Shown: positions 1-64,000 of the stretch, piece by piece
How positions within the stretch are numbered: the first letter of the stretch is position 1
How the letters are laid out: each line of letters starts with the position of its first letter
Origin: Candidatus Omnitrophota bacterium
GTDB taxonomy: Bacteria > Omnitrophota > Gorgyraeia > Duberdicusellales > Duberdicusellaceae
Reading direction: 5' to 3'
Assembly: GCA_016932855.1 (NCBI GenBank)
Contig: JAFGCB010000023.1
Coordinates: 4,825-68,824 of the forward strand
DNA: 64,000 bases
Notes under the pieces: generated by a model
Database searches by the model: none
The model's input: only the letters and a program-made list of their open reading frames with translations
What the model was told of the DNA's origin: nothing
Program-made: the position numbers and the translations under genes

Positions 1-226
1 CTTGAATATCCTCAAGCCGTGAAGAAAGATCCTTATTCTTGGAAAGAAGAGATTTATTCTCATCTTTATATTTCTCCGCTAGCCTGGCCAAATCCTCGTT
101 ATCTTTAACAAGCTTTTCCTTCTCCTTAAATAGGTTTTGGGACTCAGTGTAAAAACGAAAAGTAAAAAAAGTGCTTCCTAAAAAGAGTAGAACTAGTATT
201 ATGATGGGGACTTTACTTTTGTCCAT
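1..226 (-). CDS. Partial CDS (3' end beyond window start): small membrane-anchored coiled-coil protein, candidate FtsB/DivIC-like septum-formation initiator
   Basis: ATG at 226..224 follows GGAGG (233-237 on the minus strand, 6-nt spacer). Translation MDKSKVPIIILVLLFLGSTFFTFRFYTESQNLFKEKEKLVKDNEDLARLAEKYKDENKSLLSKNKDLSSRLEDIQ stays open to coordinate 1. N-terminal TM helix, then a K/E/L-rich coiled coil. Absent from the ORF track because it is partial. Confidence 0.45.
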   Translation of the reverse strand, partial: MDKSKVPIIILVLLFLGSTFFTFRFYTESQNLFKEKEKLVKDNEDLARLAEKYKDENKSLLSKNKDLSSRLEDIQ

Positions 227-351
227 CAATCACCTCCTTATACTAGGATTATATACAATTCTTAAATATCTGTAAAGATATTTCTTAATCTTTACGCTTA
301 ATAGACTAAACTGGAATATTAAAATTTATATGTTAAAAACAAAATCTCTGG

Positions 352-1542
352 CTAAGCGTAAGCAAAGATATTTCTTACTACAAGATTAGCCGCGCCTAAA
401 GCAACGGCCTCTGTGCCTAAAGAAGAAGGGACAACTTTCAGATTATTAACCATTTCATCAAAGGCGTGATTTTTAATATTTTTATAAATGCTCTCTACAA
501 AATCGAAGCCTCCCTTCTCCAGGCCCCCTCCTATTATAACCACCTGGGGATTAAAAATATTTATCAGCATTGCTATTTTTATCCCTAAGGCCCTGGCGGC
601 TTCATTAATCAGCTCTTTTACTTTTGCATCTTTCCCGGCCCAGGAAAAAACATCATCTAGATTATGGACGCTTTCCGCGGTCTCTTTATTTAAAACTTTT
701 CTCGTTCTTTCGACGAGGCCTAAATCGTAAGACCATTGTTTAAAGAAAGAATAGCTTCCCAAGTAAGAAGCCTCTTCCTGAGGCTGGGAATTTATAAAAA
801 GCTCGCCTGCGCAGCCGTCGTTACCGGTATAAAGCTCGCCGTTAATCATCATTCCGCAGCCTACTCCCGAAAACATATATATCACGTTCTTTACCTCGGG
901 ATCCAGAGAAAGCCAATATTCGGCGAAACAGGCAAGGTTGGCGTCATTGCCGATAAACACGGGTATTCCGAACTTCTCCTCCAAAAACCCCTTAAGCGGC
1001 ATGGATATATAAGAATAAAAAAGCTGGCCGTTCTCTTTCTGGGGCCAGCGAATAACCCCTTTTTTATTGTCCACCACTCCGCCGATGCCGACGCCTATAC
1101 CCCGGACCTTTTCTTTATCGCCCTTGGCGAAGTTAAATAATTCCTCTCCTATTGAAAGAACGGTATCTATAATTTCGTTGGGCATGCGGGTGGGTTTTTC
1201 ACGCTTGTATTTATATACGACTTTTCCCTCTAAATCCGTAATCACACCGATGCTGCTGAAAAGATTTACGCCTATTCCGAAAGAATAGGCTGCCTTAGAG
1301 TTAATATCCAAAAGCATAGGCGGCCTTCCTCCGGAGGAAGTATCATACTCCTTCTCATAAACTATATTCTGGGCTATGAGCCGATCCAGATAATGAGATA
1401 TCGTAACCGGGTTAATCCCTGAAGCCTTGGAAATGTCCGCCCTGCTTAAAGGGCCTTTTCTTCTTAAGATCTCTAAGATCAAGAAACTCCTTCTTGAACG
1501 CTCGGTCATTTCCTCTTCAAATAATGGCCGCTCTTTATCCAT
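352..1542 (-). CDS. ROK-family transcriptional regulator (NagC/XylR-like: N-terminal winged-HTH plus sugar-kinase-like domain)
   Basis: N-terminal HTH (SFLILEILRRKGPLSRADISKASGINPVTISHYLDRL). ROK glycine-rich ATP-fold motifs (GIGVGIGGVVD, DANLACFAEYW). Cys/His zinc motif region GVGCGMMINGELYTGNDGCAGELF. GGGAGG RBS about 6 nt upstream of the ATG. Confidence 0.85.
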   Translation of the reverse strand: MDKERPLFEEEMTERSRRSFLILEILRRKGPLSRADISKASGINPVTISHYLDRLIAQNIVYEKEYDTSSGGRPPMLLDINSKAAYSFGIGVNLFSSIGVITDLEGKVVYKYKREKPTRMPNEIIDTVLSIGEELFNFAKGDKEKVRGIGVGIGGVVDNKKGVIRWPQKENGQLFYSYISMPLKGFLEEKFGIPVFIGNDANLACFAEYWLSLDPEVKNVIYMFSGVGCGMMINGELYTGNDGCAGELFINSQPQEEASYLGSYSFFKQWSYDLGLVERTRKVLNKETAESVHNLDDVFSWAGKDAKVKELINEAARALGIKIAMLINIFNPQVVIIGGGLEKGGFDFVESIYKNIKNHAFDEMVNNLKVVPSSLGTEAVALGAANLVVRNIFAYA

Positions 1543-1818
1543 TAACTATAACCTCCCTAAATAATTCAATATCTGACTAAAAAAACAGATTGCTTTACAA
1601 TCCAGGGCTCTTAAGCTAAATATACCTAACCAGCCAACACACACCCTTTTAAAAATTTTACCAAAACAATACGTTTTTTCAATATTAAAATTAAATTTGA
1701 TGCCTTTATGCCAAACCGGCTCCGCAAAGAAACATAAGCCTAAAATTGATTAAATCTGAGAATACTCTATATTTTGGAATGATTAAAAGGGGCTTTTAGT
1801 AAGACGCCTAAGGCGGGT

Positions 1819-3474
1819 CTACTTAACAACAAGAGGGACTCTTTGGGTATAGATTTCTCTGCCCAGGAAAAAGATAGATAAATCAAGAGCGTAATCACCG
1901 GATCTCTCGAAGGAACGAGAAAATTGCCTTTCCTGCACCTCAGCTATCATCATATTGTCTTTTTCTATCCTCCAAGAAAAGCCTAAAAGAGCCTCCGGTA
2001 AGCTAGGTTCTATAACAGCCTCAAAAGTAATGTTTTTATCCTTATCATCCTTAAAAGATATATCCAAGCCATAAATATTGATAAGTGCGGCGTCAGCACC
2101 CAGTATGCCCTTGGGTATTCTTTCCGCCAGACTCAATACTTTAAAACCTTCTTTTTTAAAAGAGGTGAAAAAAGCAGGCACATTTGTGGTTATCTTTACC
2201 TCGCCTAAGTCTCCTGACCATAAAAAAAGCCCTTCCGGAGCTAAACAGCCTGTTTCCGGTAAGAAAGAAGTGCTTTTAATCTCTATTTTTTCTCCTATAA
2301 AAGCCTTAAAAGGCCTGGCTTCCACCTGCAAAACCCCGTCTGCGCAGGTCTCTTCTTGAGACAAAAAATCCCAAAATGCTCTCTGGCTGTAATCAAACTC
2401 GCTTAAGGCCTGATCTTTATTAATAATCTCAAGCTGTTCAGCTGCATGGGTATTTCTTTTGGCTACCTTATTGAAATAAATCTTGGCTTTATCGAAATCT
2501 TTAAGTTTATACATATATATGAATCCCGAACGCAAGGCCACCTCGTCAAAAAGTAAAGACCCAGGATAAGCCTTAAGAAATTCTTCATAAATTTTTAAGG
2601 CCCTCTCATACTCAAAAGCCCTCTCAAGATTATAGCCTCTAATGTATAACAAATCCTCATTTAGAGAAAAGTCGAAATCCTTATCCAGCTTGTCAAAGAG
2701 CTCTTCTGCGAAATAGGGAGCGCACTGCTGATTAAATCCGTCACAGGATGTCCTGCCGATAAGGTTTAGAATATTTCTCTTGAGTTGGTTCTTATCTTCG
2801 ATTAAAGAAAGACAAGCTTTAGATAAAACTACGAAATTATCCAAATCTTCATTAAGATAAAAACTTTCGGCCTCTGATTTTAGAAAATATTCCGAGCCGG
2901 AACTTTTAAGAATCTTTATGTACAAAGAGGACAGCTTGCGCTTTATGTCTCTTTTCGGCTCGGCGCTTAACTCTGAAATTGCTGTTTTAAGAAAGGAAAG
3001 GGTCTTAGGGGTAGCTGACTTTATAGCGCTTACCTGGCTTAAGAAGCTTTCAAAAATATCTTTTTTCGATTTCTTTCCCAAGAATTCTTTTAGCCTGAAA
3101 AGAAGGTATTCCGCCTTAAGCCTTAAATGCTGAGGCTCTTTTATCTGGGCGGCTAATCTCTCTACTTCCTCTTCATAGGAATCCCGGAAAGTAAAGAAAT
3201 TCTCCCAGTCTTTCTCGTCCTGCCACTTCTTAAGCTTCGAAAATAACTCCTCGGCCCTCTCGATGTTTTTCTCGGAAGATGCCTCTAGCTTATCTAGCTC
3301 TTGGGCCCTAAGAGGCGCAAAAAACACCGTCCCTAAAAGCAACAAAAAGCCTAAGCTTAATGCCTTAAAGAAAAATCCTGAATTGTTTTTATGTTTTACG
3401 GCTTTTGACTTTTGGCTTTTGACTTTTGACTTGACTGGCTTATTCATCTTCCAAGAATTTCTGGGGGCTGGCAA
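1819..3474 (-). CDS. Hypothetical membrane-anchored/secreted protein with Lys-rich N-terminus (alternative start at Met10, coordinate 3447)
   Basis: KSKVKSQKSKAVKHK n-region, then a hydrophobic helix FFFKALSLGFLLLLGTVFFAPLRAQE and a roughly 480-aa helical/coiled-coil-rich body. No enzyme motif recognised. Overlaps the upstream GH gene by 8-35 nt depending on the start used. Confidence 0.5.
   Translation of the reverse strand: MPAPRNSWKMNKPVKSKVKSQKSKAVKHKNNSGFFFKALSLGFLLLLGTVFFAPLRAQELDKLEASSEKNIERAEELFSKLKKWQDEKDWENFFTFRDSYEEEVERLAAQIKEPQHLRLKAEYLLFRLKEFLGKKSKKDIFESFLSQVSAIKSATPKTLSFLKTAISELSAEPKRDIKRKLSSLYIKILKSSGSEYFLKSEAESFYLNEDLDNFVVLSKACLSLIEDKNQLKRNILNLIGRTSCDGFNQQCAPYFAEELFDKLDKDFDFSLNEDLLYIRGYNLERAFEYERALKIYEEFLKAYPGSLLFDEVALRSGFIYMYKLKDFDKAKIYFNKVAKRNTHAAEQLEIINKDQALSEFDYSQRAFWDFLSQEETCADGVLQVEARPFKAFIGEKIEIKSTSFLPETGCLAPEGLFLWSGDLGEVKITTNVPAFFTSFKKEGFKVLSLAERIPKGILGADAALINIYGLDISFKDDKDKNITFEAVIEPSLPEALLGFSWRIEKDNMMIAEVQERQFSRSFERSGDYALDLSIFFLGREIYTQRVPLVVK
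3401..3428. repeat. Heptanucleotide tandem repeat (GCTTTTG/ACTTTTG)x4 in the 5' coding region of the 1819..3474 gene
   Basis: gcttttg acttttg gcttttg acttttg read directly. Encodes the KSKVKSQKSK n-region. Unit length is not a multiple of 3. Confidence 0.9.
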
Positions 3475-4666
3475 AGAAATCCCTCAAAACATAGTAGGCT
3501 TTACGGGGTTTTTTAAGGAAAGTTCCTTCTTCGTCTTTGCTGAAAGCTGTTATTCCGAACCATTCTTCGTTCATATTTAAATTCCTGGACACTTTTATGT
3601 CAAAATAATAAGAGCCGTTTGACCACCCGCCCAGGGTATCGTGATATACCCATCGGCAGCTGTCCGAAGGGTTATATTTCCACCATTCATCGTTCCATTC
3701 AAAAATAATCCCTCCCAGGCAGTTACCTTCGGGGATCCTCTCGAAAGTATTCTTGTAGATGTCTAACCACTGAAAAAGCAAGAATTCAGCCTGGATATCC
3801 TGGTCTTCCTTGTTGCGATAGGCATCATAAGCATCGCAGCCCATCTCGGCGATAAGAACAGGTTTATCAAAAATGCTCTTTACTGAGTTAAAAATATTCC
3901 CGAATCTTTTTCCTCTATAAAAAATCAAAGCCAGCAAATCCACGTCTTTGGCATATTTTGCGGCGATATCCAAAGTAATCAGCTCCCCGTTTCCTAAGGC
4001 TACGGGATGGCCTTGGTCTATTTCTTTTATACCTTTACTGATATCATTCATTAAGCTGTAATAAATCTCCGCCTTCTTGCATATCTTCTGGGAAGGATCC
4101 TCTATGGCATCAGCTTGGGGACAAGGCCAGGGATTTACCTTGCCTGAAAAAGAATAGTTGTTTTCATTGCCAAGAATCCACATCAAAAGCCCTTCCTCGT
4201 CTTTTAAGGCTTCTACCATCTCCAAAACTTCTTTTTTAACCTCTTCTCTGAACTTCTCGTCGCCGTAAAAAGGGCAAGGATAATTCCAGAAACCTACCCA
4301 ATGACCCATTACAGTGTAAATGCCGTTCTTATAAAACTGTCTGATTACTTTCTTGGTCTTCTCTAAATCCGGACTGGGAACATAAAGCCGCACTACGTTA
4401 AAGCCCGCTTCCTTTAGCAACTTGGCGTCTTTATCTATCGCATCTAAATCCTGCCAAAAGTCGTAATTATAGTCGCTTCCCGGCGGGACAGGGTGATAGA
4501 CAACTCCTTTTACCAGAAAAGGCTGGCCGTCTACAATAAGCTTGTAGCCTTTTTCCGGGGTGCTTTTAATCTCTACTTTAACAGCCCGGGCGTCATTGCA
4601 AAATGCAAAATGCAAAATGCAAAATGCAAAGGCTGCAAGAAATAGTAATTTTCTCATAGCTATCAC
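3440..4666 (-). CDS. Secreted glycoside hydrolase, clan GH-A (beta/alpha)8 barrel (GH5/GH2-like); probable true start ATG 4657..4655
   Basis: Signal peptide MRKLLFLAAFAFCILHFAFCNDARA. LMWILGNENNY fits the GH-A acid/base NE(P) motif. VLIAEMGCDAY is a nucleophile-strand candidate. Aromatic-rich GGIIFEWNDEWWK. Paralogous to the C-terminal half of 6034..8355. Confidence 0.7.
   Translation of the reverse strand: MIAMRKLLFLAAFAFCILHFAFCNDARAVKVEIKSTPEKGYKLIVDGQPFLVKGVVYHPVPPGSDYNYDFWQDLDAIDKDAKLLKEAGFNVVRLYVPSPDLEKTKKVIRQFYKNGIYTVMGHWVGFWNYPCPFYGDEKFREEVKKEVLEMVEALKDEEGLLMWILGNENNYSFSGKVNPWPCPQADAIEDPSQKICKKAEIYYSLMNDISKGIKEIDQGHPVALGNGELITLDIAAKYAKDVDLLALIFYRGKRFGNIFNSVKSIFDKPVLIAEMGCDAYDAYRNKEDQDIQAEFLLFQWLDIYKNTFERIPEGNCLGGIIFEWNDEWWKYNPSDSCRWVYHDTLGGWSNGSYYFDIKVSRNLNMNEEWFGITAFSKDEEGTFLKKPRKAYYVLRDFFASPQKFLEDE
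4597..4631. repeat. Heptanucleotide tandem repeat (TGCAAAA)x4 plus one imperfect unit in the signal-peptide coding region of the GH gene
   Basis: tgcaaaa x4 then tgcaaag. Encodes AFAFCILHFAFC. Confidence 0.9.
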
Positions 4667-4712
4667 TTGCTATACTAAAGCGGATATTTAAGGCTGTCCA
4701 CCGCCTTAATTC

Positions 4713-4747
4713 TATACGCTACCCGCTATCCGCTATACGCTAAACAC
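4713..4747. repeat. Degenerate heptanucleotide tandem repeat (TAYMCGC)x5 in the intergenic/promoter region upstream of the GH gene
   Basis: tatacgc tacccgc tatccgc tatacgc taaacac, 56-92 nt upstream of the ATG at 4657. The last unit overlaps the stop codon of the 4747..5892 gene. Confidence 0.8.
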
Positions 4748-5892
4748 TACTGCCCTTCGTACTTTATCTCATCCAGATAAAAGGTTGCTCCTTCGGGATT
4801 AACATCGGCATTGGTAGTCCAGCAAAAACCTCCGATAACATAGGATAAATCCTTGCCTCTTAAATCAATGGTGTATTGCTTCCAGTCTTTAGTCAAAACA
4901 ACCGGGCCGATTCCCGCTGAGTCGGAATCGGAATATTCACCCATGATTCCGCCCATCTTGAACTCTTCAATTCTTTCACCGCCGTTTTCACCCTTAGCCC
5001 AGAAAGTAAGCTTGGTTGCGCCTGATAAATCAAAGCCGCCGTCTCTAGAACCCCAGTTATTTACCGGGTTCTGCCAATAAATACCTGACCAACGGGCACC
5101 CTGAGTTCCTTCAGCGGTATAGACAACTTTCATACAGGAAGAACCTGAATAGGCGCTGCCTTTGTAATTTACATTTATCCTTACGTCTCCGAAATCACCC
5201 ATGTAACCGGAAGGAATATAGTGGTTATCTAAAGAGCTTCCGTCGGCGTAGACATAGAAAGGAAACCCGATTTTCATGGATTCCGGCTCAAGAGTAGGAT
5301 CAAAGAGGTAATAGATATCGTCTAAGTAAACAGTTGCCCCTCCGACAGTCTGGTCAGCTGAAAACATCACGCAGAAGCCGCCGCTTATGTAAGATAAATC
5401 CAATCCGGCTAAATTCACCGAGTATTCCTGCCAGGTGGATGTAAGCTGAATCGGGCCTGCCTCTTTTTCTCCTGAATCAGGAAAAGCAACCTCTGTCCCT
5501 AGGCCCATGCCTCCAACTTTTACTTTGTTTATTACTTCTGTGCCGTTCTGGCCTCTGGCCTTAAAAACCAGCTTGTTAAAACCGGTTAAATCGAATCCGC
5601 CTTTGCGGTTACCCCAGTTGTTAGGCGGAGACTGCCAGTAAATGCCTGCCCACGCCCGGCCTTGAGTTCTCTTTCCGGAATAAACTATTTTTATACAAGT
5701 AGCTCCTGAAGCGGGTTCCTCCATATTCTGGTCATCCAGGCTTAAATCTCCCACATCTCCCATCCAGCCGCTCGGCGCGTAATGATTGGAAGGAGAATTT
5801 CCGTCGGTGTAAACGTCGAACTTCTTATCTTCCTGAGCATAACCTAAAGAAACAATCCCTGAGATTAACAAGAGAATCAAAATTCGCTTCAT
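4747..5892 (-). CDS. Secreted protein with two tandem ~170-aa beta-sandwich repeats (carbohydrate-binding-module-like)
   Basis: Signal peptide MKRILILLLISGIVSLGYAQ. Two internal repeats: YTDGNSPSNHYAPSGWMGD..GIYWQSPPNNWG..GGFDLTGFNKLVF..ATVYLDDIYY and YADGSSLDNHYIPSGYMGD..GIYWQNPVNNWG..GGFDLSGATKLTF..ATFYLDEIKY. Sits between the two GH genes. Confidence 0.6.
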   Translation of the reverse strand: MKRILILLLISGIVSLGYAQEDKKFDVYTDGNSPSNHYAPSGWMGDVGDLSLDDQNMEEPASGATCIKIVYSGKRTQGRAWAGIYWQSPPNNWGNRKGGFDLTGFNKLVFKARGQNGTEVINKVKVGGMGLGTEVAFPDSGEKEAGPIQLTSTWQEYSVNLAGLDLSYISGGFCVMFSADQTVGGATVYLDDIYYLFDPTLEPESMKIGFPFYVYADGSSLDNHYIPSGYMGDFGDVRINVNYKGSAYSGSSCMKVVYTAEGTQGARWSGIYWQNPVNNWGSRDGGFDLSGATKLTFWAKGENGGERIEEFKMGGIMGEYSDSDSAGIGPVVLTKDWKQYTIDLRGKDLSYVIGGFCWTTNADVNPEGATFYLDEIKYEGQ

Positions 5893-6033
5893 ACTCTGCC
5901 TCCTTTCGTGTTTTTAACATCTGGCTTAAGCTCCTAATCTTTGGATTATTTTGCTCACCCCCTTACCTATATAATATATAAACGCCTCCCAAATTGATAA
6001 TTTTAAATTGCTAATTTTACATTTTAACTTTTA

Positions 6034-8355
6034 TTATCTATTCCAAAGAGCTTTATAGGCAAAATAAGCCTTTTTAAGCTGGCGCAAGAAGGGAGAGTTT
6101 CTTCCGTCTCCTTGACCGACTAAGCCTAACCATTCCTCATGCATGTGTCCGTCTAAGAAAGGTCCGGTAAATAACCCTTCCTTATCATGGTATCCGGGCT
6201 CGTAAGCCTTCCACCACTCATCAAGCCACTCAAAGACTACCCCGCCCAGGGCCGAGCCGGCTCCTGAACCGGCAAGGTTGTTTTCAATATCTTGCCAGCA
6301 GCCCCGGTGATACTCCTCCTGAAAACCTTCGGCCTCCTCAAGAGTGTAACCTTTAGCGATGCTGGCAGCCCCATATTCAGTTACCAAACAAGGCTTGCCT
6401 GTATAATCTCTTACGTCCTGCCAGAAAGAGCCAAATCCGTATTTTCCTCTGTAAATATTAGCTCCGAATATATCTACATTGCCGCTGTGCTCGGCGAATA
6501 AATCTAAATAGAGCGTATCGCCTGAACAGATACCCACCGGCCGGCGGCCCGAATCTTTTTCTTTTACGAACTGCGCGGCCTTATCTACAAACTTAAAAAA
6601 ACTTGCCGGGTCTTTATCGGCATTACAAGCAACTCCGTAAACGTTCTCATTGCCTAAGAGCCACATAAGAATATAGGGTTCATCCTTAAACTCCTTAAGC
6701 ATCTCTTCTATGTTCTTTAGCATATTAGCCTGGTGTTCAGGATTGGAGTAATCCGTGCCTTTCTCCCATGAGGCGCCGCTTCCGAAGGCGTATTTTCCCA
6801 AAAAATTCCCCATTATGGTCATTATCCCGTAATCCTGGTAGAGCTTTCTTAGAATTTTTTTATCGGGCGTATTGGGCTGGTAATAGACTCTTATGCAATT
6901 TACACCCATTTCCTTAAGAAGCTTAAAATCGCCGACCGTTTTCTCGTCGGGGTCTTTTTCATTATCACGGTTTTTATCGACCCAGGCTTCGAACGGCGCG
7001 TCGATTATATTGTTATCATTGGTGTCCTGAAGCGTCCAGTTAGCCATGGTCTGTTCATCCGGGGACTCACCCACCCGGGTAGGAAAATAAGTTATGGCTT
7101 TAATGATAAAAGGCTTGCCTTCAACCAGCAGCCTCCAGTCTGAATTCTTGTACTTAACAAGCTTTACCTTATCGCCTTTTTCTTCTACGACCGGGCCTAA
7201 GAAATATTTCCTTTTAAGGCCGCGCAGGCTGTCAAAGATACTTTTCCTTACGAACTTCCCCGGGTCCACTATAAAAACATCGTTTCTTATATCGGAATCA
7301 AACCCGTTTTCTATCTTAATACTGGCCCCCTCAAGCCTAAGCCCCAGTTCAGTATGCCTTCTTAAAAGATACTCAATCCTGCTTAAGGCGGCCGGGGCCA
7401 CATACCAGGGAGTCGACCAGTAAGTCCAGGCATAGGTTTTAGGAAAATGCACCACCACCGCATAATAAGCTTTTATCGCCTGGGTGATAAGACCGCTTCT
7501 TTCCAATAGATCACCGAGATAAAACTGCTTTACTCCCCAGGGCTCACCGCAGATATTCCATTTATAAAAAGCAAGGCTTAAATCCCGGCTGTTTAGGACC
7601 TGCCAGTGATCAACCTTAAAAAGCTTCTTCTTAAGCTTTATGAACTCCGGGTCATACCTAAAAGATGTGGTATTGGGATATACCCCTTCCCCGCAGGCCA
7701 TGGATAAACCTTCCTGGTCTCTTATTTCGTATTTGTAATCTTTAGTCCCTGCTCCTTTAAATTCCCCGTATTTCTCATAATCAACCGGGAATTGGCCCTT
7801 TCCGTCAGATAAAACAATGTCGGTTATGACCATTTCTTCTTCTTCTTTCTCTTTAATTTCGCCGGTAGTAAGTTTGCTTAAAGTAGCTTCTGCCTTCTCT
7901 TTAATGGACCAAAACCAACCCCGGGGATCCCAGGCTAGAGCATAAGGATATTTATCGATTAAAGTCTTAAATAATTCTTTAGCCTCGGAGATTTTTACCT
8001 CTCTCATAAGAGCCTCGCCCTTAATAAAATAACAAGTGGCCACGTCATTCATTGCCTTGCATGCATCAGCGCTTTCTTTGGAAGGCAAGCTGCTTAACCC
8101 CGAGGCTATACTGTCAGCTTCAGCCTCAAACTTAAGCATACATTCATCGGTGATTTGATAAACTGCGCTAAAATTCTTCTTGCCCAGCTCATCCCAGCCC
8201 CTCTTTACATAATCCGATGAATCCTGGCCAAAACAGACTAAAGACCAAACCTTGCCTGCCGGCAGGCAGGGACTAAAGACCAAAAAGAAAACAAAGACAG
8301 CCAGTCCTATATTTACCTTTGATTTTATTAACATTTTCGCTTTGAACTTAAGCAT
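6034..8355 (-). CDS. Glycoside hydrolase, clan GH-A paralog with ~380-aa N-terminal extension
   Basis: N-terminal hydrophobic anchor/signal. C-terminal half aligns by eye with 3440..4666: NCIRVYYQPNTPD vs NVVRLYVPSPD, YILMWLLGNENVY vs LMWILGNENNY, LVTEYGAAS vs LIAEMGCDA, GGVVFEWLDEWWK vs GGIIFEWNDEWWK. Confidence 0.7.
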   Translation of the reverse strand: MLKFKAKMLIKSKVNIGLAVFVFFLVFSPCLPAGKVWSLVCFGQDSSDYVKRGWDELGKKNFSAVYQITDECMLKFEAEADSIASGLSSLPSKESADACKAMNDVATCYFIKGEALMREVKISEAKELFKTLIDKYPYALAWDPRGWFWSIKEKAEATLSKLTTGEIKEKEEEEMVITDIVLSDGKGQFPVDYEKYGEFKGAGTKDYKYEIRDQEGLSMACGEGVYPNTTSFRYDPEFIKLKKKLFKVDHWQVLNSRDLSLAFYKWNICGEPWGVKQFYLGDLLERSGLITQAIKAYYAVVVHFPKTYAWTYWSTPWYVAPAALSRIEYLLRRHTELGLRLEGASIKIENGFDSDIRNDVFIVDPGKFVRKSIFDSLRGLKRKYFLGPVVEEKGDKVKLVKYKNSDWRLLVEGKPFIIKAITYFPTRVGESPDEQTMANWTLQDTNDNNIIDAPFEAWVDKNRDNEKDPDEKTVGDFKLLKEMGVNCIRVYYQPNTPDKKILRKLYQDYGIMTIMGNFLGKYAFGSGASWEKGTDYSNPEHQANMLKNIEEMLKEFKDEPYILMWLLGNENVYGVACNADKDPASFFKFVDKAAQFVKEKDSGRRPVGICSGDTLYLDLFAEHSGNVDIFGANIYRGKYGFGSFWQDVRDYTGKPCLVTEYGAASIAKGYTLEEAEGFQEEYHRGCWQDIENNLAGSGAGSALGGVVFEWLDEWWKAYEPGYHDKEGLFTGPFLDGHMHEEWLGLVGQGDGRNSPFLRQLKKAYFAYKALWNR

Positions 8356-8360
8356 AATTC

Positions 8361-8470
8361 CTATGATTTCTCTTCTCCTCTTCTTTCTTCTCCTCTTCTT
8401 TCTTCTCCGCGTCTTTCTATTGTTCTTCTTTCTTCTTTTCGTCTTTCTTCTCTTCGTCTTTCGACCTGCA
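8361..8470. repeat. About 110-nt polypyrimidine (CT-rich) tract with 15-nt periodicity, encoding the EERR-repeat tail of the MFS transporter
   Basis: ttctcctcttctttc repeated, with variants. The plus strand is almost pure C/T from 8361 to about 8470. Confidence 0.85.
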
Positions 8471-9980
8471 TGCGGATATCATATGCTTTAGCCGCGGTGA
8501 GGCCGATCGTTCGAATGATAAAAATAGCAACGATCGAGGTCACAATTGGAATACAAACATCAAGAATTCTCATCCATAATAAGGTGTCCGCTGCTTGGGC
8601 AATGCCAAGCTCCTGTTTAAAGCCAGTCCATACCAGGAGTGCCCCACCGATTAATGAAGCGAGAGCTAATCCCAGTTTGACCGTCCACCAGTAAACCGCA
8701 CTGAATATTCCTTCCCGGCGTTCACCAGTTTTGAGTTCATCAATATCACAGACATCAGCCACCATTGAAAGGATTATCGTGAAGAGAGATCCCAGGCCAA
8801 ATACAATAAACGGTGCGCAGGCTAAAAGTAAATAATGCTCCCTGACTACTAACGCACAAATCTTTAAAAAGTTGAAAAAACCATGGCCGTCAAACAATTG
8901 CCATAGTTCGCTATTGGCGGGGTGGGTTTGATTGTATCCGACCCACTTCATTGCATAACCGATAATCGAAATGGGAATGGTGACAAAAAAAGCATTGCGT
9001 TTCCCCAGCTTCTTTGAAAGCCACGGGATTCCGGAAACGATACAAACAGTACAAATCGCGCTAAACGTTCCGTAGATACCGAGCAATTTTCCTCCTGCGG
9101 CATAAGCGACATCCGTTGAAGGGGCATTCTGAAAAACATAAAAGAAGATCACGAAAGCAATAAAAGTTGAACTTAACATAAACCCGTTGAAGATCAAAAA
9201 TGTTACCGCGCAGATCTTAACAAAAAGTTTATTTTTAAAAGTAGTAACAATACCTTTAAATAAATTTTTTACAGGGTTCTTTCTTTCGGGTTTGGGCAAA
9301 TCAGCAAAATGCTCTTTGTTAAAAATCGCAGGCAAAATACCGCAGCCGATAATCACCAATCCGATAATAATCGAGACAATCCGTGCGCCAAGAACAGGAT
9401 CCGCGTTTCCTGTCTCAGGATCTTTAAAACTGTACATAATCGCCCAGCACCAAGGAGCAAGCAACCAGGGCACTTGCGCAAAAACTCTGCTCCAACTTTG
9501 CAGGCTCGTACGTTCATGGTGGTCCGGCGTCATTTCATAGCCGAGTGCGATCCAGGGAATCGAGTAACAGGTAAAAGCAACGAAGAAGATAATCTGAAAT
9601 ATTAAAAAATACCAGCTATTAAAAGTAGGGCCGTTGTGCCGGTAAAGCTGAAACATTAATGCATAGCAAATTCCCGCACCAATCGCGCCAAAAAAGATAA
9701 ACGGCCTACGGCGTCCGTATCGGGTGCGCGTATTATCTGAACTGTAGCCGACAATCGGATCTAAAATCGCATCAAAAATACGCGGAATACATCCGATCAG
9801 GCCCACCCAAAGCGGGTTAATGCCTAAACCAAGAATTAAAATAATCACCATCTGCCCGATCCAGGCAGCTTGGCTGTCATTACCCAACGATCCCATACTG
9901 TAGATGAATTTCTGAAAAATCGGAATTCGGTCTTTCTGGGCTGTTATATGGTGGGTTGATTTTTCCTTTGCCTGTTCCAC
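8361..9980 (-). CDS. MFS transporter, glycoside-pentoside-hexuronide (GPH):cation symporter family, with C-terminal Arg/Glu-repeat tail
   Basis: GPH signature DAILDPIVGYSSDNTRTRYGRRRPFIF. About 12 hydrophobic helices. C-terminus QVERRREERRKEERRTIERRGEERRGEERRGEEKS is encoded by a 15-nt periodic polypyrimidine tract. Confidence 0.8.
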   Translation of the reverse strand: MEQAKEKSTHHITAQKDRIPIFQKFIYSMGSLGNDSQAAWIGQMVIILILGLGINPLWVGLIGCIPRIFDAILDPIVGYSSDNTRTRYGRRRPFIFFGAIGAGICYALMFQLYRHNGPTFNSWYFLIFQIIFFVAFTCYSIPWIALGYEMTPDHHERTSLQSWSRVFAQVPWLLAPWCWAIMYSFKDPETGNADPVLGARIVSIIIGLVIIGCGILPAIFNKEHFADLPKPERKNPVKNLFKGIVTTFKNKLFVKICAVTFLIFNGFMLSSTFIAFVIFFYVFQNAPSTDVAYAAGGKLLGIYGTFSAICTVCIVSGIPWLSKKLGKRNAFFVTIPISIIGYAMKWVGYNQTHPANSELWQLFDGHGFFNFLKICALVVREHYLLLACAPFIVFGLGSLFTIILSMVADVCDIDELKTGERREGIFSAVYWWTVKLGLALASLIGGALLVWTGFKQELGIAQAADTLLWMRILDVCIPIVTSIVAIFIIRTIGLTAAKAYDIRMQVERRREERRKEERRTIERRGEERRGEERRGEEKS

Positions 9981-10147
9981 TAATTAGCTCCTTACTAATT
10001 CTAAAGTAAATAGTATTTTACTAATCAATGATAATGCGCATATTATAACAGAAAAAGCTATTGGCACAATATCATTTTCAAAACCCCTCATATGATTCAA
10101 TACTGAATTTACGGGCCTGCCTTAAGACAGGCCTTCTTATTCACAAA

Positions 10148-10981
10148 TCACCCTAACAATACTTCGGCGGTTAAACCTTTAATGATGAATTTCTGCATAA
10201 ACAAATATATGAAAACTATCGGGATTATAGTAATAGTTATACCGGCCATAAGAACAGGATATTCGGTAAAATGCGCCCCCTGAAAAACCATAAGCCCTTT
10301 CTGCAAAGGCATAATACTCTTTGACTGAAGGATTATTAAAGCCAGGATATACTCATTCCAGACATTCAAAGTATTAAAAATAGTTACTACTGCTATTGCC
10401 GGCTTGGCCATTGGGAGGGCTACGTTCCACCAAATCCTTAGCCTTCCGCAACCGTCGATTCTGGCTGAATCTTCAAGATCACGCGGCAGCTTATCAAAAA
10501 ATGTTTTAAGAAGATATATGCTTAGGGCCAAGCCTACGTTTATCATCGAAAAGATGTAGCCGGTACGGGTATTAGCCAAGCCTAATTTTACCAACAAAAC
10601 ATACAAAGGAACAAAACTTCCCGGGAGAGGTATCATCATTGCCGCTAAAAACATGTAAAAGATAAAATTCTTACCCGGAAACTTAAGACGGGAAAAAGCA
10701 TAGGCAGCCAAAGAAGAAATAAAAACAATCCCAAAAACTACGCTTAGAGCATACAGGACGCTATTGAAGAAATACATGGAAAAGTTTCCTTTAGTCCAGG
10801 CAATATAGAAATTACTCCAGCAAGGGCTATTTACCAAAAGACTCATATCTTTAAATACTGTCTGCTGGGTCTTTAAGGCTGATGCCAGCATCCACAATAA
10901 AGGAAAAATACAGATTAGACCTACGAAAATCAAAAAGGAATGGATTACGGTATTTATAAATATTTTATTTAATCTATTCAT
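10148..10981 (-). CDS. Sugar ABC transporter permease (MalG/UgpE-like)
   Basis: Six hydrophobic segments. EAA loop EDSARIDGCGRLRIWWNVALPMAKP. 1-nt overlap with the upstream permease gene. Confidence 0.85.
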   Translation of the reverse strand: MNRLNKIFINTVIHSFLIFVGLICIFPLLWMLASALKTQQTVFKDMSLLVNSPCWSNFYIAWTKGNFSMYFFNSVLYALSVVFGIVFISSLAAYAFSRLKFPGKNFIFYMFLAAMMIPLPGSFVPLYVLLVKLGLANTRTGYIFSMINVGLALSIYLLKTFFDKLPRDLEDSARIDGCGRLRIWWNVALPMAKPAIAVVTIFNTLNVWNEYILALIILQSKSIMPLQKGLMVFQGAHFTEYPVLMAGITITIIPIVFIYLFMQKFIIKGLTAEVLLG

Positions 10982-11865
10982 CAGGCTTGTTTAAAAAATT
11001 TAGAAACTCTGTTAAGCATAAAAGATATACAGACCAGGATAAAACCAAAAATAAGCGCCTGACAACAGGCATAGCCGAAGCGTCTGTACTTTATCATGGA
11101 AAATAAAATTCTTATAACCGGCACTTCCGTATGTCCTGCCGGGCCTCCTCTGGTCATGGCTAAGATAAGGGCAAACCCTTGCATTGTGCCTAAGATAGTT
11201 AAGATAACCACCAGCACAAAGACAGGTATCATCATCGGGACTGTAACATTAGTAAATCTTTTTAAGGCATCTGCGCCGTCAACAGTTGCGGCTTCATAGA
11301 GCTGGCGGGGAATAGTCTGTAAGCCCGCCAAAAGAATAATAAAAGCCCATCCGAATCCTTTCCAGCAATGAACTAAAGCTATGGCCGTAAGGGCGGTTGA
11401 GCTGTCGGAAAGCCAATCCCGGGCAAGATACCCTAAGCCTACCATAGAAAGCCAGTGGTTTAAAAGCCCGAAATCTCCGTTATAGATCCATTTCCAGACT
11501 AAACCTACGACTATCTCGGAAAGAATCGGGGGAAGAAAAAATATAACCCGGTACACCGAGCCGGCACGTATTGCCCGGTCACAGGCTAAAGCCAGCAATA
11601 AAGCTAAGAAATTCTGAAAAGTAAGAGCCCATAAGGTTATGTAGCCGGCTTGAGCCATGGAAGACCACCAGGCTTTGTCGTCAAAGATGACCTCCTTAAA
11701 GTGGGCAAAGCCTACGAACTTCATGGTCGGATCTATCCCGTTCCAGGAATGCATGCTTAAATTAAAGACCTTAAAGAAAGGGTAGATATAGAACACCGAG
11801 AAGATAATAAGCGCGGGTAATACGAATAAGAAATTTGTAAACTCTCTTGTGCCTTTTTTCATCAA
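10981..11865 (-). CDS. Sugar ABC transporter permease (MalF/UgpA-like)
   Basis: EAA loop YEAATVDGADALKRFTNVTVPMM. Multi-TM. 4-nt overlap with the substrate-binding protein gene. Confidence 0.85.
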   Translation of the reverse strand: MMKKGTREFTNFLFVLPALIIFSVFYIYPFFKVFNLSMHSWNGIDPTMKFVGFAHFKEVIFDDKAWWSSMAQAGYITLWALTFQNFLALLLALACDRAIRAGSVYRVIFFLPPILSEIVVGLVWKWIYNGDFGLLNHWLSMVGLGYLARDWLSDSSTALTAIALVHCWKGFGWAFIILLAGLQTIPRQLYEAATVDGADALKRFTNVTVPMMIPVFVLVVILTILGTMQGFALILAMTRGGPAGHTEVPVIRILFSMIKYRRFGYACCQALIFGFILVCISFMLNRVSKFFKQA

Positions 11866-13175
11866 TTCCGCCTTTGGATCTCTTTTTCCTTTATCCTCTG
11901 GACCTCTTCGACCAGCTCTTGGGCAGTCTTTTCGCCGATGATTATACTCTGGACACCTTTAGTAAAGGCCTCGATGACTGCCGGGTATTCCTGGAAAGGC
12001 CACATATTAGGATGAGTAATACTGTCGGAATCATCGGCAAACTCGGACAACTCTTTAGGTATGCCTGATAAAGCTTGCCTGTTGGAAGGCAAATTCTTAG
12101 TCTTGTTTACTAAAAATACCTGCTGTTCTTTATCAGTAAGCCACTTAAGAAACTCTACCGCCTCTTTCGAAAGAAACGACCTGGCGTTTACGTAGAAAGA
12201 GCTGCCGGCTCCGCCCCAGATCTTCATTGGATATGCATCAGATGCTTCGGGAGGAAGAATAACTGAATAATCCAGCTTGGGATTCATCCCCTGGTAGACA
12301 TTAACGCACCAGCTTCCGTTAAAAGCAAAAGCGACTTTTTCATTGGCAAAAAGCTGTTCAGCGTATTTATTATCCATAGTGACCACGCCGCTGGCCAGCC
12401 CCCCGCTATCGCGCAACTCTTCAAAAAGCTTAAATACCCTAAGCCAGTCACTGTCAGTGTAGGGAGCTTCTGCCTTTATCGTCTTTATGACTTTATCTTC
12501 TCCCATAATATTAAAGGCGTAATTAGAAACCATGCAATCAATCATCCAGGTCTCGGCCCAGCCGGAAACAAGCCCCTTAATGCCTTTTTCCTTTAGGGTC
12601 TTTAAATCGGCAATGAACTCCTCCCAGGCCTGGGGAGGTCTTTGAATGCCGGCTTGCCTAAGAAGCTTATTATTGCAGACCATTTGAATATTCATCAAAT
12701 CTATAGGTATGGCATAAGTGCCCTCGGTTACGCCGAAAGCATTGTCCTTCTCAAAAGAAGTGACTGCCAGGGCACTGGTAAAAAACCGGCTTTTCCACTC
12801 AGCCTCATTCTCTTCCAAATATGGCGTAAGATCCACAACATGCCCGGCCTTGATAAAGGAAGCAACATCTATTTTTTCGCCTAAAACACCGAATATATCA
12901 GATAAAGTCTTGGCCTGGGCTGCGGCAAGTATCTTCTGGGAATAGGAATCAGGAGGGCTAAAAAGCTCAAAATTTACTTTTATCCCGGTTAAATCTTCAT
13001 ATTTTTTAGATAATTCTTCGAAAGCTTCCTGACGGTCAGTCATCCAGTGCCAGACAACTATCCGGTCCTTCTTTACAGCTTTATCTTTAGAAGCACAGCC
13101 CCCAAAAATAAGCGTAAATGCTATAAAAACGCCTAATAAAAGCCTCATTATTTCTACCCTCTTAATCTTAGACAA
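11862..13175 (-). CDS. ABC transporter extracellular solute-binding lipoprotein (carbohydrate family)
   Basis: Lipobox LIFGGCAS after the signal peptide. Size and composition fit carbohydrate ABC binding proteins. Reads as an operon with the two permeases. Confidence 0.8.
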   Translation of the reverse strand: MSKIKRVEIMRLLLGVFIAFTLIFGGCASKDKAVKKDRIVVWHWMTDRQEAFEELSKKYEDLTGIKVNFELFSPPDSYSQKILAAAQAKTLSDIFGVLGEKIDVASFIKAGHVVDLTPYLEENEAEWKSRFFTSALAVTSFEKDNAFGVTEGTYAIPIDLMNIQMVCNNKLLRQAGIQRPPQAWEEFIADLKTLKEKGIKGLVSGWAETWMIDCMVSNYAFNIMGEDKVIKTIKAEAPYTDSDWLRVFKLFEELRDSGGLASGVVTMDNKYAEQLFANEKVAFAFNGSWCVNVYQGMNPKLDYSVILPPEASDAYPMKIWGGAGSSFYVNARSFLSKEAVEFLKWLTDKEQQVFLVNKTKNLPSNRQALSGIPKELSEFADDSDSITHPNMWPFQEYPAVIEAFTKGVQSIIIGEKTAQELVEEVQRIKEKEIQRRN

Positions 13176-13179
13176 TATA

Positions 13180-13260
13180 ATATAATATGAAGTTCCTTAA
13201 TATTATATATGGCAAAAGGACTTAGATTATACCATAAAGAAAAGTGAATATTCAATACCA
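13180..13260 (-). promoter_or_regulatory. Candidate promoter/RBS region for the ABC-transporter operon
   Basis: AT-rich, with TATAAT-like hexamers (tataatataat) on the minus strand and an AGAGGG RBS just upstream of the 13175 ATG. Confidence 0.3.
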
Positions 13261-13342
13261 AAATATGGGCCTAAAAAGCCTTCTAAACCGGCTTCCAAGG
13301 CTTGAATTTCAAGGTATTTTAAGAACTTTTCCTTAAATCCTG

Positions 13343-13708
13343 TTACTCGGCCTTATCCCGGAATAACCTGGACATGCCAAAAAGTTCAGGCTTATTCAGG
13401 TCCACGCCTAATCTCCAGTCTCCGGAAAATTGCCGCTCTACCCAGGCAACTCTTCCTTCCACTGTCAAAGGCTTCTTCTGGTCGGGAAAATGAAGCCATA
13501 TACGTAAAGGCGCTGCCTCGGGTATTCCTTCTTTGCTTACTATACCCAGTCCCTGAGCGCTTATATCGCAGGTTGAAGCCTGGGTAATTCTACCGTCCAT
13601 CAGGTCTAAACACCTTACAGGAAGATTGGCCTTAAACCTCTGAAACCGCCTTCTGTCTTCTTTTTCCTCAAACGCCGCTACTGACGCCATATTTATCACC
13701 TCCTTCAA
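13343..13708 (-). CDS. PilZ-domain protein (candidate c-di-GMP effector)
   Basis: RRRFQRF (RxxxR) and DISAQGLG (D/NxSxxG) motifs with PilZ spacing. GGAGG RBS upstream. Confidence 0.7.
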   Translation of the reverse strand: MKEVINMASVAAFEEKEDRRRFQRFKANLPVRCLDLMDGRITQASTCDISAQGLGIVSKEGIPEAAPLRIWLHFPDQKKPLTVEGRVAWVERQFSGDWRLGVDLNKPELFGMSRLFRDKAE

Positions 13709-13714
13709 CGACGA

Positions 13715-13749
13715 CTAGACTTACGGAGGTCGTAGACCGACGTAAGTCT
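13715..13749 (-). promoter_or_regulatory. Second hairpin (10-bp stem) directly upstream of the PilZ RBS
   Basis: tagacttacg ..15 nt incl. ggtcgtagacc.. cgtaagtcta. On the minus strand the sequence aggagg lies immediately 3' of it, then the PilZ ATG at 13708. Confidence 0.3.
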
Positions 13750-13763
13750 ATGTCGGAGTTGAA

Positions 13764-13788
13764 CCCTTGACATCGAAGATGTCAAGGG
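13764..13788 (-). terminator. Perfect 11-bp-stem/3-nt-loop hairpin overlapping the GIY-YIG gene stop codon (candidate terminator or attenuator)
   Basis: cccttgacatc gaa gatgtcaaggg. No clear U-tract follows on the minus strand. Confidence 0.3.
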
Positions 13789-14060
13789 CTAACATAAACT
13801 GACTTAGAAAATAAATTAATCATCCTCTCTATGGTTCTCTTCCTTGTCTTTCCGCCTTTAAATTGTCTTTCTCGTCTAAGGGCCTTCGATCGCGAATCAA
13901 ACTCCTCATAATAGACTAACTCTAGAGGCCGCCTATCCTTAGTAGATAAAACCTGGCCCTTTGAATGCCTATAAAGACGCTGGGTTAAATTGTTTGTATG
14001 ACCGTAATATTTCATGCCATCAGCGCATTGTAAAATATATAAATAATAAATTGATTTCAT
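13782..14060 (-). CDS. Small GIY-YIG nuclease-domain protein
   Basis: SIYYLYILQCADGMKYYGHTNNLTQRLYRH matches the GIY..YIG..R..H core, followed by a conserved E. 92 aa. Starts 26 nt after the giant-gene stop. Confidence 0.85.
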   Translation of the reverse strand: MKSIYYLYILQCADGMKYYGHTNNLTQRLYRHSKGQVLSTKDRRPLELVYYEEFDSRSKALRRERQFKGGKTRKRTIERMINLFSKSVYVSP

Positions 14061-14086
14061 AGCAAACTATTGCGGTTTTTCTTCCT

Positions 14087-17000
14087 TTACTTCATCCCCG
14101 GCACCCTCAATTCATCTCCCGGCCGGATTAAAGCAAAAAGATATTCCCGGCCATTCCTGGTCCTCGTCTCTATTTCTATCCCGTTAGCCTCGGCAATATC
14201 TCCGAAAGTAACTCCCTCAAAACTCTGAGCAATATCCCACAGAGTATCGCCTTTATTGACTGAATATTCCCTTGTATCGTACTGCGTACCGGGTACTGCG
14301 TACCGCGTTGAATTTAATACTCCACATTCGTCACCCGGCGCCTCCCTTAAAACTGCCTCAGGGGACAACCGACTAGTGATACCCGGTACACGATCAGACG
14401 CCAACGGCGAAATGAATTCTTGTTCAGTCCCCGGCACCCGGTCCGTTGCATTCTTTACAAAACTGCTTGAATCAATTTTGTAAACTTTGGACAGGGGTGA
14501 GCTGGAAATAACATTTGCCCCGTCAGCCGGACTAAATAACTGCTTAAGTTCCCACGGCAGATCGCCAAGGATATCTTTAATTAAAGATTCATTTATCTTC
14601 AAGAATTCTTCAACTCTCGGCTTTTCTTCATTTCGAAATTTCAAATACGCTTTTGATGGAGGCCAGACTAACTGATATATATTCTCCTCTTCTAGAACAG
14701 CTAAGTAATGCGTTACTCCCAACCCACCCCATCGAGGTGAAAAACATAACTGCTCTAACTGCTTTGCTTTAAGTTGCGGATAGTCATCGCGCAATCGAAA
14801 GACATTTTTTACTTCCAGGAATTCATGTAATAATACATATAGCCAATCCGAAGGTGTAAAATAAAAGTGGTCTCTTAGATTAAAACGCATACCCACAATA
14901 TTAATTATAGTACCTTTGGAAGCATCTACGAATTTAACTTTACAAATGGCTGGACCGGCTGGTGTTTCTGATAATAAATCACTCGAACTTGTGCCTTCTT
15001 CTTCTATTCTCTTTTTCTCTTGACGAATACGCTCCCTGTAATCAAAACCGTTCTCCTTTAACCTATCTAAGGTTAAAATAATCAATTTATTTAGTATTTC
15101 TGCTGTTACTTTAATAATTATTTCTTTATCTTCAACAGCAATTGATTTTCTTGTCTGAATTTTTCTATATGCAGTAAAATAGCTGTCCCATTCTTTTTCA
15201 GAAAATTCTAATTTTTCCCAGAGGCCCAATTCTGTTAATTCCTTACGTACCACCGGCGAGCTCATGGTTCGACTACCGCTCAACACTAGCCCTGAGCTTG
15301 TCGAAGGACTTCCCCCTTTCTTTACAAATCTGCTTGAAACAGATTTGTAAACTTTAAGAGGGGAGCTGACCATATTAGAAATACGTATATAAATATCCAA
15401 AATCTTGGTAGGCACATTTTCTGTAAATCCCTTTTCTGAACTAAACAGAAAATAAGCTTGATGCAGACTGTGATCCCATAAATCTAACAACTCCAAAGTC
15501 TCCTCTTTTGCTTCACTAAAAATAACAAACCCGTATTGACTTTCAACAAGTTGTCCCGCTTTATTTTTATCTAAAAAATATTTTATGTCCGCTAAAGGAT
15601 AACCTAGAATAAACCCTTGTAATATATCGCGGTCAAACCCGGGTTGTTTATGCGAATTCAAGGCAGTAACTATAATATCTATTTTACTCTTTACCTCTTC
15701 AGATTGACGCACTCTAGCGGTAAGAAAGTCGAGTTGCCCCTTAGTAATAAGGTCGTTTTCTACCAAGAAAGAACCCTCGTATTTTAATCTCGAAATAATG
15801 TTAGGCCATAAGATAATCTCGTTATTGGTAAAAACTAACCCTAAATTCTCCTGAGCTTCCGGAATGTTGCTTATCTCGCAAGCTAACTGCACTATATCTA
15901 TATCAGGCTCATAAGTATATTTTATATATGCGGACTTCACGCCTAAAAAAACAGACAAAGCATCCGGATACAATAACTGCTGTTTAGCTTTGTCACTAAG
16001 CTTAGTGAAGGCTCTCTTAACAATTAACGACCTTTCCTGCAAGGCACTATGCGCCGGCGAGCTGATTGGTTTCTTCTCAACCGGATAAATAGAAGCGTCC
16101 CCTTTTTCACCATCTGTCATTATTTGTTCCCGTAAAGCCTGCGGGTTTAGTTTCCACCTCCTCAATTGAGCGTATAAGGACTCTTTAGATATACCCAATA
16201 TCCCGGCTGCCTGTGTAAAATTACCCTTTGCTTTAAAAATAGCCGCAAATAATCTCTGCTTTCGAAGCTCCTCTATCTTTATACCGTAATATCTTAATTT
16301 TCGATATACTTCGTTTTTGTGCCATCCCAATTCAGCAGCTACCCGGGGGATATCACACTCCATTCTGATTACAAGCTCTTTTAATTCATCTGCCTGGCTT
16401 TTTTTAGTCGGCCGGGAATTTTGAGCTTCTTCTTTTATTCCGTATTTATCTAACTTTCTATAAAAAGTCTCAATGGGCATTCCTAATATCCTTGCTGCCT
16501 TCCTAAAGTTATAATTTACATTAATAAGAGCTTTTTCAATCATCTGCCTTTCCCGTTCTTCAAGGGTATCCCATACTACAGGAACTTGCAGTTTTTGATT
16601 ATTATTTATAATTAAAATGTCTGGAATTCCGCCGGACCAGCTGTATATCTGGATCTTAAAGCTAAGTATGGTTTTTGTAACCGCGTACCAGCCTTTTGAA
16701 ATCTCTTTTATTCTACCGCTTGCGATAATTTCTAATGTCCTATCCTTACTCCTTTTATCGGCTATAAGAAAAGGTATGTTTAATAAAGCATGAAGGCACA
16801 GTCCGGAATAACATCTTATAGCTCCGGCCTCAACTGCTGCCCTTATAGCGGTACCCATACGCTGTCCGGAAAGCGCGTTCTCCCGAAAATAACCTCTCAT
16901 CTGCGGAATGGACTTATCCAACATATTCAATACCTCGGAACCCGATAGAACATCTTGGGAAGTTTTTAAAGGAAATTCTCTAAGGACCGCCTTTTTTAAC

Positions 17001-20000
17001 TCATCAGTAAATACATTCCCTTGCAGGTTAAAACATTCGGGATTTTGACTTAAAAACCGTATTTGCTCATCCAAAGTTAATTCCTGCATTGCTTGAGCAA
17101 ATTCTTTCTCCTGAACAATACAGATTTTTCTTTGCTGCCATTCTCCCTTATCAAATAAAAGTCTTTCCTCCTTAGTCTCGTTTAATGTATATATACTTCC
17201 GACTTCGCTTAAATTAGAAAAATATAAATACCCTTTGCTACCCATAATAAATGCTTTACAGCCAAGACTAAGTCTGGTAAAGGCCGCGGGCATAATAATG
17301 TTCTCCCTTACCAGCATAGAAATGATGGATTCCATGCGAAAATCATTACCTCTAAAGACAACTATGGACTCCTGCCTTTTACCCCTTAAGCCTAGGTTCT
17401 TAATCCAGAACATACCTTTATCGATACGGGCGGGCGCGATAACTTCCGAGTCTTTTTCTGCCCATAACAGTTCTGCTGCCTCAATGCAAGATACTCCTCG
17501 GCTACTCCCTTTGAAGCTTCTAACTTTCAATCCGCTATTGTAAGGAAACCGGAAACGCGCGCCGCCGGTTTTCGGACATCCGATGCAAAAATCATTCTTA
17601 ATTAATTGCTTTATCTGCCAAGCCTGAGGAGGAGCGTTTCTTACCAAAATATCGTCAAGAAAGGTTTTTAAATAAATATTTTCTTCAGCGCCTACGCTTT
17701 TTTCCAAACAAGTTTCATATCTTGCAAGAACATAACCCTTATGGTATACAAAGATTTCATCTAGGGTGCGTAAGAAAAATAGGTAATTGGCATTCCTATT
17801 CTTTTTAATTGACCTACCCAAGGTCTTTCTCTCAGCTAAAACAGTAAAAAGATTTCTTCCGAAACCATCATCTTGATCCATCCTTACAACTAAATCCTTA
17901 ATAAGAGTATAATTTCTACTGTGTAAATGAGGTATTAAGAATGTAATGGGCCTAAGCTTAATACTACTTGTTTTTCGAATCCCTTCGATACGGGTATTCC
18001 TGACTCTCTCGGCAATAACCCTAAGTTGATCTTCTCTAGTTCCAAAATGATTTCTTAAAACCCTGTTTACAAAAGTTTTTGCCGGCGGATGAGAAAATAA
18101 CTCGTCACCGCTTAATATGCCGTGTTCTGAAAAAGATACACCGCCTTTTGTAGACTCGCAGAACACAAAATCTCCTTCGGAGTAAACAATCAAAAGAAAA
18201 TTGCCTTCATCTTTTATATCGATCAATGCCTTTACCGCGTATTCTCTTTCTTTATCCGGAGCGTCAAAAGAAATACTTACAGCCCGGCCCCTTAGAGCTT
18301 CTCCGAAATTAAGACTGCCCCCTAACTCAGATCCGAAAACTATACTTCCGCTATCCATTGCATATTTTTTAACATCCTCTGGACTAAGCCCCTTTCTGAT
18401 AAATCCCCTCACAGCGCTTCTGTATACTTGTAATAAACCTGGATCTATTGATACCGGCGAACTTAAACCATCAGACACATGCCTTGCCTCAGAGTTGTTT
18501 TTCCTTACATCACATTCAAAGCGAACAGTAACCAGACCTCTTTGCGATTGAATACCTAGATGGGCGGCTTGATCACCAATTAACTTGTTAAGTTCTGCGA
18601 GGCTCCCATACATTAAGGTTTTGCCACGGCCATATTGCCTGAAAAACTCAGATTTGCCGGTCTTAGCGTATAAAAGCAAGAGCTCCACGGGATCGGGTAT
18701 TTTAGCAGGGTCAAATTCACCCTGATTTTCAATGGTAAACACAAGATGGCCTTGCCGTCCAAGCTTACCTGGTGTAAAAAAGTAGCTCATCACTACATCA
18801 CCTCTGTCGTCTTTTCTGTGTTTTATCGCGTTCTCAATCATTTCACCTAGTATATTTTCTATGGGCCCGGCAACATCATCACCAAACACTCTATTGAGGC
18901 TATTTCTAAATGCTACCTGCCAAAGAGCACTCACTGCAGTCATATCTTTTTTAGGAGCTTCGTTAATCACTATTCTTCTCTTTATTGAAATTTTTCCTTC
19001 TTCCGACTCCCGACCCAAGACTAAAGACTCAAAACCTTCAACTGGAGAATTTAAAGAACGCCTGATTTTTTCCAGTTCTCTGCCCGCCCGGTCGAGATAA
19101 CCACTGTTTCTCAAATCAGACAGTGCTTTCTGGTAATAAATTTCGTTGACTTCAAACGTACCTTCATACTCATCGCATTCATCGTCGTAAGGTTCTATAT
19201 CCCTTTTTCCCCATTTCTCCGTCAATACCACGTATTGAAAAGGCATATCTTCGTTCTTCCGGAACATTCCCCCAAGGATAGCTTCCTCGCCCAAAGACCT
19301 CAAGAAATATATCAACATCGCGGAGTTAGCCAAGCACGTATCCAGCCTAAAACTCCTGATGACAGCTTCGATATGCAAAACATCGATTGTATCAACCGAA
19401 GAACTAGCCGATATTAGACTTCTTGTTTTCGCATTATAACTATTTCCCAGTTCTCTAAAAGCGGCTCCAACCAAAGAGTCTCTGTTTTTACAATAGAAGA
19501 CTCTAGCCGGATCAACGCCTAACCTTTCGGCAACTAGTTTTTGAGTTATCCGCCTTACTTTTTGAGACTTAAAATATTCTATTGCCTGCAGGATTCTACC
19601 GCCGATAAGAAGGCTATATACTGCTTTCTCCACCTCGGTATTAGCTAGGCGGCGTAAGCGAAGGGTCTCATGGCTTACCCCCGCTTTGTTACAAATTGTA
19701 GTTATACTAATCGGTTTTACTGTCGTAAGCCAAAGTATTTCCACTGCCTTAAGGATAAAAAAATCGCTTTTATTGCCGGTAGGCAATGTATCCATCACTT
19801 TACCAACCTCAGGATTGGCACGCCTGCGCCGGCTAACAGTAGATTCAGAAAGCCCGGTTCTTTGAGTAACTAAAGCTTGACCGCCTGGCATGCCTTCAGA
19901 TGCAATATATGCCGCTTCCTTAATAATAAGACGACCGGCTCTGGTAAATTTAATAACCTGGCTATTTACGGAACCCTTGCGATTTGTACCGTCCAGTGGC

Positions 20001-23000
20001 GAGCTCAACCCATCTTCCGACACCCCAAGCTCGATGCCCGTAACTGCCTCTTCTCCAATAGAATCTGAGCTTTGATTATTTCCTGGAAATTTCCTAAAAC
20101 CCCATAAGACCGCTGGTACATATAGAGCCACACCTAACAAAAATCCTTCTATGCTTGCATGCCATGGTAAATAAAATAAGTTATAGGAAATACCAATCGG
20201 CAATAATATCTTCGCCCAATTTCTTACTTTCGTCTTCTCTGCCGAGTTAGGTTTCTTATATGTCATATAAAGTGAATAGACCATAAAAGGAGGGCCTAAG
20301 GCTCCTACAAGAAGGTTTTGGGTAGTAAAACTTAAGGGAAGAGAGAATATTATGCTCAAACCTATACCATAATACGGCCAAGCTGTGATAATTGTTTTAC
20401 GCATGTTAGGAATCTTGTCTTTTAATATAGTTACAACCCCTCTGTTTTTATTTTCCGGTAAGCTTTTCTCAACTAAACTTTGCATAGAAAAAATAAGAAA
20501 AAGAGAGACTACTGCTGTAGTAATCTGATCAGCACCGCCAAGCAAAACGCAAGGCAAAGAACTTTTTAGCCATATATTATAAGTACAAGGCCAAAACCAA
20601 CCAAAGAAAAAGAAGGTTAATCCAATAGTAGCACCTAATCCCTTAAAATTAAACCTCTTTAGATTTAACAGCTGGCCGGAAATATCTGCTATGGCTCTAA
20701 AAGTAAGAAAACTAACAAAGGTCCTCAAATTAACAAACCCTATAAATCCTGGAATATTCACTGAAGCAAATAATTCACCTAATGGTATTTTAGGCACGTA
20801 CTGTAAAAGATAGAATGAAATACCTATAACTGCAGTTGTTATAGCAACTACGGGGATAGTTTTACGTAATCGCGTTAGCTGGTTAGAATTATAGTCAATT
20901 TTTTTAAGGGGCGAGCTGATGATTCTCTCGGTTTGCGGTTTGCGGTTTGCGGTTTGCGTAAAGGATTCATTTCCGGAAATTGGGCTTGAGGCATTTTTGT
21001 TTTTATCCCAAAACTTAGATTTTATTGGTGAAGAAGTTAATCCTTTTATGGATTTGGCAGGGCTTGATAAAGATATGCTTATTGGCGGAGCATTGCCAGA
21101 TAAACCTCTTTTAACAAACCAATTATTTAAAGGAGAGCTGATTATTCTTGTTTTATTTGATAGCTTTTTTCGGCTAAACACATAAGGAACTTCTACTACA
21201 TCACCCTCACTTAGCGTCTCATGGTTTAAATCATCACCATCTCTACCAATGGACGCATCTAAAGAATAACTTCTTAATATAGGAAACTTCTTTTTAATTG
21301 CATAGCTTTCTCTGGCTAAAGACGCCCAAGCACCTCTACGAAGAGCTTTTTCAAGCGGAACAGTAAAATCGTAATCCATTACTGCCTGATAAAATCCGAC
21401 TAATATAAAGGCTCTTCTATCTTCCGGTCTAAAACATCTATACCTATATGCACTCATCCAAACAAGTCTTTCTATAAGGCTTCTATGAATTCTACATAAA
21501 ACATCAAAAGCTCTGTGTTCGTTTTGCTTAATAAGTAAAATTAATTGGTGCGATTGCTTACTTAATATTCTATCAAAATTAAGAAAAGGATTTTCTAAGA
21601 TGGATGTATCTATTTTTCTACTGCGTAGAGAATTATTCAACTTCTCGATTCTAAGTTGCCTTGTCCTAGGAGAAGGAGATTTTTTCTTCAAAGAAACCCA
21701 ATCAGCATTATCTTCGAGATTAACAAACCATATACCTGAAAATTCACGAGTTCCTCCGCCGCCGCCACCAAAGAGAGTAACTTTTTGCCCTGCTAATTTC
21801 TTGTCGTGTAAATCGTAAACAATTGTATTAGGACTATGATTAAACTTACTTGCCACTTCAGATGTAGTTAAGTAACTAGGATTAGTATAGATTTCATACT
21901 GCCTGTGGATTTCTTTTACGATTTTAAGAAAATCATATATATCTATTCCCTTAAATCTAGACTCAGAAGAACTTAAGCTTAGTAACGTATCTTTTAAGAT
22001 ATTTCTTCGCTTGCCGAATTCTTGATTTAGTATTTCAGAAAGTATGTAACGTTTAGGGTTTTTCACCAATTTATAAAAAACTGCCTTATAAATATCGCAA
22101 ACACCATATTCATTTATAGCTTTCTTAGCTTGCGGCAAAGGGATAATCAAAGCCTGTTCTTTATTCAAACTATTCAAGGCATCTACTGATATGTACCATC
22201 TTCTGCCCGACTTCTTTACTCCCAATCTTTTCCTCATCGAACGTTTTCTGTTTAACATATTAGAAAAAACGCTTCTGTTAACTCCCAGCACCAAGGCAGC
22301 TCTAGAAAGAGTAACAAACCCAGAAGCATTATCATCCTTAACAACTTCTGGCTGTAGAGCGCCTATCCACTCTTGATCAATTGATAAATTTCTTATAACA
22401 GCCTCCAAAACATTAATTCTTTGCCCCTTAACCCTAACCCAAAAATTCTTGTTATACCTCTTATCTGGTATACTTCTTAATGGTGAACTAACTATAGATG
22501 CTTCATCGAATAACTCAGCGGCCGTATATCCTGCTTCAAAGATTATTTTTTTTCTAGTAGAGCTAATACGTTTTGCTAATATTTCTTCTGGCTGGGATAA
22601 AGATCCTTCTCCGTCAAGCTCATGAACTAACCATTTATCCATAAGCGCTTTTGTTTTGCTAGAAACTTCATTTTCAAATCTCTTTAGCACTCCTTCAAAA
22701 TAAAAACCATTTAAGTTATCTAGAATTCTAACACGCAAATCTCTATTCAAATCCTTTAGAAAATCTATAAGAGCAAACTCTAACCAAAGAGGCGCTCTCC
22801 TAGCTCTAGTTCTTAGAGTATTAATAACCATAGATACCCAATCAAAGGCAATCCAATCTTTACTACCAATAACCTTATGTATAAGCGCATTAAGCGCGAC
22901 AGTTTCTTTATCTTCTCTAAAATAAATTTTCTCTAATAACGACATAAGCTCTTCTTTCTTTTGCGATTTATTCCAGCTGGGATTAAACAACATAGACATA

Positions 23001-26000
23001 TATCCACAAACAAGCTTAAATATGACTTCAACCGCGCTTAAATAAGCTTTGGATTCTTTCCCCGGGTTAACAATGTGTTTAATAAACTGTATCTTACTCT
23101 CTAGGATTTCAATTAATACTAAAGTATGCTCTCCAGATTCAGAATTTATATTTAAATTATTAATTATGTAATTTAAATAGTGCTCGCCACCTGAACCACT
23201 ATAATCTAATAAAAGATCTCTTAAAATACCTCTTTGGGTTTTTACTCCATTACCAAAAATAGCAACTGGTGTAGTTAAATCAAAAAATTCTTGCTCTCCT
23301 ATATCATCACTAGCTATGTCCGGCATGCCCTCTTCGTTGGTCCAAAGCATTGCTTTCTCTAACATAGACTTACCAAGATAGTACTTTCTTCTTTTACCTC
23401 TAACATTTAAAGACAACCGTTTCTTTACAAGAGGAATCCCTTTTATCATTAAATCAGGACCAAACCGTGCCCTAAGCTCCTCTAAAGATATTGTTAAACT
23501 TGCACAGTTAAAAACAATTTCTTCAGTTATTGGTTGGTGCACTGTAATGCGCGAAAACTTCTTTGGGCTTCCTTGCTGACCAAATTCACTAGCATTTTCT
23601 GAAAGTTCATTCCTTTGCTTATACTCAAGCAATATAACCTCTGACCCATTAACAGCAAAATTCGCCTCTAATAAGCTCCCTTCTTTAAGGCTAACTGATA
23701 CAGGATAAACTTTACAGAAATTAATAAGATTCCAAGTCTTATTGTGCCTTACGGGAAGATGTCTAACTCTTACCCGCTTAGCCCCAGCCTCTTTTAACAA
23801 CTTAAACATCTTTTTGCTTTTAATGTTAACTGTGCCTGGATTCTCTCTGCTGATAGTCATAAGTAGTTTCCATTCGTTAGAACTATTGGTTGTATATTCA
23901 ACGCGAATAAAATCATCGAAAGTTGTAAAATCAGAATCTACCCCAAGAGAAACTACTCTTATCGGCCAGCCATCTATTAACCAAACAAGCAAACGAGCGT
24001 TACTAAATGGTGTAAAGAAACCTTCATCTCTACCAGCATCTATAAGAAATTTTCCGTTTGAATCAGTTGGCACTCCGGCAACAAACCCAGTCCAAGCTAT
24101 GCGTCGTAAATAAGAAATACTGCTAAAATCTAATTTATAGATGTTTCCTTCGCGATCATACACTTCAAAAGCAATCTCTAACCTTGGATTGCTTCGATCA
24201 AAGGCAGACTTTGACATAGCCCTTAAAAGTGGGGGTTGACCATTGTCTTTTTTCGCTAAGAATAACCGAACTGGCCCAGGAGATTGATGATACACTCCGT
24301 AGTTATGATTAAAAAGCCAAACGGTACTGACTGAAGTCGACTTACTAGCAACCGTAGTTGATTTTCCTTCAAGTACCAATAAATCATGTTCTCCAAAAAA
24401 TTTATTTAAGTAAAACTTTAACAACGCCACTGCTTCTTTTTTCTTTTTTCCTGCATATTGATAATCCCGCTGATGATAAAGAATATTTCCCTTCATGTCT
24501 AGAATTAAATGGTGCCCCCTGGCAACCAAATCTTGTCGCTTAGATACCTCGCCTCTTCTTCCTATTCCGGAATAATTAGAACGTGGACGATTATGATGGG
24601 TATCTTTTAAAACCTTAATGAAATTTCTCTCCCAAGGTTTAACGTCAAACTTATCAGATAGAATATTCTTGGCGCTTGTCGTAACTATCGGACTAGAAGC
24701 TTTCTCGCTTTTATCGCTAAATAATTTCGCTGTAAGTTTTTCATAATCATCCGGCCTAGGATTTACAAAATGCCAATTCATAACAGCTAAGATATCATCT
24801 GCCTGCTCTTCGGTAGCACCAACAAATACTACACCCAACGTATCCCCGATCTCTAAGTCGCGTAATGCTGAAAAGCCTTGCCTTTCAATATTTTTAAATA
24901 CAATCTCTGAAGATTCAGGAAAGACTGTCTTACACGACAGAAGAGTTATTTTTATACCCCATTTTATTTTTATCCTTTCTGATAAGTAACCTAAGCCCTG
25001 GGATATGCAGAAACGTTCATCGGTTAAATCCCTTTCCACTGTAATCTGCCTAAATTCTTGCTGCTCTAAATCTAAAGTTACAAAAGTGTTTGAATCACTT
25101 TTGTAACTTTGTGCCAGGGGCGAGCTGATTGGCTTGCCATCAACGAAATAAATAGAAGGGTCCCTTTTTTCCAATCTATTAAGCACTTCGCCTGCCCTTT
25201 TGACTACAGATTGGGGCAAATCTCCACTTAATCTCCATATCTTATTAAAAGACGCTAATCTCTCTATTTTTGCTGTACAAAAGCAATTACCTATATCTTC
25301 CAACACAGCAAGCGAAAATAGGATAACTTCAGAGCTCGTATCATCCAAAGCTTTACGGTAGAATACATTTCTTACTCTACTCAGGTAAATTTGCCTATCT
25401 GCATCCGGCAATTTATTATAAACATTCCATATAACCTGATATAACTTTAACCTTCTTTGACTTGTAAGTATAGCTTTGCCGTAATGGAATTTTTCATGCG
25501 AAACTTCTATGCCTTCAGCTACCGTTAACAATAACTCTAGGGCTTGCCGGCAAGGATGCTCTAAAGAATCATTAAGGTAAAGATCTACTACCTCCCATTT
25601 AGACTTTTCTAAAGAAGGCAGAAATACTTTCCCCATAACTTCAGTAAAATCACCTAATTCTGTCTGTATGCTGGTTAGCTTAAAGACCAAAGACTCTGAA
25701 ACCTTTTGGCCCAAAAAACTATCAACTATTATTCCTAACCAGGCAACAAAATCTTTTCTTAAAGAGCTGTCTATTGGAAGCTGCTCTATTTTATTGGACA
25801 AAGAAATGGCTAACTTGCAGAAATATAGCTTTTCAACAAGGTTAACATCTTTCTTTCCGGAATTAGATTTTATGCCGGAAAAAACCTTATTTAGTTCCGG
25901 CTCATCTTGAGCAATAATCACAGCTTCTTTCATACACATAAAAGACAAACGAATAAAAAAGTTCTTAAAATCTACTGCTTTTAGTAGGTGCTCTATTAAA

Positions 26001-29000
26001 CTTAACCTCTCCTCCTGCGATTTAGCCATAGAGCCTGCTACCTGCAAGCATCTATCGGCCATAGATAAATCACTTGCTGAATACGCTTTATCGGAATAAA
26101 CAAAAGCTATTAGTTTATCCGCTACCTTGTCTCTGTATATCTTCTCTAATTCTAATCCCTTCAACACCTTAAGAGCCTTAATTCTTATGAGCCTATCTGC
26201 TGGTTTATATGCATACTTGTTAAATCCCAATATACCTAAACTTCCTGCTATGGCCTCAAAACAGCCGAACAATATTTCCCTACTATAACCAGTAAGCCAC
26301 CCTATAAGCCTGGCTTCCTTAAAAGCAGGTAATAATGAGTCTTGAATAACAAGCAGGCTCAATTCTCCTAAAATGGCTACTCCGGATAAAACAATAAAAG
26401 TTTTACATATGATTTGCGTGAGCCTATCCAGCGATTGAATAAAACGGGAACGAATTAAGAGGCTTGAGCCCTTATCAAGATAATCTAAATAAAAAAGCAT
26501 TTTGGCGTAATTCGTCGCTCTCTTTACCACCGCTTCTTTACGGTAAACTTTATTACCTAAATTATTTGTAATTGAATTGACTATTCTTTCTATGTTTCCA
26601 TCGTAAATCACAGACAGTCTGTTTAAACCGAGCTTGTTTACATACCCCTTAAGCGTAGAATCGGAAGTTTTCTCATTCGCAGTCCAACCCGTCCTTAAAA
26701 TATCAACAAGGGTAAAAAAGTTTGCAAGAACCTCGAGTATGTTTTGGTTTTTAAGATACGGGAGCTCTCTTTTTACATACTCACTATTCGAACTAAGTAG
26801 CCCCGCTAATTGATCTTTTCCGTCTAAAGCATTATTCTTCTTGAGCAGGGGCGAGCTGATTGGTTTATCCTCGAGTGAGAAAATAAAAGCGTCCCCTTTT
26901 ACTGAACTTAATTTAATCGGGCTTGAAAACTTACCTTCGGAACTTACCTGTGCTTGCTCAATTGTAACCTCTGTCAATAATACAAGCTCACCGAATTCCT
27001 TGAATCCCCTCAAGGAACCGATATCGCGGAGCTGGCCAAAATGATTATCCTTTTCGTCTTTTGCTCTCCGGTTAAATTTAGTCCTGGGTTCAAAAACAAG
27101 AAAAATCACATTATTGCCGATAAGCCTTGCATAACCCTTGAAAGACCTTTTGGCAAAATAAAGACGCTTAACATCTGTGCCCCAAGCTGGCGGAATTTTA
27201 TGCCTGTAGTGCGGTTTATCAGGGCCTTCAATAAAACTTTTTACCTTTACTTCAATCTCTCTAATCGGAAATTTCTCTAGGACTTTCGCTTCAGTCCAAT
27301 TGCTATCAATAAACCAAACCTTGTATTCCTGCCTAATAGGCTGCTTTCGAGTTATTTCTTTTTTAGCCTTATACGAAGTCTCTAGATTTTTCTTATAATC
27401 CAGCAATGTCTTGTTATTTGCAATGTGATAGTTAAGCTTAAGCCAATTACTTATCACCTCAAACACAGTCTTAGAAAAAATATCAGCAACCTCCTCAACT
27501 TCTATCTCTTTCCCAAGCGCCTGGATTAAGCTCGTATAAGAAGGTGCTTCGCTGATTATCTCCTGCATTTTATCCTCAGTTATCCTTTTTAGCTTAGCTT
27601 TGACTTTCGCCTGCGCAGCCTTTTCTTCCCTGCTTACTACATGAATAACTGCGCTTTTGGGACTGCCTATGACAAATTCTGGCTTCTTTATAGTGGGCAT
27701 TATTGAAGCAGGCTTTACCTTAATAGACGACTTTATTAAAGGTCCCTCGCAACTTTTATTTTTACGAAGCATAAAAATTCTGATGAGCACTATTCCTGCG
27801 GCAAGGCCGCCGATTGATAAAATAAGTATTGGCCAAGTCTTAGAATCAGCGTGCTTCTCAGGCCCTTTCTCTTCCTGCATTAACCTAGCTTGTTCTGCTA
27901 CTAATGGTATTCTGTCCAACAAAATCGCCAACGATCCGATCGCTTGAGCAGGATTTTCTTTAAAAAGGTTGATATATTCCTTCATATATGAATACCTAAT
28001 ACAAAGTAAACATCCCTGCTCAGCGGTCATAACCATTCTCTCCCCGTCTATAACAAGACTCTGGTCATTGACAATCACAACCGCGAGGAGTTTCTTCAAA
28101 GATGCAGGCTTAGCTATAAGAATTGCCTCGGAGAGTAATTCAATCGGGTTTAGCTCTTTTACATATTGCTGATGTTCCTGGAACATTTGCTTAAGCACCG
28201 GACCGATAGGAAGACCTGTTGTCTTGCCGAAATAATTTTCCTTTTTGCTTCCTAAAAGCCAGTAATGATTCTCAATGCTGGAATCAGGCAAAATAATAAG
28301 TTGCTTAGCCTTTTTTACTGCGCCATCCTTACTCACCTGAATATTCAAAGTAGAAGGCGCAAGCAGGATAAGTGCTGATACTATGGTCAAAACCCTTGTA
28401 CAGCCTTTAATAGACGGGAAATGTTTGGCTCTAAACGAAGAGAGCGGCGAGCTGATCCCGTTATTAGCGGATAGTAGATTATCGTTATGAGCTTCACTGA
28501 ACGCTAAACGTCCTTCAACAAGTTTATGATTATCTACAGAAGGACCCTGAGTATTCCCGAAGGGCTCTTCGCTAACCGCTAAAGAAGCCACCGGCGAGCT
28601 TAAACCTTTATCGTCGTGCGTACCGCTCGTCCCGTGTCCCGAGACTTCGGGATTTACGGGACGTACTGCGTACCGTGAAGGTAAGCCGATAAAGGCAATT
28701 TTTCCACCAAGCCAAACAAATAATCCTAAGCCCGTAAGAAGACCGGGTAGTGGAATACAGCCGTACATACCGGACAAAAACCATTCCACAAGAGGACCAA
28801 AGCTAAGGGCAAATAAAATAGTGACTCCTAAAAAGCCAACAGTTTTATTCAATATCCTTGGATGGCTTAAGCTTTCCCAGATTAATCCGCCTATCCCAAC
28901 CGCCGTAGCTATATCAGCTATGTTTATAGAATAAGGAGAATTATATATATTCTTAAATATCTCCAGGTAATCTACCTGATAACCCAACGAAAGTGTTATC

Positions 29001-32000
29001 AAATGCGCAGTAAGCCCGCCTACAAGCAATCCGAATATCGCTTTTGCCTTGCCCTGGCCGATAAATTCCTTAACCTTATTCACCGTCCAAGCTGAAATAA
29101 TTAATACCCCGGCTGTAGCCAGAACATCGGCCAAGCTGATATGGCCTGAAAAAATATGGGTATTTATCTCAAGCCAGTTCTTTGCTAGTCCAAAATGCGG
29201 TTTGAATAAAGCTACCGTTAATTTTGTAATTAAATCAACACTTGCAACGACTGCAGCTATTACTCCGCCCTTTCTTATCCATCCATTGCTTCCAACCGGA
29301 CTGCTATCTATTGAGCTTGTCACCGGACTGCTGGATCTAGACTTAACTGCGATAGAAAAGTCGGTTTGTTTTTGACCTTCTTGAAAATAAGTAACTCCGC
29401 TATGAAACTCATCTTTGGACCAGAAGATTGCGTCGCCTTCGCCTTCATTGTATATAAATAGGCCGCCGTCTTTATTAGTGTTGCGAATAATCTTCCGGAC
29501 GAGCCCCTGATTAAGCTGAGGCTCTTTTCTAAAGAAATCCGTCAAACCGCGCATGGAAATAATGTCGTATTTTTCTTTAAAAACAAGGGTCCATTGCTCT
29601 TTACCAAATAAATCAACATATCTGTATTCAAAGCTAAAATCAATGCTTTGGTGTTTCCTGTTCTCTTTAAAAAGCCGGGCCTCTTGAAGATGCCACAAAG
29701 ATACATCATGCCCGATTACATCAACTTTCCAGTTTATCTTATCGATATCACCTTCTTTAAGTAGTGAATTTTTAATTACCCTCTCAAAGAATGAAAACTC
29801 ATAAAATTTAATTTTTCTATCATTTCCCACCCCGATAATTTTCAGCGATATATTAAAATCATTCCGTTCTTTCTTTATTTTTATTAGTTGCCCGATAAAT
29901 TTTTCAAGTTTCTTATCAGTTCTTGCCTCAATAGGCCAGGCATCACCGGACCAGCCTTTATTTAGTGCTAACCCCAGCCTTAAACCCAATAAAGTTAGCT
30001 CTCTCTCAATTTCTTCACCAGAAGGCTGCATAAGAAAATCCCTATATTCCTGCAAGTTAGCTTTTTGAGAATTCTCAGCTTTTAGTAACAGATAAGGCAG
30101 AAAATGGACTTCTGAAAACTCAGGAAAATATTCCACGCTTCTTCGAACATTGCCTGAATCTACAAGATACTCCATAATCTCTCTGGCTGTCTTTTCTTCT
30201 TCTGTAAGCGTCCTGCCTAAGTCAGCCCATAATATGTCCTTACCTAGCGGCGAGCTTATACGGCACGGATATCTGTAAACTATCGTAGCGGCGATGATAT
30301 TTTCGGATATGATTAGCTTGCCTATAGCAATTTTTTCTGACGGACTCTGCAAGACAACAGCAAAACGAGCCCCCGGTCTTGCCTGCCTCAGTAATACCAT
30401 TCTTAAATAGTGGTTTAAATCACTCTCTGATGGACAGCAATCAGAAAGAGTAAACCAATTCCTGGGACGACCCTTAAGTTCAAAGTTCCTAGAAGAAATA
30501 ATGCCGATAGAGTCGATTTTTCCCTCACGATACAATGAAAGCACTTTTCTAACAACCTCATCCAGACTTAAATTACATACGGGCTTACCCTGTTCCCCAT
30601 ACAATTTCAACGGCGAGCTTACCCCTTTTCCTAGAGTTACAAAAGTGTTTGAATCACTTTTGTAACTTTGTGCCAGGGGCGAGCTGATTGGCTTGCCATC
30701 AACGAAATAAATATAAGCGTCCCCATCTGTTACATAACTGCTTGAATAAGTTATGTAACAGATAGCGCACATAGTCAACCTTCCAGCAAACTTTGTTAAT
30801 GCGGTCTTAAGCGGGCTACTTACACTAATGCCTGTAATATCTACAATAACAGTAGCCATACCTATCTCCGTATCAGGTAAAACATCTTGATGCGGCTTTG
30901 TATAGCTAACGGTAAAACCGAAACGTATCTTGTCCTTGGCATACCCCGGAGTGGTACCGTAAAAAGCCGCTAACATCGCTATTTGACCACGTAACTCTGA
31001 ATCCAGGAAATCTCTGAAAAGCAGTGGATTATCTTCAACCTCAAAAACAAGCGGTGGTTCCGGCTCAAATAAATCATCTTTATACCTGTAGATAATCCGC
31101 ATTACATGGAACGGTTTTCTGCGATAGGAATCAAATAATTCTTGGACTATTCTTCCAAATGTAAAATCTGCTTCTGGAATACCGCTTTTACCACGCAGCT
31201 TCATAGGAGAGCTAGCGAAGGAATCTTTTAAGTATTTCGGCTTTAGCGGCTCCTCAGACCTACTAAGTGACGAGCTGATTGGCTTGCCATCAACGAAATA
31301 AATAGAAGCGTCCCCTTTTTTAAGCGAAATTCCGGTATCTATCTTTCTGCAGACAGCCCAGGAACTTGCATAACTCAATGAAGCTTGTCCTTGTGAAATT
31401 AATAGGCCCTCCCAGGAATTACTACTTAAGCCTAGCCTAGCCAGGTGCGACAGCTGAAAATACTTCTTAACAACAGCAACATCGAATTTGATGCCGGTCA
31501 TAAGCATAAACCCTTGCTCAGAGACATCAGTGTTAAGCTTGCTCCAAAACTTCTCCTCTTCAGCCATTACGCCCAGCCAGCCGGGGAAACTGACAAACGT
31601 CAAATCAACTTCTTCATCATCTCTAACAGCTTCCCGGCAAAAATAATCTAAGGGACGTAAGGCCAAATAAATCTGTCTGTTTGAACTTACTCTGACCGTC
31701 AAAACGCAAGTTTCTGTTTTCGTAAGCTTGTCTTTTATATTGGACGGTGTCTCAATAAGCTCAAAACCATAACCACTGGAAATAAGCGCGGGGAAATTCT
31801 GCCAGTCTTTACATATAGGGTCTACTAAAATAATCTTCTCAAGACTAGGAAACAAATTGACGATTATCCGCAAGTAATCTTTTCTCGGACCGTGCGCTAC
31901 TGACAAGGCGAGCTTGGGCTGAAACTTCTCTTTCTCAAAGAATCCCTGCAAGGATTGGTACCAGGGAAAATCAGAAAAGAAGTCCCAAATATAACCGCTA

Positions 32001-35000
32001 TTTGAATAATCCTGAAAACCGACTTGCCCTGCCGCTTTTTCGCCCTTTAAAGAAGACGAAATAATATTTTTCATTGGTGAACTGAAGCCGTTTCCGGATA
32101 AGGCTTTCTTTAGAATAATGGTGTAAGCTCCGGGCAAGCTTTTTCCGATTACATCAATACCACTAATATCAAAATTCAATTCTTGGGCTCTTTTGTATGC
32201 ATCATAGGGCTGATTATTTTGAAAACTGGCTCCGGCAAGAACAAAAAAACCTCCTTCTTCAATAATCTCCCAGCTATGCCTAAGACAAATTAAGAAAATT
32301 TTATCCATTTTCTGAAAAGGATAGCCGTAAACCCTATCCCAAAGGTTAGTTTTCTTAGCATGCAGACGGATAAAAAACGGCAAATTATACCAAATAGCGA
32401 CTGAACATTTATTATCTATCTCCGCTATCTGGGCTTTTATAAACTTAGCTTTTACTTTCTCTGCCTCTTTTGATGCCTGCCAGCTAATATGGCCGGAAGT
32501 TTCAGCCGGAAAATCAGCATCGAAGTTTATAACCTCATAATTATCGAATGAAAGAAGAGGCATAAAACCGCTACAGAGATTAAATACCGATGCCTTACCG
32601 GCTAGCCCCTCTTTAAAAGAAGGCATATTAAAAATAAGCTGGATATTAGCCTGCTGTTCGAATCTCTTAAGGTCTGGGTTTTTGATAAAATAATCATAAA
32701 AAGAAGCGCCTCGGCCATAATAGGTTATCGGCACTGCCCTACGTATTGCTGGAGCACCCCCGAGCAGTGTCTTCATCGGACTTGAGGCCTTCTTAGGCCT
32801 GACTATTATACATTTCTTGCCATTTGCACTATCCGGACGAATGCTAACTCTGGCATCCAGAATATCAAAATTAGGGTTCAAAGAATTAACCCCTCCTGAT
32901 TTGATCAAATGCTTACCTAAGTTATGGCATATATCCAGCTGACCAACCCCCTTAATTCCCCAGAAAAATTTTATCCGCCAAAACATAATACTACCGATGC
33001 CGAACTCCTCTGCCATTTCAACCAACTTATCAGGAAAGGAATGAAACATATAATCTAAAGGATCAACTGATTCTCTAAGAAACGACCAGATATCACCAAG
33101 GCCGTCTTTTTTTCGCAGGGACTGCCGAACCATAGCAGCGAATCCCGGCAAAGAACCTTCATTCTTCACCAACATTTCAATAAGAGTATGGTTATCGGTA
33201 TGTCCTCTAAAACATACGTCTACCTTCTTTTTGCGAGTAAAATCTAAGACGATAATCGTCCTTTGCTTTTGCCTATGAATTCTTACTGTTCGGCCAGAAT
33301 CCGCTGTTATATCCTGAACCTTAAGATTCCGATACCAGAGAATTCTTGACGCCCTCTGGATAGCCTTGATAATCTCCCTTATATCTGCATATCCGCTAGG
33401 ACTTTCAAGGAAACTCTTCTTTTTAAAAAGGCTTACAAGCTTTTTAAGAAGCCTTTGAAGCAATCCCCTAACCTCAGTAAAATAATTCAATATTTCCAAC
33501 TGCAATTCTTTCTTATTAATCGGTGAACTGCAAACGCCCTTAGAGGCTTTGCCCTTATTTATCCATTCATATGAAATAACCGGCAGCAATAAATCCTTGG
33601 CTCCTTTAGTCGCCAGCCATTGACCGCCAGGGCCAAGAGAACATATATTCCAATCTTGACCTACGGTTATGCTCTCCTTCTGTTTTCCGCCCCTTGCTAT
33701 TGTTATTGATAAAAATTTTACTTTGTAGCTGCGGCCCATCCTGTACATACCTTCAGTGCCATAGACACAGGGGATAACCACTGCGCCAAGGCCTCCCTTT
33801 TGGTTACAGGCAATGACCAATAGTTGGTCGATATTAATATTTCTGCAAACTTCGTTTATAATGTCTCGTAGTGCAACCTTCGATGCGCTCAGCTTTCTAT
33901 TATTTGTGGTTCCGTGTATTGCTATGGCAGGGCCTTCATAAAAATAGATCTTCTTTATTTTTGCTCCCCTTCCTTGGCTTTTCCATTCCACTAAAATAAA
34001 TCTGCCAAAAGGTAGATATTCGATAACACCATTTGGACGAAGATTCCCTGGACTAAGGCGTTCTACTTCATTGAGATAAAATCTAGTGGCCTTCTTTGCG
34101 TCTACAACAATAGTTGTAAGCTCGTTTCGACTAATATATTTATCCATGCTTATGCGGCCTGTTCTATTAGCTGACGTGTTTCTATTATTAAACTTTCGAT
34201 ACGCCTTATTCTTCAGCGGGGAACTGATCTCTTCCTCGGTCTTCTGCGCGCGATCCGTTGCAATCTTTACAAAACTGTTTGAATCAATTTTGTAAAGTTT
34301 AATCAGGGGCGAGCTGATTGGCTTGCCATCAACGAAATAAATAGAAGCGTCCCCTTTTTTAATAATCTCGCCGAGCTTTAATAAATCTTCTACCGAAACC
34401 GTTATGAACTTTATCTTTCCTCTTATATTTAAATTGAAAAATACTTTATCGGAACAAGATAAAATGCTGGGCTTCTCATAAAGATACCTTACCGCTTCTA
34501 TGTACCTTCTTAATTGCTTAATTTGGGACAAATACCTGTACGGACTCGTTAAGAACAGATTTCTACCCGTCTGGCCATAACACAGAGTCGACTTAACAAA
34601 GTCTCTTCGCAGCCTTTTAACCGGATAGCCGTAGCGTATGGCTATGGCTGCGTGGTTATCAAATTCGCCTCCGAAAAATATCTTACCTTCACTGGGATTT
34701 ATCAATACTGCCGTACCGGGCTCCGGAAAAGAATCATCAATAACTTTCCTTTCTTCAAGCCAATCGAATATTTTGCCTATAGAAAATTTGAAATTGGCCG
34801 GGCTTGAAGATTCTTGCCGGTCAAAGCTCTTTATCTTTCTTTTAACCTCTTTTAAAGTACGCTTCTGCCATCTCTTTACGCGATTTGTCTCTAAGTCCTC
34901 GTCGGAGAAAGCTCCGAATGTCTCTGAACACAAGACATCTTTTCCCAATACCTCTGCTGTGAATATCGCCCTTTCTTTTGTAAAGACTCCTTCAACCGTA

Positions 35001-38000
35001 ACTCTTACAAAGTTGCCCTTTTCAATGCATAATTGCAATATACCCATTGGAGTATTGGCCGGTTGCAAGACCGAAGATTGATCGATATCCGATAAATTCG
35101 TAAGAAAAATTCGAAGTTTACTCTTAGCTTCCGCCAATTCTAGTTTCTTAAAAATATAACTGAATGCCCTGCTTTCTAAGGCATGAATCATGAAAGGCGC
35201 TTTAAAAATAAAAGTTGATTGTCTAAAGGGGGCTCTTTCGTATTTCTTTGCCGGGCTTGAGGCTTTTTCCACCCGTAAAAATAATTGGCCGTTTACCGTC
35301 ATCTCCAGCGAGGAAAGCCCGTCTAAAACAAAAAGAGGCGATCTATAAAGGTCGCAAAAATAAACCCTTGCTTTCAGCTGGTTCTCTAACTTATAGGCTC
35401 TTAGTATATAACCTTTGTTATATACCTCTTCGCGCATGGCAAATAAAAAATCTCTTATCTCGATTAGATGAGTGTTTTTGTCATCCAGGTTAGCGAGAAA
35501 ATACTCGGGCTGATCCTCGGGGAACTTGACAGCCTCGAGGGTCTTTACAAAACGCATATCGCTAGACTCTTTCTCGATGTCTTTTATCTTCTTCCAGTAT
35601 TTTTCTACAAGATCAGGATTTGCGTCTATTAAGGCCTGAGTATACAGTGCCCCCGCGATGCCCAATTCGTCTTTAAGCGTATGAATTAGCCTTTTTTCTT
35701 CGGAACTGTATAAATAATCCGGATAAGAATGTAAATCATATTCCAACGGCCAGTCAAATATCTTGAAATCAAAAGGCAATACCGGCAAAACCTCACTTGC
35801 TTCATCCCAGCCCATTTCAATAACTACCGGAAAACTGGAAGAAGTCGTCTTCTGAACTAAACGCATTCCTTCTGTTTTGATGGCTATATCGACCTTTCTA
35901 TTAAAATACAAACTTCTAAGTTTTAATATACGATGAGAAAGATAAACCCGCTGCCAGTAATCCGGGGTGTTGAACAAATTAGTAAATAAATTCAAGAAAT
36001 CCAGGATTAAGGATTTAAAATCCGCTAAAGAAATATCTTCTTTAATAAATGATTTCCTTAAACCTGGTGTTAATTCTATGGGAAACGTCTGATTAAAAGC
36101 AGAACTTACTTTATATCTCCTGAAACCCCGCCCAATCGGGCTTGACAAAGTAGGAGAAAAGAGGTCGGGGCGCGCCCCGTAAATACCGATTTCTCGGGAA
36201 ACGAGGCAAGCTGGAGCACCTGCAACCCTGCCTGGCCGGCAGGCAGGCACGTAGAGGCTACTCCGGGGAATTACGCGCCCGAACCAAATAAAGTCAAAAA
36301 TAGAGGCAGCCCTCACCAACCAAGATAAAGACTGCCTCGGGACGTGGTGAAACTTTACGTCCCTGCTTACAGGGTAAATGAAAGGAAATACATTTGAGCT
36401 TACGCCAAGCTTGGCTAGCCGGCTCCCTAAAGGTGAGGAATTCTGCCCAGCAGGAAAAATAAGTATTTGGACTCCCGGAATTAAAGACTCTCCTGCCTCC
36501 CAAAATGTGTGTTTAATACCCAAAATATATCTATCCGGGGATTGCAAGATTCTCCAATCATGAGAAAGTGAATTATAATCAGGCAGATTCTCAAATGCAT
36601 TTAAAGCAACTTTCTGTGCGATTTTGTCTTTTCCTTGAAGCTTTAAAGGATTTGGCAGAAAATCACCGATCAAAGTTTTTTCTTTTACAACAAATCGGCC
36701 AATACCTAAAAAGGTTCCACTGGCCAGCAAATCCTTGTCTCCATCAAAAGAAGCAAGTGAAACTGTATAACGGCCGGGCTTAGTCTCCTCTCTTGCCCCG
36801 TATTCACTAAAGATACGTCCTAATCTAATTCCAAGCATCGATGCTTCTTCAAGTTCCGCAAGGCAAGGCGTCACTACGGTCAACTCTTCTTGCAAGCCTT
36901 GTCTATCCCAAATTAATTTAAGCATCCTGAAGCTTTTACTCTCAGGATGTAAGGGGTCAAGCCGGGCATATTCAATAGAGGAAAACCCTCCGTCATTTCC
37001 CATGGGCCTTATCGGGCTCGAGGACTCAGAAGTTTTACCATTGAGCATAAATCTTATATACAAGACTCCGGTCTTAAAAGTATCGCCGGGATTTTTAAAG
37101 TAATCGTAAAGATAAAAATCTCCTCTTTTAATAACCTCTTTAGGGCTGTTAACCTTGGTATAGCTCTGCTCCCTTAATGCTTCTCCTAAAACCGCGCCCC
37201 AGATATGGGCCTTTTGGACAAAGCCGTCAGGTAACTCAATTCTTATTCTCTTACCTAGCTTAGCCCAATAAAATCGGAATGGATTTTTAATCAAAAATGT
37301 GTCTAGTCCGAAACATTCCAGCCCTTTGGGAAAAGAACCCCTGTTTACCATAAAAGGCAAGTTAAATAAAGTCCTCACCTTAGCTTCTTTCTTGCTGCAC
37401 TCTGAAAGCGATATGTTAGGCTTATCTTTCCTGGAGTTAGCAATTATCTCGCCGTCGTTTACAGGATAGAAAAATCCGGAGGTTACCTTCTCGGAAAGAG
37501 GGCTTGAAGAAACAGCCTCTGCCTGACTAAGATATAATTTATACTTTTCTCTGATTTCTTGTGCTTTAGGGTGTTTAGCCCAAAGCATCCTAAGACGGTT
37601 TTCTACTTCCGGATCCGAGATGTCGAAATTTTCTAACATTACACTGCGGAAATACTTGACCACTTCGGGGCATGAAAGCTTATTTATTTTCCTGGAAGCC
37701 GTGCTTATTTTTCTATCCGCTGAAGCACCTATGTGGATAAGAGCGTCTTCTAGCGAACTTGGAAAGTACCAATCTCCGGCATCGTAGTGTCCACCCTTGC
37801 CCGAAACTTCACAAAAGTTATTCATTGTAAAAGCACTAAGCACAATACCTAAATCCCAGAACGAAAGCTTAGCTTCAACTACATAGTCGATTATTGTCTT
37901 TGCCTCAGCTACAGAGAATGAGCTTCTCTGTTTTAAAAAAGATAAGGCTTTACTTGATGGTATAATAGCAGCCTGAAGGACTTTCCTGCTTTTGGTATTC

Positions 38001-41000
38001 TTATAGCTAACTCCTAACCTTTTGATTAATACGGGAAAATTAAGCAAAATTTTTGTTTCCGGGCAAATACCTTCAAATACTATATACTCTTCTGCTATTC
38101 GATAAGCAGCTAAAAATCTTCTTTTCTCTTTAAAGGCGCCTGATAGACTGCTCATTGGTGTAGTAAACAAAATCCCTAAGAATCTTAAAAACATTATTCC
38201 TAATATTTTTAATTTAGAAAAAGATGATATTTTTTCCAAATCAGCAATATTAATATGGCTGGCCTTCTCTCTTATCAGAGAATCAAAATATTTTTTTGAT
38301 GCACCCAGTTTAAAAATCCTGTTACATAAAGATACATAGCTTTGTCGCATGCTGCTCAACCAAAATGCAAATACTGAGCGCTTTATCTTAACCACAATAC
38401 CCTCGCCCTCAAGAAGCCAAGCCGAACATTCCCAGCCTTTGCCTATAAATACAAGTGGCTTTTTAGAGGTAATCTTTAAAGGCGAAGAGGTAATATCATT
38501 GGCTGAAGACAGCCGTGATAATCTTATCGCATAAGTGCGTATATTGCTATTGTCCGGGGCAAGCATGTAGGCTTGCTGTGAATACTTTATCATCGGAGCA
38601 AAAAATACAGGATCGTTTGTTAAAACTAAGGCATGAGAAAATCCTCCTGATATTCCATATAACAAGTGACCTAGAATGCGGCCCAATGCTTTTCGATCCC
38701 TGTGTATTCCAAAACCAGCATCTACTAGCACCTTCTCGTCCACAGCTGTTTCGGCATCCCCGCTTAACCCTAAAAATTTATGCACATCTTCCCTGTGAAT
38801 GCTAAAATCCAAAATCTCAATCTTTGCATTGGCCAACAGACGGCCTAAAAATACATGGGGACTACCTTTCGGATTCGCAAAGTCTATAGAGGCTAAGCTG
38901 GAGCCATTGTTATACCCAAGTCGATCTAAGAGAAAATAGCCGAATAAATGACTCATAGCGCAGTGAGATAAGAAATGTTTAGTAAGCCATTTCCCTCCTA
39001 TCTCCATACCCCTTCCAAAAAGCTTGGCATCCTCATCTTCCAAGATGTTTAATAAAATCCCTAAATTATCGGCAAAAATGCTCTTAGCTTCCGGACTCTC
39101 GTCTTCAAAATAGTCTATTCCGCATCTGTAAGTACTGGCTTCGACAACGCTTGCTATATGGCCGTCTAAGCTATAATCCATAATAAAGGAATCGATAATT
39201 CCCAAGATTAAACCTGATTCATAGATTCTTTTTTTGTATTTTTTTATAAGCTCGGCGGGATTCTGATCAACGACAATTAATTTGGTAGGGCTGCAAAGAG
39301 CCAACGATATATTACTGACTACCGGCGGGCCGTTAATGACTCCTCTTTTAACAAACCAGTTATTTAAAACTGTATGTATATTTATAAATCTTAAAATTCC
39401 CCTATTGCTGCAAAATACCGCCTGCCTTACAGGTTCTCCTTTAAGTAGGCCGGAAAATAAGCCAGGGCTCTGTAAATTCAGACTCATCTTCTTAAACACT
39501 ATATCCGGCACAGGTAAGGGAGAATTTGACTGGTAAGGAATCTCACTTATTAGAATCTCCTGCGGCTTCTGTTTAAACCGGAAATGAAAACCGCAAAATT
39601 GCACATGTTCGTCTCTTACGGCTAGAGACCTTTCTATGGGCACAATCCGGATTACCTGAACAGGGATAGATGCTGTTGGCGAAGCGGATTGACTGTTTTG
39701 GATATCTTCCAGAAGAGAAATTACTGCATTAAATTTGTCATTATAAGATTTTGCTTTCTCCCGGCTGATATTGATTAATCTAGCCCAGGCCTGTATGCCG
39801 TTTTGAACTTTTTCCTTCTCCTCTAAATCTGTGATTGATTCAATCTTTCCTAAATTAGGAATCACCTCTTCTTTAAAAGGAATATGGTCAAGACATAACA
39901 CATGCCTAATTGAAAAAATCTCTCTTGTAATATCTCTGTAATCCTTAATAATACCTCGCTCAATTAAGCTACGTAAAGTCGTTAAAGCAGTCTCTACCTG
40001 CTCTTCTAGCTGTGTAATTATTCGATCTTGCGCTGGAGAAGAAAAGGTTGGGGATTCGGATTCTAGACTACCAGAAGACCAGCGGATAACAACCTCCCGA
40101 AAAAGAGCACGCAGAGCCAGAATCGCATCACGACGACTTACGAAATTAAGGGTATTTATAGCCTCCATGAAATTCTTATTTCTGGCTTGAGATTCACTAA
40201 GTCTATCAATTATCATTAGAATACGGTCTCTGCCGGAGCCTTTAAATTTCATAAAAGAACTAACTCTGGCTGATCCCATGATGATTTCAATGGCTGCCTT
40301 AATATCATCTCTATTGCCGGGTAAATTTATCAATTCATCCCCTAGTTCGTCTATATCTTTTATCCCGGAATACTTCTGCCGATAGGCCTGTTCTCCATCC
40401 CAGGGAGCAGACGTCCGTAAATCGTAGTCCCCAAGATTCTTTTGCGGAAAAAAGAGCAACGTCTCTTTCATCGACGGTATTATTCTTCTAAAGAATTGGT
40501 CGTAATCTTCTCCCTGACTGGTTACAATTTGACCTATCCGCCCAAGCCAATTATCCCTCCATATCACTTTATCAGCTGGAGAACTGGCAACCGGGGTTAA
40601 TTGATACAAAACACCCCGCTTTGTTCCCAGCGAACAAGGCACTGAAACAAACTTACAAGAAGTAGGCAAAACTTTACCGCCCTCAATAACCCTTTGTATC
40701 ATGACATACAAGAAAGGAATCTGGTCTGAATAGAAAATTTCTCCTGTTTTCGGGTTTCTTCCTCCCATAAATTCCGGCACGCTGAAAAGAATCGTCCCCT
40801 CGGCTCTATTTTTAACCCTGGCTATTCCTTCGACAATCTTGCCGATCTTATCAGGCCGCCAGGTAGGAGGAGCTTTAGAGGAAAGCTGGGCGTTAAGTTG
40901 ACTCGGAGTTATGACATCCGTAGCAACTACATGCGTAAATGCGCCTTTAAGAGTGTTTTGAATTTCGAATCTTGAAAAATCTCCCTCAATAAGATGAAAA

Positions 41001-44000
41001 CTGCCGCCTGCCGCCGAGATAGAAGATTTAAGCTCGCTATATCTTAGCTTCAATGCTGCTATGACTTCGGGTTTTTTCTCAACGCTTACGGCATTCGCTC
41101 CGAAAAGTGCAGCGATAAAAGAAAAACCGCCAAATAAGCCGCTTCCTATATCAAGTAAAGTATCCTTGGGTTTTATTCCCATGCTCTGCACAGTGTATCT
41201 GCCTCTTTCAAAAAGAAGCCCCTCATAGAAATGGCCGCCACCGTCAAATACCAGATCTTTCTTTTGCCATTCTTTCATCCAAGCCGCACCGGAAGGGATA
41301 TGCTGCACGAATACCCGGCGTATCTCTTCTTGAGCAGCCCTGCTGAGAGGCGAAGAACTTGCACCCGAAGTGCCCCATGCCGGTTCGTCTAACCCACCCG
41401 GTCTATAAGCCCTGCCGGTAAGTTCATCGATAGCGTAACCTTGACTTATTAAATCCTGCCGGGTCTGCGTGGATACGTATCTTTCAAATGGCCTTATCTT
41501 ATCAATATTATCAATCGGCGGCGGATTCCTATAAATACGGTCATCTCTATTCCTGTAAAACTCTTTCTCTATTTCCTTAAAACTTAAAGGAATACCTGCT
41601 TTAGCTAAATCCTCTTTGGTAAAAATCGGCTCATTAACTCCTATGGCCTTAAAGCAGTTTTCGCTTTCCGGATGTAATCCGGCTAAGACCAAGGCTGCGT
41701 ACTGGGTAAGATAAAGACGCGTTTCCGGATATTGCAGGGCCAAAGACCAGTAATCAGGGGGTGAAACTCCTACACGCAGAGGCCCAAGCACTTCTCCGGC
41801 TGCCCTCCTAATTACCGCCGGATCAAACATACGCAAGATATTTAAAGGATCATCATATACAGCGGTAACGCCCCTGGATATCTCCTCCTTAACAAGATTT
41901 CTTGCCCTATTAAGGTCCTCTTCTCCGTCTGCCTCCAGAATTCCGCGCACAAAACGATTGCTGGAAACTTTTATCAGCGCTTCATCCTCGTAGAGAAACC
42001 CGTCATAGAGAAAAGTCATAGGCATTTTAATTCTGTTCTTTGACTTAGGATGCTTATTGAACCTTTCATACAAATTAGGATGCAATAAAGGATTTAATAA
42101 TATATCCCTATCCGTAAGAAGAAGACCTCTGCCTATTTTTTGTACCGGCTGGTTAAGAAGAAGCACTTCGTAGCTGCTGTTTTTGAATCTAATGCGGCCT
42201 TCTAATAAAACCTCAAAGGACCCCCCTGAGTCCGAAGTCACCTTAACGGATTCTTTGGTGTATAATAGCGGCTTTAAGGAGCGGTTAGCAAGCTCCTTAA
42301 GCAATTCATCTAATGTATCAAGGGGCATCGATAAATGCAGATTCATTCCGACTTTAATCTCGGGGAATTCCTGAACTACGACCTGTATAATATTTGCAAG
42401 ATATTTTATCGGTAAGGTATCTACGATTTGCCCGTCGCTATTCATATGTCTATTTCTATGGAAAGCATCGCCGGTAAAACTTAAGATTATAAAAACCGGC
42501 TTTTTGCCCCTGGTTTTTCGCTGTAGGTTAGTTTGCCAGATTTCAGATATATTATCTCTTGCATCATCTAATGTTTTTGCCCAGAAACCGCTTGTGCCCA
42601 TGGTCAGAAAATCCGTTTTCGTTTCCAAAATAGCCAACTTGATAAGATCTTTTAAAAGCCAAGGGTCACCGCCGGTAAGAAGAGGCGGAATTCCTGCCTC
42701 ATAAGCCCAATCCAGGGCTCCCAACAACTCAGCCTTGCTTAAAACACCTCTTCTATACAAAAATCCGAGTTGACAATGCCGGCAGGGAAGAACGCAGCGG
42801 CCGGTAAGAACTATTACAAATGGCTCAAAATTGCCGAACATTGAATCTTTAAATCTATTGTTGAGTAAACCGATTATCTTTAATCTCTTCCTATCTAACC
42901 GGCTGTCAATGAAAGAATAGACGTACTTTTCTTTGGCGACTACGCGTTCTTTTTCATGCAAGTATTCCTGCCGGTTCCAGAGCTGATAATTATGCTGGAT
43001 GAGCTTGACTAAAGGATAGACTTGGGCCGCCTCGCAACCTGCGAGATATTCGCCAGCTTGAACAAACATCTCAAACCCTTCCGCGTTATCGATAATATGC
43101 TGGCCGATATAAACAAATCTCTGAAAATCGGAATCGATTTCGGCGATAGGGATCAACCATCGTAAATGAAAAGATCCCTCAAAACTTATCGAATCGATGA
43201 ATTCCAACTGCTTAGATCTGGGGATTTCTTCCCGCAAAAAGTTTACTGCATATAATAGCAAGGCTAAATTAGTAAAGGCTGGCTCTAATAAATCATCCTG
43301 CCCAATATTATGATTGACCATATCATTGAAAATTAAAAACGCCGAAGAAAAAACCCTATTCTTTTCAGAAAGGTATTGGTCTAAAGGATCCTGAATGGGT
43401 CCGGGTAATATTTCCTTTCCGGAAGCCCCGCTTGTACTTTTTGCTTTAATAATGGGTTCTACTGTTTGACCGGACTGGTAAAGTTTAATAAGCTCTCTTA
43501 AGCCTAAAGCCTTCTCACGCGGCTTTCCCATCTGCTTTCTAAGCTCTTGCTTTTTGTGTTCCTTTCTCTGAGTTCTAAGCTTCATCTGTTTCTGGGCTCT
43601 TCTTTTTGCCGCCTGCTTATTCTTCTTCTTAGCCGGGGAGCTTAAGGCCGTATCCTGGAAAATGGAAGATAGTGAGCTTTCTGCCTTAATCATACGGGAA
43701 GTTATTATTGTCTTTCTTATAAACTTTTTTATCTCTCTTAAGCTTGTTACTGCTTCCTGATGGTTCGGTATTACTATAATATCCTGGCCGCTGTTTATAA
43801 GCCTGGCGACCATTAACATTTCTTCGCTCTCTCTTCTTAGATACAGAAGCCCAAGACTTTTCGGACCTTTATAGGGCTGTAAAAACAACCTGCCGCTTGC
43901 TTTTTCAATCTTATTTTCTATCCGCTGTGTTGAAGAATAAAAAACAAAGCAGTCTCTTCCGCCTTCGCTTTTCAGACTGACTCCTCTTATCGAAAGTATG

Positions 44001-47000
44001 GAATTAGTAATAAAATCTGCATGCCGATTTTTTTTAAGAGGACTAGAAGATAAATTCCGTATTTGAGGAAGAATATTATTGAAGGAAAGTCTATTTTTAT
44101 CAAAAACATATATCCTCGTTATCGCACTTAAAGGAACGTCTTCTGCGGCCCTGTTGCAATCATCATACCAACCGGTTATTCTTCGCTTATCAAGCTTAAC
44201 GACAACAGATATAAAGTTTTCCGTTGGGTATTCTCCTTCCGGCTCAAAGGCATAGGGTAAAGCTTTTATCGGAGAAGGATCAGTATCTATAAACGGCCTT
44301 ACTGCATGGGCAGTTACCCTTGAAAGAAGTAATCCTACTTTGGCAACCTCAAGTAAGTCTTTAATCGTTATCCTCATTCCCCGGTATCTTATATCTTGGC
44401 CTGTTTCCATTGAAGCCACAAGGCCTTTTCTTACCTTAAGTGAATTGGGCGGATTAAAATATTCCATATCCCATAAAAGTCTTCTTAATTCTTTCTCATC
44501 AGAAAAAATGCTGTCTTTTAATAATACTGAGGCTGATTTTAAAGCCTTTCTTCTTTTTCCCAAAGGAGAGCTGCCAGATGATGAAGCGGGGATTTCCGGA
44601 TATCGATATGAAAGATGGCTGGGGTTTCTATTCCGGTCGTATTTTGTAGCCTTAACCTCATTCTTTATAGCTATTAAAACTAAATCCGGTGCCCTATCCA
44701 CAAAGAAAATTCCCTGCGTTACTACGCCCGGGGTTATCTTAAGCATCCGCGCTGTCTTGGCAGGATTTATTATCATCTTCCTTGAGAAATCGGCATCGAC
44801 AATAATCCTTCTTTCACGGTCGCCGGGCCTGAATATAGAGCTATCATCGTTTCTTCGTATAGACACCTTACCTGCCCCCATAATCTTTAACATAAACTTA
44901 ACCAGATAAAAATAAGGCTGTTTTACCTCAAAGGGCAAAGAAAACTTGCCGAGAAATTCTTTCGACTTTTTACTTTCAGCGATAATAATTATCTGCCCTT
45001 CATCCTTTACCGCCCGCATATTTGCCAATTCATCGGTAAGGGCTCCTCCGCCGCCTTTGATTGCGTAGCCGTGACTGTCAACTTCATCTGCTCCGTCTAC
45101 GATAATATCTATGCCCAAACCTTTCGCTTTAAGCTCTTCAAGCTCCATTATTTCAAATCCAAGGTTTCCAAGTAATTCTCTGGTCCTTGGCGAAGAAGAA
45201 ATAACAATGATACTGTCCTTTATATCGCCGCAGAATATGTCTAATTCTTCAATAAAATGATTCCAGACATTTGTCCCGCTTCCCGCACCTAAGATCAATT
45301 TCTCGTTTAAATTCTTCTTTTTTAGGGCGGCCTCAAAGACGAGCTCAGCGGCATACTGCGAGACAAGGCGTTTCTCCTGCTCATAGTCTGAGAATTTTAA
45401 AACCCTCTTTGTTCTCTGAAAAACACTTGTTGCGTCCAAGGGCGATGAAAAAGCCTGAAGAATTATGACATCTTTATTTACTTTGCGAATATAACTTTCG
45501 GGGTAAAGACGGCGGGTTGGAGTATCTGTAAGAAAAGAAGATAAAGCGGCCCGGACACGGCTGAGGGACCATCCAGCCACGGAAGAGGTTACCCTCGGGG
45601 AATGACCGCGTCCGAACCGATTCAATACTATATTAAGATTGTTTCTTAGAAAATTAGGCAAGGAATATTTAAAGAAGAGGCCCGGGAGCGCTGGAGTACC
45701 ACCAGCCACGGTGAGGCCACTCCGGGGAAAAACGCTCCCGAACCAATCTAATACTATTTTAAAACTATTATTAAAAAAAGCAAAAGGAAGAATGACTAGG
45801 GCAGGAAGGGCGAAAGGGATAGAAGAATCAATATTAATTTGAGGTGGACTGTTTATTGATAAAGAAAGCCACTCGGAAACCTGAGCAAGACTTGCTGCCG
45901 TAAGTCCAGTGCCTATCCGGTTGCCTCTGTTATGCAACATTTTTGTTTGAAACAAAAGTGTTGCATTAAAATCGCCGCCCAGAGGAGAACTGCCGGAATT
46001 ATCTTCCGTCGGCAAGAGATAATCCTCAAGCTCAGGCCAGTCTTTTAAACAATGTTCAAAGAAATCTACAAATCGATTGCTTTCCATTCTCTCTCCGAAG
46101 GGCCCAAGCCAAGATTTTTCCAGTAAATACTGAAAATAGGCGCCGTCAACATAACCTCTTCTTTTACTGCCTATCTCCTTATCTATACCTAATAATCTAA
46201 AAGTATTTCTTACATCGCCTCTTACGGCAATATCATGCAATAAAACCATAAGATAAGCGTTGATGCTGTCAATCTTTACTGATCTTTTCTTGTTAAGAAA
46301 TTCGGATATTTTTTCAGTAAATGCAGTATTGTCAAACAGGAAAAATAAAGGCCTTAGCAGAAGCTCAGACTCTGATAAAGCCTTCAAAATATGCGGATAG
46401 AAGTGGTACAAAGCCATAAAACAGGCGTATTCATAAGGCACTAAGTCGGCAAGAAGAACCGCCTGGATATGGTGGGTGTCACTGGCTTCATCATAACGTA
46501 TGGAAGGCTTATTTCTTTCAATCGAATCGATGACGATATTTGTCTTAAGCTCTTTCTTCAACTTCGGCCGCCTGGGGAAGTTCTTAACTCTTGTATCCGA
46601 TTGCAGGAACAAATTCCTCGAAAGAAAATCAAAAATTCCCTCAAGCCGTGCCTTAAGCTGACCCTGCGCAAACTCGCCAAGGCTTTTCAGGTTTTGATTA
46701 TCCTTAAACTGAAATCCCTCTTCTGTAATAATAGCTTCGCCCAAATCAACCGATTCAAATTTAACTACTTTTTCGAAGACAGCAAATTCTTTATCCTCAT
46801 AAACTCTATCAATTATCACAAAAGCCGTCCGGTCGATTCCATCGATGACTATCGTTATCGTGGGAGTAAAAATAATATCCGGGGTATGCTTAAAAACGCT
46901 GAGCATTGACGGCCAGCCGGTCTGTTTATCTAATTCAATCGAGACGGTGGGATTAATTATGCCTCCGTGGGGCTGGGAAAAATGACAGACTTCTATGGGA

Positions 47001-50000
47001 AGCAGCTGACCAGCCTTAGATTTTAAACCAATCTCTTTTATAAAGGCCGAGCGTAAGCTATCCCAGAATCCCTCGATAGCCGGCCATTTGTTGATAAACG
47101 AACGGCTAGGCTCCCAGCGGGCCCAGTCTATTATAGCCCTGTATCTACCGTTCTGGATCTCATCAAAAATTAAAGTATGATTTTTTAAAATCTTGAAAAT
47201 TCTCTCTTGGCAGCCATCGATGTTTTCCACCTCCGGCATAATACGAGAAATATTTACGGTAACAGCTATAAATTCAGTAAAGAAGCTACCCACAAATCTT
47301 TTATTAACCTCCTCCTTTACAAACCTCTCTGATTTTACTCCCGGGCCGAAGTGGAAAATCCAATGGCTGCGATCACGCTTCTTTATCTCGGAGCGCAAGT
47401 CATAGGCTATCGATTCTAGTCTTTCCTCAAACCTCCTTAATAACCACAAAGCGATTTTTTCTCCGTAGACAGAATCGTAGCTTAGGCCGTTTACAGGGTC
47501 TATGGAGACTATAAAATCTGAATTCCACCAGGGCATAAACTCCATCTTAACCGGAGAACTGGAAAAACCTTCAGAAATCGTGAATTTGTCGCGATTTTTG
47601 AGCAATCTTGATGCTATCCTTGAGACCGGACCGTCATTTTCAAGGTCAGCTCTGTATTTCAAGCTTACTTCCACAGGCGGAGCTGAAACAATATCAAGCA
47701 CCTGAACGGAAAAATTAAAGATATTATCGAGGCTACCTAAATCCCGGCCATGCTCAGCCATAATAAATATTCTCTGCAAGTAATCTTCAACCAGAAAGTT
47801 AATCCTGTCTATCTTTGTAACTTTCTCCATATCTGCCTTTTGGGTCCACCAGTTATAAAAGAAATCATAAGCCTCGCTGGAAGCCATCTCAGACAACTGA
47901 AGCAATATTTGCCTTACCTGCGCCAGCTCAGAAAATAAAGGCACAACTACTGACACAGCGACTCCCTTATTCTCTGCGGCAATTGGGGGCTTAAGAAACC
48001 CTAGCCGATTTTCAAAGCTTTGACTCCAGCCTTTAAGAAAAACCTCAAGGCCGTGAACAAGAAAAACTTTAGGCGACAATAAATCTGTCTTATATATTGC
48101 GCGGTATTCTTTCAATTCATAAGGAACAACTATACGCAAAGCCGGAGCTAAAACCGGGGAAAGAACTGATATACAACGGTAAAGTTTAGATTGCTTATCT
48201 GGATATCCCATGGAAATAAACTCTTTAAAGTCTACTGTAAGCATATTTAAGAAAGAATCTAGCCAGGCTCCTAGTTCTTTTGCGGACTTAACGCTATTAT
48301 CCTTTTCAAAAACCTGCTTAAGCCTTCCCGCCCAAAACGCGCCCAGAATATAAACTGCTCTTTGGGCTTCAAGCCCTGACACCAGTCTGGAACGCTCCTC
48401 CTCTTTCAATTCCGGCTTATCAAGAATAAACTGGATTATAGCCCTATGCCCAGCTGAAGTACCTTTTCCTTCAAAAATATTATTTGGGTATTCGCCGCTA
48501 AGGGTCGAGTTTAAATAATCTATATCGCCATTAATCTCTTCAACCGAATCATTATCTTGTAAAAATCTATAGACAGCCCGCATGCTCGACTCAAGAGACT
48601 TAAGAGGGGAGCTTATTTCTTTCCAGGTACCGGCTAATACATATACTTCCTTAATATAGTCTCTGGTGTGTTTGCCTGATTTTCTTCCTTGCAAAAGTTC
48701 CTCCATTAAATTCAGCACTTCCTCGGCTACCCTCTCGTCTTTAACTCCAACCACCTTAACATCTGCCCTAACCCCGTCAACCAAACAAAGCTCTATTAAA
48801 CTTACAATGTTACTCGGTGCTATTCTTATATATTTATCCGGGCCTGTCTCTGCGCGCTTAATCCAAATATCAGCATTGAGCTCGCTTTCGACCGTACCAG
48901 CAAAGTCCGTTATATATACGGCGTTTCCAGCGTGCTTTCCTTTTATATCTGCCTTTACAATAATCCTTCTACTGGCTTGAACCAAAGGCGAGCTGGTTGG
49001 CTGTTGCTTAATCGAAAAAACAGAAGCATCCCCTTTTTCTCTACCTTGCTTCATCGATGCTGTGGAGGAATTTTTTATTGTTATTATCCTTTCTTTGTTT
49101 ACCGGGCTTGAAGACTTCTTTTTCTCCACAAGATGGATAATGCCTCTTAGTCCGTTTATGCGCCAGTCGGGGTCTTCAGCAAACAGCTTATCCACCATAT
49201 TATCAGTAAGTCCGACAATAAGCTCAAACTTTAAGGTCCGCAAGGCCGCAAAGCTTGTCGGAAAATAATCGGCTAATTTTTCCAGCTTCTGGGTATAGGA
49301 CCAACACCTGTCACCTATAAGCTTGCGGTAATTAAGATCACCCTTTATTATAACCAGGTCTGATTGAGCCAAATCCTGCTTTAAAGGCCGGGGCATCATC
49401 CTGAAAGATAGCGGCCTTGTCCAGAATAATTCGTCCTTAAGAACAAGCTTATCTGTACGAATATATTCCCTTAAACGCCGGGCGAAATTCCTAGAAACAG
49501 GACTATCAAAGTATTCCAAGGCTTCCAAGAAGATGTAGACGTCTTTAACCAAAGCATCGGAAATAAACTGCGGCCTGTCCTTAAGATGTACGAAAACCTT
49601 TTCCACAAGCCTCAGTTTAAGAAGAAAATCAACCATGAATAAATCAAACATCAGTTCATGACCGAAATTATCGACTATAATATCAAGGCGTTTAATGCGG
49701 CCCGATACTAAAATCCGGGCAAGCCTCCAGGCATGGTTTTTAACCAAGTTCCTACTCCATGCCTTGGCTAGAATAAATCTCTTGGTTTTTTCTTCCATGT
49801 CTTTATCACTGCCGAAAATAAAGGAAGTGCTGCACAAATCAATACGGTTGCCCCAAAGCATGCAATTTACCAGATAAAAAGCGGCGTCAACGTCTTGTAT
49901 TCCCCTCTGAGAGGTAAGATTTTCGTAAGCATTGATAAAAATATTTATCGCACCTGTCTTACCCGGCAAAGTCTCTAATTTCCGCTTTTCAAAAGGATCT

Positions 50001-53000
50001 TTTTTATTCTGAAAATATCCTATGGCTTCGGCTACGCGTATAAAAAAATAATTCTCGGCAAAAAACGACGGTAAATCCCCCCAGCTTAAACCCCCAAAAA
50101 AACCGATAAATCCGTTCCATAACCGCCTATCAGGAATATCATGCATGAGAGGCTCGGGGTCCATCCCGCTCATTAGCTCTTTAAACAAGCGGCCCAAATT
50201 CCTGACCACGTCTCTAGGATATATATTGTCTATAACAATGGTTTCGATCATCGCAGGTAAATACTCAGTTACTATCTTTTTAGCAAAAGAGCCCGGCTCT
50301 GAACACATTATTAACGGTGGCTCTCCCATAGTATCATATGGCCAAACAGTTGCTTGACGGAAGTCCACAATCTCTTCCATTGACAGCAAAACCTTTTCAA
50401 AAGAAATAAGATTCTTAACATGTTTATAGCCTTTTTCTCTTATCTGCGTCTGGGTTATGTGATTGGATAAAGATATGAAAAGTGAATTCGCCTTTTCAGG
50501 ATCATGGCCTTGATAAGGAGAGATGAAGGCTGCCTGATAGAAAATAGCCCACCAGAGATTAGGAGAACCTCGTACGCTATTATGGCGGCGATAATATTCC
50601 ATGAATGTACGCAAGAAAGCATCATCTCTCGAATGTATGCCAAAAACTGTCTCAATTTGGGACTTAACAAATAAATTCCTGTAATCCTGCATGAATTTCG
50701 CAAGAAGCTTAGCAGCTACAACCTTATCTACCAAAAAGCTAAAAACTTCTTTTACAACCTCAAGATTTTCCGCACTTATAACCCCACCCTCTAAAATAAG
50801 GCTAACCTCATTAAGAGGCCCTAAAAGAATTGCAAACTCAGGCTCGTGAAAATAAAGGTAATCTCTGTGCTCGGGGTTTAAAAAATCCTCTTTAAGTATT
50901 TTCCTGGCAAGGAACCACTTATTGTTTTTTAGATTATGCAAAATTTTTGCCGCTTTTGTGATAAACTCTTCATTTCTATTATCAACGCTCTCCCGCAAGA
51001 CCGTAAGCCTTCCCCTCTGAAGACTTTCAACTATTGCCCTGCTTTGAACCATCCGCCTATCCAAAAATTTCCCGCTAAGCCTTAAAAGGCCTTTTGTCTG
51101 ATCTAACCGCCCAAGGCTTATCAATTCCCGGGCGTATTTAATAGTAGTCCTGGCCAGGCGTTTGTGCCTTATCCTTACCCTCTTTAGCTGCTTAACCAAG
51201 GAATCCAAGTCTTTTTCAATCGGCCCCGTTATGAACTGAATATCCCTAATATGGGTAAAAACTTCTTGGCAATCGCTAAGCCAGTTTATTTCCTTAAGTT
51301 CGCTGTCAATCTGATGGTCTACTGTTCTAAAAGCCTGCCATATACTTTGATAGGAAGCATATATATAGGTAAGCACCCAGGTGCCCCAAGGCTTAATCCA
51401 TTTGTAGCGCATCTGGCGCACTCGATACTGCCCGCTCCTTACGGCCACGCCCAAAAATCTAAATCTTTCCGAATCCCGGCTAACTTCAACTCTGTCATTT
51501 TCAGCATCAAGAGAAAATATTGCTGAAACCAATAGAGAATTGGTTACTGTTGCCGGAATAGCGTTAAGGCTTTTGTTCTCTTTAGCGGCAGTAATAAGGG
51601 CCGGTAGATTTTCCGGCTTAAGGGCTCTTTCCATTTGAACAACGACTTTATCGGGAATGGCTTTTTTATAACACTCGTCGTCTTCAATCCTATCTAGCTC
51701 ATCTTGAATTTTCCCGGCTAGGTTCTGAAGCATATTTCCTATTCTCCGCTGGGATTTTCCTCTTCTTTGCAGATAAGTCCGCTTAAAATCCAGGTAATAA
51801 ATCTTTAAGTTCCATTCCATAAGCAGTTCCTCAAGACGGCCAAGGCAGGCCAGACGTTTTAATGTTGAAACCGGGCTGGAAGATAACCCAGGCGTATCCA
51901 AGGAAGCCGGGCTTGAGAAGATAAAATTATTACCGAAACCGGATAAAGCCCTTCCGCTCATAAGCCCCACAAGGCTTAACTCTCTTATAAGCAACCCATA
52001 ACCGTAATCCAGGCTTCTATCCCATGTATCAAATAATTGACGTGTCCTCTCTTTTCCTTGGCTAAAAATCCTAAATCCATAACGGCTGACAATCCCGGTA
52101 TAAGTCTCAGGAAATGTCAGGACGTATTCTATATCTTCAAAAGGGTATCCCACGATAAACCCGCAAGCTTTAACCAAGTCAGGATTATTTACATCATCTT
52201 CATTTTCATCACACCACTGAAGAATATTGGTAATATTGTCTATCCCTTCGGGTTTATCGCCATTAGAGATTAAATCAAAGATTGAACTCCTAAGCCCTGA
52301 ATCGCTAATTCCGCTTTCCAACAAAAGATTACCTTCCTGCTTAAATTTCTCCGTAAGGCCTGGCAGAAAAACCGTAAATGAAGGAAGATAAAACAATAAC
52401 TCCAAATCTTTCTGCTCGTTTTGCAAAAGACCATGTTCATCGGTTAAAGGCGTTATATCAGGATCGTTATTTTTTTCATCCACGCACTGTATGTATCCCG
52501 GCTTTATGCCTAAGAAGACCGGAAGAACATCAGGATAAAGAATTAGCTGTTTTCTTTCTCTGTCAAGGCGGTTAAAGACTTGTTTTATGCTGTTCTGCCT
52601 CGACTGCGATATGCCCAGACTAATCCTCAACTCCTCCAGGTTTATTGGGCTGGAAGTCTTCGACTTGGGACTGCTTCCAGCCACAGGAAGGTTATTACGG
52701 GAAAAACCTCTGCCAAAACGATATGGCATAGCTTGCTTAAGAGGAGAAGAAGCTGTCTTCTGGATATCCTCTGAGGATAGAGATGATCCGGAATCAGGGG
52801 CAGGATTTTTTCTTCTGCCGGAAATTAGCTTTTGTATTAAATAAATAATACCCAAGGGCAAAGGCAAGAAAGAAAGGTCTGCTTTTGATGCCCGGCTAGA
52901 CTGTATGCTTTCACTTATAGCTTCTATGGTTTGTTTAAGAAATATACCGATCTGGCCGAGGCCTATAGCCTGAATTATATGGGCAGTAAGCATTGCGAAG

Positions 53001-56000
53001 AATATACTGTAATTTACCGCCAGAAAAAGGCGCCCTATATTTGTTTTTTTCTTTAAATAGATATAGGAAATCGCGGCACAAGTAAACCCTGTAATCACTA
53101 TCGGATTAAGGTCAGTCCAGTCGTAATGGTGAGGAATAGCAAAAAATCCGGTAAGGTATATAACCGTAGCCCAGAAACCTGCTGCCCAGTAATTAAACCA
53201 CTTCTTAAGCCGTTTAGTGAAAAACCTGGCTGTAAATACGAACAAAGGAATTGCTTTAAGAATAATAATTTCCCAGGTTTTAGCCTTAATACCGGCAACA
53301 GCCTCTTTTAGCCAGAGCAAACGGTCCTGCCTTATCTGGGGAGAATTTTCCTTTATGACCTCGATAGCCTGGTTTGAATTGTCAATATTTTGAATAATAA
53401 CATAAATCAGAAATCCTGCAACAGAAGCGAAGAAGACAAAACTAAAGAGGCGGCCTAAATTCCATTTAGTCTTCATCTTGAAGACCTGTTTTGCATTAGC
53501 CCGGGTTTTCTCATTAAGTAACTTCTTAGTCCCGGCCCTATACTCTAATTTCAACCTGACTTTATTAAAAAGTAGGCCTAAAAATCCTAATCCCAGCAAA
53601 GCCAAGGAAGACAAAACCAATGCCAGGCTGAAATTAAAAGATGGATAAATATTCGATAGGCCTATTGATCCGGCATATTTAGATAAATATAAGGCTATGC
53701 CTGCCAAGCCGATGGTGACAATAGAAATAATCTTGAGTTTACTTATCCCTTTATTAACCTCTTGGTTAGCTCTTTCTCCTTTCTTCTGGTGCCATTTAGC
53801 GTCATCTACCCCGGATCTTGTTTTGCGCAGAAACTCTTCGCTGCCGATCGCGAATCTTGCGTTTGCTTTTCCCCGGCGGAACAACCGCCAACACCAATAT
53901 AATAATAAAACTTCTGCCGGCCAAAGAGCATGTATGAACGCTGCCTTGGTTGCTATAGCCACTGCCAGCAAAACACTGCTGGCAAGAAGGACTATTACGC
54001 TTACTATTTTGATAGTTCCGTAGGCGCCTTCTGCCCAGGCTCTTTCTTTTCGCGAGGCATGCCTGAATCTGGCATTAATGTCATCATCTAAAGGCCATAA
54101 ATCTTTTGTCCTTACTCCGCCCACTGGACCTACCCTGGGAAAGACAAGAAGAAATCTTCTGCCCATGGTACCTTTACGCAGACCGAACTCTCTGCTCACA
54201 TTTTTCGTATGCTCTGACGTACGGCTGTTAAAGGCGAATTTACGCAGCAATAAGGCAAAACATACCCCCATAGTTAAGAGTGTATAGACAATATTACTCT
54301 GGATAAAAGCAACTATCGCAACAGGCAAACCAACATAGAGAACAGTCTGGCCCAAGACCCAGGCAATACCCCAGCTTCTATTGTCCCTAATCTCAATGGG
54401 GAACCGGCCGCCGCTAGTGTAATCACTGCGTTTTTTTGCCATATTTTCGGCATCCACGCTAATCCTTTTATTAAGCTTTCCCACAACCAAAGCAAGTAAG
54501 CTTAAGCCTCCTACTACTGTAGCCAATATCTTTGCTGCCTGAACAGCCCAAGATACCTTAATAGCATCAACCGCCGGCTGAACCTGGCTAATGCCTTCAG
54601 CAATACCTTCAGCCCCTCTAACCAGGGCCTCGGTTGATGTTTGCACCTCAGTGACCATCTTAGGGGATTCCAAACCGAAAATAAAATATAAAGCTGTTAA
54701 TATTCCCAGGCCCAAAATCACTATGCTTAATACCTTAAAGGCACTGGTAAAACCATCTCGTCTGCCGGCTTCTTCTCTGCCTTGAGATAAAGCATTAAGC
54801 GCGCCTACATCTCCTAGCCTCGCAGTCCTGCGCCAGGCTTCCTTAAGCCCAAGCTTCCTGAACAATTTTGCAATGGGGTCTAAAATCCCGAAAGTAACGC
54901 GCTTCTTAACAAAGCCCGCCTGGACCGAAACCGTACGCTTGAATATCCAGTTAATATATATGGAAAGAAGAAGAAATACTGTACCCAGGGCAATAAATCC
55001 GACCGGACTGGTTATAAAAGCTAAGAGTTTCTGCGGAGACTGAACGTGTAAGATTGCTAATCCCGATATAATCCCCAAAGTAAACAAGAAAGGTAAACCC
55101 GCAGGGTGCTTAAAGAACTTATACAGGTTAACAAATATCTTCTTAACGCAAAAATCAGAAAAACTTCCCAGGCCCTGCCTTAAGCTAGGAAGGCTTATCT
55201 GTACTTTGGGTATATTAATTGATGGCCGCGATGTTTTTGGTTTCCGGATTTTTGGAGCAGTATAGACCTGTTCTGTTTTAACTTTTACCACGGGAGTTTT
55301 CTTAATCTTTCTTGCAGAGACAGTTTTTTCTCTTGCCGGCTTATAAACTTTAGACTTCCGAGCTATATCAACTTTGTAATCTGAAGGTAAACTTATTATC
55401 AGCCTAAGACAGGTTTTAATCGATTCGATCTGGGCTGCGTAAGGCTGGCTGACCCCAAGGGTAATTTCTATCTCCAGCCCGGATTCTTCGAAAATCTTAC
55501 TTGTTCCTCTGAGCACGCCTTGGGCTTCCTTAAATACATCGCTTTCGTATATTGCCCAGGCAAGCTCTCCAAGCCTATTGGACAAATTGCGCCTTATTTC
55601 TATGGCATCTTTGCCCGAGGAAACTTTAAATAAAGAACTCTTCAAGGACATGAAACTGTCCCGGAAATCATCATAATCAGAATTATAAGAAAAACTTCCT
55701 TTATAAGACCTTTTACTAAGCTCAAGTAAAGGCATAAGATACCAGATAGCTTCCAACATGCTCTCTATGCGCCATAAGTCGGAAAATTCCGGACCCTGCC
55801 CCAGCTCAATGTTCCTAAAGTCAGCGGCTACTTTTTCGCTGCTAAAACTTATCTTAAAAAGAATGAATTCCGCAAGCTCCCGGTAAGAGCTGAAGACACG
55901 CAGATGAAAACAATCCTTTTCTCCAAACCGGCTGTATGCGCTTTCCTTAACTGTTAAGGATTTTAAAAGCCGCTCGCTCATCTGTCTGTTTAGCGAATCT

Positions 56001-59000
56001 CTGAAACTACGGGTTTTCATCAAATGCCTAAGGCTCAGGCTTTGGCTTGTATCGACTATTACAGCTACCTCAAGCCGGTTAATAGCTTCCTCTTGCCGAA
56101 TAAAAATACCCTCGCCTTTAAGATAGGCGGTCTTTCCGACAAGTAATGCCCTTATAGCCGGAACATCAACTCCTCCTAGCTTATCGTGCCATACGGTATA
56201 AACTCTGCCTGTACGTCCTGCAAGGGCATTATTTATAAATCCGTTAAGTTCTGCCACATTTAGACCGCTCTTATTCTTTAAAGCAGAAAACCTGCTTTTA
56301 TTTTCCGAGATGATCCGGGAAGTTTTCATAGTATCTTTTTTCCGGAATTTTAAAAGGAATTGTTTTGTCGGTGAGCTTAAAGAAAGGCGGGCATTTTCAG
56401 GAGAGGATATCGCGACGCAAGACCTATCCGGCGGGCTGTTTCCTGATATGCCTCTTTTTATAAACCAACTTCGCAATATATCGCTAGTAAAAGAATTTTC
56501 GCTGTTTCTCTGCGCAGGGGAAGACAAGAATCCATCCTCAATCCTGTCAATTACTCTCGGGCCGTAGTCGCTTTTAATATCAGAGCCGCCAGTAATTAAA
56601 TATACCGGGATCTCTAAAGATAAGGCCTTATGAAAAAGTTCTGCCATATCCAAAGGCATGGGCTTATGCAGTAAAGCCACGCAGCCGTCGACATCAGAGA
56701 TAATAGCTCTTATTATTATATCTGACTGTTCATGTCTTCTAAGAGCCTCGTCTAAAACCGGATAAACACCCTTAATCCCCGGATGCTCGGTAATTTTAAT
56801 CGAAGGAATATTTAATACATCAGCAGGGTCGCCGGCATAATAAGGCCGGTAATCAACGCTGTCTGAGGTAATCCGTAAAAAAGGAATATCAACCGGGGAA
56901 TCCCCGAAAGCAAATACCGCTCCTCCGTCAAAATTATCAAACAAAGGCCTTACAATATCCAACTTATCGTTTAAAGTCACCTTGCAATAATCCTTTCCAG
57001 TAAAGACGGCATAATTTTTATTATTTAGAATACTTTGGGCGCCGGTTAAAGAATTTAGTAGGTCGGATTCAAAACCTACAGCGGAAAGAGAGCCGAACCT
57101 ATTTACAAAATCCTGACAAATCCTTATCTCAAGCTCTGATAATTTATTAAAAAATTCAATCTTAAATCCTAAGCCCTTACCGAAGCAAGAAAGAAGTTTC
57201 TCTATATCTTGCAAGTGGGTTACCGGAGAAAAGAATTTATCACGCCAATGAGTTCTTACTAACACGGCCGGATTCTTTAGATATATACCCGCAACAAGGT
57301 TATGCTCCCAGGAATTATAAAGATAGATAAGACTGCTGGCTGAGATGCCAAGTTTACGGCTAGTCAATTTCCAGAAAGCAGCTGAAAGACTCTGGCCGAT
57401 AATCAGCTGATCCTTAAGATTAAACTTCTCTGCCTTAAGCTCCTCTACCTTTCTTTCGCCCTTTGGAGTATAGTAAACCCTGCCTTTTCCTGATATATAG
57501 TAAAAATCAAAGTTCCTAAGATACTGGCGAGAGGCCTTAAGGCTTGAGGAAGAACCAAAAATATTATCTTGCCTCAACAATACTGCTATCTCTTCGGTCT
57601 TTTTAGAATATTTACCGGCTATGGATTCATACCGGCTGGCCTTTGTAAACTCATACATTAATTCGAAAGCCAGCCCTATATGGCTTAATACATATGCAAC
57701 AATAATCCCTAATGCCTGCTCGTCTTTATATATTCTAAACCCATGCTCAACCAGCTGTTCTGCGTTCACATATCTTCCATTATTTTGAATTCCTAAAATA
57801 TTTGCTACTTGATCTTTTTCCTCTCCTGCGTCCAAAAGGTCAAAGCCGCCATTGTTTTCAACGCCCAAAAATACATGCTGCCGCTTTCTATCCTCTGAAT
57901 CCTTTAAGTCTAGGTCTATTGCAGCTAAATTGCCGTAATATCCCATAAAGCTAAGAGAAAGATAGCCGAATAGTGAACGCACGCCGCACAAAGAAAGCCA
58001 GGTAATTATAGCCTGGACTTGTAAAGGCACTTCTTCTATGCTTGATAAACTCTCAGGATCAGGAACTAACTCATTAAGATAACTTGTAATAATAGCGGCG
58101 TCTTCTGCGTCCATCATCGCGCAGGAAGCATTAAACATATCAGCTGTAGTCGACTCGTTTCTAATCCAGTTCTCGACCCTTTCGATTACACCCGGCGTAT
58201 CCTGGGGAAGATGGCTTACTCTTACAAAAGGCTGGATATACTGGGGGATAATATTGTTAAGAAAATTGTTTTTCTTGTAATGGCTTAAAATAGATGCTAG
58301 GTCTGTTTGTTTATTACTTTCCACAATATTAATCTTAGATTCAAAAGGAGATGAGGCGCCCGAAGAACTACCAAAGCTTTCTTTAGCATCTATACGGTGG
58401 TCCATCTTCAACATATACTTGGCAAAGTAGGCAGAAAATATGGGAGCAAGCATCTTGCGGGTAAGGTCTTTTCGTATCCTACTCGGCACGCCCGGCAAGC
58501 GGCCATTCAAACTAGCATCACTTGACCTATGCATTATGTCCCTAACATCCATGTATTCTTTTCTCTTTTCGATAAGCCGCTGTCTGTGAAAAGCGTCGTT
58601 AAAGTAAAATGAACGGTAGTTAAGTATCCCGCTATTAGGATCAACCAGAATACTCCTGTATTCCTGGGGTATATTATCCAAACCACCCAGCCTTCTTATG
58701 ATTTCCCGGCGTGTCTTACGGGCGTTTAGAATAACTTCCTGAGAAAAATGAAACGGCCCTTCCAAGCCTGAATCAGGAACAGGCGGAGGTGCCTGGGAAG
58801 GAAAGAAAAAGCGGAAACCTCTGTCCATTGCTTCCAATTCCTCGGCTGAAAGCACAATCATAAACTGGGCGTATTCGCTTCTGATCCTTTCCCACACTCC
58901 GGCGTATTGATCAATCAGAAAATTAATATCTATATCCCCGTGTTCCTCGGCTATAAGAAGAGCGGCGATTACCGTAGCTTCGGTTATGAAATGGGCCCCT

Positions 59001-62000
59001 GCAGGAAACCCTTCACCGTTGAACATGAGCAGAGAAAAGACATATCTTTTAAGAAGCTTAACCACCTCCAAAATATCGGTATCCTCTGATGACTTTGTCC
59101 TTCCAGCTTTATACCAGGTAGAATCAAAAGGCATATAAATATCTTCCCAGACCGCGCCTAAGTAAATCATTGATGAACGCTCCTCGGTAACCCTTATATA
59201 GGTCTTTATGTGCTCTACCACATCCAGATCATCAGAGCCCCAGCGGGGCTTCATTTTAGATATGCCGTTAATATATCTTAGCCCGGCCTGTATCTGCTTC
59301 TGGGTTAAGGCCCTTCTTCCGAACTCTCCATATAAATACAGGTAAAGAGCCTCGGCTCTTAGGCGCCGCTCCCTGGGAGTCATATCTTTCCATACATTGT
59401 AATCAGAAGGGTTCTCATGCTGGCTGGGCCGATTAAGCTTTTCGTATAGAGCAGCGATTTCTTCTTCTACCTCTTTTATACTCTTTTTTCTTATTAAGGT
59501 AAGTTGACGATCCGAAAACCGAGCTATCCTCTTTAAGATATCCAACATATATCTGTCTGTAACCGCGGTAAATCCTTTGGCAAGATAACAGAATACACCT
59601 CTTGCGCCTGCCTGATGAAGGGCCAGTATCTTAGCCTGCTCTGCCAGCCAATCATCATCAAGATGAGGGTTTATTGCTCCAAAAACATCCCCTTCTTTAA
59701 TCCCTGTCTTTTCAACCCATTCTCCGGGAGTCGTAAGACCTTTTAGATGGTGGCGAAAAGCAACTTTCCTTGCCCGGCCCCAAGTCCCGTATGCCTGAAC
59801 TAAGTAAAGCATGTTACCGAAAGCTATTAAAACCATAGACAAAACAGAAATAGCGCCCCTAACAAACATGGGCTGGCCAAGATTTTCTTTCTTAAGCCAG
59901 TTCTTGCCTTTAAGACCTTTAAATAAATTGTAATAATAGTCTATTAGCCTCAAAGAAGAAATCTCTTTACCTAAATCATCGGAAAGCATGCTAAAAAGCC
60001 GTGTTACTGCCTGGTCATTCCATTGTTTGATAACTGAAAACTCCCAGGGATGAGTAAATAGCCTGAGTTTCTCTGCGGCTGTCTTATCAAGAAAGAAGAA
60101 GCCTTGGCTAAGTTGAAATCCTGACATCGGAAATACTTCATTTAAGCTTGCCTCGATTCCCATTTTCATCGACATATCTTTGGCGTTGCCGGTAGCAATA
60201 ACCATGGTAGTAGCATTTTCCCCTGGCTGGCGATCCCTAAAAAGAACCTCATGCCAACTGGAAGTAATGAAACCGTATCGAGGCTTGCCGTGTTTTGTAA
60301 AGAAATTATCGATTCCTCCAATTTCTTTAGCGTGACCGGCGGCAATATGATAGGTGGCAAGCTTACGGGGATCACTGTTCCTAACTTTTTTATAATCTAT
60401 GGCATCAATAAAAGCATTTTGGGTAAACGGCGTTCGGGTCTCGCAAAAACCCTCATGGCCTTTTCCTGAATAATCAGGCCCGGTTCCGTTTAAAGATACG
60501 CAGAATCCTCCGAACTTCTCGGTAATAATATAGGACATTCGCCAAGCACTCTGTTGCATAGTTACAAAATACTGATATTGAACAGGACTCTCTTTTCTCC
60601 TAAGTCTTCCTTTCAAATATTTGTCAAGCAACAAACCTTTCTTTTCAATATCAGCAAGTAAGGCTTCATAGTCGCGGTCATTCATGGGATTTTCCTGTAT
60701 CTGATGATGCTGGCTCAAAAGCTCATCTTTACTGTCAAGCCTTTTAAGATATCTTCGATATTGTCTTTGGGACATGCGCTTTGCGTTCTTATCGAGTATA
60801 TCTGAGTAATATAGATACTTGTTCTGATCAGATATACCCAAATCATTGAAGAAATTATTTAATATATTGGCAAAAGCATGGTAATCAGTCCTTTTCTGGG
60901 GAAAAATAGCATCAAGAGCAAAAACCGCAATCTTCTCTACCGAAGGCATCATTTCTTTGCGGACATCAACCCCGTGCGCCCGCAATATCATTTTCACCCG
61001 GGGGTCATCCCAGCCTTCGAATATTTCTCTTTTAGATAGGCTGCCGCGTAACCTTTCGGGTGTTCCAACTACAAAATCAACTATTCGGGCATAAGCCATC
61101 CAAGGAGTCTCTCCGGTGCAAGTCTGGGTAGGTATTAAATTAAAATTTTTGCTGTACTCCCAGTGCTGCCAGGCTTTTATAATCTCACAGGCAACCGAAA
61201 TAGCCGTATCCTTTACATTACTGTCGATTATAGGCCGCATATTCAAGGCATTTGAATAAGTACGGCTATAGCGCTCTACCGCTTTATCCCAGCTGCTTTC
61301 TTTAATTTTTATTCCCAGCATGGAGATGAAATCCGCCAAGGCCGGGCCCACGGGAAGAGGCGAACTGCTTGATATTTTAATTCCAGCCAGACTTCCTAAT
61401 GTGCTTGTGTTTCTATCTTCTATAACCCTACCCTCCTGAGTAACCATAAATATTTTAACTTCACTACTTAAGTCAAAGATATTTTCACTGATTCTTACCG
61501 GCTTTAGGTTATCGTCTAACAATGTAACTTTGTGTTTAACCTTAAGCATTCCCCTCGCCAAATCTTTAAGAGTTGAACGGGCCTCTTCCTGAGAAGACGA
61601 AAGAGCTAAAACTAATGCTATCCTGCCCCGCTCAAGTTCGGCAATCCCCAGGTTGTAGCTGTAGTAAAGGCTGTCTTTGTCTATGCCGTTATTCTCGGCC
61701 AATTCCGCTAAGCTAAGATGATCGAGACTGTAAACAAAAGGCTTAGCATTTACTCCGGCAATAAAAGAAAGATTGTTTCTAAATAGCTTATCTTTAAGAT
61801 GATGACCTATAAAGTCACTGTGGGCGATAATCTGCGGTCGCGGCGGAATATACTCTATGTTTTCTTTCCTAAACAAAAAGTTTAGCTTCAACGGACTTGC
61901 CGAGCCGATATCGAAAGAATCTTCATCCTTGAAAGAATAGACCAGAACCCGGGAAAAATCATACGCACCTACAAGATTATCGGCCCGGTCTATCTGTTCC

Positions 62001-64000: not shown

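Follow-up and report, generated by a model that had tools for sequence, protein, structure and literature searches.

The pyrBI leader attenuator is read through when a coupled ribosome melts the terminator hairpin, and fungal mitochondrial GC clusters (double-hairpin elements) are GC-rich palindromic units within AT-rich DNA, sometimes in-frame and sometimes nested, which occur in many copies with documented mobility and have no terminator-like tails. Intrinsic-terminator hairpins cannot form when a ribosome follows closely (PMC5021804). The locus compared here with described systems lies in the window, i.e., the whole 64,000-nucleotide stretch of DNA that was analyzed, and comprises three GC-rich copies of one element (c1, c2, and c3; ~65-125 bases) lying in frame in one giant gene, plus a decayed fourth copy (c4). 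Based on sequence analysis we tentatively consider these copies, with somewhat less than even confidence, to be structured RNA signals of the intrinsic-terminator or attenuator type that form a small family specific to this lineage and would be kept translatable within short, discardable peptide spacers encoded by a giant gene of polyprotein-like type. The gene and the four copies are as follows (window coordinates):

14087..64000, minus strand: host gene, a single ORF spanning 16,637 codons or more and extending past the window end
36163..36285, minus strand: element c1, with an outer stem and internal loop as in c2 and c3
45547..45619, minus strand: element c2, a 73-nt hairpin with an architecture like that of c3
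45679..45744, minus strand: element c3, a hairpin of 66 nt whose outer stem (14 bp) pairs GGUUCGGGAGCGUU with AGCGCUCCCGGGCC
52666..52722, minus strand: c4, the decayed fourth copy (profile HMM E-value 2e-4; 48% GC), encoding RFGRGFSRNNLPVAGSSP

The host ORF encodes ARMT1, RpiA, radical-SAM, LspA, HTH_8, HTH_17, HATPase, and LysM domains and fits the “multi-enzyme” class of giant genes in Omnitrophota. Genes of this class, which are described in two preprints (bioRxiv 10.1101/2023.11.21.568195; 10.64898/2026.06.07.730766), resemble the host gene in being tens of kilobases long and in combining many unrelated enzyme domains, signal peptidase II and radical SAM among them; a term search of these preprints gave no hits for hairpins, terminators, or palindromes, nor for the SSP junction motif described below. 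The nearest giant-protein fragments matched the host protein over one domain only (36-44% identity) and had neither the spacer nor the SSP motif. No ortholog close enough for an empty-site test was found in the homolog searches, and the distant giant proteins that contain RpiA but not the spacer are, at 36-44% identity, too remote to count as empty sites.

The first-pass annotation had placed three GC-rich copies with a common core in an AT-rich gene. All three were found at those places, with hairpin limits that are narrower for c2 and c3 and longer for c1, and their GC content was 66-70% compared to a mean of ~40% for the host gene, which is therefore lower in GC than the elements but moderately rather than extremely AT-rich. 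The shared minus-strand core can be written as GGTTCGGNNGCG-N3-4-TTCCCCGRRG (three matches vs. 0 expected), and a search with the minus-strand core GGTTCGGNNGCGNNNTTCCCCGGAG, allowing up to three mismatches, likewise gave three matches compared to 0.00 expected from 100 shuffles. A profile HMM scored the three copies at 53-60 bits (E-values 1e-15 to 8e-18), and a covariance model gave 93 bits for c3, 84 for c2, 49 for c1, and 10.9 for c4. Elements c1-c3 account for three of the only nine 60-nt islands in the window with a GC content of 62% or more, and the codon-usage score of c1 was the lowest in the whole ORF, with c2 and c3 among the ten worst. Elements c2 and c3 arose by local tandem duplication of a 126-nt unit (units 67% identical; c2 is the downstream half). 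Element c1 is longer because of an insertion of 14 nt, which extends the apical palindrome CCUGCCUGCC..GGCAGG, and another of 36 nt, which forms a third arm. A palindrome, GGGGCGCGCCCC (36167-36178), and a near-palindrome, CCTGCCTGGCCGGCAGGCAGG (36227-36247), had previously been noted beside c1; both are real, but they belong to c1 itself, as the 3' strand of its outer stem and its apical extension, respectively.

For the structural analysis the predicted folds of the sense and antisense strands were compared. The sense strand was favored by 5.6-6 kcal/mol in c2 (-39.1 vs. -33.5 kcal/mol) and c3 (-38.3 vs. -32.3 kcal/mol), with 4-5 G.U pairs compared to 1 on the antisense strand (5 vs. 1 in c3). 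The c1 fold (-60.7 kcal/mol, z -2.9) was equally stable on both strands, which counts against a sense-strand signal. The outer stem of the GC-rich copies is 12-15 bp long, and its 12-bp alignment was 97% paired, with register slides cutting pairing to 25-50%. Two outer-stem pairs were altered on both sides (G-C to A-U and C-G to A-U), and U.G pairs were present in all copies; the covariation among the three sequences was not significant, the same level being reached by 54 of 500 shuffles. Inside its outer stem, c3 has the internal loop UUUCCCC, the inner stem GGAGUG/UACUCC, and, at the apex, a stem capped by the loop GUGGCU. The inner stem differs between c3 (GGAGU/ACUCC) and c2 (GAGGG/CCCUC) and pairs in both; in contrast to the variable stems, the internal loop (UUCCCC) and the apical loop (GUGGCU) have kept their sequences. 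In c4 the outer stem is gone and an apical hairpin CUUCC-UGUGGCU-GGAAG is still possible. Rfam returned nothing at gathering score, its only match on the elements being a chance-level HgcE hit across c2 (13 bits, E-value 4.9), and no tRNA or tmRNA was found. The earlier suggestion of a structured RNA motif is thus supported by the long hairpins, the steadier sense-strand folds of c2 and c3, and outer-stem pairing kept through two double-sided changes.

The copies were free of stop codons solely in the frame of the giant minus-strand ORF, and the peptides reported in the first-pass annotation as an in-frame repeat are indeed encoded, except that in the covariance-model alignment the “VAG” of c1 and that of c2 and c3 are encoded by different nucleotides and are not homologous. 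It appears very unlikely that these copies are an ordinary peptide repeat in which (R/W)FG(R/S)x4Rx2-3LxVAG is selected, e.g., as a processing or sorting signal, with the hairpins being incidental. The shared TTCCCCG is read in different frames by c2 and c3, which points to nucleotide rather than peptide constraint, most of the codon differences that separate c3 from c1 and from c2 are non-synonymous as judged by reading, and a 14-bp stem with compensatory changes would hardly arise by accident. The peptide motif was absent from every other protein in 5.8 billion clusters, matched no Pfam family, and includes the lowest codon-usage score of the gene. In favor of peptide selection, c4 has kept RFGRG...VAG without the GC-rich stem, and the five RFGRG codons of c2 and c4 show four synonymous differences and no replacement, which hints at some peptide constraint and speaks against the terminator reading.

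Every copy sits in a short homolog-free spacer between conserved enzyme domains, in line with the earlier proposal that the elements are tolerated in linker regions, and a recurrent SSP(L/I/V/M/A) motif marks the spacer boundaries. The spacers of the GC-rich copies and their neighboring features are:

36137..36439, minus strand: spacer module of Ha, Hb, and c1 (aa 9188-9286), with SSPL at one end and SSPI at the other
36303..36338, minus strand: hairpin Hb (15 bp with 4 G.U pairs), which has TATTTTTGAC after it and immediately precedes c1
36339..36363, minus strand: hairpin Ha, a 7-bp GC stem (GGGACGU...ACGUCCC) that abuts Hb
45440..45991, minus strand: spacer module of c3 and c2 (aa 6004-6185), with SSPL at each end
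45770..45859, minus strand: pyrimidine-rich tract (77% Y; C 0.32, G 0.06), directly upstream of c3
45932..45966, minus strand: AT-rich, near-perfect 17-bp hairpin at the start of the c3/c2 spacer, ~7 codons past SSPL

The c3/c2 spacer is flanked by a conserved domain ending at ~aa 6000 and the RpiA domain starting at ~aa 6202 and had no homolog and no Pfam family; no Pfam family was found for the Ha/Hb/c1 spacer either. The hairpin at 45932..45966 is a member of a second hairpin family that is also present at other junctions. The tract at 45770..45859 has the highest pyrimidine content and C-over-G excess of the ORF and is unstructured (z +0.42); it is either Rho-utilisation-like or merely codes for hydrophobic IPFALPALVILPFAFF. 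Hb is unrelated in sequence to c1-c3 but has the same architecture and is sense-specific (-24.0 kcal/mol sense vs. -9.2 antisense), which argues for a shared spacer function and not mere repeat spread. A promoter-like sequence, TTCGCA-16-TGtCATAAT, is located 56 nt past c2.

The T-rich tails that follow the elements are:

36147..36162, minus strand: tail of c1, TCTTTTCTCCTACTTT, with the next SSP junction 18 nt past the stem
45530..45546, minus strand: tail of c2, CTTTATCTTCTTTTCTT
45664..45678, minus strand: tail of c3, TCTTCTTTAAATATT, which begins directly 3' of the stem (T at six of eight positions)

In c1, c2, c3, and Hb at least five T (5-6) were counted in 8 nt within 0-2 nt 3' of the hairpin (background 13%), a combination expected with a probability of ~3e-4 if the four tails were independent, which they are not, since c2 and c3 are duplicates. 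When closed structures with T-tails were scanned across the whole ORF, c2 ranked first (-38.6 kcal/mol), c3 second (-37.1 kcal/mol), c1 fourth, and Hb ninth; both scanning and reading of the plus strand revealed no comparable T-tails after the elements. In a terminator-like scan of 34-54 kb the top two sites, Hb being the first, both belonged to the c1 spacer and to the sense strand, and the total number of such sites was not above that of shuffles (24 vs. 21). Two of the properties that define intrinsic terminators were therefore found, i.e., a GC-rich sense stem-loop (-37 to -61 kcal/mol; closing stem 12-15 bp) and, for c1, c2, c3, and Hb, a U-tract directly 3' of the stem. A compact unbranched hairpin (loop 3-8 nt) at the end of a transcription unit was not found, all sites being inside the ORF; the T-tracts are broken by C, the hairpins are far longer and more branched than typical terminators, and a simple terminator scan was passed only by Hb and the last arm of c1, since c2 and c3 have internal loops. 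The first-pass annotation had covered neither the strand and the terminator-like tails of the elements, nor c4, nor the kind of gene that hosts them.

The same tails and spacers could be fossils, namely intergenic terminators of neighboring genes that fused, whose intergenic regions became linkers and which are now decaying and have no present role. The layout of the spacers is intergenic-like, exactly between conserved domains, c4 is decayed, AT-enriched, and without an outer stem, and the promoter-like sequence past c2 would also be in place. We regard this as rather unlikely because unrelated terminators are not expected to form one sequence family, the stems of c2 and c3 remain fully paired via compensatory and wobble changes despite 67% unit identity, hairpins of 66-70% GC persist within a 40% GC gene, and promoter-like sites are not enriched (35 vs. 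41 in shuffles).

Searches for further copies were performed in the 64-kb window, in 2.9 kb more from the same organism, and in 185,579 species genomes and JGI metagenomes. None was found, the pattern matches in the genome and metagenome collections being chance matches in high-GC DNA. No copy was present in the 14 kb of the window that is taken up by ordinary genes and intergenic DNA, all four copies being in one gene and one orientation. The 20-nt apical palindrome of c1 recurred in another gene (8251-8270) at 19 of 20 bases compared to 0 expected. The flanks of the copies were without direct repeats by reading, and thus no target-site duplications were recognized. These results do not support the earlier idea of inserted mobile mini-elements, as c2 and c3 arose by tandem duplication and not transposition. 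Selfish palindromic mini-elements comparable to Rickettsia palindromic elements, MITEs, or mitochondrial GC clusters, which would survive where they are in frame and the linker is tolerant and have no host function, are accordingly considered unlikely; the low copy number in a single gene and orientation argues against them, and the U-rich tails, the sense-strand G.U bias, and the unrelated Hb beside c1 would be left unexplained. A selfish origin would nonetheless account for a GC-rich palindromic repeat family with foreign codon usage in an AT-richer gene, for insertion in the same frame every time, and for the nested c1 insertions and the recurrence of the c1 apical palindrome, and in-frame palindromic repeats of Rickettsia provide a precedent (PMC10969869).

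Additional element classes were compared with the copies. For RPE/MITE-type elements, placement in frame and a conserved peptide were found but dispersed copies and target-site duplications were not, and REP/BIME elements are extragenic whereas all copies are inside an ORF. A -1 frameshift stimulator was rejected by reading, as UUUUAAAA, which precedes c3 by 13 nt, is not in register, and no in-frame slippery heptamer (X XXY YYZ) was read 5-9 nt upstream of c2 or c1. Integron attC sites (R'' RYYYAAC 5', R' GTTRRRY 3') did not fit by reading because the element is reversed, with GTTCGGG 5' and an AAC-type end 3', and no integrase gene was present in the window. Single-stranded-DNA signals, i.e., REP-like sites for a RAYT/IS200-type enzyme or replication/recombination hairpins acting on an exposed G-rich lagging-strand template, are most improbable: folding is specific to the G-rich (minus) strand, DNA also forms G.T wobbles, and the unpaired loop sequences are conserved, but there is no transposase or RAYT gene in the window, the elements are not extragenic, the U/T-rich tails are foreign to such sites, and the attC box orientation does not fit.

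If the elements act as terminators or attenuators, the hairpins would terminate or pause the polymerase during transcription of the >50 kb gene when the lead ribosome lags, and under tightly coupled translation the ribosome would melt them and the polymerase would read through, resulting in a checkpoint within the giant gene or in a 5'-to-3' grading of its expression. The hairpins may instead be stable 3' ends of processed sub-transcripts. The encoded peptide (WFGxV..PR..) would mostly be a by-product of nucleotide constraint, and the spacers, with a hairpin, a C-rich and G-poor tract, and then two terminator-like units, may be former intergenic regions that were absorbed upon fusion of neighboring genes. 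A terminator within an ORF that lacks a stop codon would yield non-stop mRNAs, and no in-frame start with a ribosome-binding site was recognized by reading downstream of the elements, both of which argue against this function. A broader proposal, which we consider doubtful, would make the giant gene an “operon in one reading frame” of ~60 modules joined by SSP(L/I/V/M/A), where the chain would be cut or released, with some spacers, as former intergenic regions, still carrying a working C-rich Rho-loading tract and tandem hairpin-plus-U terminators. If so, these signals would halt transcription when translation lags or set the output of downstream modules, and the junk peptide of the spacer would be a discardable by-product between two junction motifs.

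The elements share with fungal mitochondrial GC clusters their GC-rich, palindromic, in-frame, and nested form, and differ in belonging to another domain of life. With known families of terminator-like or stabilising-hairpin repeats they share the form of the unit, but those families are intergenic (PMC10969869) whereas the elements form part of the translated reading frame, and no sequence resembling them was found. Rickettsia palindromic elements are also an in-frame palindromic family in coding genes that adds an apparently tolerated peptide (PMC10969869); they occur in dozens of copies in many unrelated genes and intergenic DNA, compared to four copies in one gene here, and unlike them the elements are GC-rich in an AT-richer host, have U-rich tails, and include one tandem pair. 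In common with pyrBI-type attenuators, the elements present a terminator-like hairpin with a U-tract inside an ORF, which a close ribosome would block (PMC5021804), but they are found in a gene of >50 kb instead of a 44-codon leader, at several sites arranged as tandem pairs of one sequence family, as branched hairpins of 66-123 nt whose regulation is putative.

The giant gene that hosts the elements is a single minus-strand reading frame, open from 14087 to the window end (at least 16,637 codons), and holds all copies of the element. The first-pass annotation had described these as three GC-rich elements lying in-frame in an AT-rich gene. All three are present at the places it gave and are best read on the minus strand; their other frames carry stop codons and the frame of the giant ORF carries none. 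The contrast in composition also holds, the copies having 66-70% GC vs about 40% in the host gene, and they make up three of the window's nine islands with 62% GC or more. By codon usage copy c1 is the lowest-scoring 40-codon window in the whole giant ORF, and the window of copies c2 and c3 is among its ten lowest. The features are as follows.

Element copies, hairpin Hb and surrounding modules in the giant ORF
36163-36285, minus strand: c1, followed by T-tail TCTTTTCT
36303-36338, minus strand: hairpin Hb
45547-45619, minus strand: c2, followed by T-tail CTTTATCTTCTTTT
45679-45744, minus strand: c3, followed by T-tail TCTTCTTT
52666-52722, minus strand: c4, decayed copy, 48% GC, profile match (E 2e-4)
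45983-45991, 45440-45448, 36431-36439 and 36137-36145, minus strand: examples of the tripeptide SSP
aa 3751-3776: SSP-bounded module (spacer) with c4
aa 6004-6185: SSP-bounded module with c3 and c2
aa 9188-9286: SSP-bounded module with c1

The repeat family is real and well above chance. Its core, GGTTCGGNNGCGNNNTTCCCCGGAG, was found three times at up to 3 mismatches vs 0.00 expected from shuffles; a profile HMM made from the copies gave 53-60 bits for the three, and a covariance model 93, 84 and 49 bits. When the covariance model was run with filters off on both strands of the window, nothing further exceeded 12.5 bits and no extra copies were obtained. A tandem duplication of 126 nt (42 codons) gave rise to c3 and c2, one in each unit; the units are 67% identical and take in about 20 nt of the AT-rich upstream flank.

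The family is known from this window only. Searches with the exact pattern gave 34 matches in 185,579 species genomes and 38 in the JGI metagenomes, all on high-GC contigs, matching in the pattern only and reaching at most 16 bits. Word-indexed protein searches, run with the region of the elements, the four aligned peptides and the GDASIYFVDGKPISSPL cassette (a second in-frame repeat) as queries, returned no relatives, and the Rfam and tRNA/tmRNA scans gave no matches save a chance-level HgcE across c2. Short contigs of run SRR13394437, reached via neighbouring genes, were 100% identical to the window and contained no extra copies.

RNA folding, suggested at first pass, bore out a structured motif: c3 and c2 each form a single long hairpin, closed by a 14-15-bp outer stem (GGUUCGG... 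paired with ...CCGGGCC); above it come an asymmetric internal loop, in which UUCCCC is invariant, an inner stem of 5-6 bp (GGAGU/ACUCC in c3, GAGGG/CCCUC in c2) and an apical stem bearing the loop GUGGCU. Copy c1 shares this outer stem and loop and carries two insertions, one of 14 nt that extends the apical palindrome and one of 36 nt that forms a third arm. The two palindromes earlier placed next to this copy exist, but they are parts of c1 itself and not its neighbours. In the 12-bp outer-stem alignment 97% of cells are paired, and sliding the register lowers this to 25-50%. Two pairs of the outer stem are changed on both sides and two by wobble, with U.G pairs in every copy; covariation among the three sequences was matched by 54 of 500 shuffles, and is thus supportive without being significant.

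Because 4-5 G.U pairs turn into A.C mismatches on the other strand, c2 and c3 fold better on the sense strand (-39.1 vs -33.5 and -38.3 vs -32.3 kcal/mol, respectively); c1 shows no strand preference. A signal acting as single-stranded DNA is the least probable of the explanations considered. A palindrome and a hairpin elsewhere in the window were also recorded. A 20-nt GC palindrome, CTTGCCTGCCGGCAGGCAGG, at 8251-8270 in the signal-peptide region of ORF 6034-8355 agrees with the c1 apical palindrome (36227-36247) at 19 of 20 bases in another reading frame (0 expected by chance). An in-frame GC-rich (63%) hairpin at 28611-28677, just upstream of an SSPV junction, folds better on the plus (antisense) strand (-39.8 vs -29.5 kcal/mol); on the opposite strand it agrees with the c1 third arm at 22 of 27 nt, which may be due to chance, as by our estimate the window should hold several matches of this kind, and the similarity was given no weight.

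Most of the evidence, as read from the copies, suggests that the constraint is mainly on nucleotides. The invariant TTCCCCG is preceded in c2 by one extra base and followed by two more, which puts the shared nucleotides of the two copies c2 and c3 into different reading frames. The nucleotides encoding VAG in c1 do not align with those of c2 and c3, and where the codons of c3 differ from those of c1 or c2, the amino acid is mostly replaced. Opposed to a nucleotide-only view, RFGRG is encoded in c2 as well as in c4, by codons of which four differ, all of them synonymously, and some peptide constraint may act, at least on c4. That the family is in essence a peptide motif is nevertheless highly improbable; the element is a structured nucleic-acid signal and not an ordinary coding repeat.

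Stretches with at least five T in eight begin 0-2 nt past each large hairpin, against a background rate of 13% on the same strand; on the plus strand the elements have no T-rich tails. Directly upstream of c1, Hb folds into a perfect hairpin of 15 bp, four of them G.U, and is unrelated in sequence to the elements; its energy is -24.0 kcal/mol in sense vs -9.2 in antisense, with TATTTTTGAC following the hairpin. The top two terminator-like sites between 34 and 54 kb, both on the sense strand, are Hb and the last arm of c1. When all T-tail positions of the giant ORF were scanned with an 80-nt window, c2 (-38.6 kcal/mol) and c3 (-37.1 kcal/mol) were the two strongest closed structures, the next site being at -29.4; c1, captured only in part by a window of this size, ranked fourth and Hb ninth. 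As raw counts, the giant ORF has 33 closed structures of -20 kcal/mol or lower with a T-rich tail in sense vs 11 in antisense. Immediately upstream of c3, an unstructured 78-nt window is the most pyrimidine-rich (77%) and most C-over-G of the whole ORF; it resembles a Rho-loading site and could equally only encode a hydrophobic stretch. From their layout, the c3/c2 and c1 spacers each look like an intergenic termination region of two tandem hairpin-plus-U units kept translatable.

The host protein offers a setting for such regions. Its Pfam domains include ARMT1 phosphatase, ribose-5-phosphate isomerase A (RpiA), radical SAM, signal peptidase II, Fis-type HTH, HTH_17, HATPase and LysM, unrelated enzymes and regulators, as in the "multi-enzyme" class that two preprints describe for Omnitrophota giant proteins. 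A term search of these preprints gave no mention of hairpins, palindromes, terminators or an SSP motif. Bacterial giant genes of tens of thousands of codons have been described only recently, and whether the transcript or protein is used whole or cut is an open question according to the authors (10.1101/2023.11.21.568195).

The tripeptide SSP occurs 62 times in the giant protein vs 4.5 expected, and in 58 cases the next residue is L, I, V, M, A or F. Its codons vary, with a mixture of AGY and TCN serines, and it is absent from the 4,187 aa of the window's ten other ORFs. All Pfam and HMMER domain matches fall between SSP sites, and from its sequence SSP is a candidate polyprotein junction or cleavage motif. 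A general enrichment of RNA structure around SSP junctions was tested and is absent. When 1,180 residues surrounding c2 and c3 were used in a full HMMER search of 1.84 billion representatives, the best 150 matches included relatives only of the domain ending at about aa 6000 and of RpiA starting at about aa 6202, and none of the spacer in between. Against Pfam the spacers gave no match, even with the threshold relaxed to E 10. In distant giant-protein fragments that also contain an RpiA domain, different domains stand directly upstream and the SSP motif is missing; their divergence is too great for them to count as "empty-site" orthologs. Absorption of intergenic regions at gene fusion is the probable origin of the spacers, their peptides being junk between two SSP junctions.

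Further repeats and structures were noted in and beside the giant ORF. The cassette encoding GDASIYFVDGKPISSPL forms a second in-frame family at junctions and is often followed by an AT-rich near-perfect hairpin of 13-17 bp (TTTACAAAnnTG...CAnnTTTGTAAA) whose arms vary in a compensatory manner among copies; units 25072-25164 and 30631-30723 share 97% nucleotide identity.

Second in-frame repeat family
16048, 25111, 26842, 30670, 31261, 34300 and 48979: 63-nt units of the GDASIYFVDGKPISSPL cassette, 7 copies
14451, 15318, 25074, 30633, 30725, 34263 and 45932: AT-rich hairpins

Two heptanucleotide tandem arrays lie within the giant ORF, a perfect CGGTTTG x4.3 at 20929-20958 and CGTACCG x4.4 at 14278-14308; one unit gained or lost would frameshift a gene of more than 50 kb. 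Directly past its stop codon lies a small ORF, GIY-YIG-like by eye (within 13711-14030), and beyond that comes a local structure more stable than any other in the window (13711-13800; plus strand, -47 kcal/mol), which includes a tRNA T-arm-like GGTTCAACTCC; ARAGORN found no tRNA at 13711-14030. At the end of the transporter-like ORF 8361-9980 lies a tandem repeat with a 15-nt unit (8364-8462), which encodes (E/G)ERR(K/G) units (...RRREERRKEERRTIERRGEERRGEERRGEEKS).

A ribosome close behind RNA polymerase blocks the formation of terminator hairpins (PMC5021804). With coupled translation, transcription would proceed past the hairpins of the giant gene, and with a lagging ribosome they would stop or pause it; alternatively, they may be the stable 3' ends of sub-transcripts. 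We tentatively favour this terminator- or attenuator-type role for in-frame hairpins in spacers absorbed from intergenic DNA, and our confidence is modest because the U-tracts are imperfect, the hairpins atypically long and the inference drawn from sequence only, and because ending inside a stop-less ORF would yield non-stop mRNAs. Terminators persisting as fossils without present function would account for the layout and the decayed c4, but the common sequence family does not fit them, nor does full pairing in c2 and c3 despite their divergence, and we regard them as quite improbable. A selfish RPE/MITE-like element, to which the foreign composition, the in-frame position and the recurrence of the nested c1 palindrome in another gene would correspond, is unlikely: just four copies are seen, all within one gene and oriented alike, target-site duplications are absent, none of the collections searched yielded a copy, and the T-tails, strand bias and Hb would be left unexplained. 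By reading, a -1 frameshift stimulator, an integron attC site, group II intron domain V and an SRP-like RNA were rejected, and no internal translation starts were seen downstream of the elements.

The polyprotein-like setting makes the element useful for testing giant-gene expression, and the window provides testable landmarks in the hairpins at 45.5-45.8 kb and 36.1-36.4 kb at the RNA level and in SSP at 58 domain boundaries at the protein level. The element is best described as a variant of in-ORF attenuator-type terminators and in-frame palindromic repeats. If the hairpins end or pause transcription, they would be the first intergenic-type transcription signals kept in-frame for giant-gene expression; if they do not, they would show that in-frame palindromic repeats have a counterpart in bacteria other than Rickettsia.

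Follow-up and report, generated by a model that had tools for sequence, protein, structure and literature searches.

A stop-free reading frame of at least 16,626 codons from Omnitrophota joins whole enzyme modules in a putatively membrane-anchored chain

Introduction

Giant open reading frames (ORFs) that encode many transmembrane (TM) segments and many enzymes, and that adjoin carbohydrate import and GH2 genes, have been described in Omnitrophota (PMC10066038; bioRxiv 10.1101/2023.11.21.568195; bioRxiv 10.64898/2026.06.07.730766). Radical SAM, HAD, methyltransferase, HATPase_c, signal-peptidase-II and ROK domains recur in them (PMC10066038; bioRxiv 10.1101/2023.11.21.568195; bioRxiv 10.64898/2026.06.07.730766). 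Their prototype, from Velamenicoccus archaeovorus LiM, has 39,678 aa, and divergent SecA-DEAD together with an N-terminal C39 or S8 peptidase is present in 'most' full-length Omnitrophota giants. West-Roberts et al., 2023 introduced the 'Archaeovorins', with a 'giant' set of >30,000 aa, predicted most of the domains to be extracellular and speculated that peptidase domains cleave the giants (bioRxiv 10.1101/2023.11.21.568195). Nielsen & Lui, 2026 defined a 'multi-enzyme metabolic cluster' class in a catalogue with a threshold of ≥10,000 aa (bioRxiv 10.64898/2026.06.07.730766). How such proteins are made, whether they stay intact and on which side of the membrane they lie are questions in all three papers, and the gene considered here bears on each.

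This gene lies in a window of 64,000 nucleotides, the whole stretch of DNA that was analysed, from contig JAFGCB010000023.1. A preliminary description had read it as a mosaic of normally free-standing soluble enzymes fused into one membrane-threaded polypeptide that corresponds to no characterised family. The last statement is literally true, because biochemical characterisation is missing for all described Omnitrophota giants; as a claim that no such kind of protein has been described it is out of date, three papers having described the class. On balance, and with moderate confidence, we regard the gene as encoding a modular membrane-anchored multi-enzyme protein of the kind already catalogued for Omnitrophota, and the giant itself is what a specialist on the phylum would expect.

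The giant reading frame and its host

The ORF runs on the minus strand at 14087..63967 (14087 includes the stop) and is stop-free over 49.9 kb. Its 16,626 codons are a lower bound, as the frame is open to the window edge at 64000 and the true N-terminus may lie beyond it. The region flagged in the preliminary description corresponds to aa 290-7756 (7,467 residues, the first 45% of the gene), of which only ~2,100 residues are covered by significant annotation. All of the motifs quoted there belong, as proposed, to one polypeptide, namely this single minus-strand ORF with its uniform coding signature (GC1>GC3>GC2 with a purine bias at codon position 1), and all were recovered in its translation where they had been placed, except the HAD GDxxxD motif, which falls outside the range given for it.

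A frame of this length could have arisen by mis-assembly, be the relic of a pseudogene, or be open by chance in non-coding DNA. The window offers one assembly only, and a fall in GC3 to 0.29-0.32 at aa 13001-15000 could mark a join. Against this, the other two frames of the same strand contain 58-127 stops per 1000 codons, codon-position bias is uniform throughout, the catalytic motifs of two enzyme modules (RpiA and DUF89, below) are intact, and the 3′ 11 kb of the gene, with the downstream genes, recur in an independent Logan contig. The gene contains no RNA elements (Rfam), and Tandem Repeats Finder returned only two short simple repeats, of no consequence. We therefore consider an artefact very improbable.

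The contig is attributed to Omnitrophota from the relatives of the adjacent permease and of the modules. The 80 best genomic relatives of the permease (59-77% identity) come from Omnitrophota MAGs, Ca. Gygaella obscura and V. archaeovorus among them, or from TPA MAGs whose only label is uncultured Planctomycetia, Planctomycetales or bacterium. Two module homologues, P0158 and P0159, carry an Omnitrophota annotation.

Relatives of long stretches of the protein were not readily found. PDB sequence searches with aa 1-4500 and aa 8601-13100 gave no match, nor did a word-index protein search with aa 4501-6500 and aa 270-700, and relatives were not found in a genome-contig scan with aa 4501-5500 or a metagenome scan with aa 1-1000. 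The word index evidently fails on long or very divergent queries, since exhaustive HMMER finds 2003 relatives of the ARMT1 part among 1.84 billion representatives.

Whole enzymes within the chain

The giant is built of whole copies of enzymes that are separate proteins elsewhere: a NagB-LmbE-type unit, a DUF89/ARMT1 unit and ribose-5-phosphate isomerase A (RpiA). The core idea of the preliminary description, a fusion of normally free-standing soluble enzymes in a very long membrane-anchored chain, is thereby borne out, with the first two units matching free-standing proteins end to end. Several modules are exactly delimited because they equal whole free-standing proteins, which makes questions about the class testable.

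The DUF89/ARMT1 damage-control phosphatase module (49106..50347, minus strand; aa 4541-4954) matches Pfam PF01937 at E 8.2e-52 (176.8 bits vs a gathering score of 25) and PDB 7t7n at E 1.6e-45. The signature pair noted from the sequence stands, as both metal-binding motifs, DNFGHE and KGDLNYRKLIGD, are intact and align to 7t7n (KGDLNYRKL in frame). The best 150 of its 2003 relatives all match this stretch of the giant only, most being proteins of ~400 aa that align end to end, with 41% identity at best. It resembles free-standing subfamily III enzymes (S. pombe 7t7n/7t7k, human 6umq, yeast YMR027W 3pt1) over their full length and in the DNxGxE and KGDxNYRKLxGD metal-binding motifs. It differs in being embedded in a giant chain, where those enzymes are separate proteins of ~400-470 aa.

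The RpiA module (44639..45373, minus strand; aa 6199-6443) matches Pfam PF06026 at E 1.5e-19 (70.7 bits vs 26, in a scored chunk that held only part of the domain), NCBIfam PRK00702 at E 9.7e-25 and PDB 3kwm/1ks2 at E about 3e-19 (1ks2, 3.7e-19). The equivalog cut-off of TIGR00021 was missed (83.5 vs 126.4 bits, with the domain split between chunks). The motif triad read by eye (GAGSGT, DGADE and KGGGGALTDE) is complete and in frame. In the 1ks2 alignment DGADE, KGGGGALTDE, SKK and GVVTQGIF line up with the catalytic and binding residues of the E. coli enzyme, and the phosphate loop reads GAGSGTN in place of GxGxGST. Equivalents of E. coli Asp81, Asp84, Lys94 and Glu103, which we take to be the functional residues, are all present.

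An amino-sugar module of ~950 aa, NagB-like and then LmbE/PIG-L-like, occupies aa 886-1846 (58430..61312, minus strand) and carries the zinc motif NPHLDDD at aa 1432-1438. This unit was absent from the earlier list of domains. It matches free-standing Omnitrophota proteins of 869-1001 aa end to end, and the full-length homologues P0157, P0158 and P0159 share 31-33% identity with it. The two-part layout is that of PRK02122-type glucosamine-6-phosphate deaminase-like proteins (E 6e-19 for the copy in the giant; 1e-26 to 6e-34 for the homologues), from which it differs in its score (67 bits vs a cut-off of 384), in large insertions, one of them hydrophobic, and in being found both free-standing and in several unrelated giants. 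In an AlphaFold model from a four-sequence alignment the C-terminal half reached pLDDT 70-88, and the best Foldseek matches were diacetylchitobiose deacetylases (probability 1.00, TM 0.6 on the target). Archaeal members of that family (8bgo, 3we7) share the PHxDD zinc motif and the fold of this half.

The LmbE-like module also lies within other giant ORFs (4,000 to >7,500 aa), where its flanks are unrelated. The two that were scanned have GT1/GT4, xylose-isomerase-like, aldose epimerase, Glucosamine_iso, FBPase and HEAT domains. The unit is thus shuffled among unrelated giants. Such movement of enzyme modules between unrelated giants and free-standing genes accounts for the conservation of the class in architecture and not in sequence.

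Other domains along the chain

Beyond DUF89/ARMT1 and RpiA, four of the seven domain calls of the preliminary description are without support at family thresholds. Motifs and sub-threshold matches weakly suggest the radical-SAM, P-loop kinase, HAD and two methyltransferase (MTase) assignments. The radical-SAM-like N-terminal core (42569..42820, minus strand; aa 7050-7133) has CVLPCRHC, GGDP 24 residues after its last Cys and MGTSG, i.e. a CxxxCxxC motif and then a GGE-type SAM motif. The motifs stand as read, and the profile match to Pfam PF04055 stays below the gathering score (E 1.6e-3; 19.1 vs 29.5 bits). NirJ, MoaA and KamA models reach E 2e-3 to 4e-2 here, and a PDB sequence match was not found. 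For the class I MTase-like unit (40868..41221, minus strand; aa 7583-7700; motif I LLDIGSGLFGG), motifs I-IV can be read by eye and the seven best PDB matches, all weak (E 0.011-0.34), are without exception class I MTases that align at motif I; Pfam gives no match at E≤5. A weak ornithine-aminotransferase-like match at aa 7737-7834, which straddles one of the junction motifs described below, was set aside as probably spurious.

The proposed uridine kinase/PRK-like domain (62846..63082, minus strand; aa 296-374) does have a Walker A motif, GKQLSGKTT, at aa 313-321, and its weak matches (PRK07667 kinase, the PRK09270 nucleoside kinase family, PPK2, APS kinase, Zeta toxin, MobB and nSTAND3; E 0.005-0.6) are all anchored on that motif only, none reaching a curated cut-off. 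PF00485 (PRK/uridine kinase) is not among these matches, and only the P-loop aligns with the genuine PRK domain of the syntenic giant L016. A kinase-type P-loop unit is only suggested. The N-terminal Rossmann MTase-like region (62048..62470, minus strand; aa 500-640), read as VLHIGSSFSD...GADKVIVTDFMPEKM, has a degenerate Gly-rich loop and no HMM or PDB match at E≤5-10, leaving nothing beyond the motif reading. A single-sequence AlphaFold model spanning it and the P-loop unit (aa 285-690) was unusable (pLDDT 36). As for HAD (56528..57040, minus strand; aa 2310-2480), the DxDG motif is where it was reported, in IISDVDGCV (motif I-like; DVDG at aa 2425-2428), and the motif IV-like GDSPVD (aa 2354-2359) lies ~70 residues N-terminal to it, the wrong order for a canonical HAD enzyme. 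The Pfam PF12710 match is weak and partial (E 0.018, aa 2310-2365 only, positions 124-189 of 189, the C-terminal part of the profile).

Further domains were found along the chain, all on the minus strand. An orphan domain, here called D, is present in two paralogous copies at aa 3788-3996 (51980..52606) and aa 15977-16178 (internal BLASTP E 1e-24, 33% identity), both flanked by Ser-Ser-Pro (SSP) motifs, and its profile finds nothing significant in the PDB. Beyond the flagged range, in the second membrane cluster, lies a putative signal-peptidase-II-like unit (28688..29263; aa 11569-11760), which matches Pfam Peptidase_A8 (1.3e-4, profile positions 1-141 of 142) and NCBIfam PRK14774 (7e-5) with scores that are both under the curated cut-offs. 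Three tandem Fis-type helix-turn-helix (HTH) units follow at 16127..16567 (aa 15801-15947; Pfam HTH_8 1.2e-17 with two stretches, PDB 4l5e 1e-4). The C-terminal LysM domain that had been proposed is present at 14177..14266 (aa 16568-16597; Pfam PF01476 1.9e-9, above the gathering score). A HATPase_c match in the giant is weak. SecA-DEAD and C39/S8 peptidase domains were not found at E≤1-5 in the visible ORF, and HEAT and glycosyltransferase domains were not found in it either.

Membrane segments and the side of the membrane

TM number and topology were assessed with a permissive hydropathy scan and charge counting. The scan gave 35 candidate TM segments over the whole ORF, clustered at aa 2957-3716, 11569-12065, 12523-12583 and 14370-14624, in agreement with the earlier estimate of more than 30. 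The accompanying picture of enzymes interleaved with large hydrophobic clusters was overstated, because the flagged range holds essentially one polytopic cluster and at least two isolated segments lie inside globular modules: the LmbE-like module has one in an insertion (aa 1372-1390), and another (aa 7611-7629) overlaps MTase motif I. The one cluster is a putative polytopic anchor (52820..55099, minus strand; aa 2957-3716) of ~16 helices arranged as hairpins, for which Pfam, NCBIfam and PDB gave no match. Among loop residues, K+R account for 23.3% on the side common to both large flanks and 9.6% on the opposite side, and these charge counts, made on the part of the chain within the window, indicate that the anchor probably leaves both large flanks in the cytoplasm.

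An enzyme platform tethered under the membrane would fit this topology. The enzyme units are placed inside the cell because the anchor appears to leave its flanks cytoplasmic and because the units need phosphorylated sugars, ATP, SAM and iron-sulfur chemistry. Two observations count against this placement: the C-terminal LysM domain is a pointer to peptidoglycan outside the cytoplasm, and P0159, one free-standing homologue of the LmbE-like unit, carries a predicted Sec-type signal peptide. Together with the GH2-like and GH72-like genes downstream, they favour a surface or envelope mega-scaffold, an interpretation already published for V. archaeovorus and the 'Archaeovorin' class. Most of the chain would then lie outside the cytoplasmic membrane, attaching to and digesting the cell wall of a host or prey, with its enzyme-like units either working on extracellular substrates or functioning in binding. 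Such a scaffold is hard to reconcile with RpiA, DUF89, the radical-SAM-like core and the P-loop unit, whose phosphorylated sugars, ATP, SAM and reductant are not expected extracellularly, or with the charge bias, by which the two flanks of the main anchor share the K/R-rich side. The three Fis-type HTH units, moreover, precede LysM by 620 aa, a stretch free of hydrophobic segments, and the visible N-terminus, an end that is possibly incomplete, shows no signal peptide. We consider the scaffold unlikely, while leaving it an appreciable chance.

A recurrent junction motif

The recurrent SSPL motif of the preliminary description is real, enriched and placed at module boundaries. Its 62 dispersed copies (14090..63433, minus strand; first at aa 179, last at aa 16489) follow the consensus [S/I/A/L]-S-S-P-[L/A/V/I/M]-[K/G/S], with a longer form, KGDASIYFVDGKPISSPL..YK.DSN.FV, in seven or eight of them. 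The observed number is 14-fold above the 4.5 expected, and none was found in the nine neighbouring proteins. A DNA-level scar or uptake-type sequence is ruled out, as SSP is coded by 39 different 9-nt strings. Among 23 independently defined module boundaries, 16 have a copy within 40 aa on the outside (random mean 3.6, maximum 11 in 20,000 trials), and the homology-defined cores contain one copy vs 10.7 expected.

This distribution invites comparison with viral polyproteins or the autoprocessed effector arrays of MARTX toxins. The chain might, by analogy, be a bacterial polyprotein, a precursor from which cuts at or close to the SSP-hydrophobic motifs would yield some 40-60 products, many of which equal ordinary enzymes. 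The enrichment of the motif, its varied coding, its absence from neighbouring proteins and its position around, and almost never within, the modules are all in favour. So are the sizes of segments bounded by SSP: segment 868-1872 (1004 aa) fits the 869-1001-aa free-standing homologues of the NagB-LmbE-like unit, and segment 7538-7795, around the MTase-like unit, has the size of a class I MTase (257 aa). Cleavage of giants by peptidase domains has also been speculated upon already (West-Roberts et al., 2023). However, no protease domain was found in the visible ORF beyond the sub-threshold signal-peptidase-II-like unit, and none to match the SSP sites. Cutting of the giant by that unit at internal lipoboxes was rejected, as only two lipobox-like strings are present, neither of them after a hydrophobic segment. 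Ser-Ser-Pro with a hydrophobic residue also looks like a helix N-cap or a flexible linker. The motif is, furthermore, absent from 21 other giants, 11 syntenic and 10 sharing a module, so processing at SSP is not general to the class. We judge cleavage into such products to be improbable. Most likely, to judge from the sequence, SSP marks flexible linkers between modules, read by some partner or acting as helix caps.

A true bacterial polyprotein or programmed modular precursor, in which the 62 motifs would be recognised either for cutting or for a site-specific modification governing release, seems to us less probable again. Were it so, dozens of products, each the size of an enzyme and equal to a free-standing protein in relatives, would come from a chain of at least 16,600 aa under a lineage-specific 'junction code' absent from other Omnitrophota giants. 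Joints that carry a short protein-level motif offer 62 defined sites for proteomics or N-terminomics.

Gene neighbourhood and possible role

Downstream of the giant and co-directional with it (all on the minus strand) are a PilZ-domain ORF (13343-13690), the solute-binding protein (11862-13175) and two permeases (10981-11865 and 10148-10981) of an ABC sugar uptake system, and further genes (352..9980) for an MFS_2 sugar transporter, a GH2-like TIM-barrel protein with TPR, a GH72-like protein, a TPR protein and a ROK protein with an N-terminal winged HTH. T2SS or pilus genes are not in the window, which shows the downstream side of the giant. Eleven other Omnitrophota contigs keep the order of giant ORF and then ABC operon, the long ORF directly upstream running off each locus. 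Orthology with these syntenic giants was rejected, as their C-terminal ~2000 aa are dissimilar (best E 0.05) and carry other domains (CheR, GNAT, PRK).

Given the ABC and MFS importers, the GH2-like hydrolases and the ROK protein nearby, a membrane-bound sugar-processing platform seems the most likely role. Modules set apart by long orphan stretches are joined by linkers carrying the SSP-hydrophobic motif. The 16-helix anchor would put both flanks on the cytoplasmic face, so that the enzyme units work inside the cell, tethered under the membrane. With the co-directional importers, such a platform may take up (amino-)sugars derived from a host or prey and feed them into successive deacetylation/deamination, dephosphorylation and pentose-phosphate reactions.

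Comparison with known systems

Some likeness exists to systems outside the Omnitrophota. Like eukaryotic multi-enzyme fusions (AROM, CAD, type I FAS), the giant joins consecutive metabolic enzymes in one chain, plausibly for channelling; those proteins are soluble, conserved and made of 5-8 domains of one pathway, whereas the giant appears membrane-anchored, mostly orphan and fast-evolving. With MARTX toxins and viral polyproteins, a functional analogy only, it shares a mosaic of enzyme modules and a short recurring motif in the linkers between them, but it is without a cysteine protease or other processing domain and without RTX repeats, and it is three to four times longer.

The closest resemblance is to the 'Archaeovorins' and the 'multi-enzyme metabolic cluster' class: an Omnitrophota host, a single ORF of >10,000 aa, tens of candidate TM helices making up ~2% of residues, many enzyme domains of which none dominates, sugar-phosphate enzymes included, a sequence that is mostly orphan and poorly conserved, and a gene with carbohydrate import and GH2 neighbours. 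Domains in common, each a weak match here, are radical SAM, HAD, methyltransferase, HATPase_c and signal peptidase II. In contrast to the >30,000-aa set, the visible part is shorter (16,626 codons), and it lacks the SecA-DEAD, C39/S8, HEAT and glycosyltransferase domains that are frequent among described giants, although the N-terminus may lie outside the window. The SSP junction motif sets this giant apart from the 21 others examined, and its ARMT1, RpiA and LysM domains are not mentioned by West-Roberts et al. or Nielsen & Lui.

Coding status of the giant ORF

The giant ORF (the giant; aa numbers count along its visible translation) occupies 14087-63967 of the minus strand as a single frame of 16,626 codons, and the stretch 40700-63100, in which the preliminary description saw a mosaic of fused enzymes, lies in frame with it as aa 290-7756. 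Codon composition follows GC1>GC3>GC2 along the entire ORF, with a purine fraction of 0.60-0.66 at codon position 1 throughout, while the remaining two minus-strand frames hold 58-127 stops per 1000 codons. The 3' end of the ORF and the downstream genes are also present in an independent Logan assembly (SRR13394437), and neither Rfam elements nor significant tandem repeats were found in the window. The giant ORF is a real coding frame under selection. Its N-terminus may be missing, because the frame is still open at the window edge, with no stop in the 33 bases beyond 63967. GC3 is 0.29-0.32 across aa 13001-15000 (window 18968-24967) versus about 0.40 in the rest of the ORF; at window 20-26 kb total GC is 0.35-0.37. 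Modules in this stretch may have been acquired more recently. On the plus strand, 44340-44909 holds a 189-aa ORF antisense to the giant's RpiA region, open most likely by chance alone.

Enzyme modules

Overlapping 1000-aa chunks of the giant were scanned against Pfam and NCBIfam, and pieces of 3,700-4,500 aa against PDB sequences. The original observation is largely real: the reading as a fusion of normally free-standing enzymes is correct, and the quoted motifs lie where they had been placed, except that the HAD GDxxxD assigned to 56640-56720 is actually about 70 residues upstream of DxDG. Two of the seven enzymes named, together with LysM, are solid, four are weak and one is unsupported. The DUF89/ARMT1 module (aa 4541-4954; Pfam 8.2e-52; PDB 7t7n 1.6e-45), whose DNFGHE and KGDLNYRKLIGD align to 7t7n, and the RpiA module (aa 6199-6443; Pfam 1.5e-19, NCBIfam 9.7e-25, PDB about 3e-19), in which DGADE, KGGGGALTDE, SKK and GVVTQGIF all align with E. 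coli RpiA, are strong matches, as is LysM at the extreme C-terminus (aa 16568-16597; window 14177-14266; 1.9e-9). These modules, like all those below, are on the minus strand.

Four further calls are weak but coherent. The radical-SAM N-terminal core (aa 7050-7133) carries CVLPCRHC and GGDP and is matched by NirJ, MoaA and KamA models at 2e-3 to 4e-2, but its Pfam match (1.6e-3) is under the cut-off and the PDB search returned no match. For the C-terminal class I MTase-like unit (aa 7583-7700), the best seven PDB matches are all class I MTases, but at E values of only 0.011-0.34. The proposed P-loop kinase (aa 296-374) has about 20 matches, several of them small-molecule kinases, but all are weak and anchored on Walker A; the HAD call comes down to a fragment (E 0.018) whose motifs are in the wrong order. 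The N-terminal 'Rossmann MTase-like' stretch (aa 500-640) is unsupported by the Pfam, NCBIfam and PDB scans, and a single-sequence AlphaFold model of aa 285-690 is uninformative (pLDDT 36). Two internal pairs of paralogous orphan domains are without a Pfam or PDB match: aa 1990-2147 and 8332-8485 (30% identity; window 57527-58000 and 38513-38974), and the duplicated domain D at aa 3788-3996 and 15977-16178 (33%, E 1e-24; window 51980-52606 and 15434-16039).

One large module, NagB-like plus LmbE/PIG-L, was overlooked in the preliminary description. NCBIfam PRK02122, a family in which these two are fused, matches aa 1255-1351 at 1e-18. A homology search with aa 1000-1700 returned three proteins of 869-1042 aa (two annotated as Omnitrophota), which align over their whole length, at 31-33% identity, to aa 886/900-1825/1840. 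All four sequences match PRK02122; nagB is matched by the three homologues at about 1e-7 and by the giant's copy at only 0.005. The PHxDD zinc motif is invariant in the alignment, and an AlphaFold model based on it reaches pLDDT 70-88 in the C-terminal half, with archaeal diacetylchitobiose deacetylases and other LmbE-family deacetylases as its best structural matches. One homologue, P0157, is directly downstream of a TatA/B/E gene in two independent contigs (L083, 9509-9724; L084, 348-563). Another, P0159, has a Sec-type signal peptide, though the giant's own module is predicted to be cytoplasmic.

Membrane topology

More than 30 TM helices had been predicted. A permissive hydropathy scan gave 35 candidates across the entire ORF, of which two, isolated within globular modules, are probably not membrane-spanning. 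The range 40700-63100 holds a single polytopic cluster (aa 2957-3716), modelled as 16 helices in hairpins. Lys and Arg make up 23.3% of the loops on the side common to both large flanks versus 9.6% on the opposite side, where the loops are short. Under our helix model and the positive-inside rule, both flanks would be cytoplasmic, and this charge bias would therefore place the P-loop, LmbE-like, ARMT1, RpiA and radical-SAM-like units in the cytoplasm.

We lean towards reading the giant as a membrane-tethered platform, probably facing the cytoplasm, on which a host-dependent Omnitrophota cell would process amino-sugars and sugar phosphates. This reading does not account for two points: the signal peptide on a free-standing homologue of a predicted-cytoplasmic module, and the occurrence of Fis-type HTH and LysM on one membrane side. 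A tandem array of three Fis-type HTH units (aa 15801-15947; window 16127-16567) and LysM lie together on one side of the last membrane segment; the scan found no hydrophobic segment in the ~620 aa between them, so DNA-binding and peptidoglycan-binding domains would share that side.

A recurrent junction motif

SSPL occurs 27 times in the giant against 0.48 expected and SSP 62 times against 4.5, with zero copies in nine neighbouring proteins (4,065 aa). The consensus is [S/I/A/L]-S-S-P-[L/A/V/I/M]-[K/G/S], and because 39 different 9-nt strings encode it, selection acts at the protein level. Against 23 module boundaries set independently of the motif (from free-standing homologues, internal paralogues, TM clusters and Pfam domains), SSP lies no more than 40 aa outside 16, against an average of 3.6 and a maximum of 11 over 20,000 trials of random placement; inside homology-defined cores it occurs once against 10.7 expected. 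The SSP-delimited segment 868-1872 (1004 aa) compares with 869-1001 aa for the free-standing LmbE-like homologues, 6174-6466 contains RpiA, 7538-7795 (257 aa) matches a class I MTase in length, and both copies of domain D have SSP at the same aligned position. A longer form of about 35 aa, KGDASIYFVDGKPISSPL..YK.DSN.FV, is present in 7 or 8 copies, mostly in the C-terminal half (aa 4979, 9872 (nt 34228-34351), 10885, 11082, 12358, 12935, 15956 and 16478); no known domain was identified in it.

This motif makes sharply testable the idea that the giant is a polyprotein cut at or near SSP, which we regard as unlikely. The motif occurs in none of the 11 syntenic giants and in none of the 10 giants having the LmbE-like module in common. 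A protease search of the visible giant found none except a sub-threshold signal-peptidase-II-like unit within the second TM cluster (window 28688-29263; Pfam 1.3e-4, covering almost the entire profile), in which we take QVDYLEI and INIAD to resemble the two catalytic-Asp boxes of LspA. Nowhere in the giant is a hydrophobic segment followed by a lipobox, and no internal lipobox substrate was found for that unit.

Neighbourhood and module exchange

Downstream and co-directional with the giant are an ABC sugar system (binding protein and two permeases), an MFS_2 transporter, GH2-like and GH72-like proteins with TPR, and a ROK protein with an N-terminal HTH. A minus-strand PilZ ORF (13343-13690; 115 aa, c-di-GMP-binding family), called in the Logan contig L001, separates the giant gene from the ABC operon. 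For one permease, the top 80 genomic relatives share 59-77% identity and come from Omnitrophota MAGs or from TPA MAGs that bear no label beyond uncultured Planctomycetia, Planctomycetales or bacterium; Ca. Gygaella obscura (77%) and V. archaeovorus LiM (61%) are among them. At 11 of these loci (L002, L003, L007, L008, L011, L016, L020, L021, L022, L027 and L048; first 5-7 kb of each) the same operon is directly preceded by a long ORF running off the locus start. The order of giant ORF then ABC sugar operon is kept across Omnitrophota, with the permease about 70% identical. The last ~2000 aa of the 11 syntenic ORFs are unalignable with the giant (best E 0.05), and their C-termini bear other enzyme domains, among them CheR, GNAT and a genuine PRK/uridine kinase.

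Exhaustive HMMER searching of aa 4300-5499 against 1.84 billion representatives gave 2003 relatives. Among the best 150, every match is confined to aa 4541-4954, and most are proteins of about 400 aa matching end-to-end at up to 41% identity; the flanks have no relatives among the matches listed. Scanning metagenomes with the LmbE-like alignment gave ten loci. Seven have the module embedded in a longer ORF (2,685 to more than 7,513 aa), flanked by TM helices in three; similarity to the giant is restricted to the module alone. Two such giants carry GT1/GT4, a xylose-isomerase-like TIM barrel, aldose epimerase, Glucosamine_iso, FBPase, HEAT and RNA-polymerase alpha CTD. This recurrence in free-standing genes and unrelated giants shows that giants are built from enzyme cassettes that also exist as ordinary genes. 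The Omnitrophota giant of locus L091 has an RNA-polymerase alpha C-terminal domain (4e-23) and an HhH motif (residues 885-1019 of L091:1970-12301), which indicates that DNA-binding-type modules recur among membrane giants.

Comparison with described Omnitrophota giants

The claim that nothing comparable had been described is wrong, as Omnitrophota giants were already reported. ORFs >20 kb, poorly conserved and with 'few annotated domains', occur in most Omnitrophota classes (Seymour et al., PMC10066038). In the 'Archaeovorin' type described by West-Roberts et al. (bioRxiv 10.1101/2023.11.21.568195), numerous TM helices are combined with glycosyl transferases, methyltransferases, SAM enzymes, NUDIX and several sugar-phosphate enzymes, and the genes lie near carbohydrate import; chain cleavage by peptidase domains was suggested. 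The catalogue of Nielsen and Lui (bioRxiv 10.64898/2026.06.07.730766) comprises 916 proteins of at least 10 kAA, 94% with TM or a signal peptide and 46% in a TM-only cytoplasm-facing class. These authors also distinguished a 'multi-enzyme metabolic cluster' class and noted GH2 flanks; in their larger set of 5,761 such proteins, 80% of sequence clusters are singletons. ARMT1, RpiA and LysM are unmentioned in the West-Roberts et al. and Nielsen and Lui texts, and the visible part of our protein is without the SecA-DEAD, C39/S8, HEAT and GT domains that Omnitrophota giants often have, whereas in host, length (at least 10 kAA), TM segments, multi-enzyme make-up and neighbourhood it fits them.

Follow-up and report, generated by a model that had tools for sequence, protein, structure and literature searches.

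A radical-SAM enzyme module with EpeE-like predicted architecture embedded in an Omnitrophota giant protein

Introduction

The giant proteins of Omnitrophota are almost wholly unannotated. Radical_SAM is among the 20 commonest domains in the Omnitrophota giant set described in 2023 (West-Roberts et al. 2023, bioRxiv 10.1101/2023.11.21.568195), and PF04055 was reported in 90 of 916 long Omnitrophota proteins, where it was read as lying on the cytoplasmic face (2026 preprint, 10.64898/2026.06.07.730766). In both studies Pfam matches were counted and the subfamily was not classified. Radical-SAM domains in such giants have been reported, and the module described here is a further example.

The best profile and fold match of the module is EpeE (YydG) from Bacillus subtilis (PDB 8AI1-8AI6, TIGR04078), which is encoded in a small RiPP operon. 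EpeE depends on Cys223, its hydrogen donor, and on an auxiliary [4Fe-4S] cluster carried by the T-SPASM domain (PMC13012085). The SPASM/twitch maturases (anSME, PqqE, SkfB, CteB, SuiB, MoaA) belong to the same branch of the superfamily as the module by HMM and fold.

Results and Discussion

Within the window (the whole analysed stretch of 64,000 nucleotides) the region 42050-42840, for which a radical-SAM domain had been proposed, falls into a single minus-strand ORF with further recognisable domains:

14087..63967, minus strand: giant ORF, host of the radical-SAM module; 16,626 aa, open at the right window edge
49187..50194, minus strand: DUF89/ARMT1 damage-control phosphatase domain, aa 4592-4927 (Pfam PF01937, 175 bits; PDB 7t7n, E 2.5e-44)
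44669..45205, minus strand: ribose-5-phosphate isomerase A (RpiA) domain, aa 6255-6433 (Pfam PF06026, 93.6 bits; PDB RpiA chains, E down to 8e-18)
14177..14266, minus strand: LysM domain close to the C-terminus, aa 16568-16597 (PF01476)

No stop codon occurs in this ORF from the listed GTG to the window edge, so that the true N-terminus may lie outside the window; the protein therefore comprises at least 16,626 residues. Similar to the Omnitrophota giants of the 2023 and 2026 preprints, it is encoded by one ORF exceeding 10,000 aa and combines numerous TM segments with enzyme domains dispersed along the chain. Most full-length giants are reported to carry a divergent SecA DEAD helicase domain; for the in-window part of this protein, Pfam scans of all 16,626 aa gave no SecA family at E<=0.01. 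About 8% of the protein is recognisable. The DUF89 domain is full-length, and PDB sequence searches with aa 1-3000 and 12000-16626 returned only an NtrC-type HTH.

The radical-SAM module is characterised by the following features:

41546..43381, minus strand: complete embedded radical-SAM module, aa 6863-7474, about 610 residues
42773..42796, minus strand: CVLPCRHC (CX3CX2C), predicted ligands of the radical-SAM [4Fe-4S] cluster, aa 7058-7065
42662..42673, minus strand: GGDP, counterpart of the SAM-binding GGE motif where beta2 ends, aa 7099-7102
42449..42481, minus strand: SFTGDAFHRNR, family signature on and after beta4, aa 7163-7173
41705..41725, minus strand: ETRLYLT, conserved C-terminal helix motif, aa 7415-7421

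From its N-terminus the module comprises a helical region, the radical-SAM core, a C-terminal domain devoid of cysteine and a tail. CxxxCxxC and GGDP (of the GG(D/E)P type) are both intact and located where the initial annotation had placed them. The former occurs once in the 16,626 residues, with GGDP 41 residues downstream. Given 131 cysteines in the protein, 0.008 triads are expected from composition, and random placement of the cysteines gave at least one triad in 0.77% of 20,000 trials. With p of about 0.008 and the fold evidence given below, a chance triad was ruled out. Within aa 6979-7437 (about 460 residues) the triad provides the only cysteines, so the module can hold only one radical-SAM [4Fe-4S] cluster.

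With the query alone, Pfam PF04055 (Radical_SAM) reached 22.3-23.0 bits (E 1e-4 to 1.7e-4) against a cut-off of 29.5 bits, and the match covers only the first 95 of the 166 profile positions. Weak NCBIfam matches at the triad-GGDP stretch all belong to radical-SAM families; a phmmer search of the isolated domain against the PDB gave no relevant match. Since this copy stays below the Pfam cut-off, a Pfam tally would probably miss it.

An exhaustive phmmer search over 1.84 billion representatives revealed 38 relatives of the module, 25 of which were aligned with the query (alignment A1, 26 sequences, shallow). PF04055 is matched by 23 of these 26 sequences, at best with E 5.8e-12. Other routes yielded less: the word-indexed homologue search found no match for the 501-aa domain and only three distant stand-alone proteins for the family alignment, and two metagenome-contig scans for embedded copies (alignments A2 and A3) gave pattern matches only and no confirmed relative.

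Free-standing proteins of 420-750 aa (P0003, P0005, P0007, P0008, P0010, P0015 and others) are homologous to the module from end to end. Each is encoded by a gene of its own, and the genomic contexts vary. These proteins are 17-26% identical to the query, share its invariant residues and likewise have no conserved cysteine beyond the triad. An HMM built from 18 free-standing relatives only matches aa 6863-7474 with 174 bits (E 2e-55), and the module of the giant covers positions 14-580 of its 584. This end-to-end match to a profile made of stand-alone proteins indicates that the giant embeds a whole stand-alone enzyme. Judged from their sequences, the free-standing relatives are a small, uncharacterised family of predicted radical-SAM enzymes to which the module is homologous over its full length. 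Across five of them (P0040, P0003, P0008, P0010, P0019) no conserved neighbour genes were found, and their surroundings gave no hint of a substrate. HEPN/HepT genes adjoin two of the five, which looks coincidental.

Two of the relatives, P0001 and P0002, are fragments of giant proteins with 39-40% identity to the query. BLAST comparison of both with the giant showed similarity confined to aa 6838-7549. The module is the sole part detectably similar to the two fragments, which argues for selection acting on it. Together with the query they form a giant-embedded clade with FHR(N/D)RH in place of the FHQE of the free-standing relatives and GTSG in place of their TTN(G/A). An insertion of about 18 residues, absent from the free-standing relatives, is common to the query and P0001 and not found in P0002.

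In A1, C49 and C53 of the triad are invariant and C56 is conserved to 96%. The GG of GGDP, H161 and R408 are invariant as well, D158 is conserved to 96%, and L409 and T412, which together with R408 belong to the ETRLYLT motif, to at least 92%. The family consensus of the beta4 signature is ISxDxFHQE, compared to ISYDEYH in EpeE.

The central part of the module was modelled with AlphaFold on the basis of A1:

41678..42940, minus strand: modelled part, aa 7010-7430, (beta/alpha)6 radical-SAM core and a C-terminal domain like the T-SPASM domain of EpeE

Built on a shallow alignment of 26 sequences, the model has a pLDDT of 86.4 and a pTM of 0.88, compared to an unusable pLDDT of 36 for the single-sequence prediction. 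It shows six beta/alpha units, with the triad on the loop after beta1 (strand E41-46) and the GG of GGDP at the end of beta2 (strand E86-90). Ahead of the core, on its N-terminal side, the model is helical. In a Foldseek search of the PDB all 32 matches with E<=0.001 are radical-SAM enzymes. The best are the EpeE structures 8ai1-8ai6 with E 6e-11 and a TM score of 0.72-0.76 (normalised on EpeE) over about 400 aligned columns; MoaA and viperin reach TM scores of 0.3-0.5. The family profile likewise found YydG (8ai3) in the PDB with E 2e-17, the ISxDxFH motif lying inside the alignment. According to model and structural matches, the triad is part of a true radical-SAM fold, and not of a different one as the initial annotation had allowed for.

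We consider it probable, at roughly 65%, that the module is a complete radical-SAM enzyme of about 610 residues, fused in frame into a multi-enzyme giant, which works at the cytoplasmic face and likely has a peptide substrate. A reduced [4Fe-4S] cluster would cleave SAM to the 5'-deoxyadenosyl radical, which would take a hydrogen atom from a substrate held between core and C-terminal domain. As the nearest structural relatives are peptide-modifying maturases, this substrate would most likely be a peptide or protein segment. The module is expected to act on the cytoplasmic face.

A decayed enzyme, in which the giant retains a radical-SAM-derived fold for structure or binding and no longer for cluster chemistry, appears unlikely, even though several observations point in this direction. 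The Pfam score of the query is sub-threshold, and over 90% of the giant's sequence cannot be recognised. The query departs from six well-conserved family positions (S156T, Q162R, G221S, A272G, E279D, G329R), some of them in the FHQE signature. Moreover, P0001, the closest relative, has lost the third cysteine of the triad to phenylalanine (CRLGCRHF), which shows that embedded copies can decay. Against this, the query retains all eight invariant columns of A1 and 28 of the 34 columns conserved to at least 80%; all three cysteines, the GG, D158, H161, D364 and R408 are kept. Six of the seven core copies from long proteins have preserved the triad, and its occurrence as the sole source of cysteine in about 460 residues is unlike a product of drift. 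Finally, the module is 36-39% identical between giants whose flanks share nothing detectable.

The position of the putative enzyme relative to the membrane was assessed by a Kyte-Doolittle scan (19-residue mean of at least 1.6). This crude method gave 33 hydrophobic segments, about 25 of them in three TM-like clusters (aa 2957-3716, 11569-12065 and 14367-14624). Two of these enclose the module:

52820..55099, minus strand: upstream cluster of about 12-15 hydrophobic (TM) segments, aa 2957-3716 (Kyte-Doolittle)
27773..29263, minus strand: downstream cluster of about 8 hydrophobic (TM) segments, aa 11569-12065 (Kyte-Doolittle)

The count agrees roughly with the dozens of TM helices claimed initially, and the LysM domain claimed for the same protein was recovered with 35.2 bits against a cut-off of 20.9. 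The domain does sit between TM clusters, as described, but only in a loose sense: the closest strong cluster upstream ends about 3,150 residues before the module, and the closest one downstream starts about 4,100 residues after it. A weak Peptidase_A8 match (21 bits, cut-off 25) falls within the downstream cluster. Between the clusters, a stretch of about 7,900 aa without strong TM segments holds the module, the DUF89 phosphatase and RpiA. For aa 3720-11560, the Kyte-Doolittle mean of any hydrophobic segment never exceeds 1.75, and one of the candidates there is a methyltransferase-like motif I. Positive-inside counts of the upstream cluster alternate as expected for the first helices but become equivocal over the four weak segments at its end, and no side was assigned from them. 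DUF89 phosphatases and RpiA act on cytosolic phosphorylated metabolites, and a cytoplasmic location of the module would fit the TM-poor stretch that it shares with both. For the 2023 giant set, TMHMM puts most domains outside the cell, a prediction that the authors deem unreliable (West-Roberts et al. 2023, 10.1101/2023.11.21.568195).

The same neighbourhood raises the question of a small-metabolite enzyme, acting on a nucleotide or sugar phosphate in a metabolic assembly with the RpiA and DUF89 domains. The RpiA domain lies about 430 residues upstream of the module, with DUF89 in the same stretch, and members of the family touch the models of viperin and MoaA, two radical-SAM enzymes that act on nucleotides. 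Among the domain co-occurrence modules that the 2026 preprint describes for long proteins, PF04055 falls into one for 'sugar metabolism' (10.64898/2026.06.07.730766). We regard this assignment as doubtful, since the structural matches to MoaA and viperin are far weaker than those to EpeE, the related giant fragments share the radical-SAM module only and neither RpiA nor DUF89, and the stand-alone relatives lack conserved metabolic neighbours.

A further candidate domain lies downstream of the module:

40658..41245, minus strand: putative class I SAM methyltransferase of divergent type, aa 7575-7770, motifs read from sequence

The methyltransferase announced in the initial annotation about 500 residues after the radical-SAM domain was not confirmed. 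The sequence shows a motif-I-like LLDIGSGLFGG at aa 7604, an acidic residue spaced as expected and the pattern GD...VVATDV. All profile matches stayed sub-threshold (PDB 4iv8, PEAMT, E 0.013; Pfam DOT1, 0.028; PCMT, 0.13), and the word-indexed homologue search found no homologues of the segment. A class I methyltransferase is a plausible candidate for aa 7575-7770. The proposal of envelope-associated tailoring chemistry, which had drawn on this methyltransferase, found no support: nothing ties the radical-SAM domain to the envelope, its free-standing relatives are of soluble type without a conserved gene neighbourhood, and the methyltransferase is unproven.

Subfamily assignment of the radical-SAM module was approached through the extensions suggested initially, SPASM and B12-binding domains, neither of which was found. 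Apart from the triad, aa 6979-7437 are free of cysteine, and the family conserves no further one. PF13186 was not detected in the query and is touched by only one of the 26 family members (E 0.007). The SPASM/twitch subclass was rejected due to the absence of the auxiliary-cluster cysteines that define it, although a DGxVY...GN stretch in the C-terminal domain of the family resembles the SPASM signature. No cobalamin domain was found either, and Pfam searches of aa 6440-7052 at E<=10 gave only noise; the B12-dependent subclass (class B) was rejected for want of an N-terminal cobalamin-binding domain.

In comparison, the likeness to EpeE is pronounced. Module and EpeE share the radical-SAM core, an ISxD..H motif following beta4 and the shape of the C-terminal domain, and rSAM_yydG is the NCBIfam model touched most often in A1 (16 of 26 sequences). 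Sequence identity is only 12-13%, and the module, embedded in a giant protein instead of encoded in a small operon, adds an N-terminal helical region of about 190 aa. It has no auxiliary-cluster cysteines and no equivalent of Cys223, there being no cysteine in aa 7066-7437; the YPCC stretch of EpeE aligns weakly with YPGA of the family. Without auxiliary cluster and hydrogen-donor cysteine, epimerisation of the EpeE type as known is impossible for the module. Membership in the YydG equivalog (TIGR04078) was rejected as well (12 bits, E 0.11, cut-off 300 bits). That the module epimerises L-residues to the D-form, be it on a ribosomal peptide or within the giant itself, is improbable, in spite of EpeE being the best match by profile and, over the whole chain, by fold, as the essential cysteines have no counterpart in the module or, in conserved form, in its family, the equivalog score is far below the cut-off and there is no separate precursor-peptide gene, the last point being explained by the location of the domain inside a 50-kb ORF.

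We also see a slim chance that the module and its free-standing relatives represent a new single-cluster radical-SAM family, with an EpeE-like peptide-binding architecture and a T-SPASM-like domain that has lost all cysteines, and that copies inside giant proteins modify the giant post-translationally in cis. On the giant polypeptide such a copy might, for instance, functionalise C-H bonds or epimerise residues with a hydrogen donor other than cysteine. If so, the giant would be a self-maturing, RiPP-like megaprotein.

The embedded enzyme leaves the known radical-SAM chemistry unchanged. It supports the view that the giants are cytoplasmic enzymes fused in series and held at the membrane by TM clusters, and not surface adhesins. 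Tallies based on Pfam thresholds undercount such domains, as this module is below the cut-off and yet unambiguous with relatives and structure model at hand. As an intact copy of a stand-alone enzyme, it provides an expressible fragment, aa 6863-7474, for biochemistry.

With regard to the surroundings of the module, an overlapping gene on the plus strand was ruled out, plus-strand ORFs at the module being only 47-66 aa long, and tRNA and Rfam scans of the window gave no match. The Omnitrophota origin of the giant is inferred from the adjacent gene, which encodes a solute-binding protein whose best 80 genomic relatives are mostly from MAGs labelled Omnitrophota, with up to 60% identity.

Results and Discussion

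The interval 42050-42840, in which the initial annotation had noticed a radical-SAM domain, lies completely within a single minus-strand ORF (14087-63967, 16,626 aa), the giant. Exactly one CxxxCxxC motif occurs in this protein, CVLPCRHC at aa 7058-7065 (nt 42773-42796), with GGDP following C-terminally at aa 7099-7102 (nt 42662-42673), and both motifs are intact as first reported. With 131 Cys in 16,626 residues, chance predicts 0.008 motifs of this kind, and only 0.77% of 20,000 random Cys placements produced one. From aa 6979 to 7437 the triad cysteines are the only cysteines.

Within a 5,000-aa context Pfam Radical_SAM scores 17 bits; for the isolated segment the score rises to 22-23 bits, still below the cut-off of 29.5, and the match covers only profile positions 1-95 of 166. 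All NCBIfam matches to the triad-to-GGDP stretch, including the strongest, are radical-SAM families (among them NirJ, MoaA, KamA, EpmB and YydG). A word-indexed protein search with the domain gave no match; HMMER, run exhaustively over 1.84 billion cluster representatives, yielded 38 relatives. Most of these are free-standing proteins of 420-750 aa, and several derive as fragments from other long proteins. Two fragments of other giants, P0001 (5,684 aa) and P0002 (3,951 aa), show 39-40% identity across the entire 501-aa query. In an alignment of the query with 25 relatives C49, C53, G90, G91, A121, H161, D364 and R408 (alignment numbering) are invariant, while C56, S156, D158, P365, L409 and T412 are conserved to at least 90%. 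PF04055 is matched by 23 of the 26 sequences (best E 5.8e-12) and the YydG model is touched by 16. The query retains 28 of 34 family columns conserved to at least 80%, and against the PDB the family profile matched YydG/EpeE (E 2e-17), with an ISxDxFH motif within the match.

AlphaFold on the single sequence was useless (pLDDT 36). With the 26-sequence alignment a model of six beta/alpha units was obtained (pLDDT 86.4, pTM 0.88), in which the triad is placed on the post-beta1 loop and the GG at the end of beta2. The top Foldseek match in the PDB was EpeE (8AI1-8AI6; E 6e-11, TM 0.72-0.76 normalised on EpeE, ~400 aligned columns), followed by MoaA, SkfB, CteB, viperins, SuiB and anSME; all 32 matches with E<=0.001 are radical-SAM enzymes. 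Family profile, model and Foldseek results thus agree on a radical-SAM domain, and the refuting outcome initially named, a Cys triad belonging to a different fold, is not borne out.

To define its extent, an HMM was built solely from the 18 free-standing proteins; neither the query nor any giant fragment was included. It matched the giant once, at aa 6863-7474 (profile positions 14-580 of 584, 174 bits, E 2e-55). Since this profile is matched end to end, the giant holds the entire stand-alone enzyme, from the N-terminal helical region through the core and the C-terminal domain to the tail, a module much larger than the 790-bp interval first flagged. When P0001 and P0002 were compared with the giant by BLAST, similarity was confined to aa 6838-7549; the giants have the module in common and not its flanks. 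The triad is kept in six of seven core-containing copies in long proteins. The exception is P0001, which reads CRLGCRHF around residues 1200-1210, with Phe for the third cluster Cys, and in which the remaining module is conserved at 39% identity. Because P0017, a 4,647-aa long-protein fragment, has two separate CxxxCxxC motifs (residues 1206 and 2943), a single giant can probably carry more than one radical-SAM-type domain.

Neither of the extensions considered for subfamily assignment is present: a SPASM/twitch cluster is absent, as outside the triad no alignment column has Cys in even 20% of the sequences and the query has none, and Pfam found no B12-binding domain in the query. EpeE depends on the auxiliary [4Fe-4S] cluster of its T-SPASM domain and on Cys223, which donates the hydrogen (PMC13012085). 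The architecture of the module is alike, but neither the auxiliary cluster nor a Cys223 equivalent is possible in it. Together with a score of 12 bits against the YydG equivalog cut-off of 300, these missing cysteines rule out YydG-family membership. Judged by sequence and model, the module is an EpeE-like member of an uncharacterised single-cluster family outside YydG.

Radical-SAM domains in Omnitrophota giants are already known, as they rank within the top 20 domains of these proteins by frequency (10.1101/2023.11.21.568195) and occur in 90 of 916 long proteins of a 2026 catalogue (10.64898/2026.06.07.730766). Our analysis adds a subfamily assignment, shows that a free-standing enzyme is embedded end to end and places this copy under the Pfam threshold. 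The initial observation is confirmed, its interpretation partly supported.

A Kyte-Doolittle scan found 33 hydrophobic segments in the giant, about 25 of them in three clusters.

Clusters and enzyme domains of the giant
aa 2957-3716, 11569-12065 and 14367-14624, minus: hydrophobic clusters (Kyte-Doolittle scan)
aa 4592-4927, 49187-50194, minus: full-length DUF89/ARMT1 damage-control phosphatase (175 bits; PDB E 2.5e-44)
aa 6255-6433, 44669-45205, minus: ribose-5-phosphate isomerase A, RpiA (93.6 bits; PDB E 8e-18)

Within aa 3720-11560 no 19-residue window has a Kyte-Doolittle mean above 1.75, and one of the candidates is the methyltransferase-like motif I. This TM-poor stretch houses the DUF89/ARMT1 phosphatase and RpiA along with the module. 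Substrates of both enzymes are cytosolic phosphorylated metabolites. We infer that the module would face the cytoplasm, as initially deduced. Such content was also read as cytoplasmic-face in the 2026 preprint (10.64898/2026.06.07.730766); TM predictions are described as unreliable for Omnitrophota giant proteins by West-Roberts et al. (10.1101/2023.11.21.568195).

The best-supported mechanism is the generic one of radical-SAM enzymes: SAM would be cleaved by the single reduced cluster, and the 5'-deoxyadenosyl radical would then abstract a hydrogen atom from the substrate. The gene neighbourhoods of five stand-alone relatives have nothing in common that would point to a substrate; the sole argument in favour of a peptide or protein is the architectural resemblance to RiPP maturases. 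The proposed envelope-associated tailoring has no support. HepT-like/HEPN genes directly adjoin two distant free-standing relatives in unrelated genomes (L081 7824-7964, L085 7967-8350) and none occurs at the other three loci; this adjacency is probably coincidence.

For the class I methyltransferase proposed to follow the module, the motifs are present (LLDIGSGLFGG at aa 7604 with an acidic residue spaced as expected, plus a GD...VVATDV pattern), but matches stay sub-threshold (PEAMT E 0.013, DOT1 E 0.028, PCMT E 0.13) and a homologue search gave none. Directly past this segment, 95 residues (aa ~7737-7832, ~40470-40760, minus) resemble ornithine aminotransferase residues 67-163 (PDB 3ruy E 1.9e-5 with a 301-aa query; NCBIfam PRK04073 E 0.003), which may be a PLP-enzyme domain remnant or a chance match.

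Inside the second TM cluster (aa ~11570-11700, ~28870-29260, minus) a weak signal peptidase II match (Peptidase_A8/LspA, 21 bits, cut-off 25) covers the entire profile; such content in giants is also mentioned in the 2026 preprint (10.64898/2026.06.07.730766). Past the last cluster, aa ~14624-16626 (14090-20100, minus) contain a weak HATPase_c, two Fis-type HTH_8 DNA-binding domains (61.7 bits) and, at the C-terminus, the peptidoglycan-binding LysM that had been noted in the same protein (35.2 bits, cut-off 20.9). As no TM segment separates them, cytoplasmic-type and extracytoplasmic-type domains would share one membrane side.

Known-domain matches cover only ~8% of the giant's 16,626 aa. Its frame is still open, as the 33 bases that separate the listed GTG (63967) from the edge of the window contain no stop. 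The giant may therefore extend further, and its real N-terminus, with any SecA-like domain or signal peptide, may be located beyond the window. The plus strand across 42050-42840 holds only overlapping ORFs of 47-66 aa, and tRNA and Rfam scans of the window found no family. A ~900-bp gap without called feature (13176-14086) separates the giant gene from its downstream neighbours.

Downstream neighbourhood
352-13175, minus, same strand as and downstream of the giant gene: carbohydrate-uptake block of sugar ABC transporter, MFS transporter, glycoside hydrolase (GH) and ROK regulator genes

The block comprises a solute-binding protein, two ABC permeases, an MFS sugar transporter, two GH-like proteins with TPR and a ROK/MarR regulator. 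Since the best genomic relatives of the solute-binding protein are mostly Omnitrophota-labelled MAGs (identity up to 60%), the window is assigned to this phylum and the ORF, on this homology, is one of its giant genes.

What the first reader, a model, noticed from the sequence alone, without database searches (positions are those of the whole stretch)
44700..45380. Intact ribose-5-phosphate isomerase A motif triad inside the giant ORF
GxGSGT (ILGAGSGTN), DGADE (IIVDGADEVD) and KGGGGA (AIKGGGGALTDE) occur in canonical order and spacing, with the C-terminal PGVV strand. RpiA is a core pentose-phosphate enzyme. Seeing it as an internal domain of a giant protein is unexpected. It could be an extra copy supporting sugar-modifying chemistry elsewhere in the protein, or a captured gene.
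Basis: partly seen in the sequence, partly recalled or inferred. Interest (0 to 1): 0.55.

Follow-up and report, generated by a model that had tools for sequence, protein, structure and literature searches.

The report
RpiA enzyme domain inside Omnitrophota giant protein
A complete, apparently active copy of the sugar-phosphate enzyme ribose-5-phosphate isomerase A lies inside a protein of at least 16,626 amino acids from an uncultured Omnitrophota bacterium; it is a real domain, but such embedded metabolic enzymes are already reported for this phylum.

Summary
Window 44642-45382 (minus strand; aa 6196-6442 of a stop-free ORF of at least 16,626 aa) encodes a full-length RpiA-family domain. Pfam PF06026 scores 98 bits against a cut-off of 26. 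The AlphaFold model has pLDDT 94.9, and its top 36 PDB matches are all RpiA (TM up to 0.92). The equivalents of E. coli K7, D81, D84, K94, E103 and K121 are all present.

It is not a recent capture. Local GC content is unremarkable, and there are no tRNAs or flanking repeats. The domain also sits in a well-supported clade (197/200 NJ bootstraps) of RpiA domains, most of which lie inside large Candidatus Omnitrophota proteins. This clade carries FRPGxRExR where canonical RpiA has TDNGN. Three relatives have a ribulose-phosphate 3-epimerase domain directly upstream.

The neighbouring genes match NCBI Omnitrophota MAG proteins exactly. The locus layout (giant gene, then pilZ, sugar ABC transporter and glycosidases) matches published Omnitrophota giant-gene loci, which are already reported to carry central-carbon enzyme domains.

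The likely role is R5P/Ru5P interconversion as one module of a membrane-anchored multi-enzyme protein. Two things remain untested: which side of the membrane it faces, and whether the genome also has a separate rpiA or rpiB. I rate it a new member of a known kind, of moderate-to-low interest.

The parts
14087..63967 (-). Giant ORF of 16,626 aa. The reading frame is still open up to window position 64000, so the true N-terminus may lie outside the window.
   Evidence: The 3' 6.9 kb is reproduced in an independent Logan contig.
44642..45382 (-). RpiA-family domain (aa 6196-6442), full length, containing both the catalytic domain and the small C-terminal domain.
   Evidence: Pfam PF06026 at 98.2 bits. 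NCBIfam PRK00702 positions 5-221 of 223 at 116.5 bits, below the equivalog cut-off of 192. PDB phmmer. AF2 pLDDT 94.9. Foldseek finds RpiA structures with TM up to 0.92.
45272..45289 (-). GAGSGT phosphate-binding loop (aa 6227-6232), aligned to E. coli GTGST. T28 becomes S, S30 becomes T and T31 becomes N.
45083..45097 (-). DGADE motif (aa 6291-6295). D6291 and D6294 are the equivalents of E. coli D81 and D84.
45029..45058 (-). KGGGGALTDE motif (aa 6304-6313). K6304 is the K94 equivalent and E6313 the E103 equivalent. K6334 (window 44966-44968) is the K121 equivalent, and K6199 (window 45371-45373) the K7 equivalent.
44786..44833 (-). FRPGDRERRIIVDADF (aa 6379-6394), the clade-specific signature that replaces the canonical TDNGN-ILD. 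It lies in the small C-terminal domain.
   Evidence: Alignment A1. FRP[GD] occurs only in the P0037-P0043 group (plus fragment P0102 and P0043's cluster-mate P0187) among 335 fetched proteins, whereas 162 carry T[DE]xG[NH].
44702..44731 (-). PGVVTQGIFF C-terminal strand (aa 6413-6422).
45911..46807 (-). Conserved domain of unknown function (aa 5721-6019), about 180 aa upstream of RpiA. It is shared with five large proteins, four of them named Omnitrophota at NCBI.
   Evidence: The structure model is poor (pLDDT 55.7) and has no significant fold match.
49187..50194 (-). ARMT1-like/DUF89 damage-control phosphatase domain (aa 4592-4927).
   Evidence: Pfam PF01937 at 174.6 bits. PDB 7t7n at E 4e-44.
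42569..42814 (-). Radical-SAM-like segment (aa 7052-7133) with an intact CxxxCxxC motif (CVLPCRHC, window 42773-42796) and a GGDP motif.
   Evidence: Pfam PF04055 at 17-19 bits, below the cut-off. Motifs read directly.
53393..55099 (-). Cluster of about 9 hydrophobic helices (aa 2957-3525), the predicted membrane anchor upstream of the enzyme-bearing stretch.
   Evidence: Kyte-Doolittle scan. This is a crude method.
13343..13708 (-). PilZ gene immediately downstream of the giant gene.
   Evidence: Pfam. Exact match to the NCBI Omnitrophota protein MBN2119889.1.
352..13175 (-). Downstream sugar-uptake genes: a solute-binding protein, two ABC permeases, an MFS_2 transporter, GH2/GH72-like glycosidases, a TPR protein and a ROK regulator.
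   Evidence: Exact matches to NCBI Candidatus Omnitrophota MAG proteins MBN2119880-MBN2119888.

Best explanation
This is a genuine, probably catalytically competent ribose-5-phosphate isomerase A module built into a giant, membrane-anchored, multi-enzyme protein of an uncultured Omnitrophota bacterium. It belongs to a lineage of RpiA domains, so far seen in Omnitrophota, that was recruited into large proteins long ago and has diverged from housekeeping RpiA, mainly in the small C-terminal (oligomerisation) domain. [quoted passage not shown] Together these would process sugars brought in by the transporter and glycosidase genes encoded just downstream. Shown here: family, fold, residue conservation, clade membership, taxonomy and locus layout. 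Inferred: enzymatic activity, substrate, compartment and the metabolic link to the neighbouring genes.
For: Family and fold: Pfam 98 bits; full-length NCBIfam alignment; AF2 pLDDT 94.9 and pTM 0.90; the top 36 Foldseek PDB hits are all RpiA, with the next family (eIF2B/R15P isomerase) 10^6-fold or more weaker in E-value. Active site: the K7, D81, D84, K94, E103 and K121 equivalents are all present; PMC7589169 states that D115 and E137 of the Chlamydomonas enzyme (which I map to E. coli D81 and E103) are the proposed catalytic residues and that the pocket lies in domain 1. Lineage: a HMMER search of 1.84 billion representatives ranks RpiA domains in 2214-, 1984-, 865- and 6252-aa proteins above every standalone RpiA; NCBI assigns three of these relatives (P0037, P0040, and P0043 through cluster-mate P0187) to Candidatus Omnitrophota; they form a clade with the window domain in 197 of 200 NJ bootstraps against 186 standalone RpiA, and they share an exclusive FRPG signature. 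Pathway context: Rpe sits directly upstream of RpiA in P0042, P0043 and P0124 and in two JGI contigs, and P0124 keeps DGADE and KGGGGA. Only the RpiA domain and one other domain within the 1,151-aa query have any detectable homologue, so these are conserved islands in otherwise unconserved sequence. Host and locus: exact matches to NCBI Omnitrophota MAG proteins; the pilZ, SBP, permease and glycosidase order matches West-Roberts et al. section 11. No sign of recent capture. Cytoplasmic side: a CxxxCxxC radical-SAM-like segment and a sugar-phosphate phosphatase share the same long stretch free of strongly predicted membrane helices (weaker hydrophobic segments exist); the 124 aa between the hydrophobic segment 6046-6064 and RpiA carry 17 K/R against 5 D/E.
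Against: Scores fall below both NCBIfam equivalog cut-offs (116.5 against 192; 106.7 against 126.4), so the same function as housekeeping RpiA is not guaranteed. Identity to any characterised RpiA is only about 30%. The small domain that mediates oligomerisation in canonical RpiA is remodelled, and canonical RpiA works as a dimer or tetramer (PMC7589169). The window protein has no Rpe-like region. Two Rpe-linked relatives (P0042, P0043) have lost the D81 equivalent and part of the glycine loop, so not every clade member need be active. Topology is unresolved: my hydropathy scan is crude, the N-terminus is outside the window, and by the positive-inside rule the stretch after TM 3507-3525 could equally be outside the membrane unless the weaker segment at 3647-3665 spans it. 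Several relatives begin with signal-peptide-like sequences, and both preprints report that metabolic domains of such giants are often predicted to be extracytoplasmic. No activity data exist.
Confidence: 0.62

Rival explanations
1. The domain keeps the RpiA fold and pocket but no longer works as a housekeeping isomerase. It would instead be a sugar-phosphate-binding sensor or scaffold, or an isomerase with a different substrate, inside a regulatory and adhesive giant protein.
For: Scores are below the NCBIfam equivalog thresholds. The small domain is remodelled (FRPGxRExR replaces TDNGN). Clade members P0042 and P0043 have D81 replaced by Ile and KGGGGA degraded to KG(T/S)SG, which shows relaxed catalytic constraint in part of the clade. 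The RpiA fold is shared with ligand-sensing DeoR C-terminal domains: PF00455 is co-listed on many RpiA hits. The same polypeptide carries HTH_8, HTH_17 and a weak HATPase_c signature.
Against: In the window copy, every residue known to bind or act on R5P is retained. Pfam does not report DeoRC for it. Rpe-RpiA tandems, including one with intact motifs (P0124), point to a genuine pentose-phosphate role.
Confidence: 0.2
2. A housekeeping rpiA gene was recently captured or fused into the giant ORF, either by horizontal transfer or by loss of a stop codon, or appears merged through an assembly or frameshift artefact.
For: In two JGI contigs related modules (an 865-885-aa Rpe-RpiA protein, DUF218 and GDH pieces) occur as separate genes; in L083 two of them abut with only a 2-base gap. 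Fusion and fission of such units therefore does happen in this group.
Against: GC content across the domain (0.41-0.43) matches the surrounding sequence. There are no tRNAs in 64 kb and no direct or inverted repeats within 2 kb either side. There is no Met or start codon at the domain boundary, and the frame is open for thousands of codons on both sides. No standalone RpiA exceeds about 40% identity, while other members of its own clade, mostly in large proteins, reach 41-48%. The clade has 197/200 support.
Confidence: 0.05
3. The RpiA module faces the periplasm or cell surface, or is released there by proteolysis, and acts on substrates from prey or the environment rather than on the cell's own pentose-phosphate pool.
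For: Published predictions place metabolic domains of Omnitrophota giants outside the cytoplasm. Relatives P0038, P0041 and P0042 start with signal-peptide-like sequences. A LysM domain at the C-terminus and a weak LspA-like segment suggest envelope association. By the positive-inside rule, the stretch after TM 3507-3525 may be outside.
Against: Phosphorylated sugars, SAM and Fe-S cluster chemistry (the radical-SAM-like CxxxCxxC is 620 aa downstream) are cytoplasmic by established biochemistry. The sequence preceding RpiA is strongly basic after a hydrophobic segment. West-Roberts et al. themselves caution that an overlooked TM helix may have given the wrong localisation.
Confidence: 0.13

Closest known systems
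Housekeeping ribose-5-phosphate isomerase A (EC 5.3.1.6; Pfam PF06026; e.g. E. coli RpiA, PDB 1KS2/1O8B)
   Same: The two-domain fold is the same (TM up to 0.92). The motif order is the same. The K7, D81, D84, K94, E103 and K121 equivalents are retained. The domain length is about 245 aa.
   Different: It is an internal domain of a protein of at least 16,626 aa rather than a free homodimeric protein of 220-240 aa. Identity is only about 30%. It scores below the NCBIfam equivalog cut-offs. The small-domain motif TDNGN is replaced by FRPGDRERR. A 3-aa insertion (DEG) follows the catalytic Glu.
RpiA domains of the same clade in Candidatus Omnitrophota proteins (NCBI MCX5702371.1, 2214 aa; MFA5146368.1, 6263 aa; MFC1621275.1, 444 aa; plus P0038 and P0042)
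   Same: They form one clade (197/200 bootstraps) and share the FRPG signature and the GSGT(T/N)xW(N/D)(H/Y) loop. Most are embedded in multi-domain proteins of the same phylum.
   Different: They are only 35-48% identical to the window domain, and the flanking sequences do not align. Several relatives have Rpe directly upstream, which the window protein lacks. The window protein is much larger than any of them as recorded.
Omnitrophota giant proteins ('Archaeovorin-type' in West-Roberts et al. 2023; 'multi-enzyme metabolic cluster' class in the 2026 complete-genome preprint)
   Same: It is a very long single ORF with clusters of TM helices, sparse recognisable domains and embedded sugar-metabolism enzymes. 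It is followed by pilZ, solute-binding and ABC transporter genes and glycosyl hydrolases.
   Different: At 16.6 kaa (at most about 18.8 kaa given the 73.5-kb contig) it is below West-Roberts' 30,000-aa search threshold. Neither paper's main text mentions RpiA or DUF89. No HEAT, GT5, GT1 or dockerin domains were detected here. The upstream secretion-system genes cannot be seen.
Multifunctional fused pathway enzymes in general (e.g. eukaryotic AROM or CAD; named from my own knowledge as an analogy only)
   Same: Consecutive pathway steps sit on one polypeptide: the Rpe-RpiA tandem in relatives.
   Different: In the window protein RpiA is isolated among about 8,000 aa of mostly unrecognisable sequence rather than in a compact pathway fusion.

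Membership tests
RpiA family (Pfam PF06026) | Sequence scores above the Pfam gathering threshold over most of the model | tested here: met
   98.2 bits against 26, model positions 2-169 of 173. The result is the same when the domain is scanned within a 4,500-aa chunk.
RpiA family (Pfam PF06026) | Two-domain alpha/beta RpiA fold | tested here: met
   AF2 model with pLDDT 94.9 and pTM 0.90. Foldseek top 36 PDB hits are all RpiA, with E down to 5e-21 and TMt 0.80-0.92.
RpiA family (Pfam PF06026) | Active-site residues: phosphate loop GxGxGS/T, D81, D84, K94, E103, K121 and K7 (E. coli numbering) | tested here: met
   K6199, S6230/T6232, D6291, D6294, K6304, E6313 and K6334 align to these positions. 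T31 is Asn here.
RpiA equivalog (NCBIfam NF001924 / TIGR00021: isofunctional housekeeping RpiA) | Score at or above the curated equivalog cut-off | tested here: not met
   116.5 against a cut-off of 192, and 106.7 against 126.4.
RpiA equivalog (NCBIfam NF001924 / TIGR00021: isofunctional housekeeping RpiA) | Free-standing protein of about 220-260 aa that forms homodimers or homotetramers | tested here: not met
   It is an internal domain at aa 6196-6442 of an ORF of at least 16,626 aa. Oligomeric state cannot be tested here.
RpiA equivalog (NCBIfam NF001924 / TIGR00021: isofunctional housekeeping RpiA) | Catalyses R5P <-> Ru5P | not testable with these tools
   This needs an enzyme assay or genetic complementation.
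RpiA clade found mostly in large Omnitrophota proteins (defined here) | Groups with P0037-P0043 to the exclusion of standalone RpiA | tested here: met
   NJ tree of 193 sequences and 227 columns; the split is recovered in 197 of 200 bootstraps. These are also the highest-scoring hits in the search of 1.84 billion representatives.
RpiA clade found mostly in large Omnitrophota proteins (defined here) | FRP(G/D) signature in place of TDNGN | tested here: met
   FRPGDRERR at aa 6379-6387. The motif is exclusive to this clade among 335 fetched proteins.
Omnitrophota giant-gene locus (West-Roberts et al. 2023) | Host belongs to the phylum Omnitrophota | tested here: met
   Six neighbouring proteins are exact matches to NCBI 'Candidatus Omnitrophota bacterium' MAG proteins in the range MBN2119880-MBN2119889, and a seventh clusters with MBN2119886.1; all lie on a 73,476-bp contig.
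Omnitrophota giant-gene locus (West-Roberts et al. 2023) | [quoted passage not shown] | tested here: met
   Pfam scan of the ten downstream ORFs, compared with section 11 of the paper.
Omnitrophota giant-gene locus (West-Roberts et al. 2023) | Preceded by a type II/IV-like secretion system locus | not testable with these tools
   The window ends inside the ORF, and the giant protein is too long for the contig look-up tool.
Omnitrophota giant-gene locus (West-Roberts et al. 2023) | Protein of at least 30,000 aa (their search threshold) | tested here: not met
   At least 16,626 aa in the window. The NCBI contig is 73,476 bp and extends at least 2.9 kb beyond the other end of the window, so the protein has at most about 18,800 aa on that contig. 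It does meet the 10-kaa criterion of the 2026 preprint.

The most novel reading that the evidence does not exclude
The embedded domain is the cell's only ribose-5-phosphate isomerase. On this reading, an essential step that supplies ribose-5-phosphate for nucleotide synthesis has moved from a small soluble enzyme into a giant membrane-anchored protein. In some relatives it would have moved together with Rpe, forming a membrane-tethered pentose-phosphate metabolon coupled to sugar import. An even stranger variant is that these pentose-phosphate modules work outside the cytoplasm on material from prey cells.
Probability: 0.12. Interest if true: 0.7.

Novelty: new member of a known kind. Interest (0 to 1): 0.35.

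Why it matters
This adds the non-oxidative pentose-phosphate pathway to the central-carbon enzymes known to be embedded in Omnitrophota giant proteins: RpiA here, and Rpe-RpiA tandems in relatives. It also shows that these embedded domains form their own old lineage rather than being occasional captures. The domain is small, models confidently and should be easy to assay, which makes it a practical probe for two open questions about these giant proteins. The first is whether their metabolic domains are active. The second is which side of the membrane they face. If the genome lacked any other R5P isomerase, the giant protein would be essential for nucleotide precursor supply. That would change how these proteins are viewed, since they are currently discussed mainly as adhesins or prey-degrading machines.

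Tried and rejected
1. Word-indexed protein searches. The search with RpiA plus flanks returned only standalone RpiA at 42% identity or less over short stretches (about 30% over the full domain). The search with the clade profile was likewise dominated by standalone RpiA, plus one 390-aa Rpe-RpiA fragment (P0124). Neither returned a large embedded homologue; those appeared only in the exhaustive HMMER search.

2. Genome-contig scans. The single-protein scan found nothing. Alignment A1 was too divergent to seed a scan. No GTDB representative with a close embedded copy was recovered, so the search for a second rpiA in the same genome could not be done.

3. Metagenome-contig scans. The single-protein scan found nothing. 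A back-translated GVVTQGIFF pattern found only two contigs, both with the 865-885-aa Rpe-RpiA protein.

4. Signs of capture. The GC profile, tRNA scan and repeat search were all negative. Rfam gave no hit in the window.

5. An Rpe-like region in the window protein. phmmer with the Rpe domain of P0042 at E up to 10 found none.

6. Lenient Pfam scans (E up to 1) of about 4,900 aa around the domain added nothing beyond the weak radical SAM hit. PADLOC gave no hits.

7. The upstream conserved domain (aa 5721-6019). There were no word-indexed homologues. The AF2 model from a 5-sequence alignment had pLDDT 55.7. The fold search had no hit below E 0.4; weak resemblance to minigluzincin metallopeptidases (selecase, abylysin) is not significant.

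8. Topology from hydropathy and the positive-inside rule was inconclusive.

9. Literature. Neither Omnitrophota giant-gene preprint mentions ribose, RpiA, DUF89 or the pentose phosphate pathway in its main text or held supplements. Seymour et al. 2023 does not discuss the pentose phosphate pathway. A literal search for E. coli residue names found no open-access paper. Residue roles were taken from PMC7589169 and from my own recollection of the E. coli RpiA structural papers.

10. Taxon names for the nearest standalone RpiA were mostly unavailable, so the sister group of the embedded clade is unknown.
Full report
**1. What is in the sequence**

The finding lies on the minus strand inside one ORF, window 14087..63967, of 16,626 codons. 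The frame is still open for the 33 bases between the listed GTG and the window edge, so the protein may be longer.

- ILGAGSGTN, with GAGSGT at aa 6227-6232.
- IIVDGADEVD, with DGADE at aa 6291-6295.
- AIKGGGGALTDE, from aa 6304.
- ITPGVVTQGIFF, from aa 6413.

**2. Is it RpiA?**

Sequence, structure and active-site evidence all say yes.
- **Pfam.** The only hit on this stretch is Rib_5-P_isom_A (PF06026): E 5e-28, 98.2 bits against a gathering score of 26, covering model positions 2-169 of 173.
- **NCBIfam.** The RpiA models align over the full length (positions 5-221 of 223). The scores are below the curated equivalog cut-offs: 116.5 against 192, and 106.7 against 126.4.
- **PDB by sequence.** phmmer finds 20 distinct RpiA structures and nothing else, the best at E 2e-19.
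- **Active site.** The alignment to E. coli RpiA (1KS2) pairs D6291, D6294, K6304, E6313 and K6334 with D81, D84, K94, E103 and K121. K6199 pairs with K7. The phosphate loop GTGST appears as GSGTN. PMC7589169 describes the Chlamydomonas residues D115 and E137, which I map to E. coli D81 and E103 by their constant +34 offset, as the proposed catalytic residues. It places the pocket in domain 1 and assigns the small domain 2 a role in oligomerisation.
- **Fold.** An AlphaFold2 model built on a 37-sequence alignment has mean pLDDT 94.9 and pTM 0.90. Its first 36 Foldseek hits in the PDB are all RpiA, with E down to 5e-21 and target-normalised TM of 0.80-0.92. The next family (eIF2B / ribose-1,5-bisphosphate isomerase) appears only at E of about 1e-6 with TM below 0.45.

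Family membership is established. Identity of function with housekeeping RpiA is likely but not proven.

**3. Whose gene is it?**

Six of the seven downstream proteins I looked up match NCBI proteins MBN2119880.1-MBN2119889.1 exactly. The seventh clusters at 90% identity or more with a shorter NCBI form. All are named 'Candidatus Omnitrophota bacterium' and lie on a 73,476-bp MAG contig.

Two Logan contigs from run SRR13394437 independently reproduce parts of the window. One covers 8440-20981 at 99.99% identity.

The order of genes is: giant gene, PilZ, solute-binding protein, two ABC permeases, MFS transporter, GH2/GH72-like glycosidases, ROK regulator. This is the arrangement West-Roberts et al. 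describe downstream of Omnitrophota giant genes.

The same preprint reports triosephosphate isomerase, glucose-phosphate isomerase, FBPase, PGM/PMM and aldolase domains inside such proteins. A 2026 preprint defines a 'multi-enzyme metabolic cluster' class of giant Omnitrophota proteins. Neither paper mentions RpiA, ribose or DUF89 in its main text.

**4. Relatives of the domain**

Word-indexed searches returned only standalone RpiA of about 240 aa, at about 30% identity over the full domain.

An exhaustive HMMER search of 1.84 billion representatives used aa 5750-6900 as the query. It ranked RpiA domains that sit in larger proteins above all standalone RpiA:

| Protein | Length (aa) | Bits | Identity |
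|---|---|---|---|
| P0037 | 2214 | 144 | 44% |
| P0038 | 1984 | not noted | 41% |
| P0042 | 865 | not noted | not noted |
| P0043 | 6252 | not noted | not noted |
| P0040 | 444 | not noted | not noted |
| P0041 | 341 | not noted | not noted |
| P0039 | fragment | not noted | not noted |

The best standalone RpiA scores 83 bits or less.

NCBI assigns these proteins to Candidatus Omnitrophota and already calls P0037, P0040 and the P0043 cluster-mate 'ribose 5-phosphate isomerase A'.

I built a neighbour-joining tree of the seven domains plus 186 of the best-matching standalone RpiA (227 trimmed columns). The seven form an exclusive split in 197 of 200 bootstraps.

They share a signature, FRP(G/D)xxExR-I-(D/N)-x-(D/N)F, in place of the canonical TDNGN-ILD. 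Among 335 fetched proteins, FRP[GD] occurs only in this clade, whereas 162 carry the canonical form. In the model this signature falls in the loop between strands of the small C-terminal domain. That is the part implicated in oligomerisation of free RpiA. A change there is what one might expect when the domain no longer exists as a free dimer; this is inference.

**5. Context within relatives**

- P0042 has a Pfam-verified ribulose-phosphate 3-epimerase domain (93.9 bits) directly before its RpiA domain.
- P0043 and the fragment P0124 have the same tandem, at E 7.5e-70 and 1e-62 to the P0042 Rpe domain.
- Two JGI metagenome contigs carry the same 865-885-aa Rpe-RpiA gene.

Rpe and RpiA catalyse adjacent steps of the non-oxidative pentose-phosphate pathway, so the tandem argues that the RpiA domain keeps its pathway role. 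There are caveats. P0042 and P0043 have Ile for the D81 equivalent and a degraded glycine loop, whereas P0124 and the window copy are intact. The window protein has no detectable Rpe-like region.

**6. Context within the window protein**

Only eight Pfam families are detected in 16.6 kaa:

| Domain | Position (aa) | Support |
|---|---|---|
| ARMT1/DUF89 phosphatase | 4592-4927 | 174.6 bits; PDB 7t7n E 4e-44 |
| RpiA | 6196-6442 | see section 2 |
| Radical-SAM-like | 7052-7133 | Weak Pfam hit; intact CVLPCRHC and GGDP |
| Signal-peptidase-II-like | ~11570-11700 | Weak |
| HTH_17 | 13886-13932 | 30.3 bits, cut-off 27 |
| HATPase_c | 15035-15113 | Weak |
| HTH_8 | 15801-15842 | 58 bits, cut-off 22 |
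| LysM | 16568-16597 | 33.2 bits, cut-off 20.9 |

Within the 1,151-aa query, only RpiA and one other segment (aa ~5721-6019) have any homologue in 1.84 billion proteins. The second segment is shared with five large proteins; NCBI names four of them Omnitrophota, and the fifth clusters with an Omnitrophota protein. The recognisable domains are therefore conserved islands in rapidly diverging sequence, which itself indicates selection on the RpiA module.

**7. Recent capture?**

There is no evidence for it.
- GC content across the domain is 0.41-0.43, against 0.38-0.47 in the surrounding 10 kb.
- ARAGORN finds no tRNA in the window.
- There are no direct or inverted repeats within about 2 kb on either side.
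- Rfam finds nothing in the window.
- There is no Met at the domain boundary.

Together with the phylogeny, the recruitment is old and lineage-specific.

**8. Compartment**

A Kyte-Doolittle scan gives strong helices at aa 1372, about nine between 2957 and 3525, four between 11569 and 12541, and one at 14370. RpiA therefore lies in an ~8,000-aa stretch without strong membrane helices.

Weaker hydrophobic segments exist at 3647-3665 and 6046-6064, and K/R counts in the loops give conflicting parities. The 124 aa between the 6046-6064 segment and RpiA are strongly basic (17 K/R against 5 D/E). That would place RpiA inside the cell if the segment spans the membrane.

On biochemical grounds, sugar phosphates, SAM and Fe-S chemistry point to the cytoplasm. 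However, the published topology predictions for such giants and the signal-peptide-like N-termini of relatives keep the extracytoplasmic reading alive. I consider this unresolved.

**9. What could not be done**

The housekeeping-copy question needs the whole MAG. Neither the genome nor the metagenome scans returned the organism or a close relative. The function of the upstream conserved domain remains unknown: the model has pLDDT 55.7 and no significant fold match.

**10. Verdict**

It is an ancient, lineage-specific component of large Omnitrophota proteins, not a recent capture. The general phenomenon is published and homologous proteins already carry RpiA names in GenBank, so I class it as a new member of a known kind.

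Points that appear to be new, though modest, are:
- the embedded-RpiA clade and its FRPG signature;
- the recurrent Rpe-RpiA tandem;
- the co-occurrence with a DUF89 phosphatase.

Interest is 0.35. The most novel reading not excluded is that this domain is the cell's only R5P isomerase, or that it works outside the cytoplasm. I give that a probability of about 0.12.

Noticed in passing
window 49187-50194 (-), aa 4592-4927 of the giant ORF: A strong ARMT1-like/DUF89 'damage-control' phosphatase domain (Pfam 174.6 bits). It is closest to the eukaryotic-type enzymes of S. pombe, yeast and human (PDB 7t7n, E 4e-44). It is a second sugar-phosphate-acting module in the same membrane-helix-poor stretch as RpiA, and the Omnitrophota giant-gene papers I read do not mention it.
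   Followed up: partly
window 42569-42814 (-), aa 7052-7133: A radical-SAM-like segment scores below the Pfam threshold (17-19 bits) but has an intact CxxxCxxC motif (CVLPCRHC, aa 7058-7065) and a GGDP motif. It lies about 620 aa downstream of RpiA. If real, it argues that this stretch is cytoplasmic.
   Followed up: partly
window 45911-46807 (-), aa 5721-6019: A conserved domain of unknown function is shared with five large proteins, mostly Omnitrophota (P0048, P0088, P0101, P0105, P0125). It has the motif T-x-H-I-Q-x-I-L-L-x-D-L-x-P-x-E-Y-A followed by H-x-F-x-x-H. The AF2 model is poor (pLDDT 55.7). It shows only non-significant resemblance to minigluzincin metallopeptidases.
   Followed up: yes
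window 51979-52605 and 15433-16038 (-), aa 3788-3996 and 15977-16178: This is an internal duplication within the giant protein: two ~200-aa segments are 33% identical (E 7e-25). A short motif of about 25-50 aa also recurs at aa ~9864, 10879, 11079, 12924 and 16452, with up to 93% identity between copies.
   Followed up: no
window 28868-29260 (-), aa ~11570-11700: A weak signal-peptidase-II (Peptidase_A8, LspA) match at 20.4 bits coincides with four hydrophobic helices. The 2026 Omnitrophota preprint also lists signal-peptidase-II content in a 147-kaa giant protein. It may be relevant to the proposed self-processing of these proteins.
   Followed up: no
window 14177-14266 (LysM) and 16442-16567 (HTH_8), both (-): A Fis-type HTH (58 bits) and a LysM peptidoglycan-binding domain (33 bits) both lie after the last strong predicted TM helix (aa 14370). 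One is normally cytoplasmic and the other extracytoplasmic. Either a membrane helix has been missed or one of the domains is used unconventionally.
   Followed up: no
L083 1013-7688 and L084 63-11150 (JGI contigs Ga0208769_1002531 and Ga0075114_10001638): Here an 865-885-aa Rpe-RpiA protein with a signal-peptide-like start is a separate gene. It abuts a DUF218/YdcF protein that carries the N-terminal piece of a Glu/Leu/Phe/Val dehydrogenase (2-base gap), and a gene for the rest of that dehydrogenase follows. This looks like the same mosaic of enzyme modules split into tightly packed genes, which hints at fusion and fission between operons and giant genes.
   Followed up: partly
window 45776-45832 (-), aa 6046-6064: A hydrophobic, Pro-rich segment (IDSSIPFALPALVILPFAF, KD 1.74) lies about 130 aa before RpiA and is followed by a strongly basic linker (17 K/R against 5 D/E in 124 aa). 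It may be an overlooked membrane helix or re-entrant segment that sets the side on which RpiA lies.
   Followed up: partly
window 63968-64000: The giant ORF's frame is still open at the window edge (KQEVIAEIPQG precedes the listed GTG), so the listed start is not necessarily the true start. The source NCBI contig is 73,476 bp, which leaves at most about 6.5 kb more on this side.
   Followed up: partly
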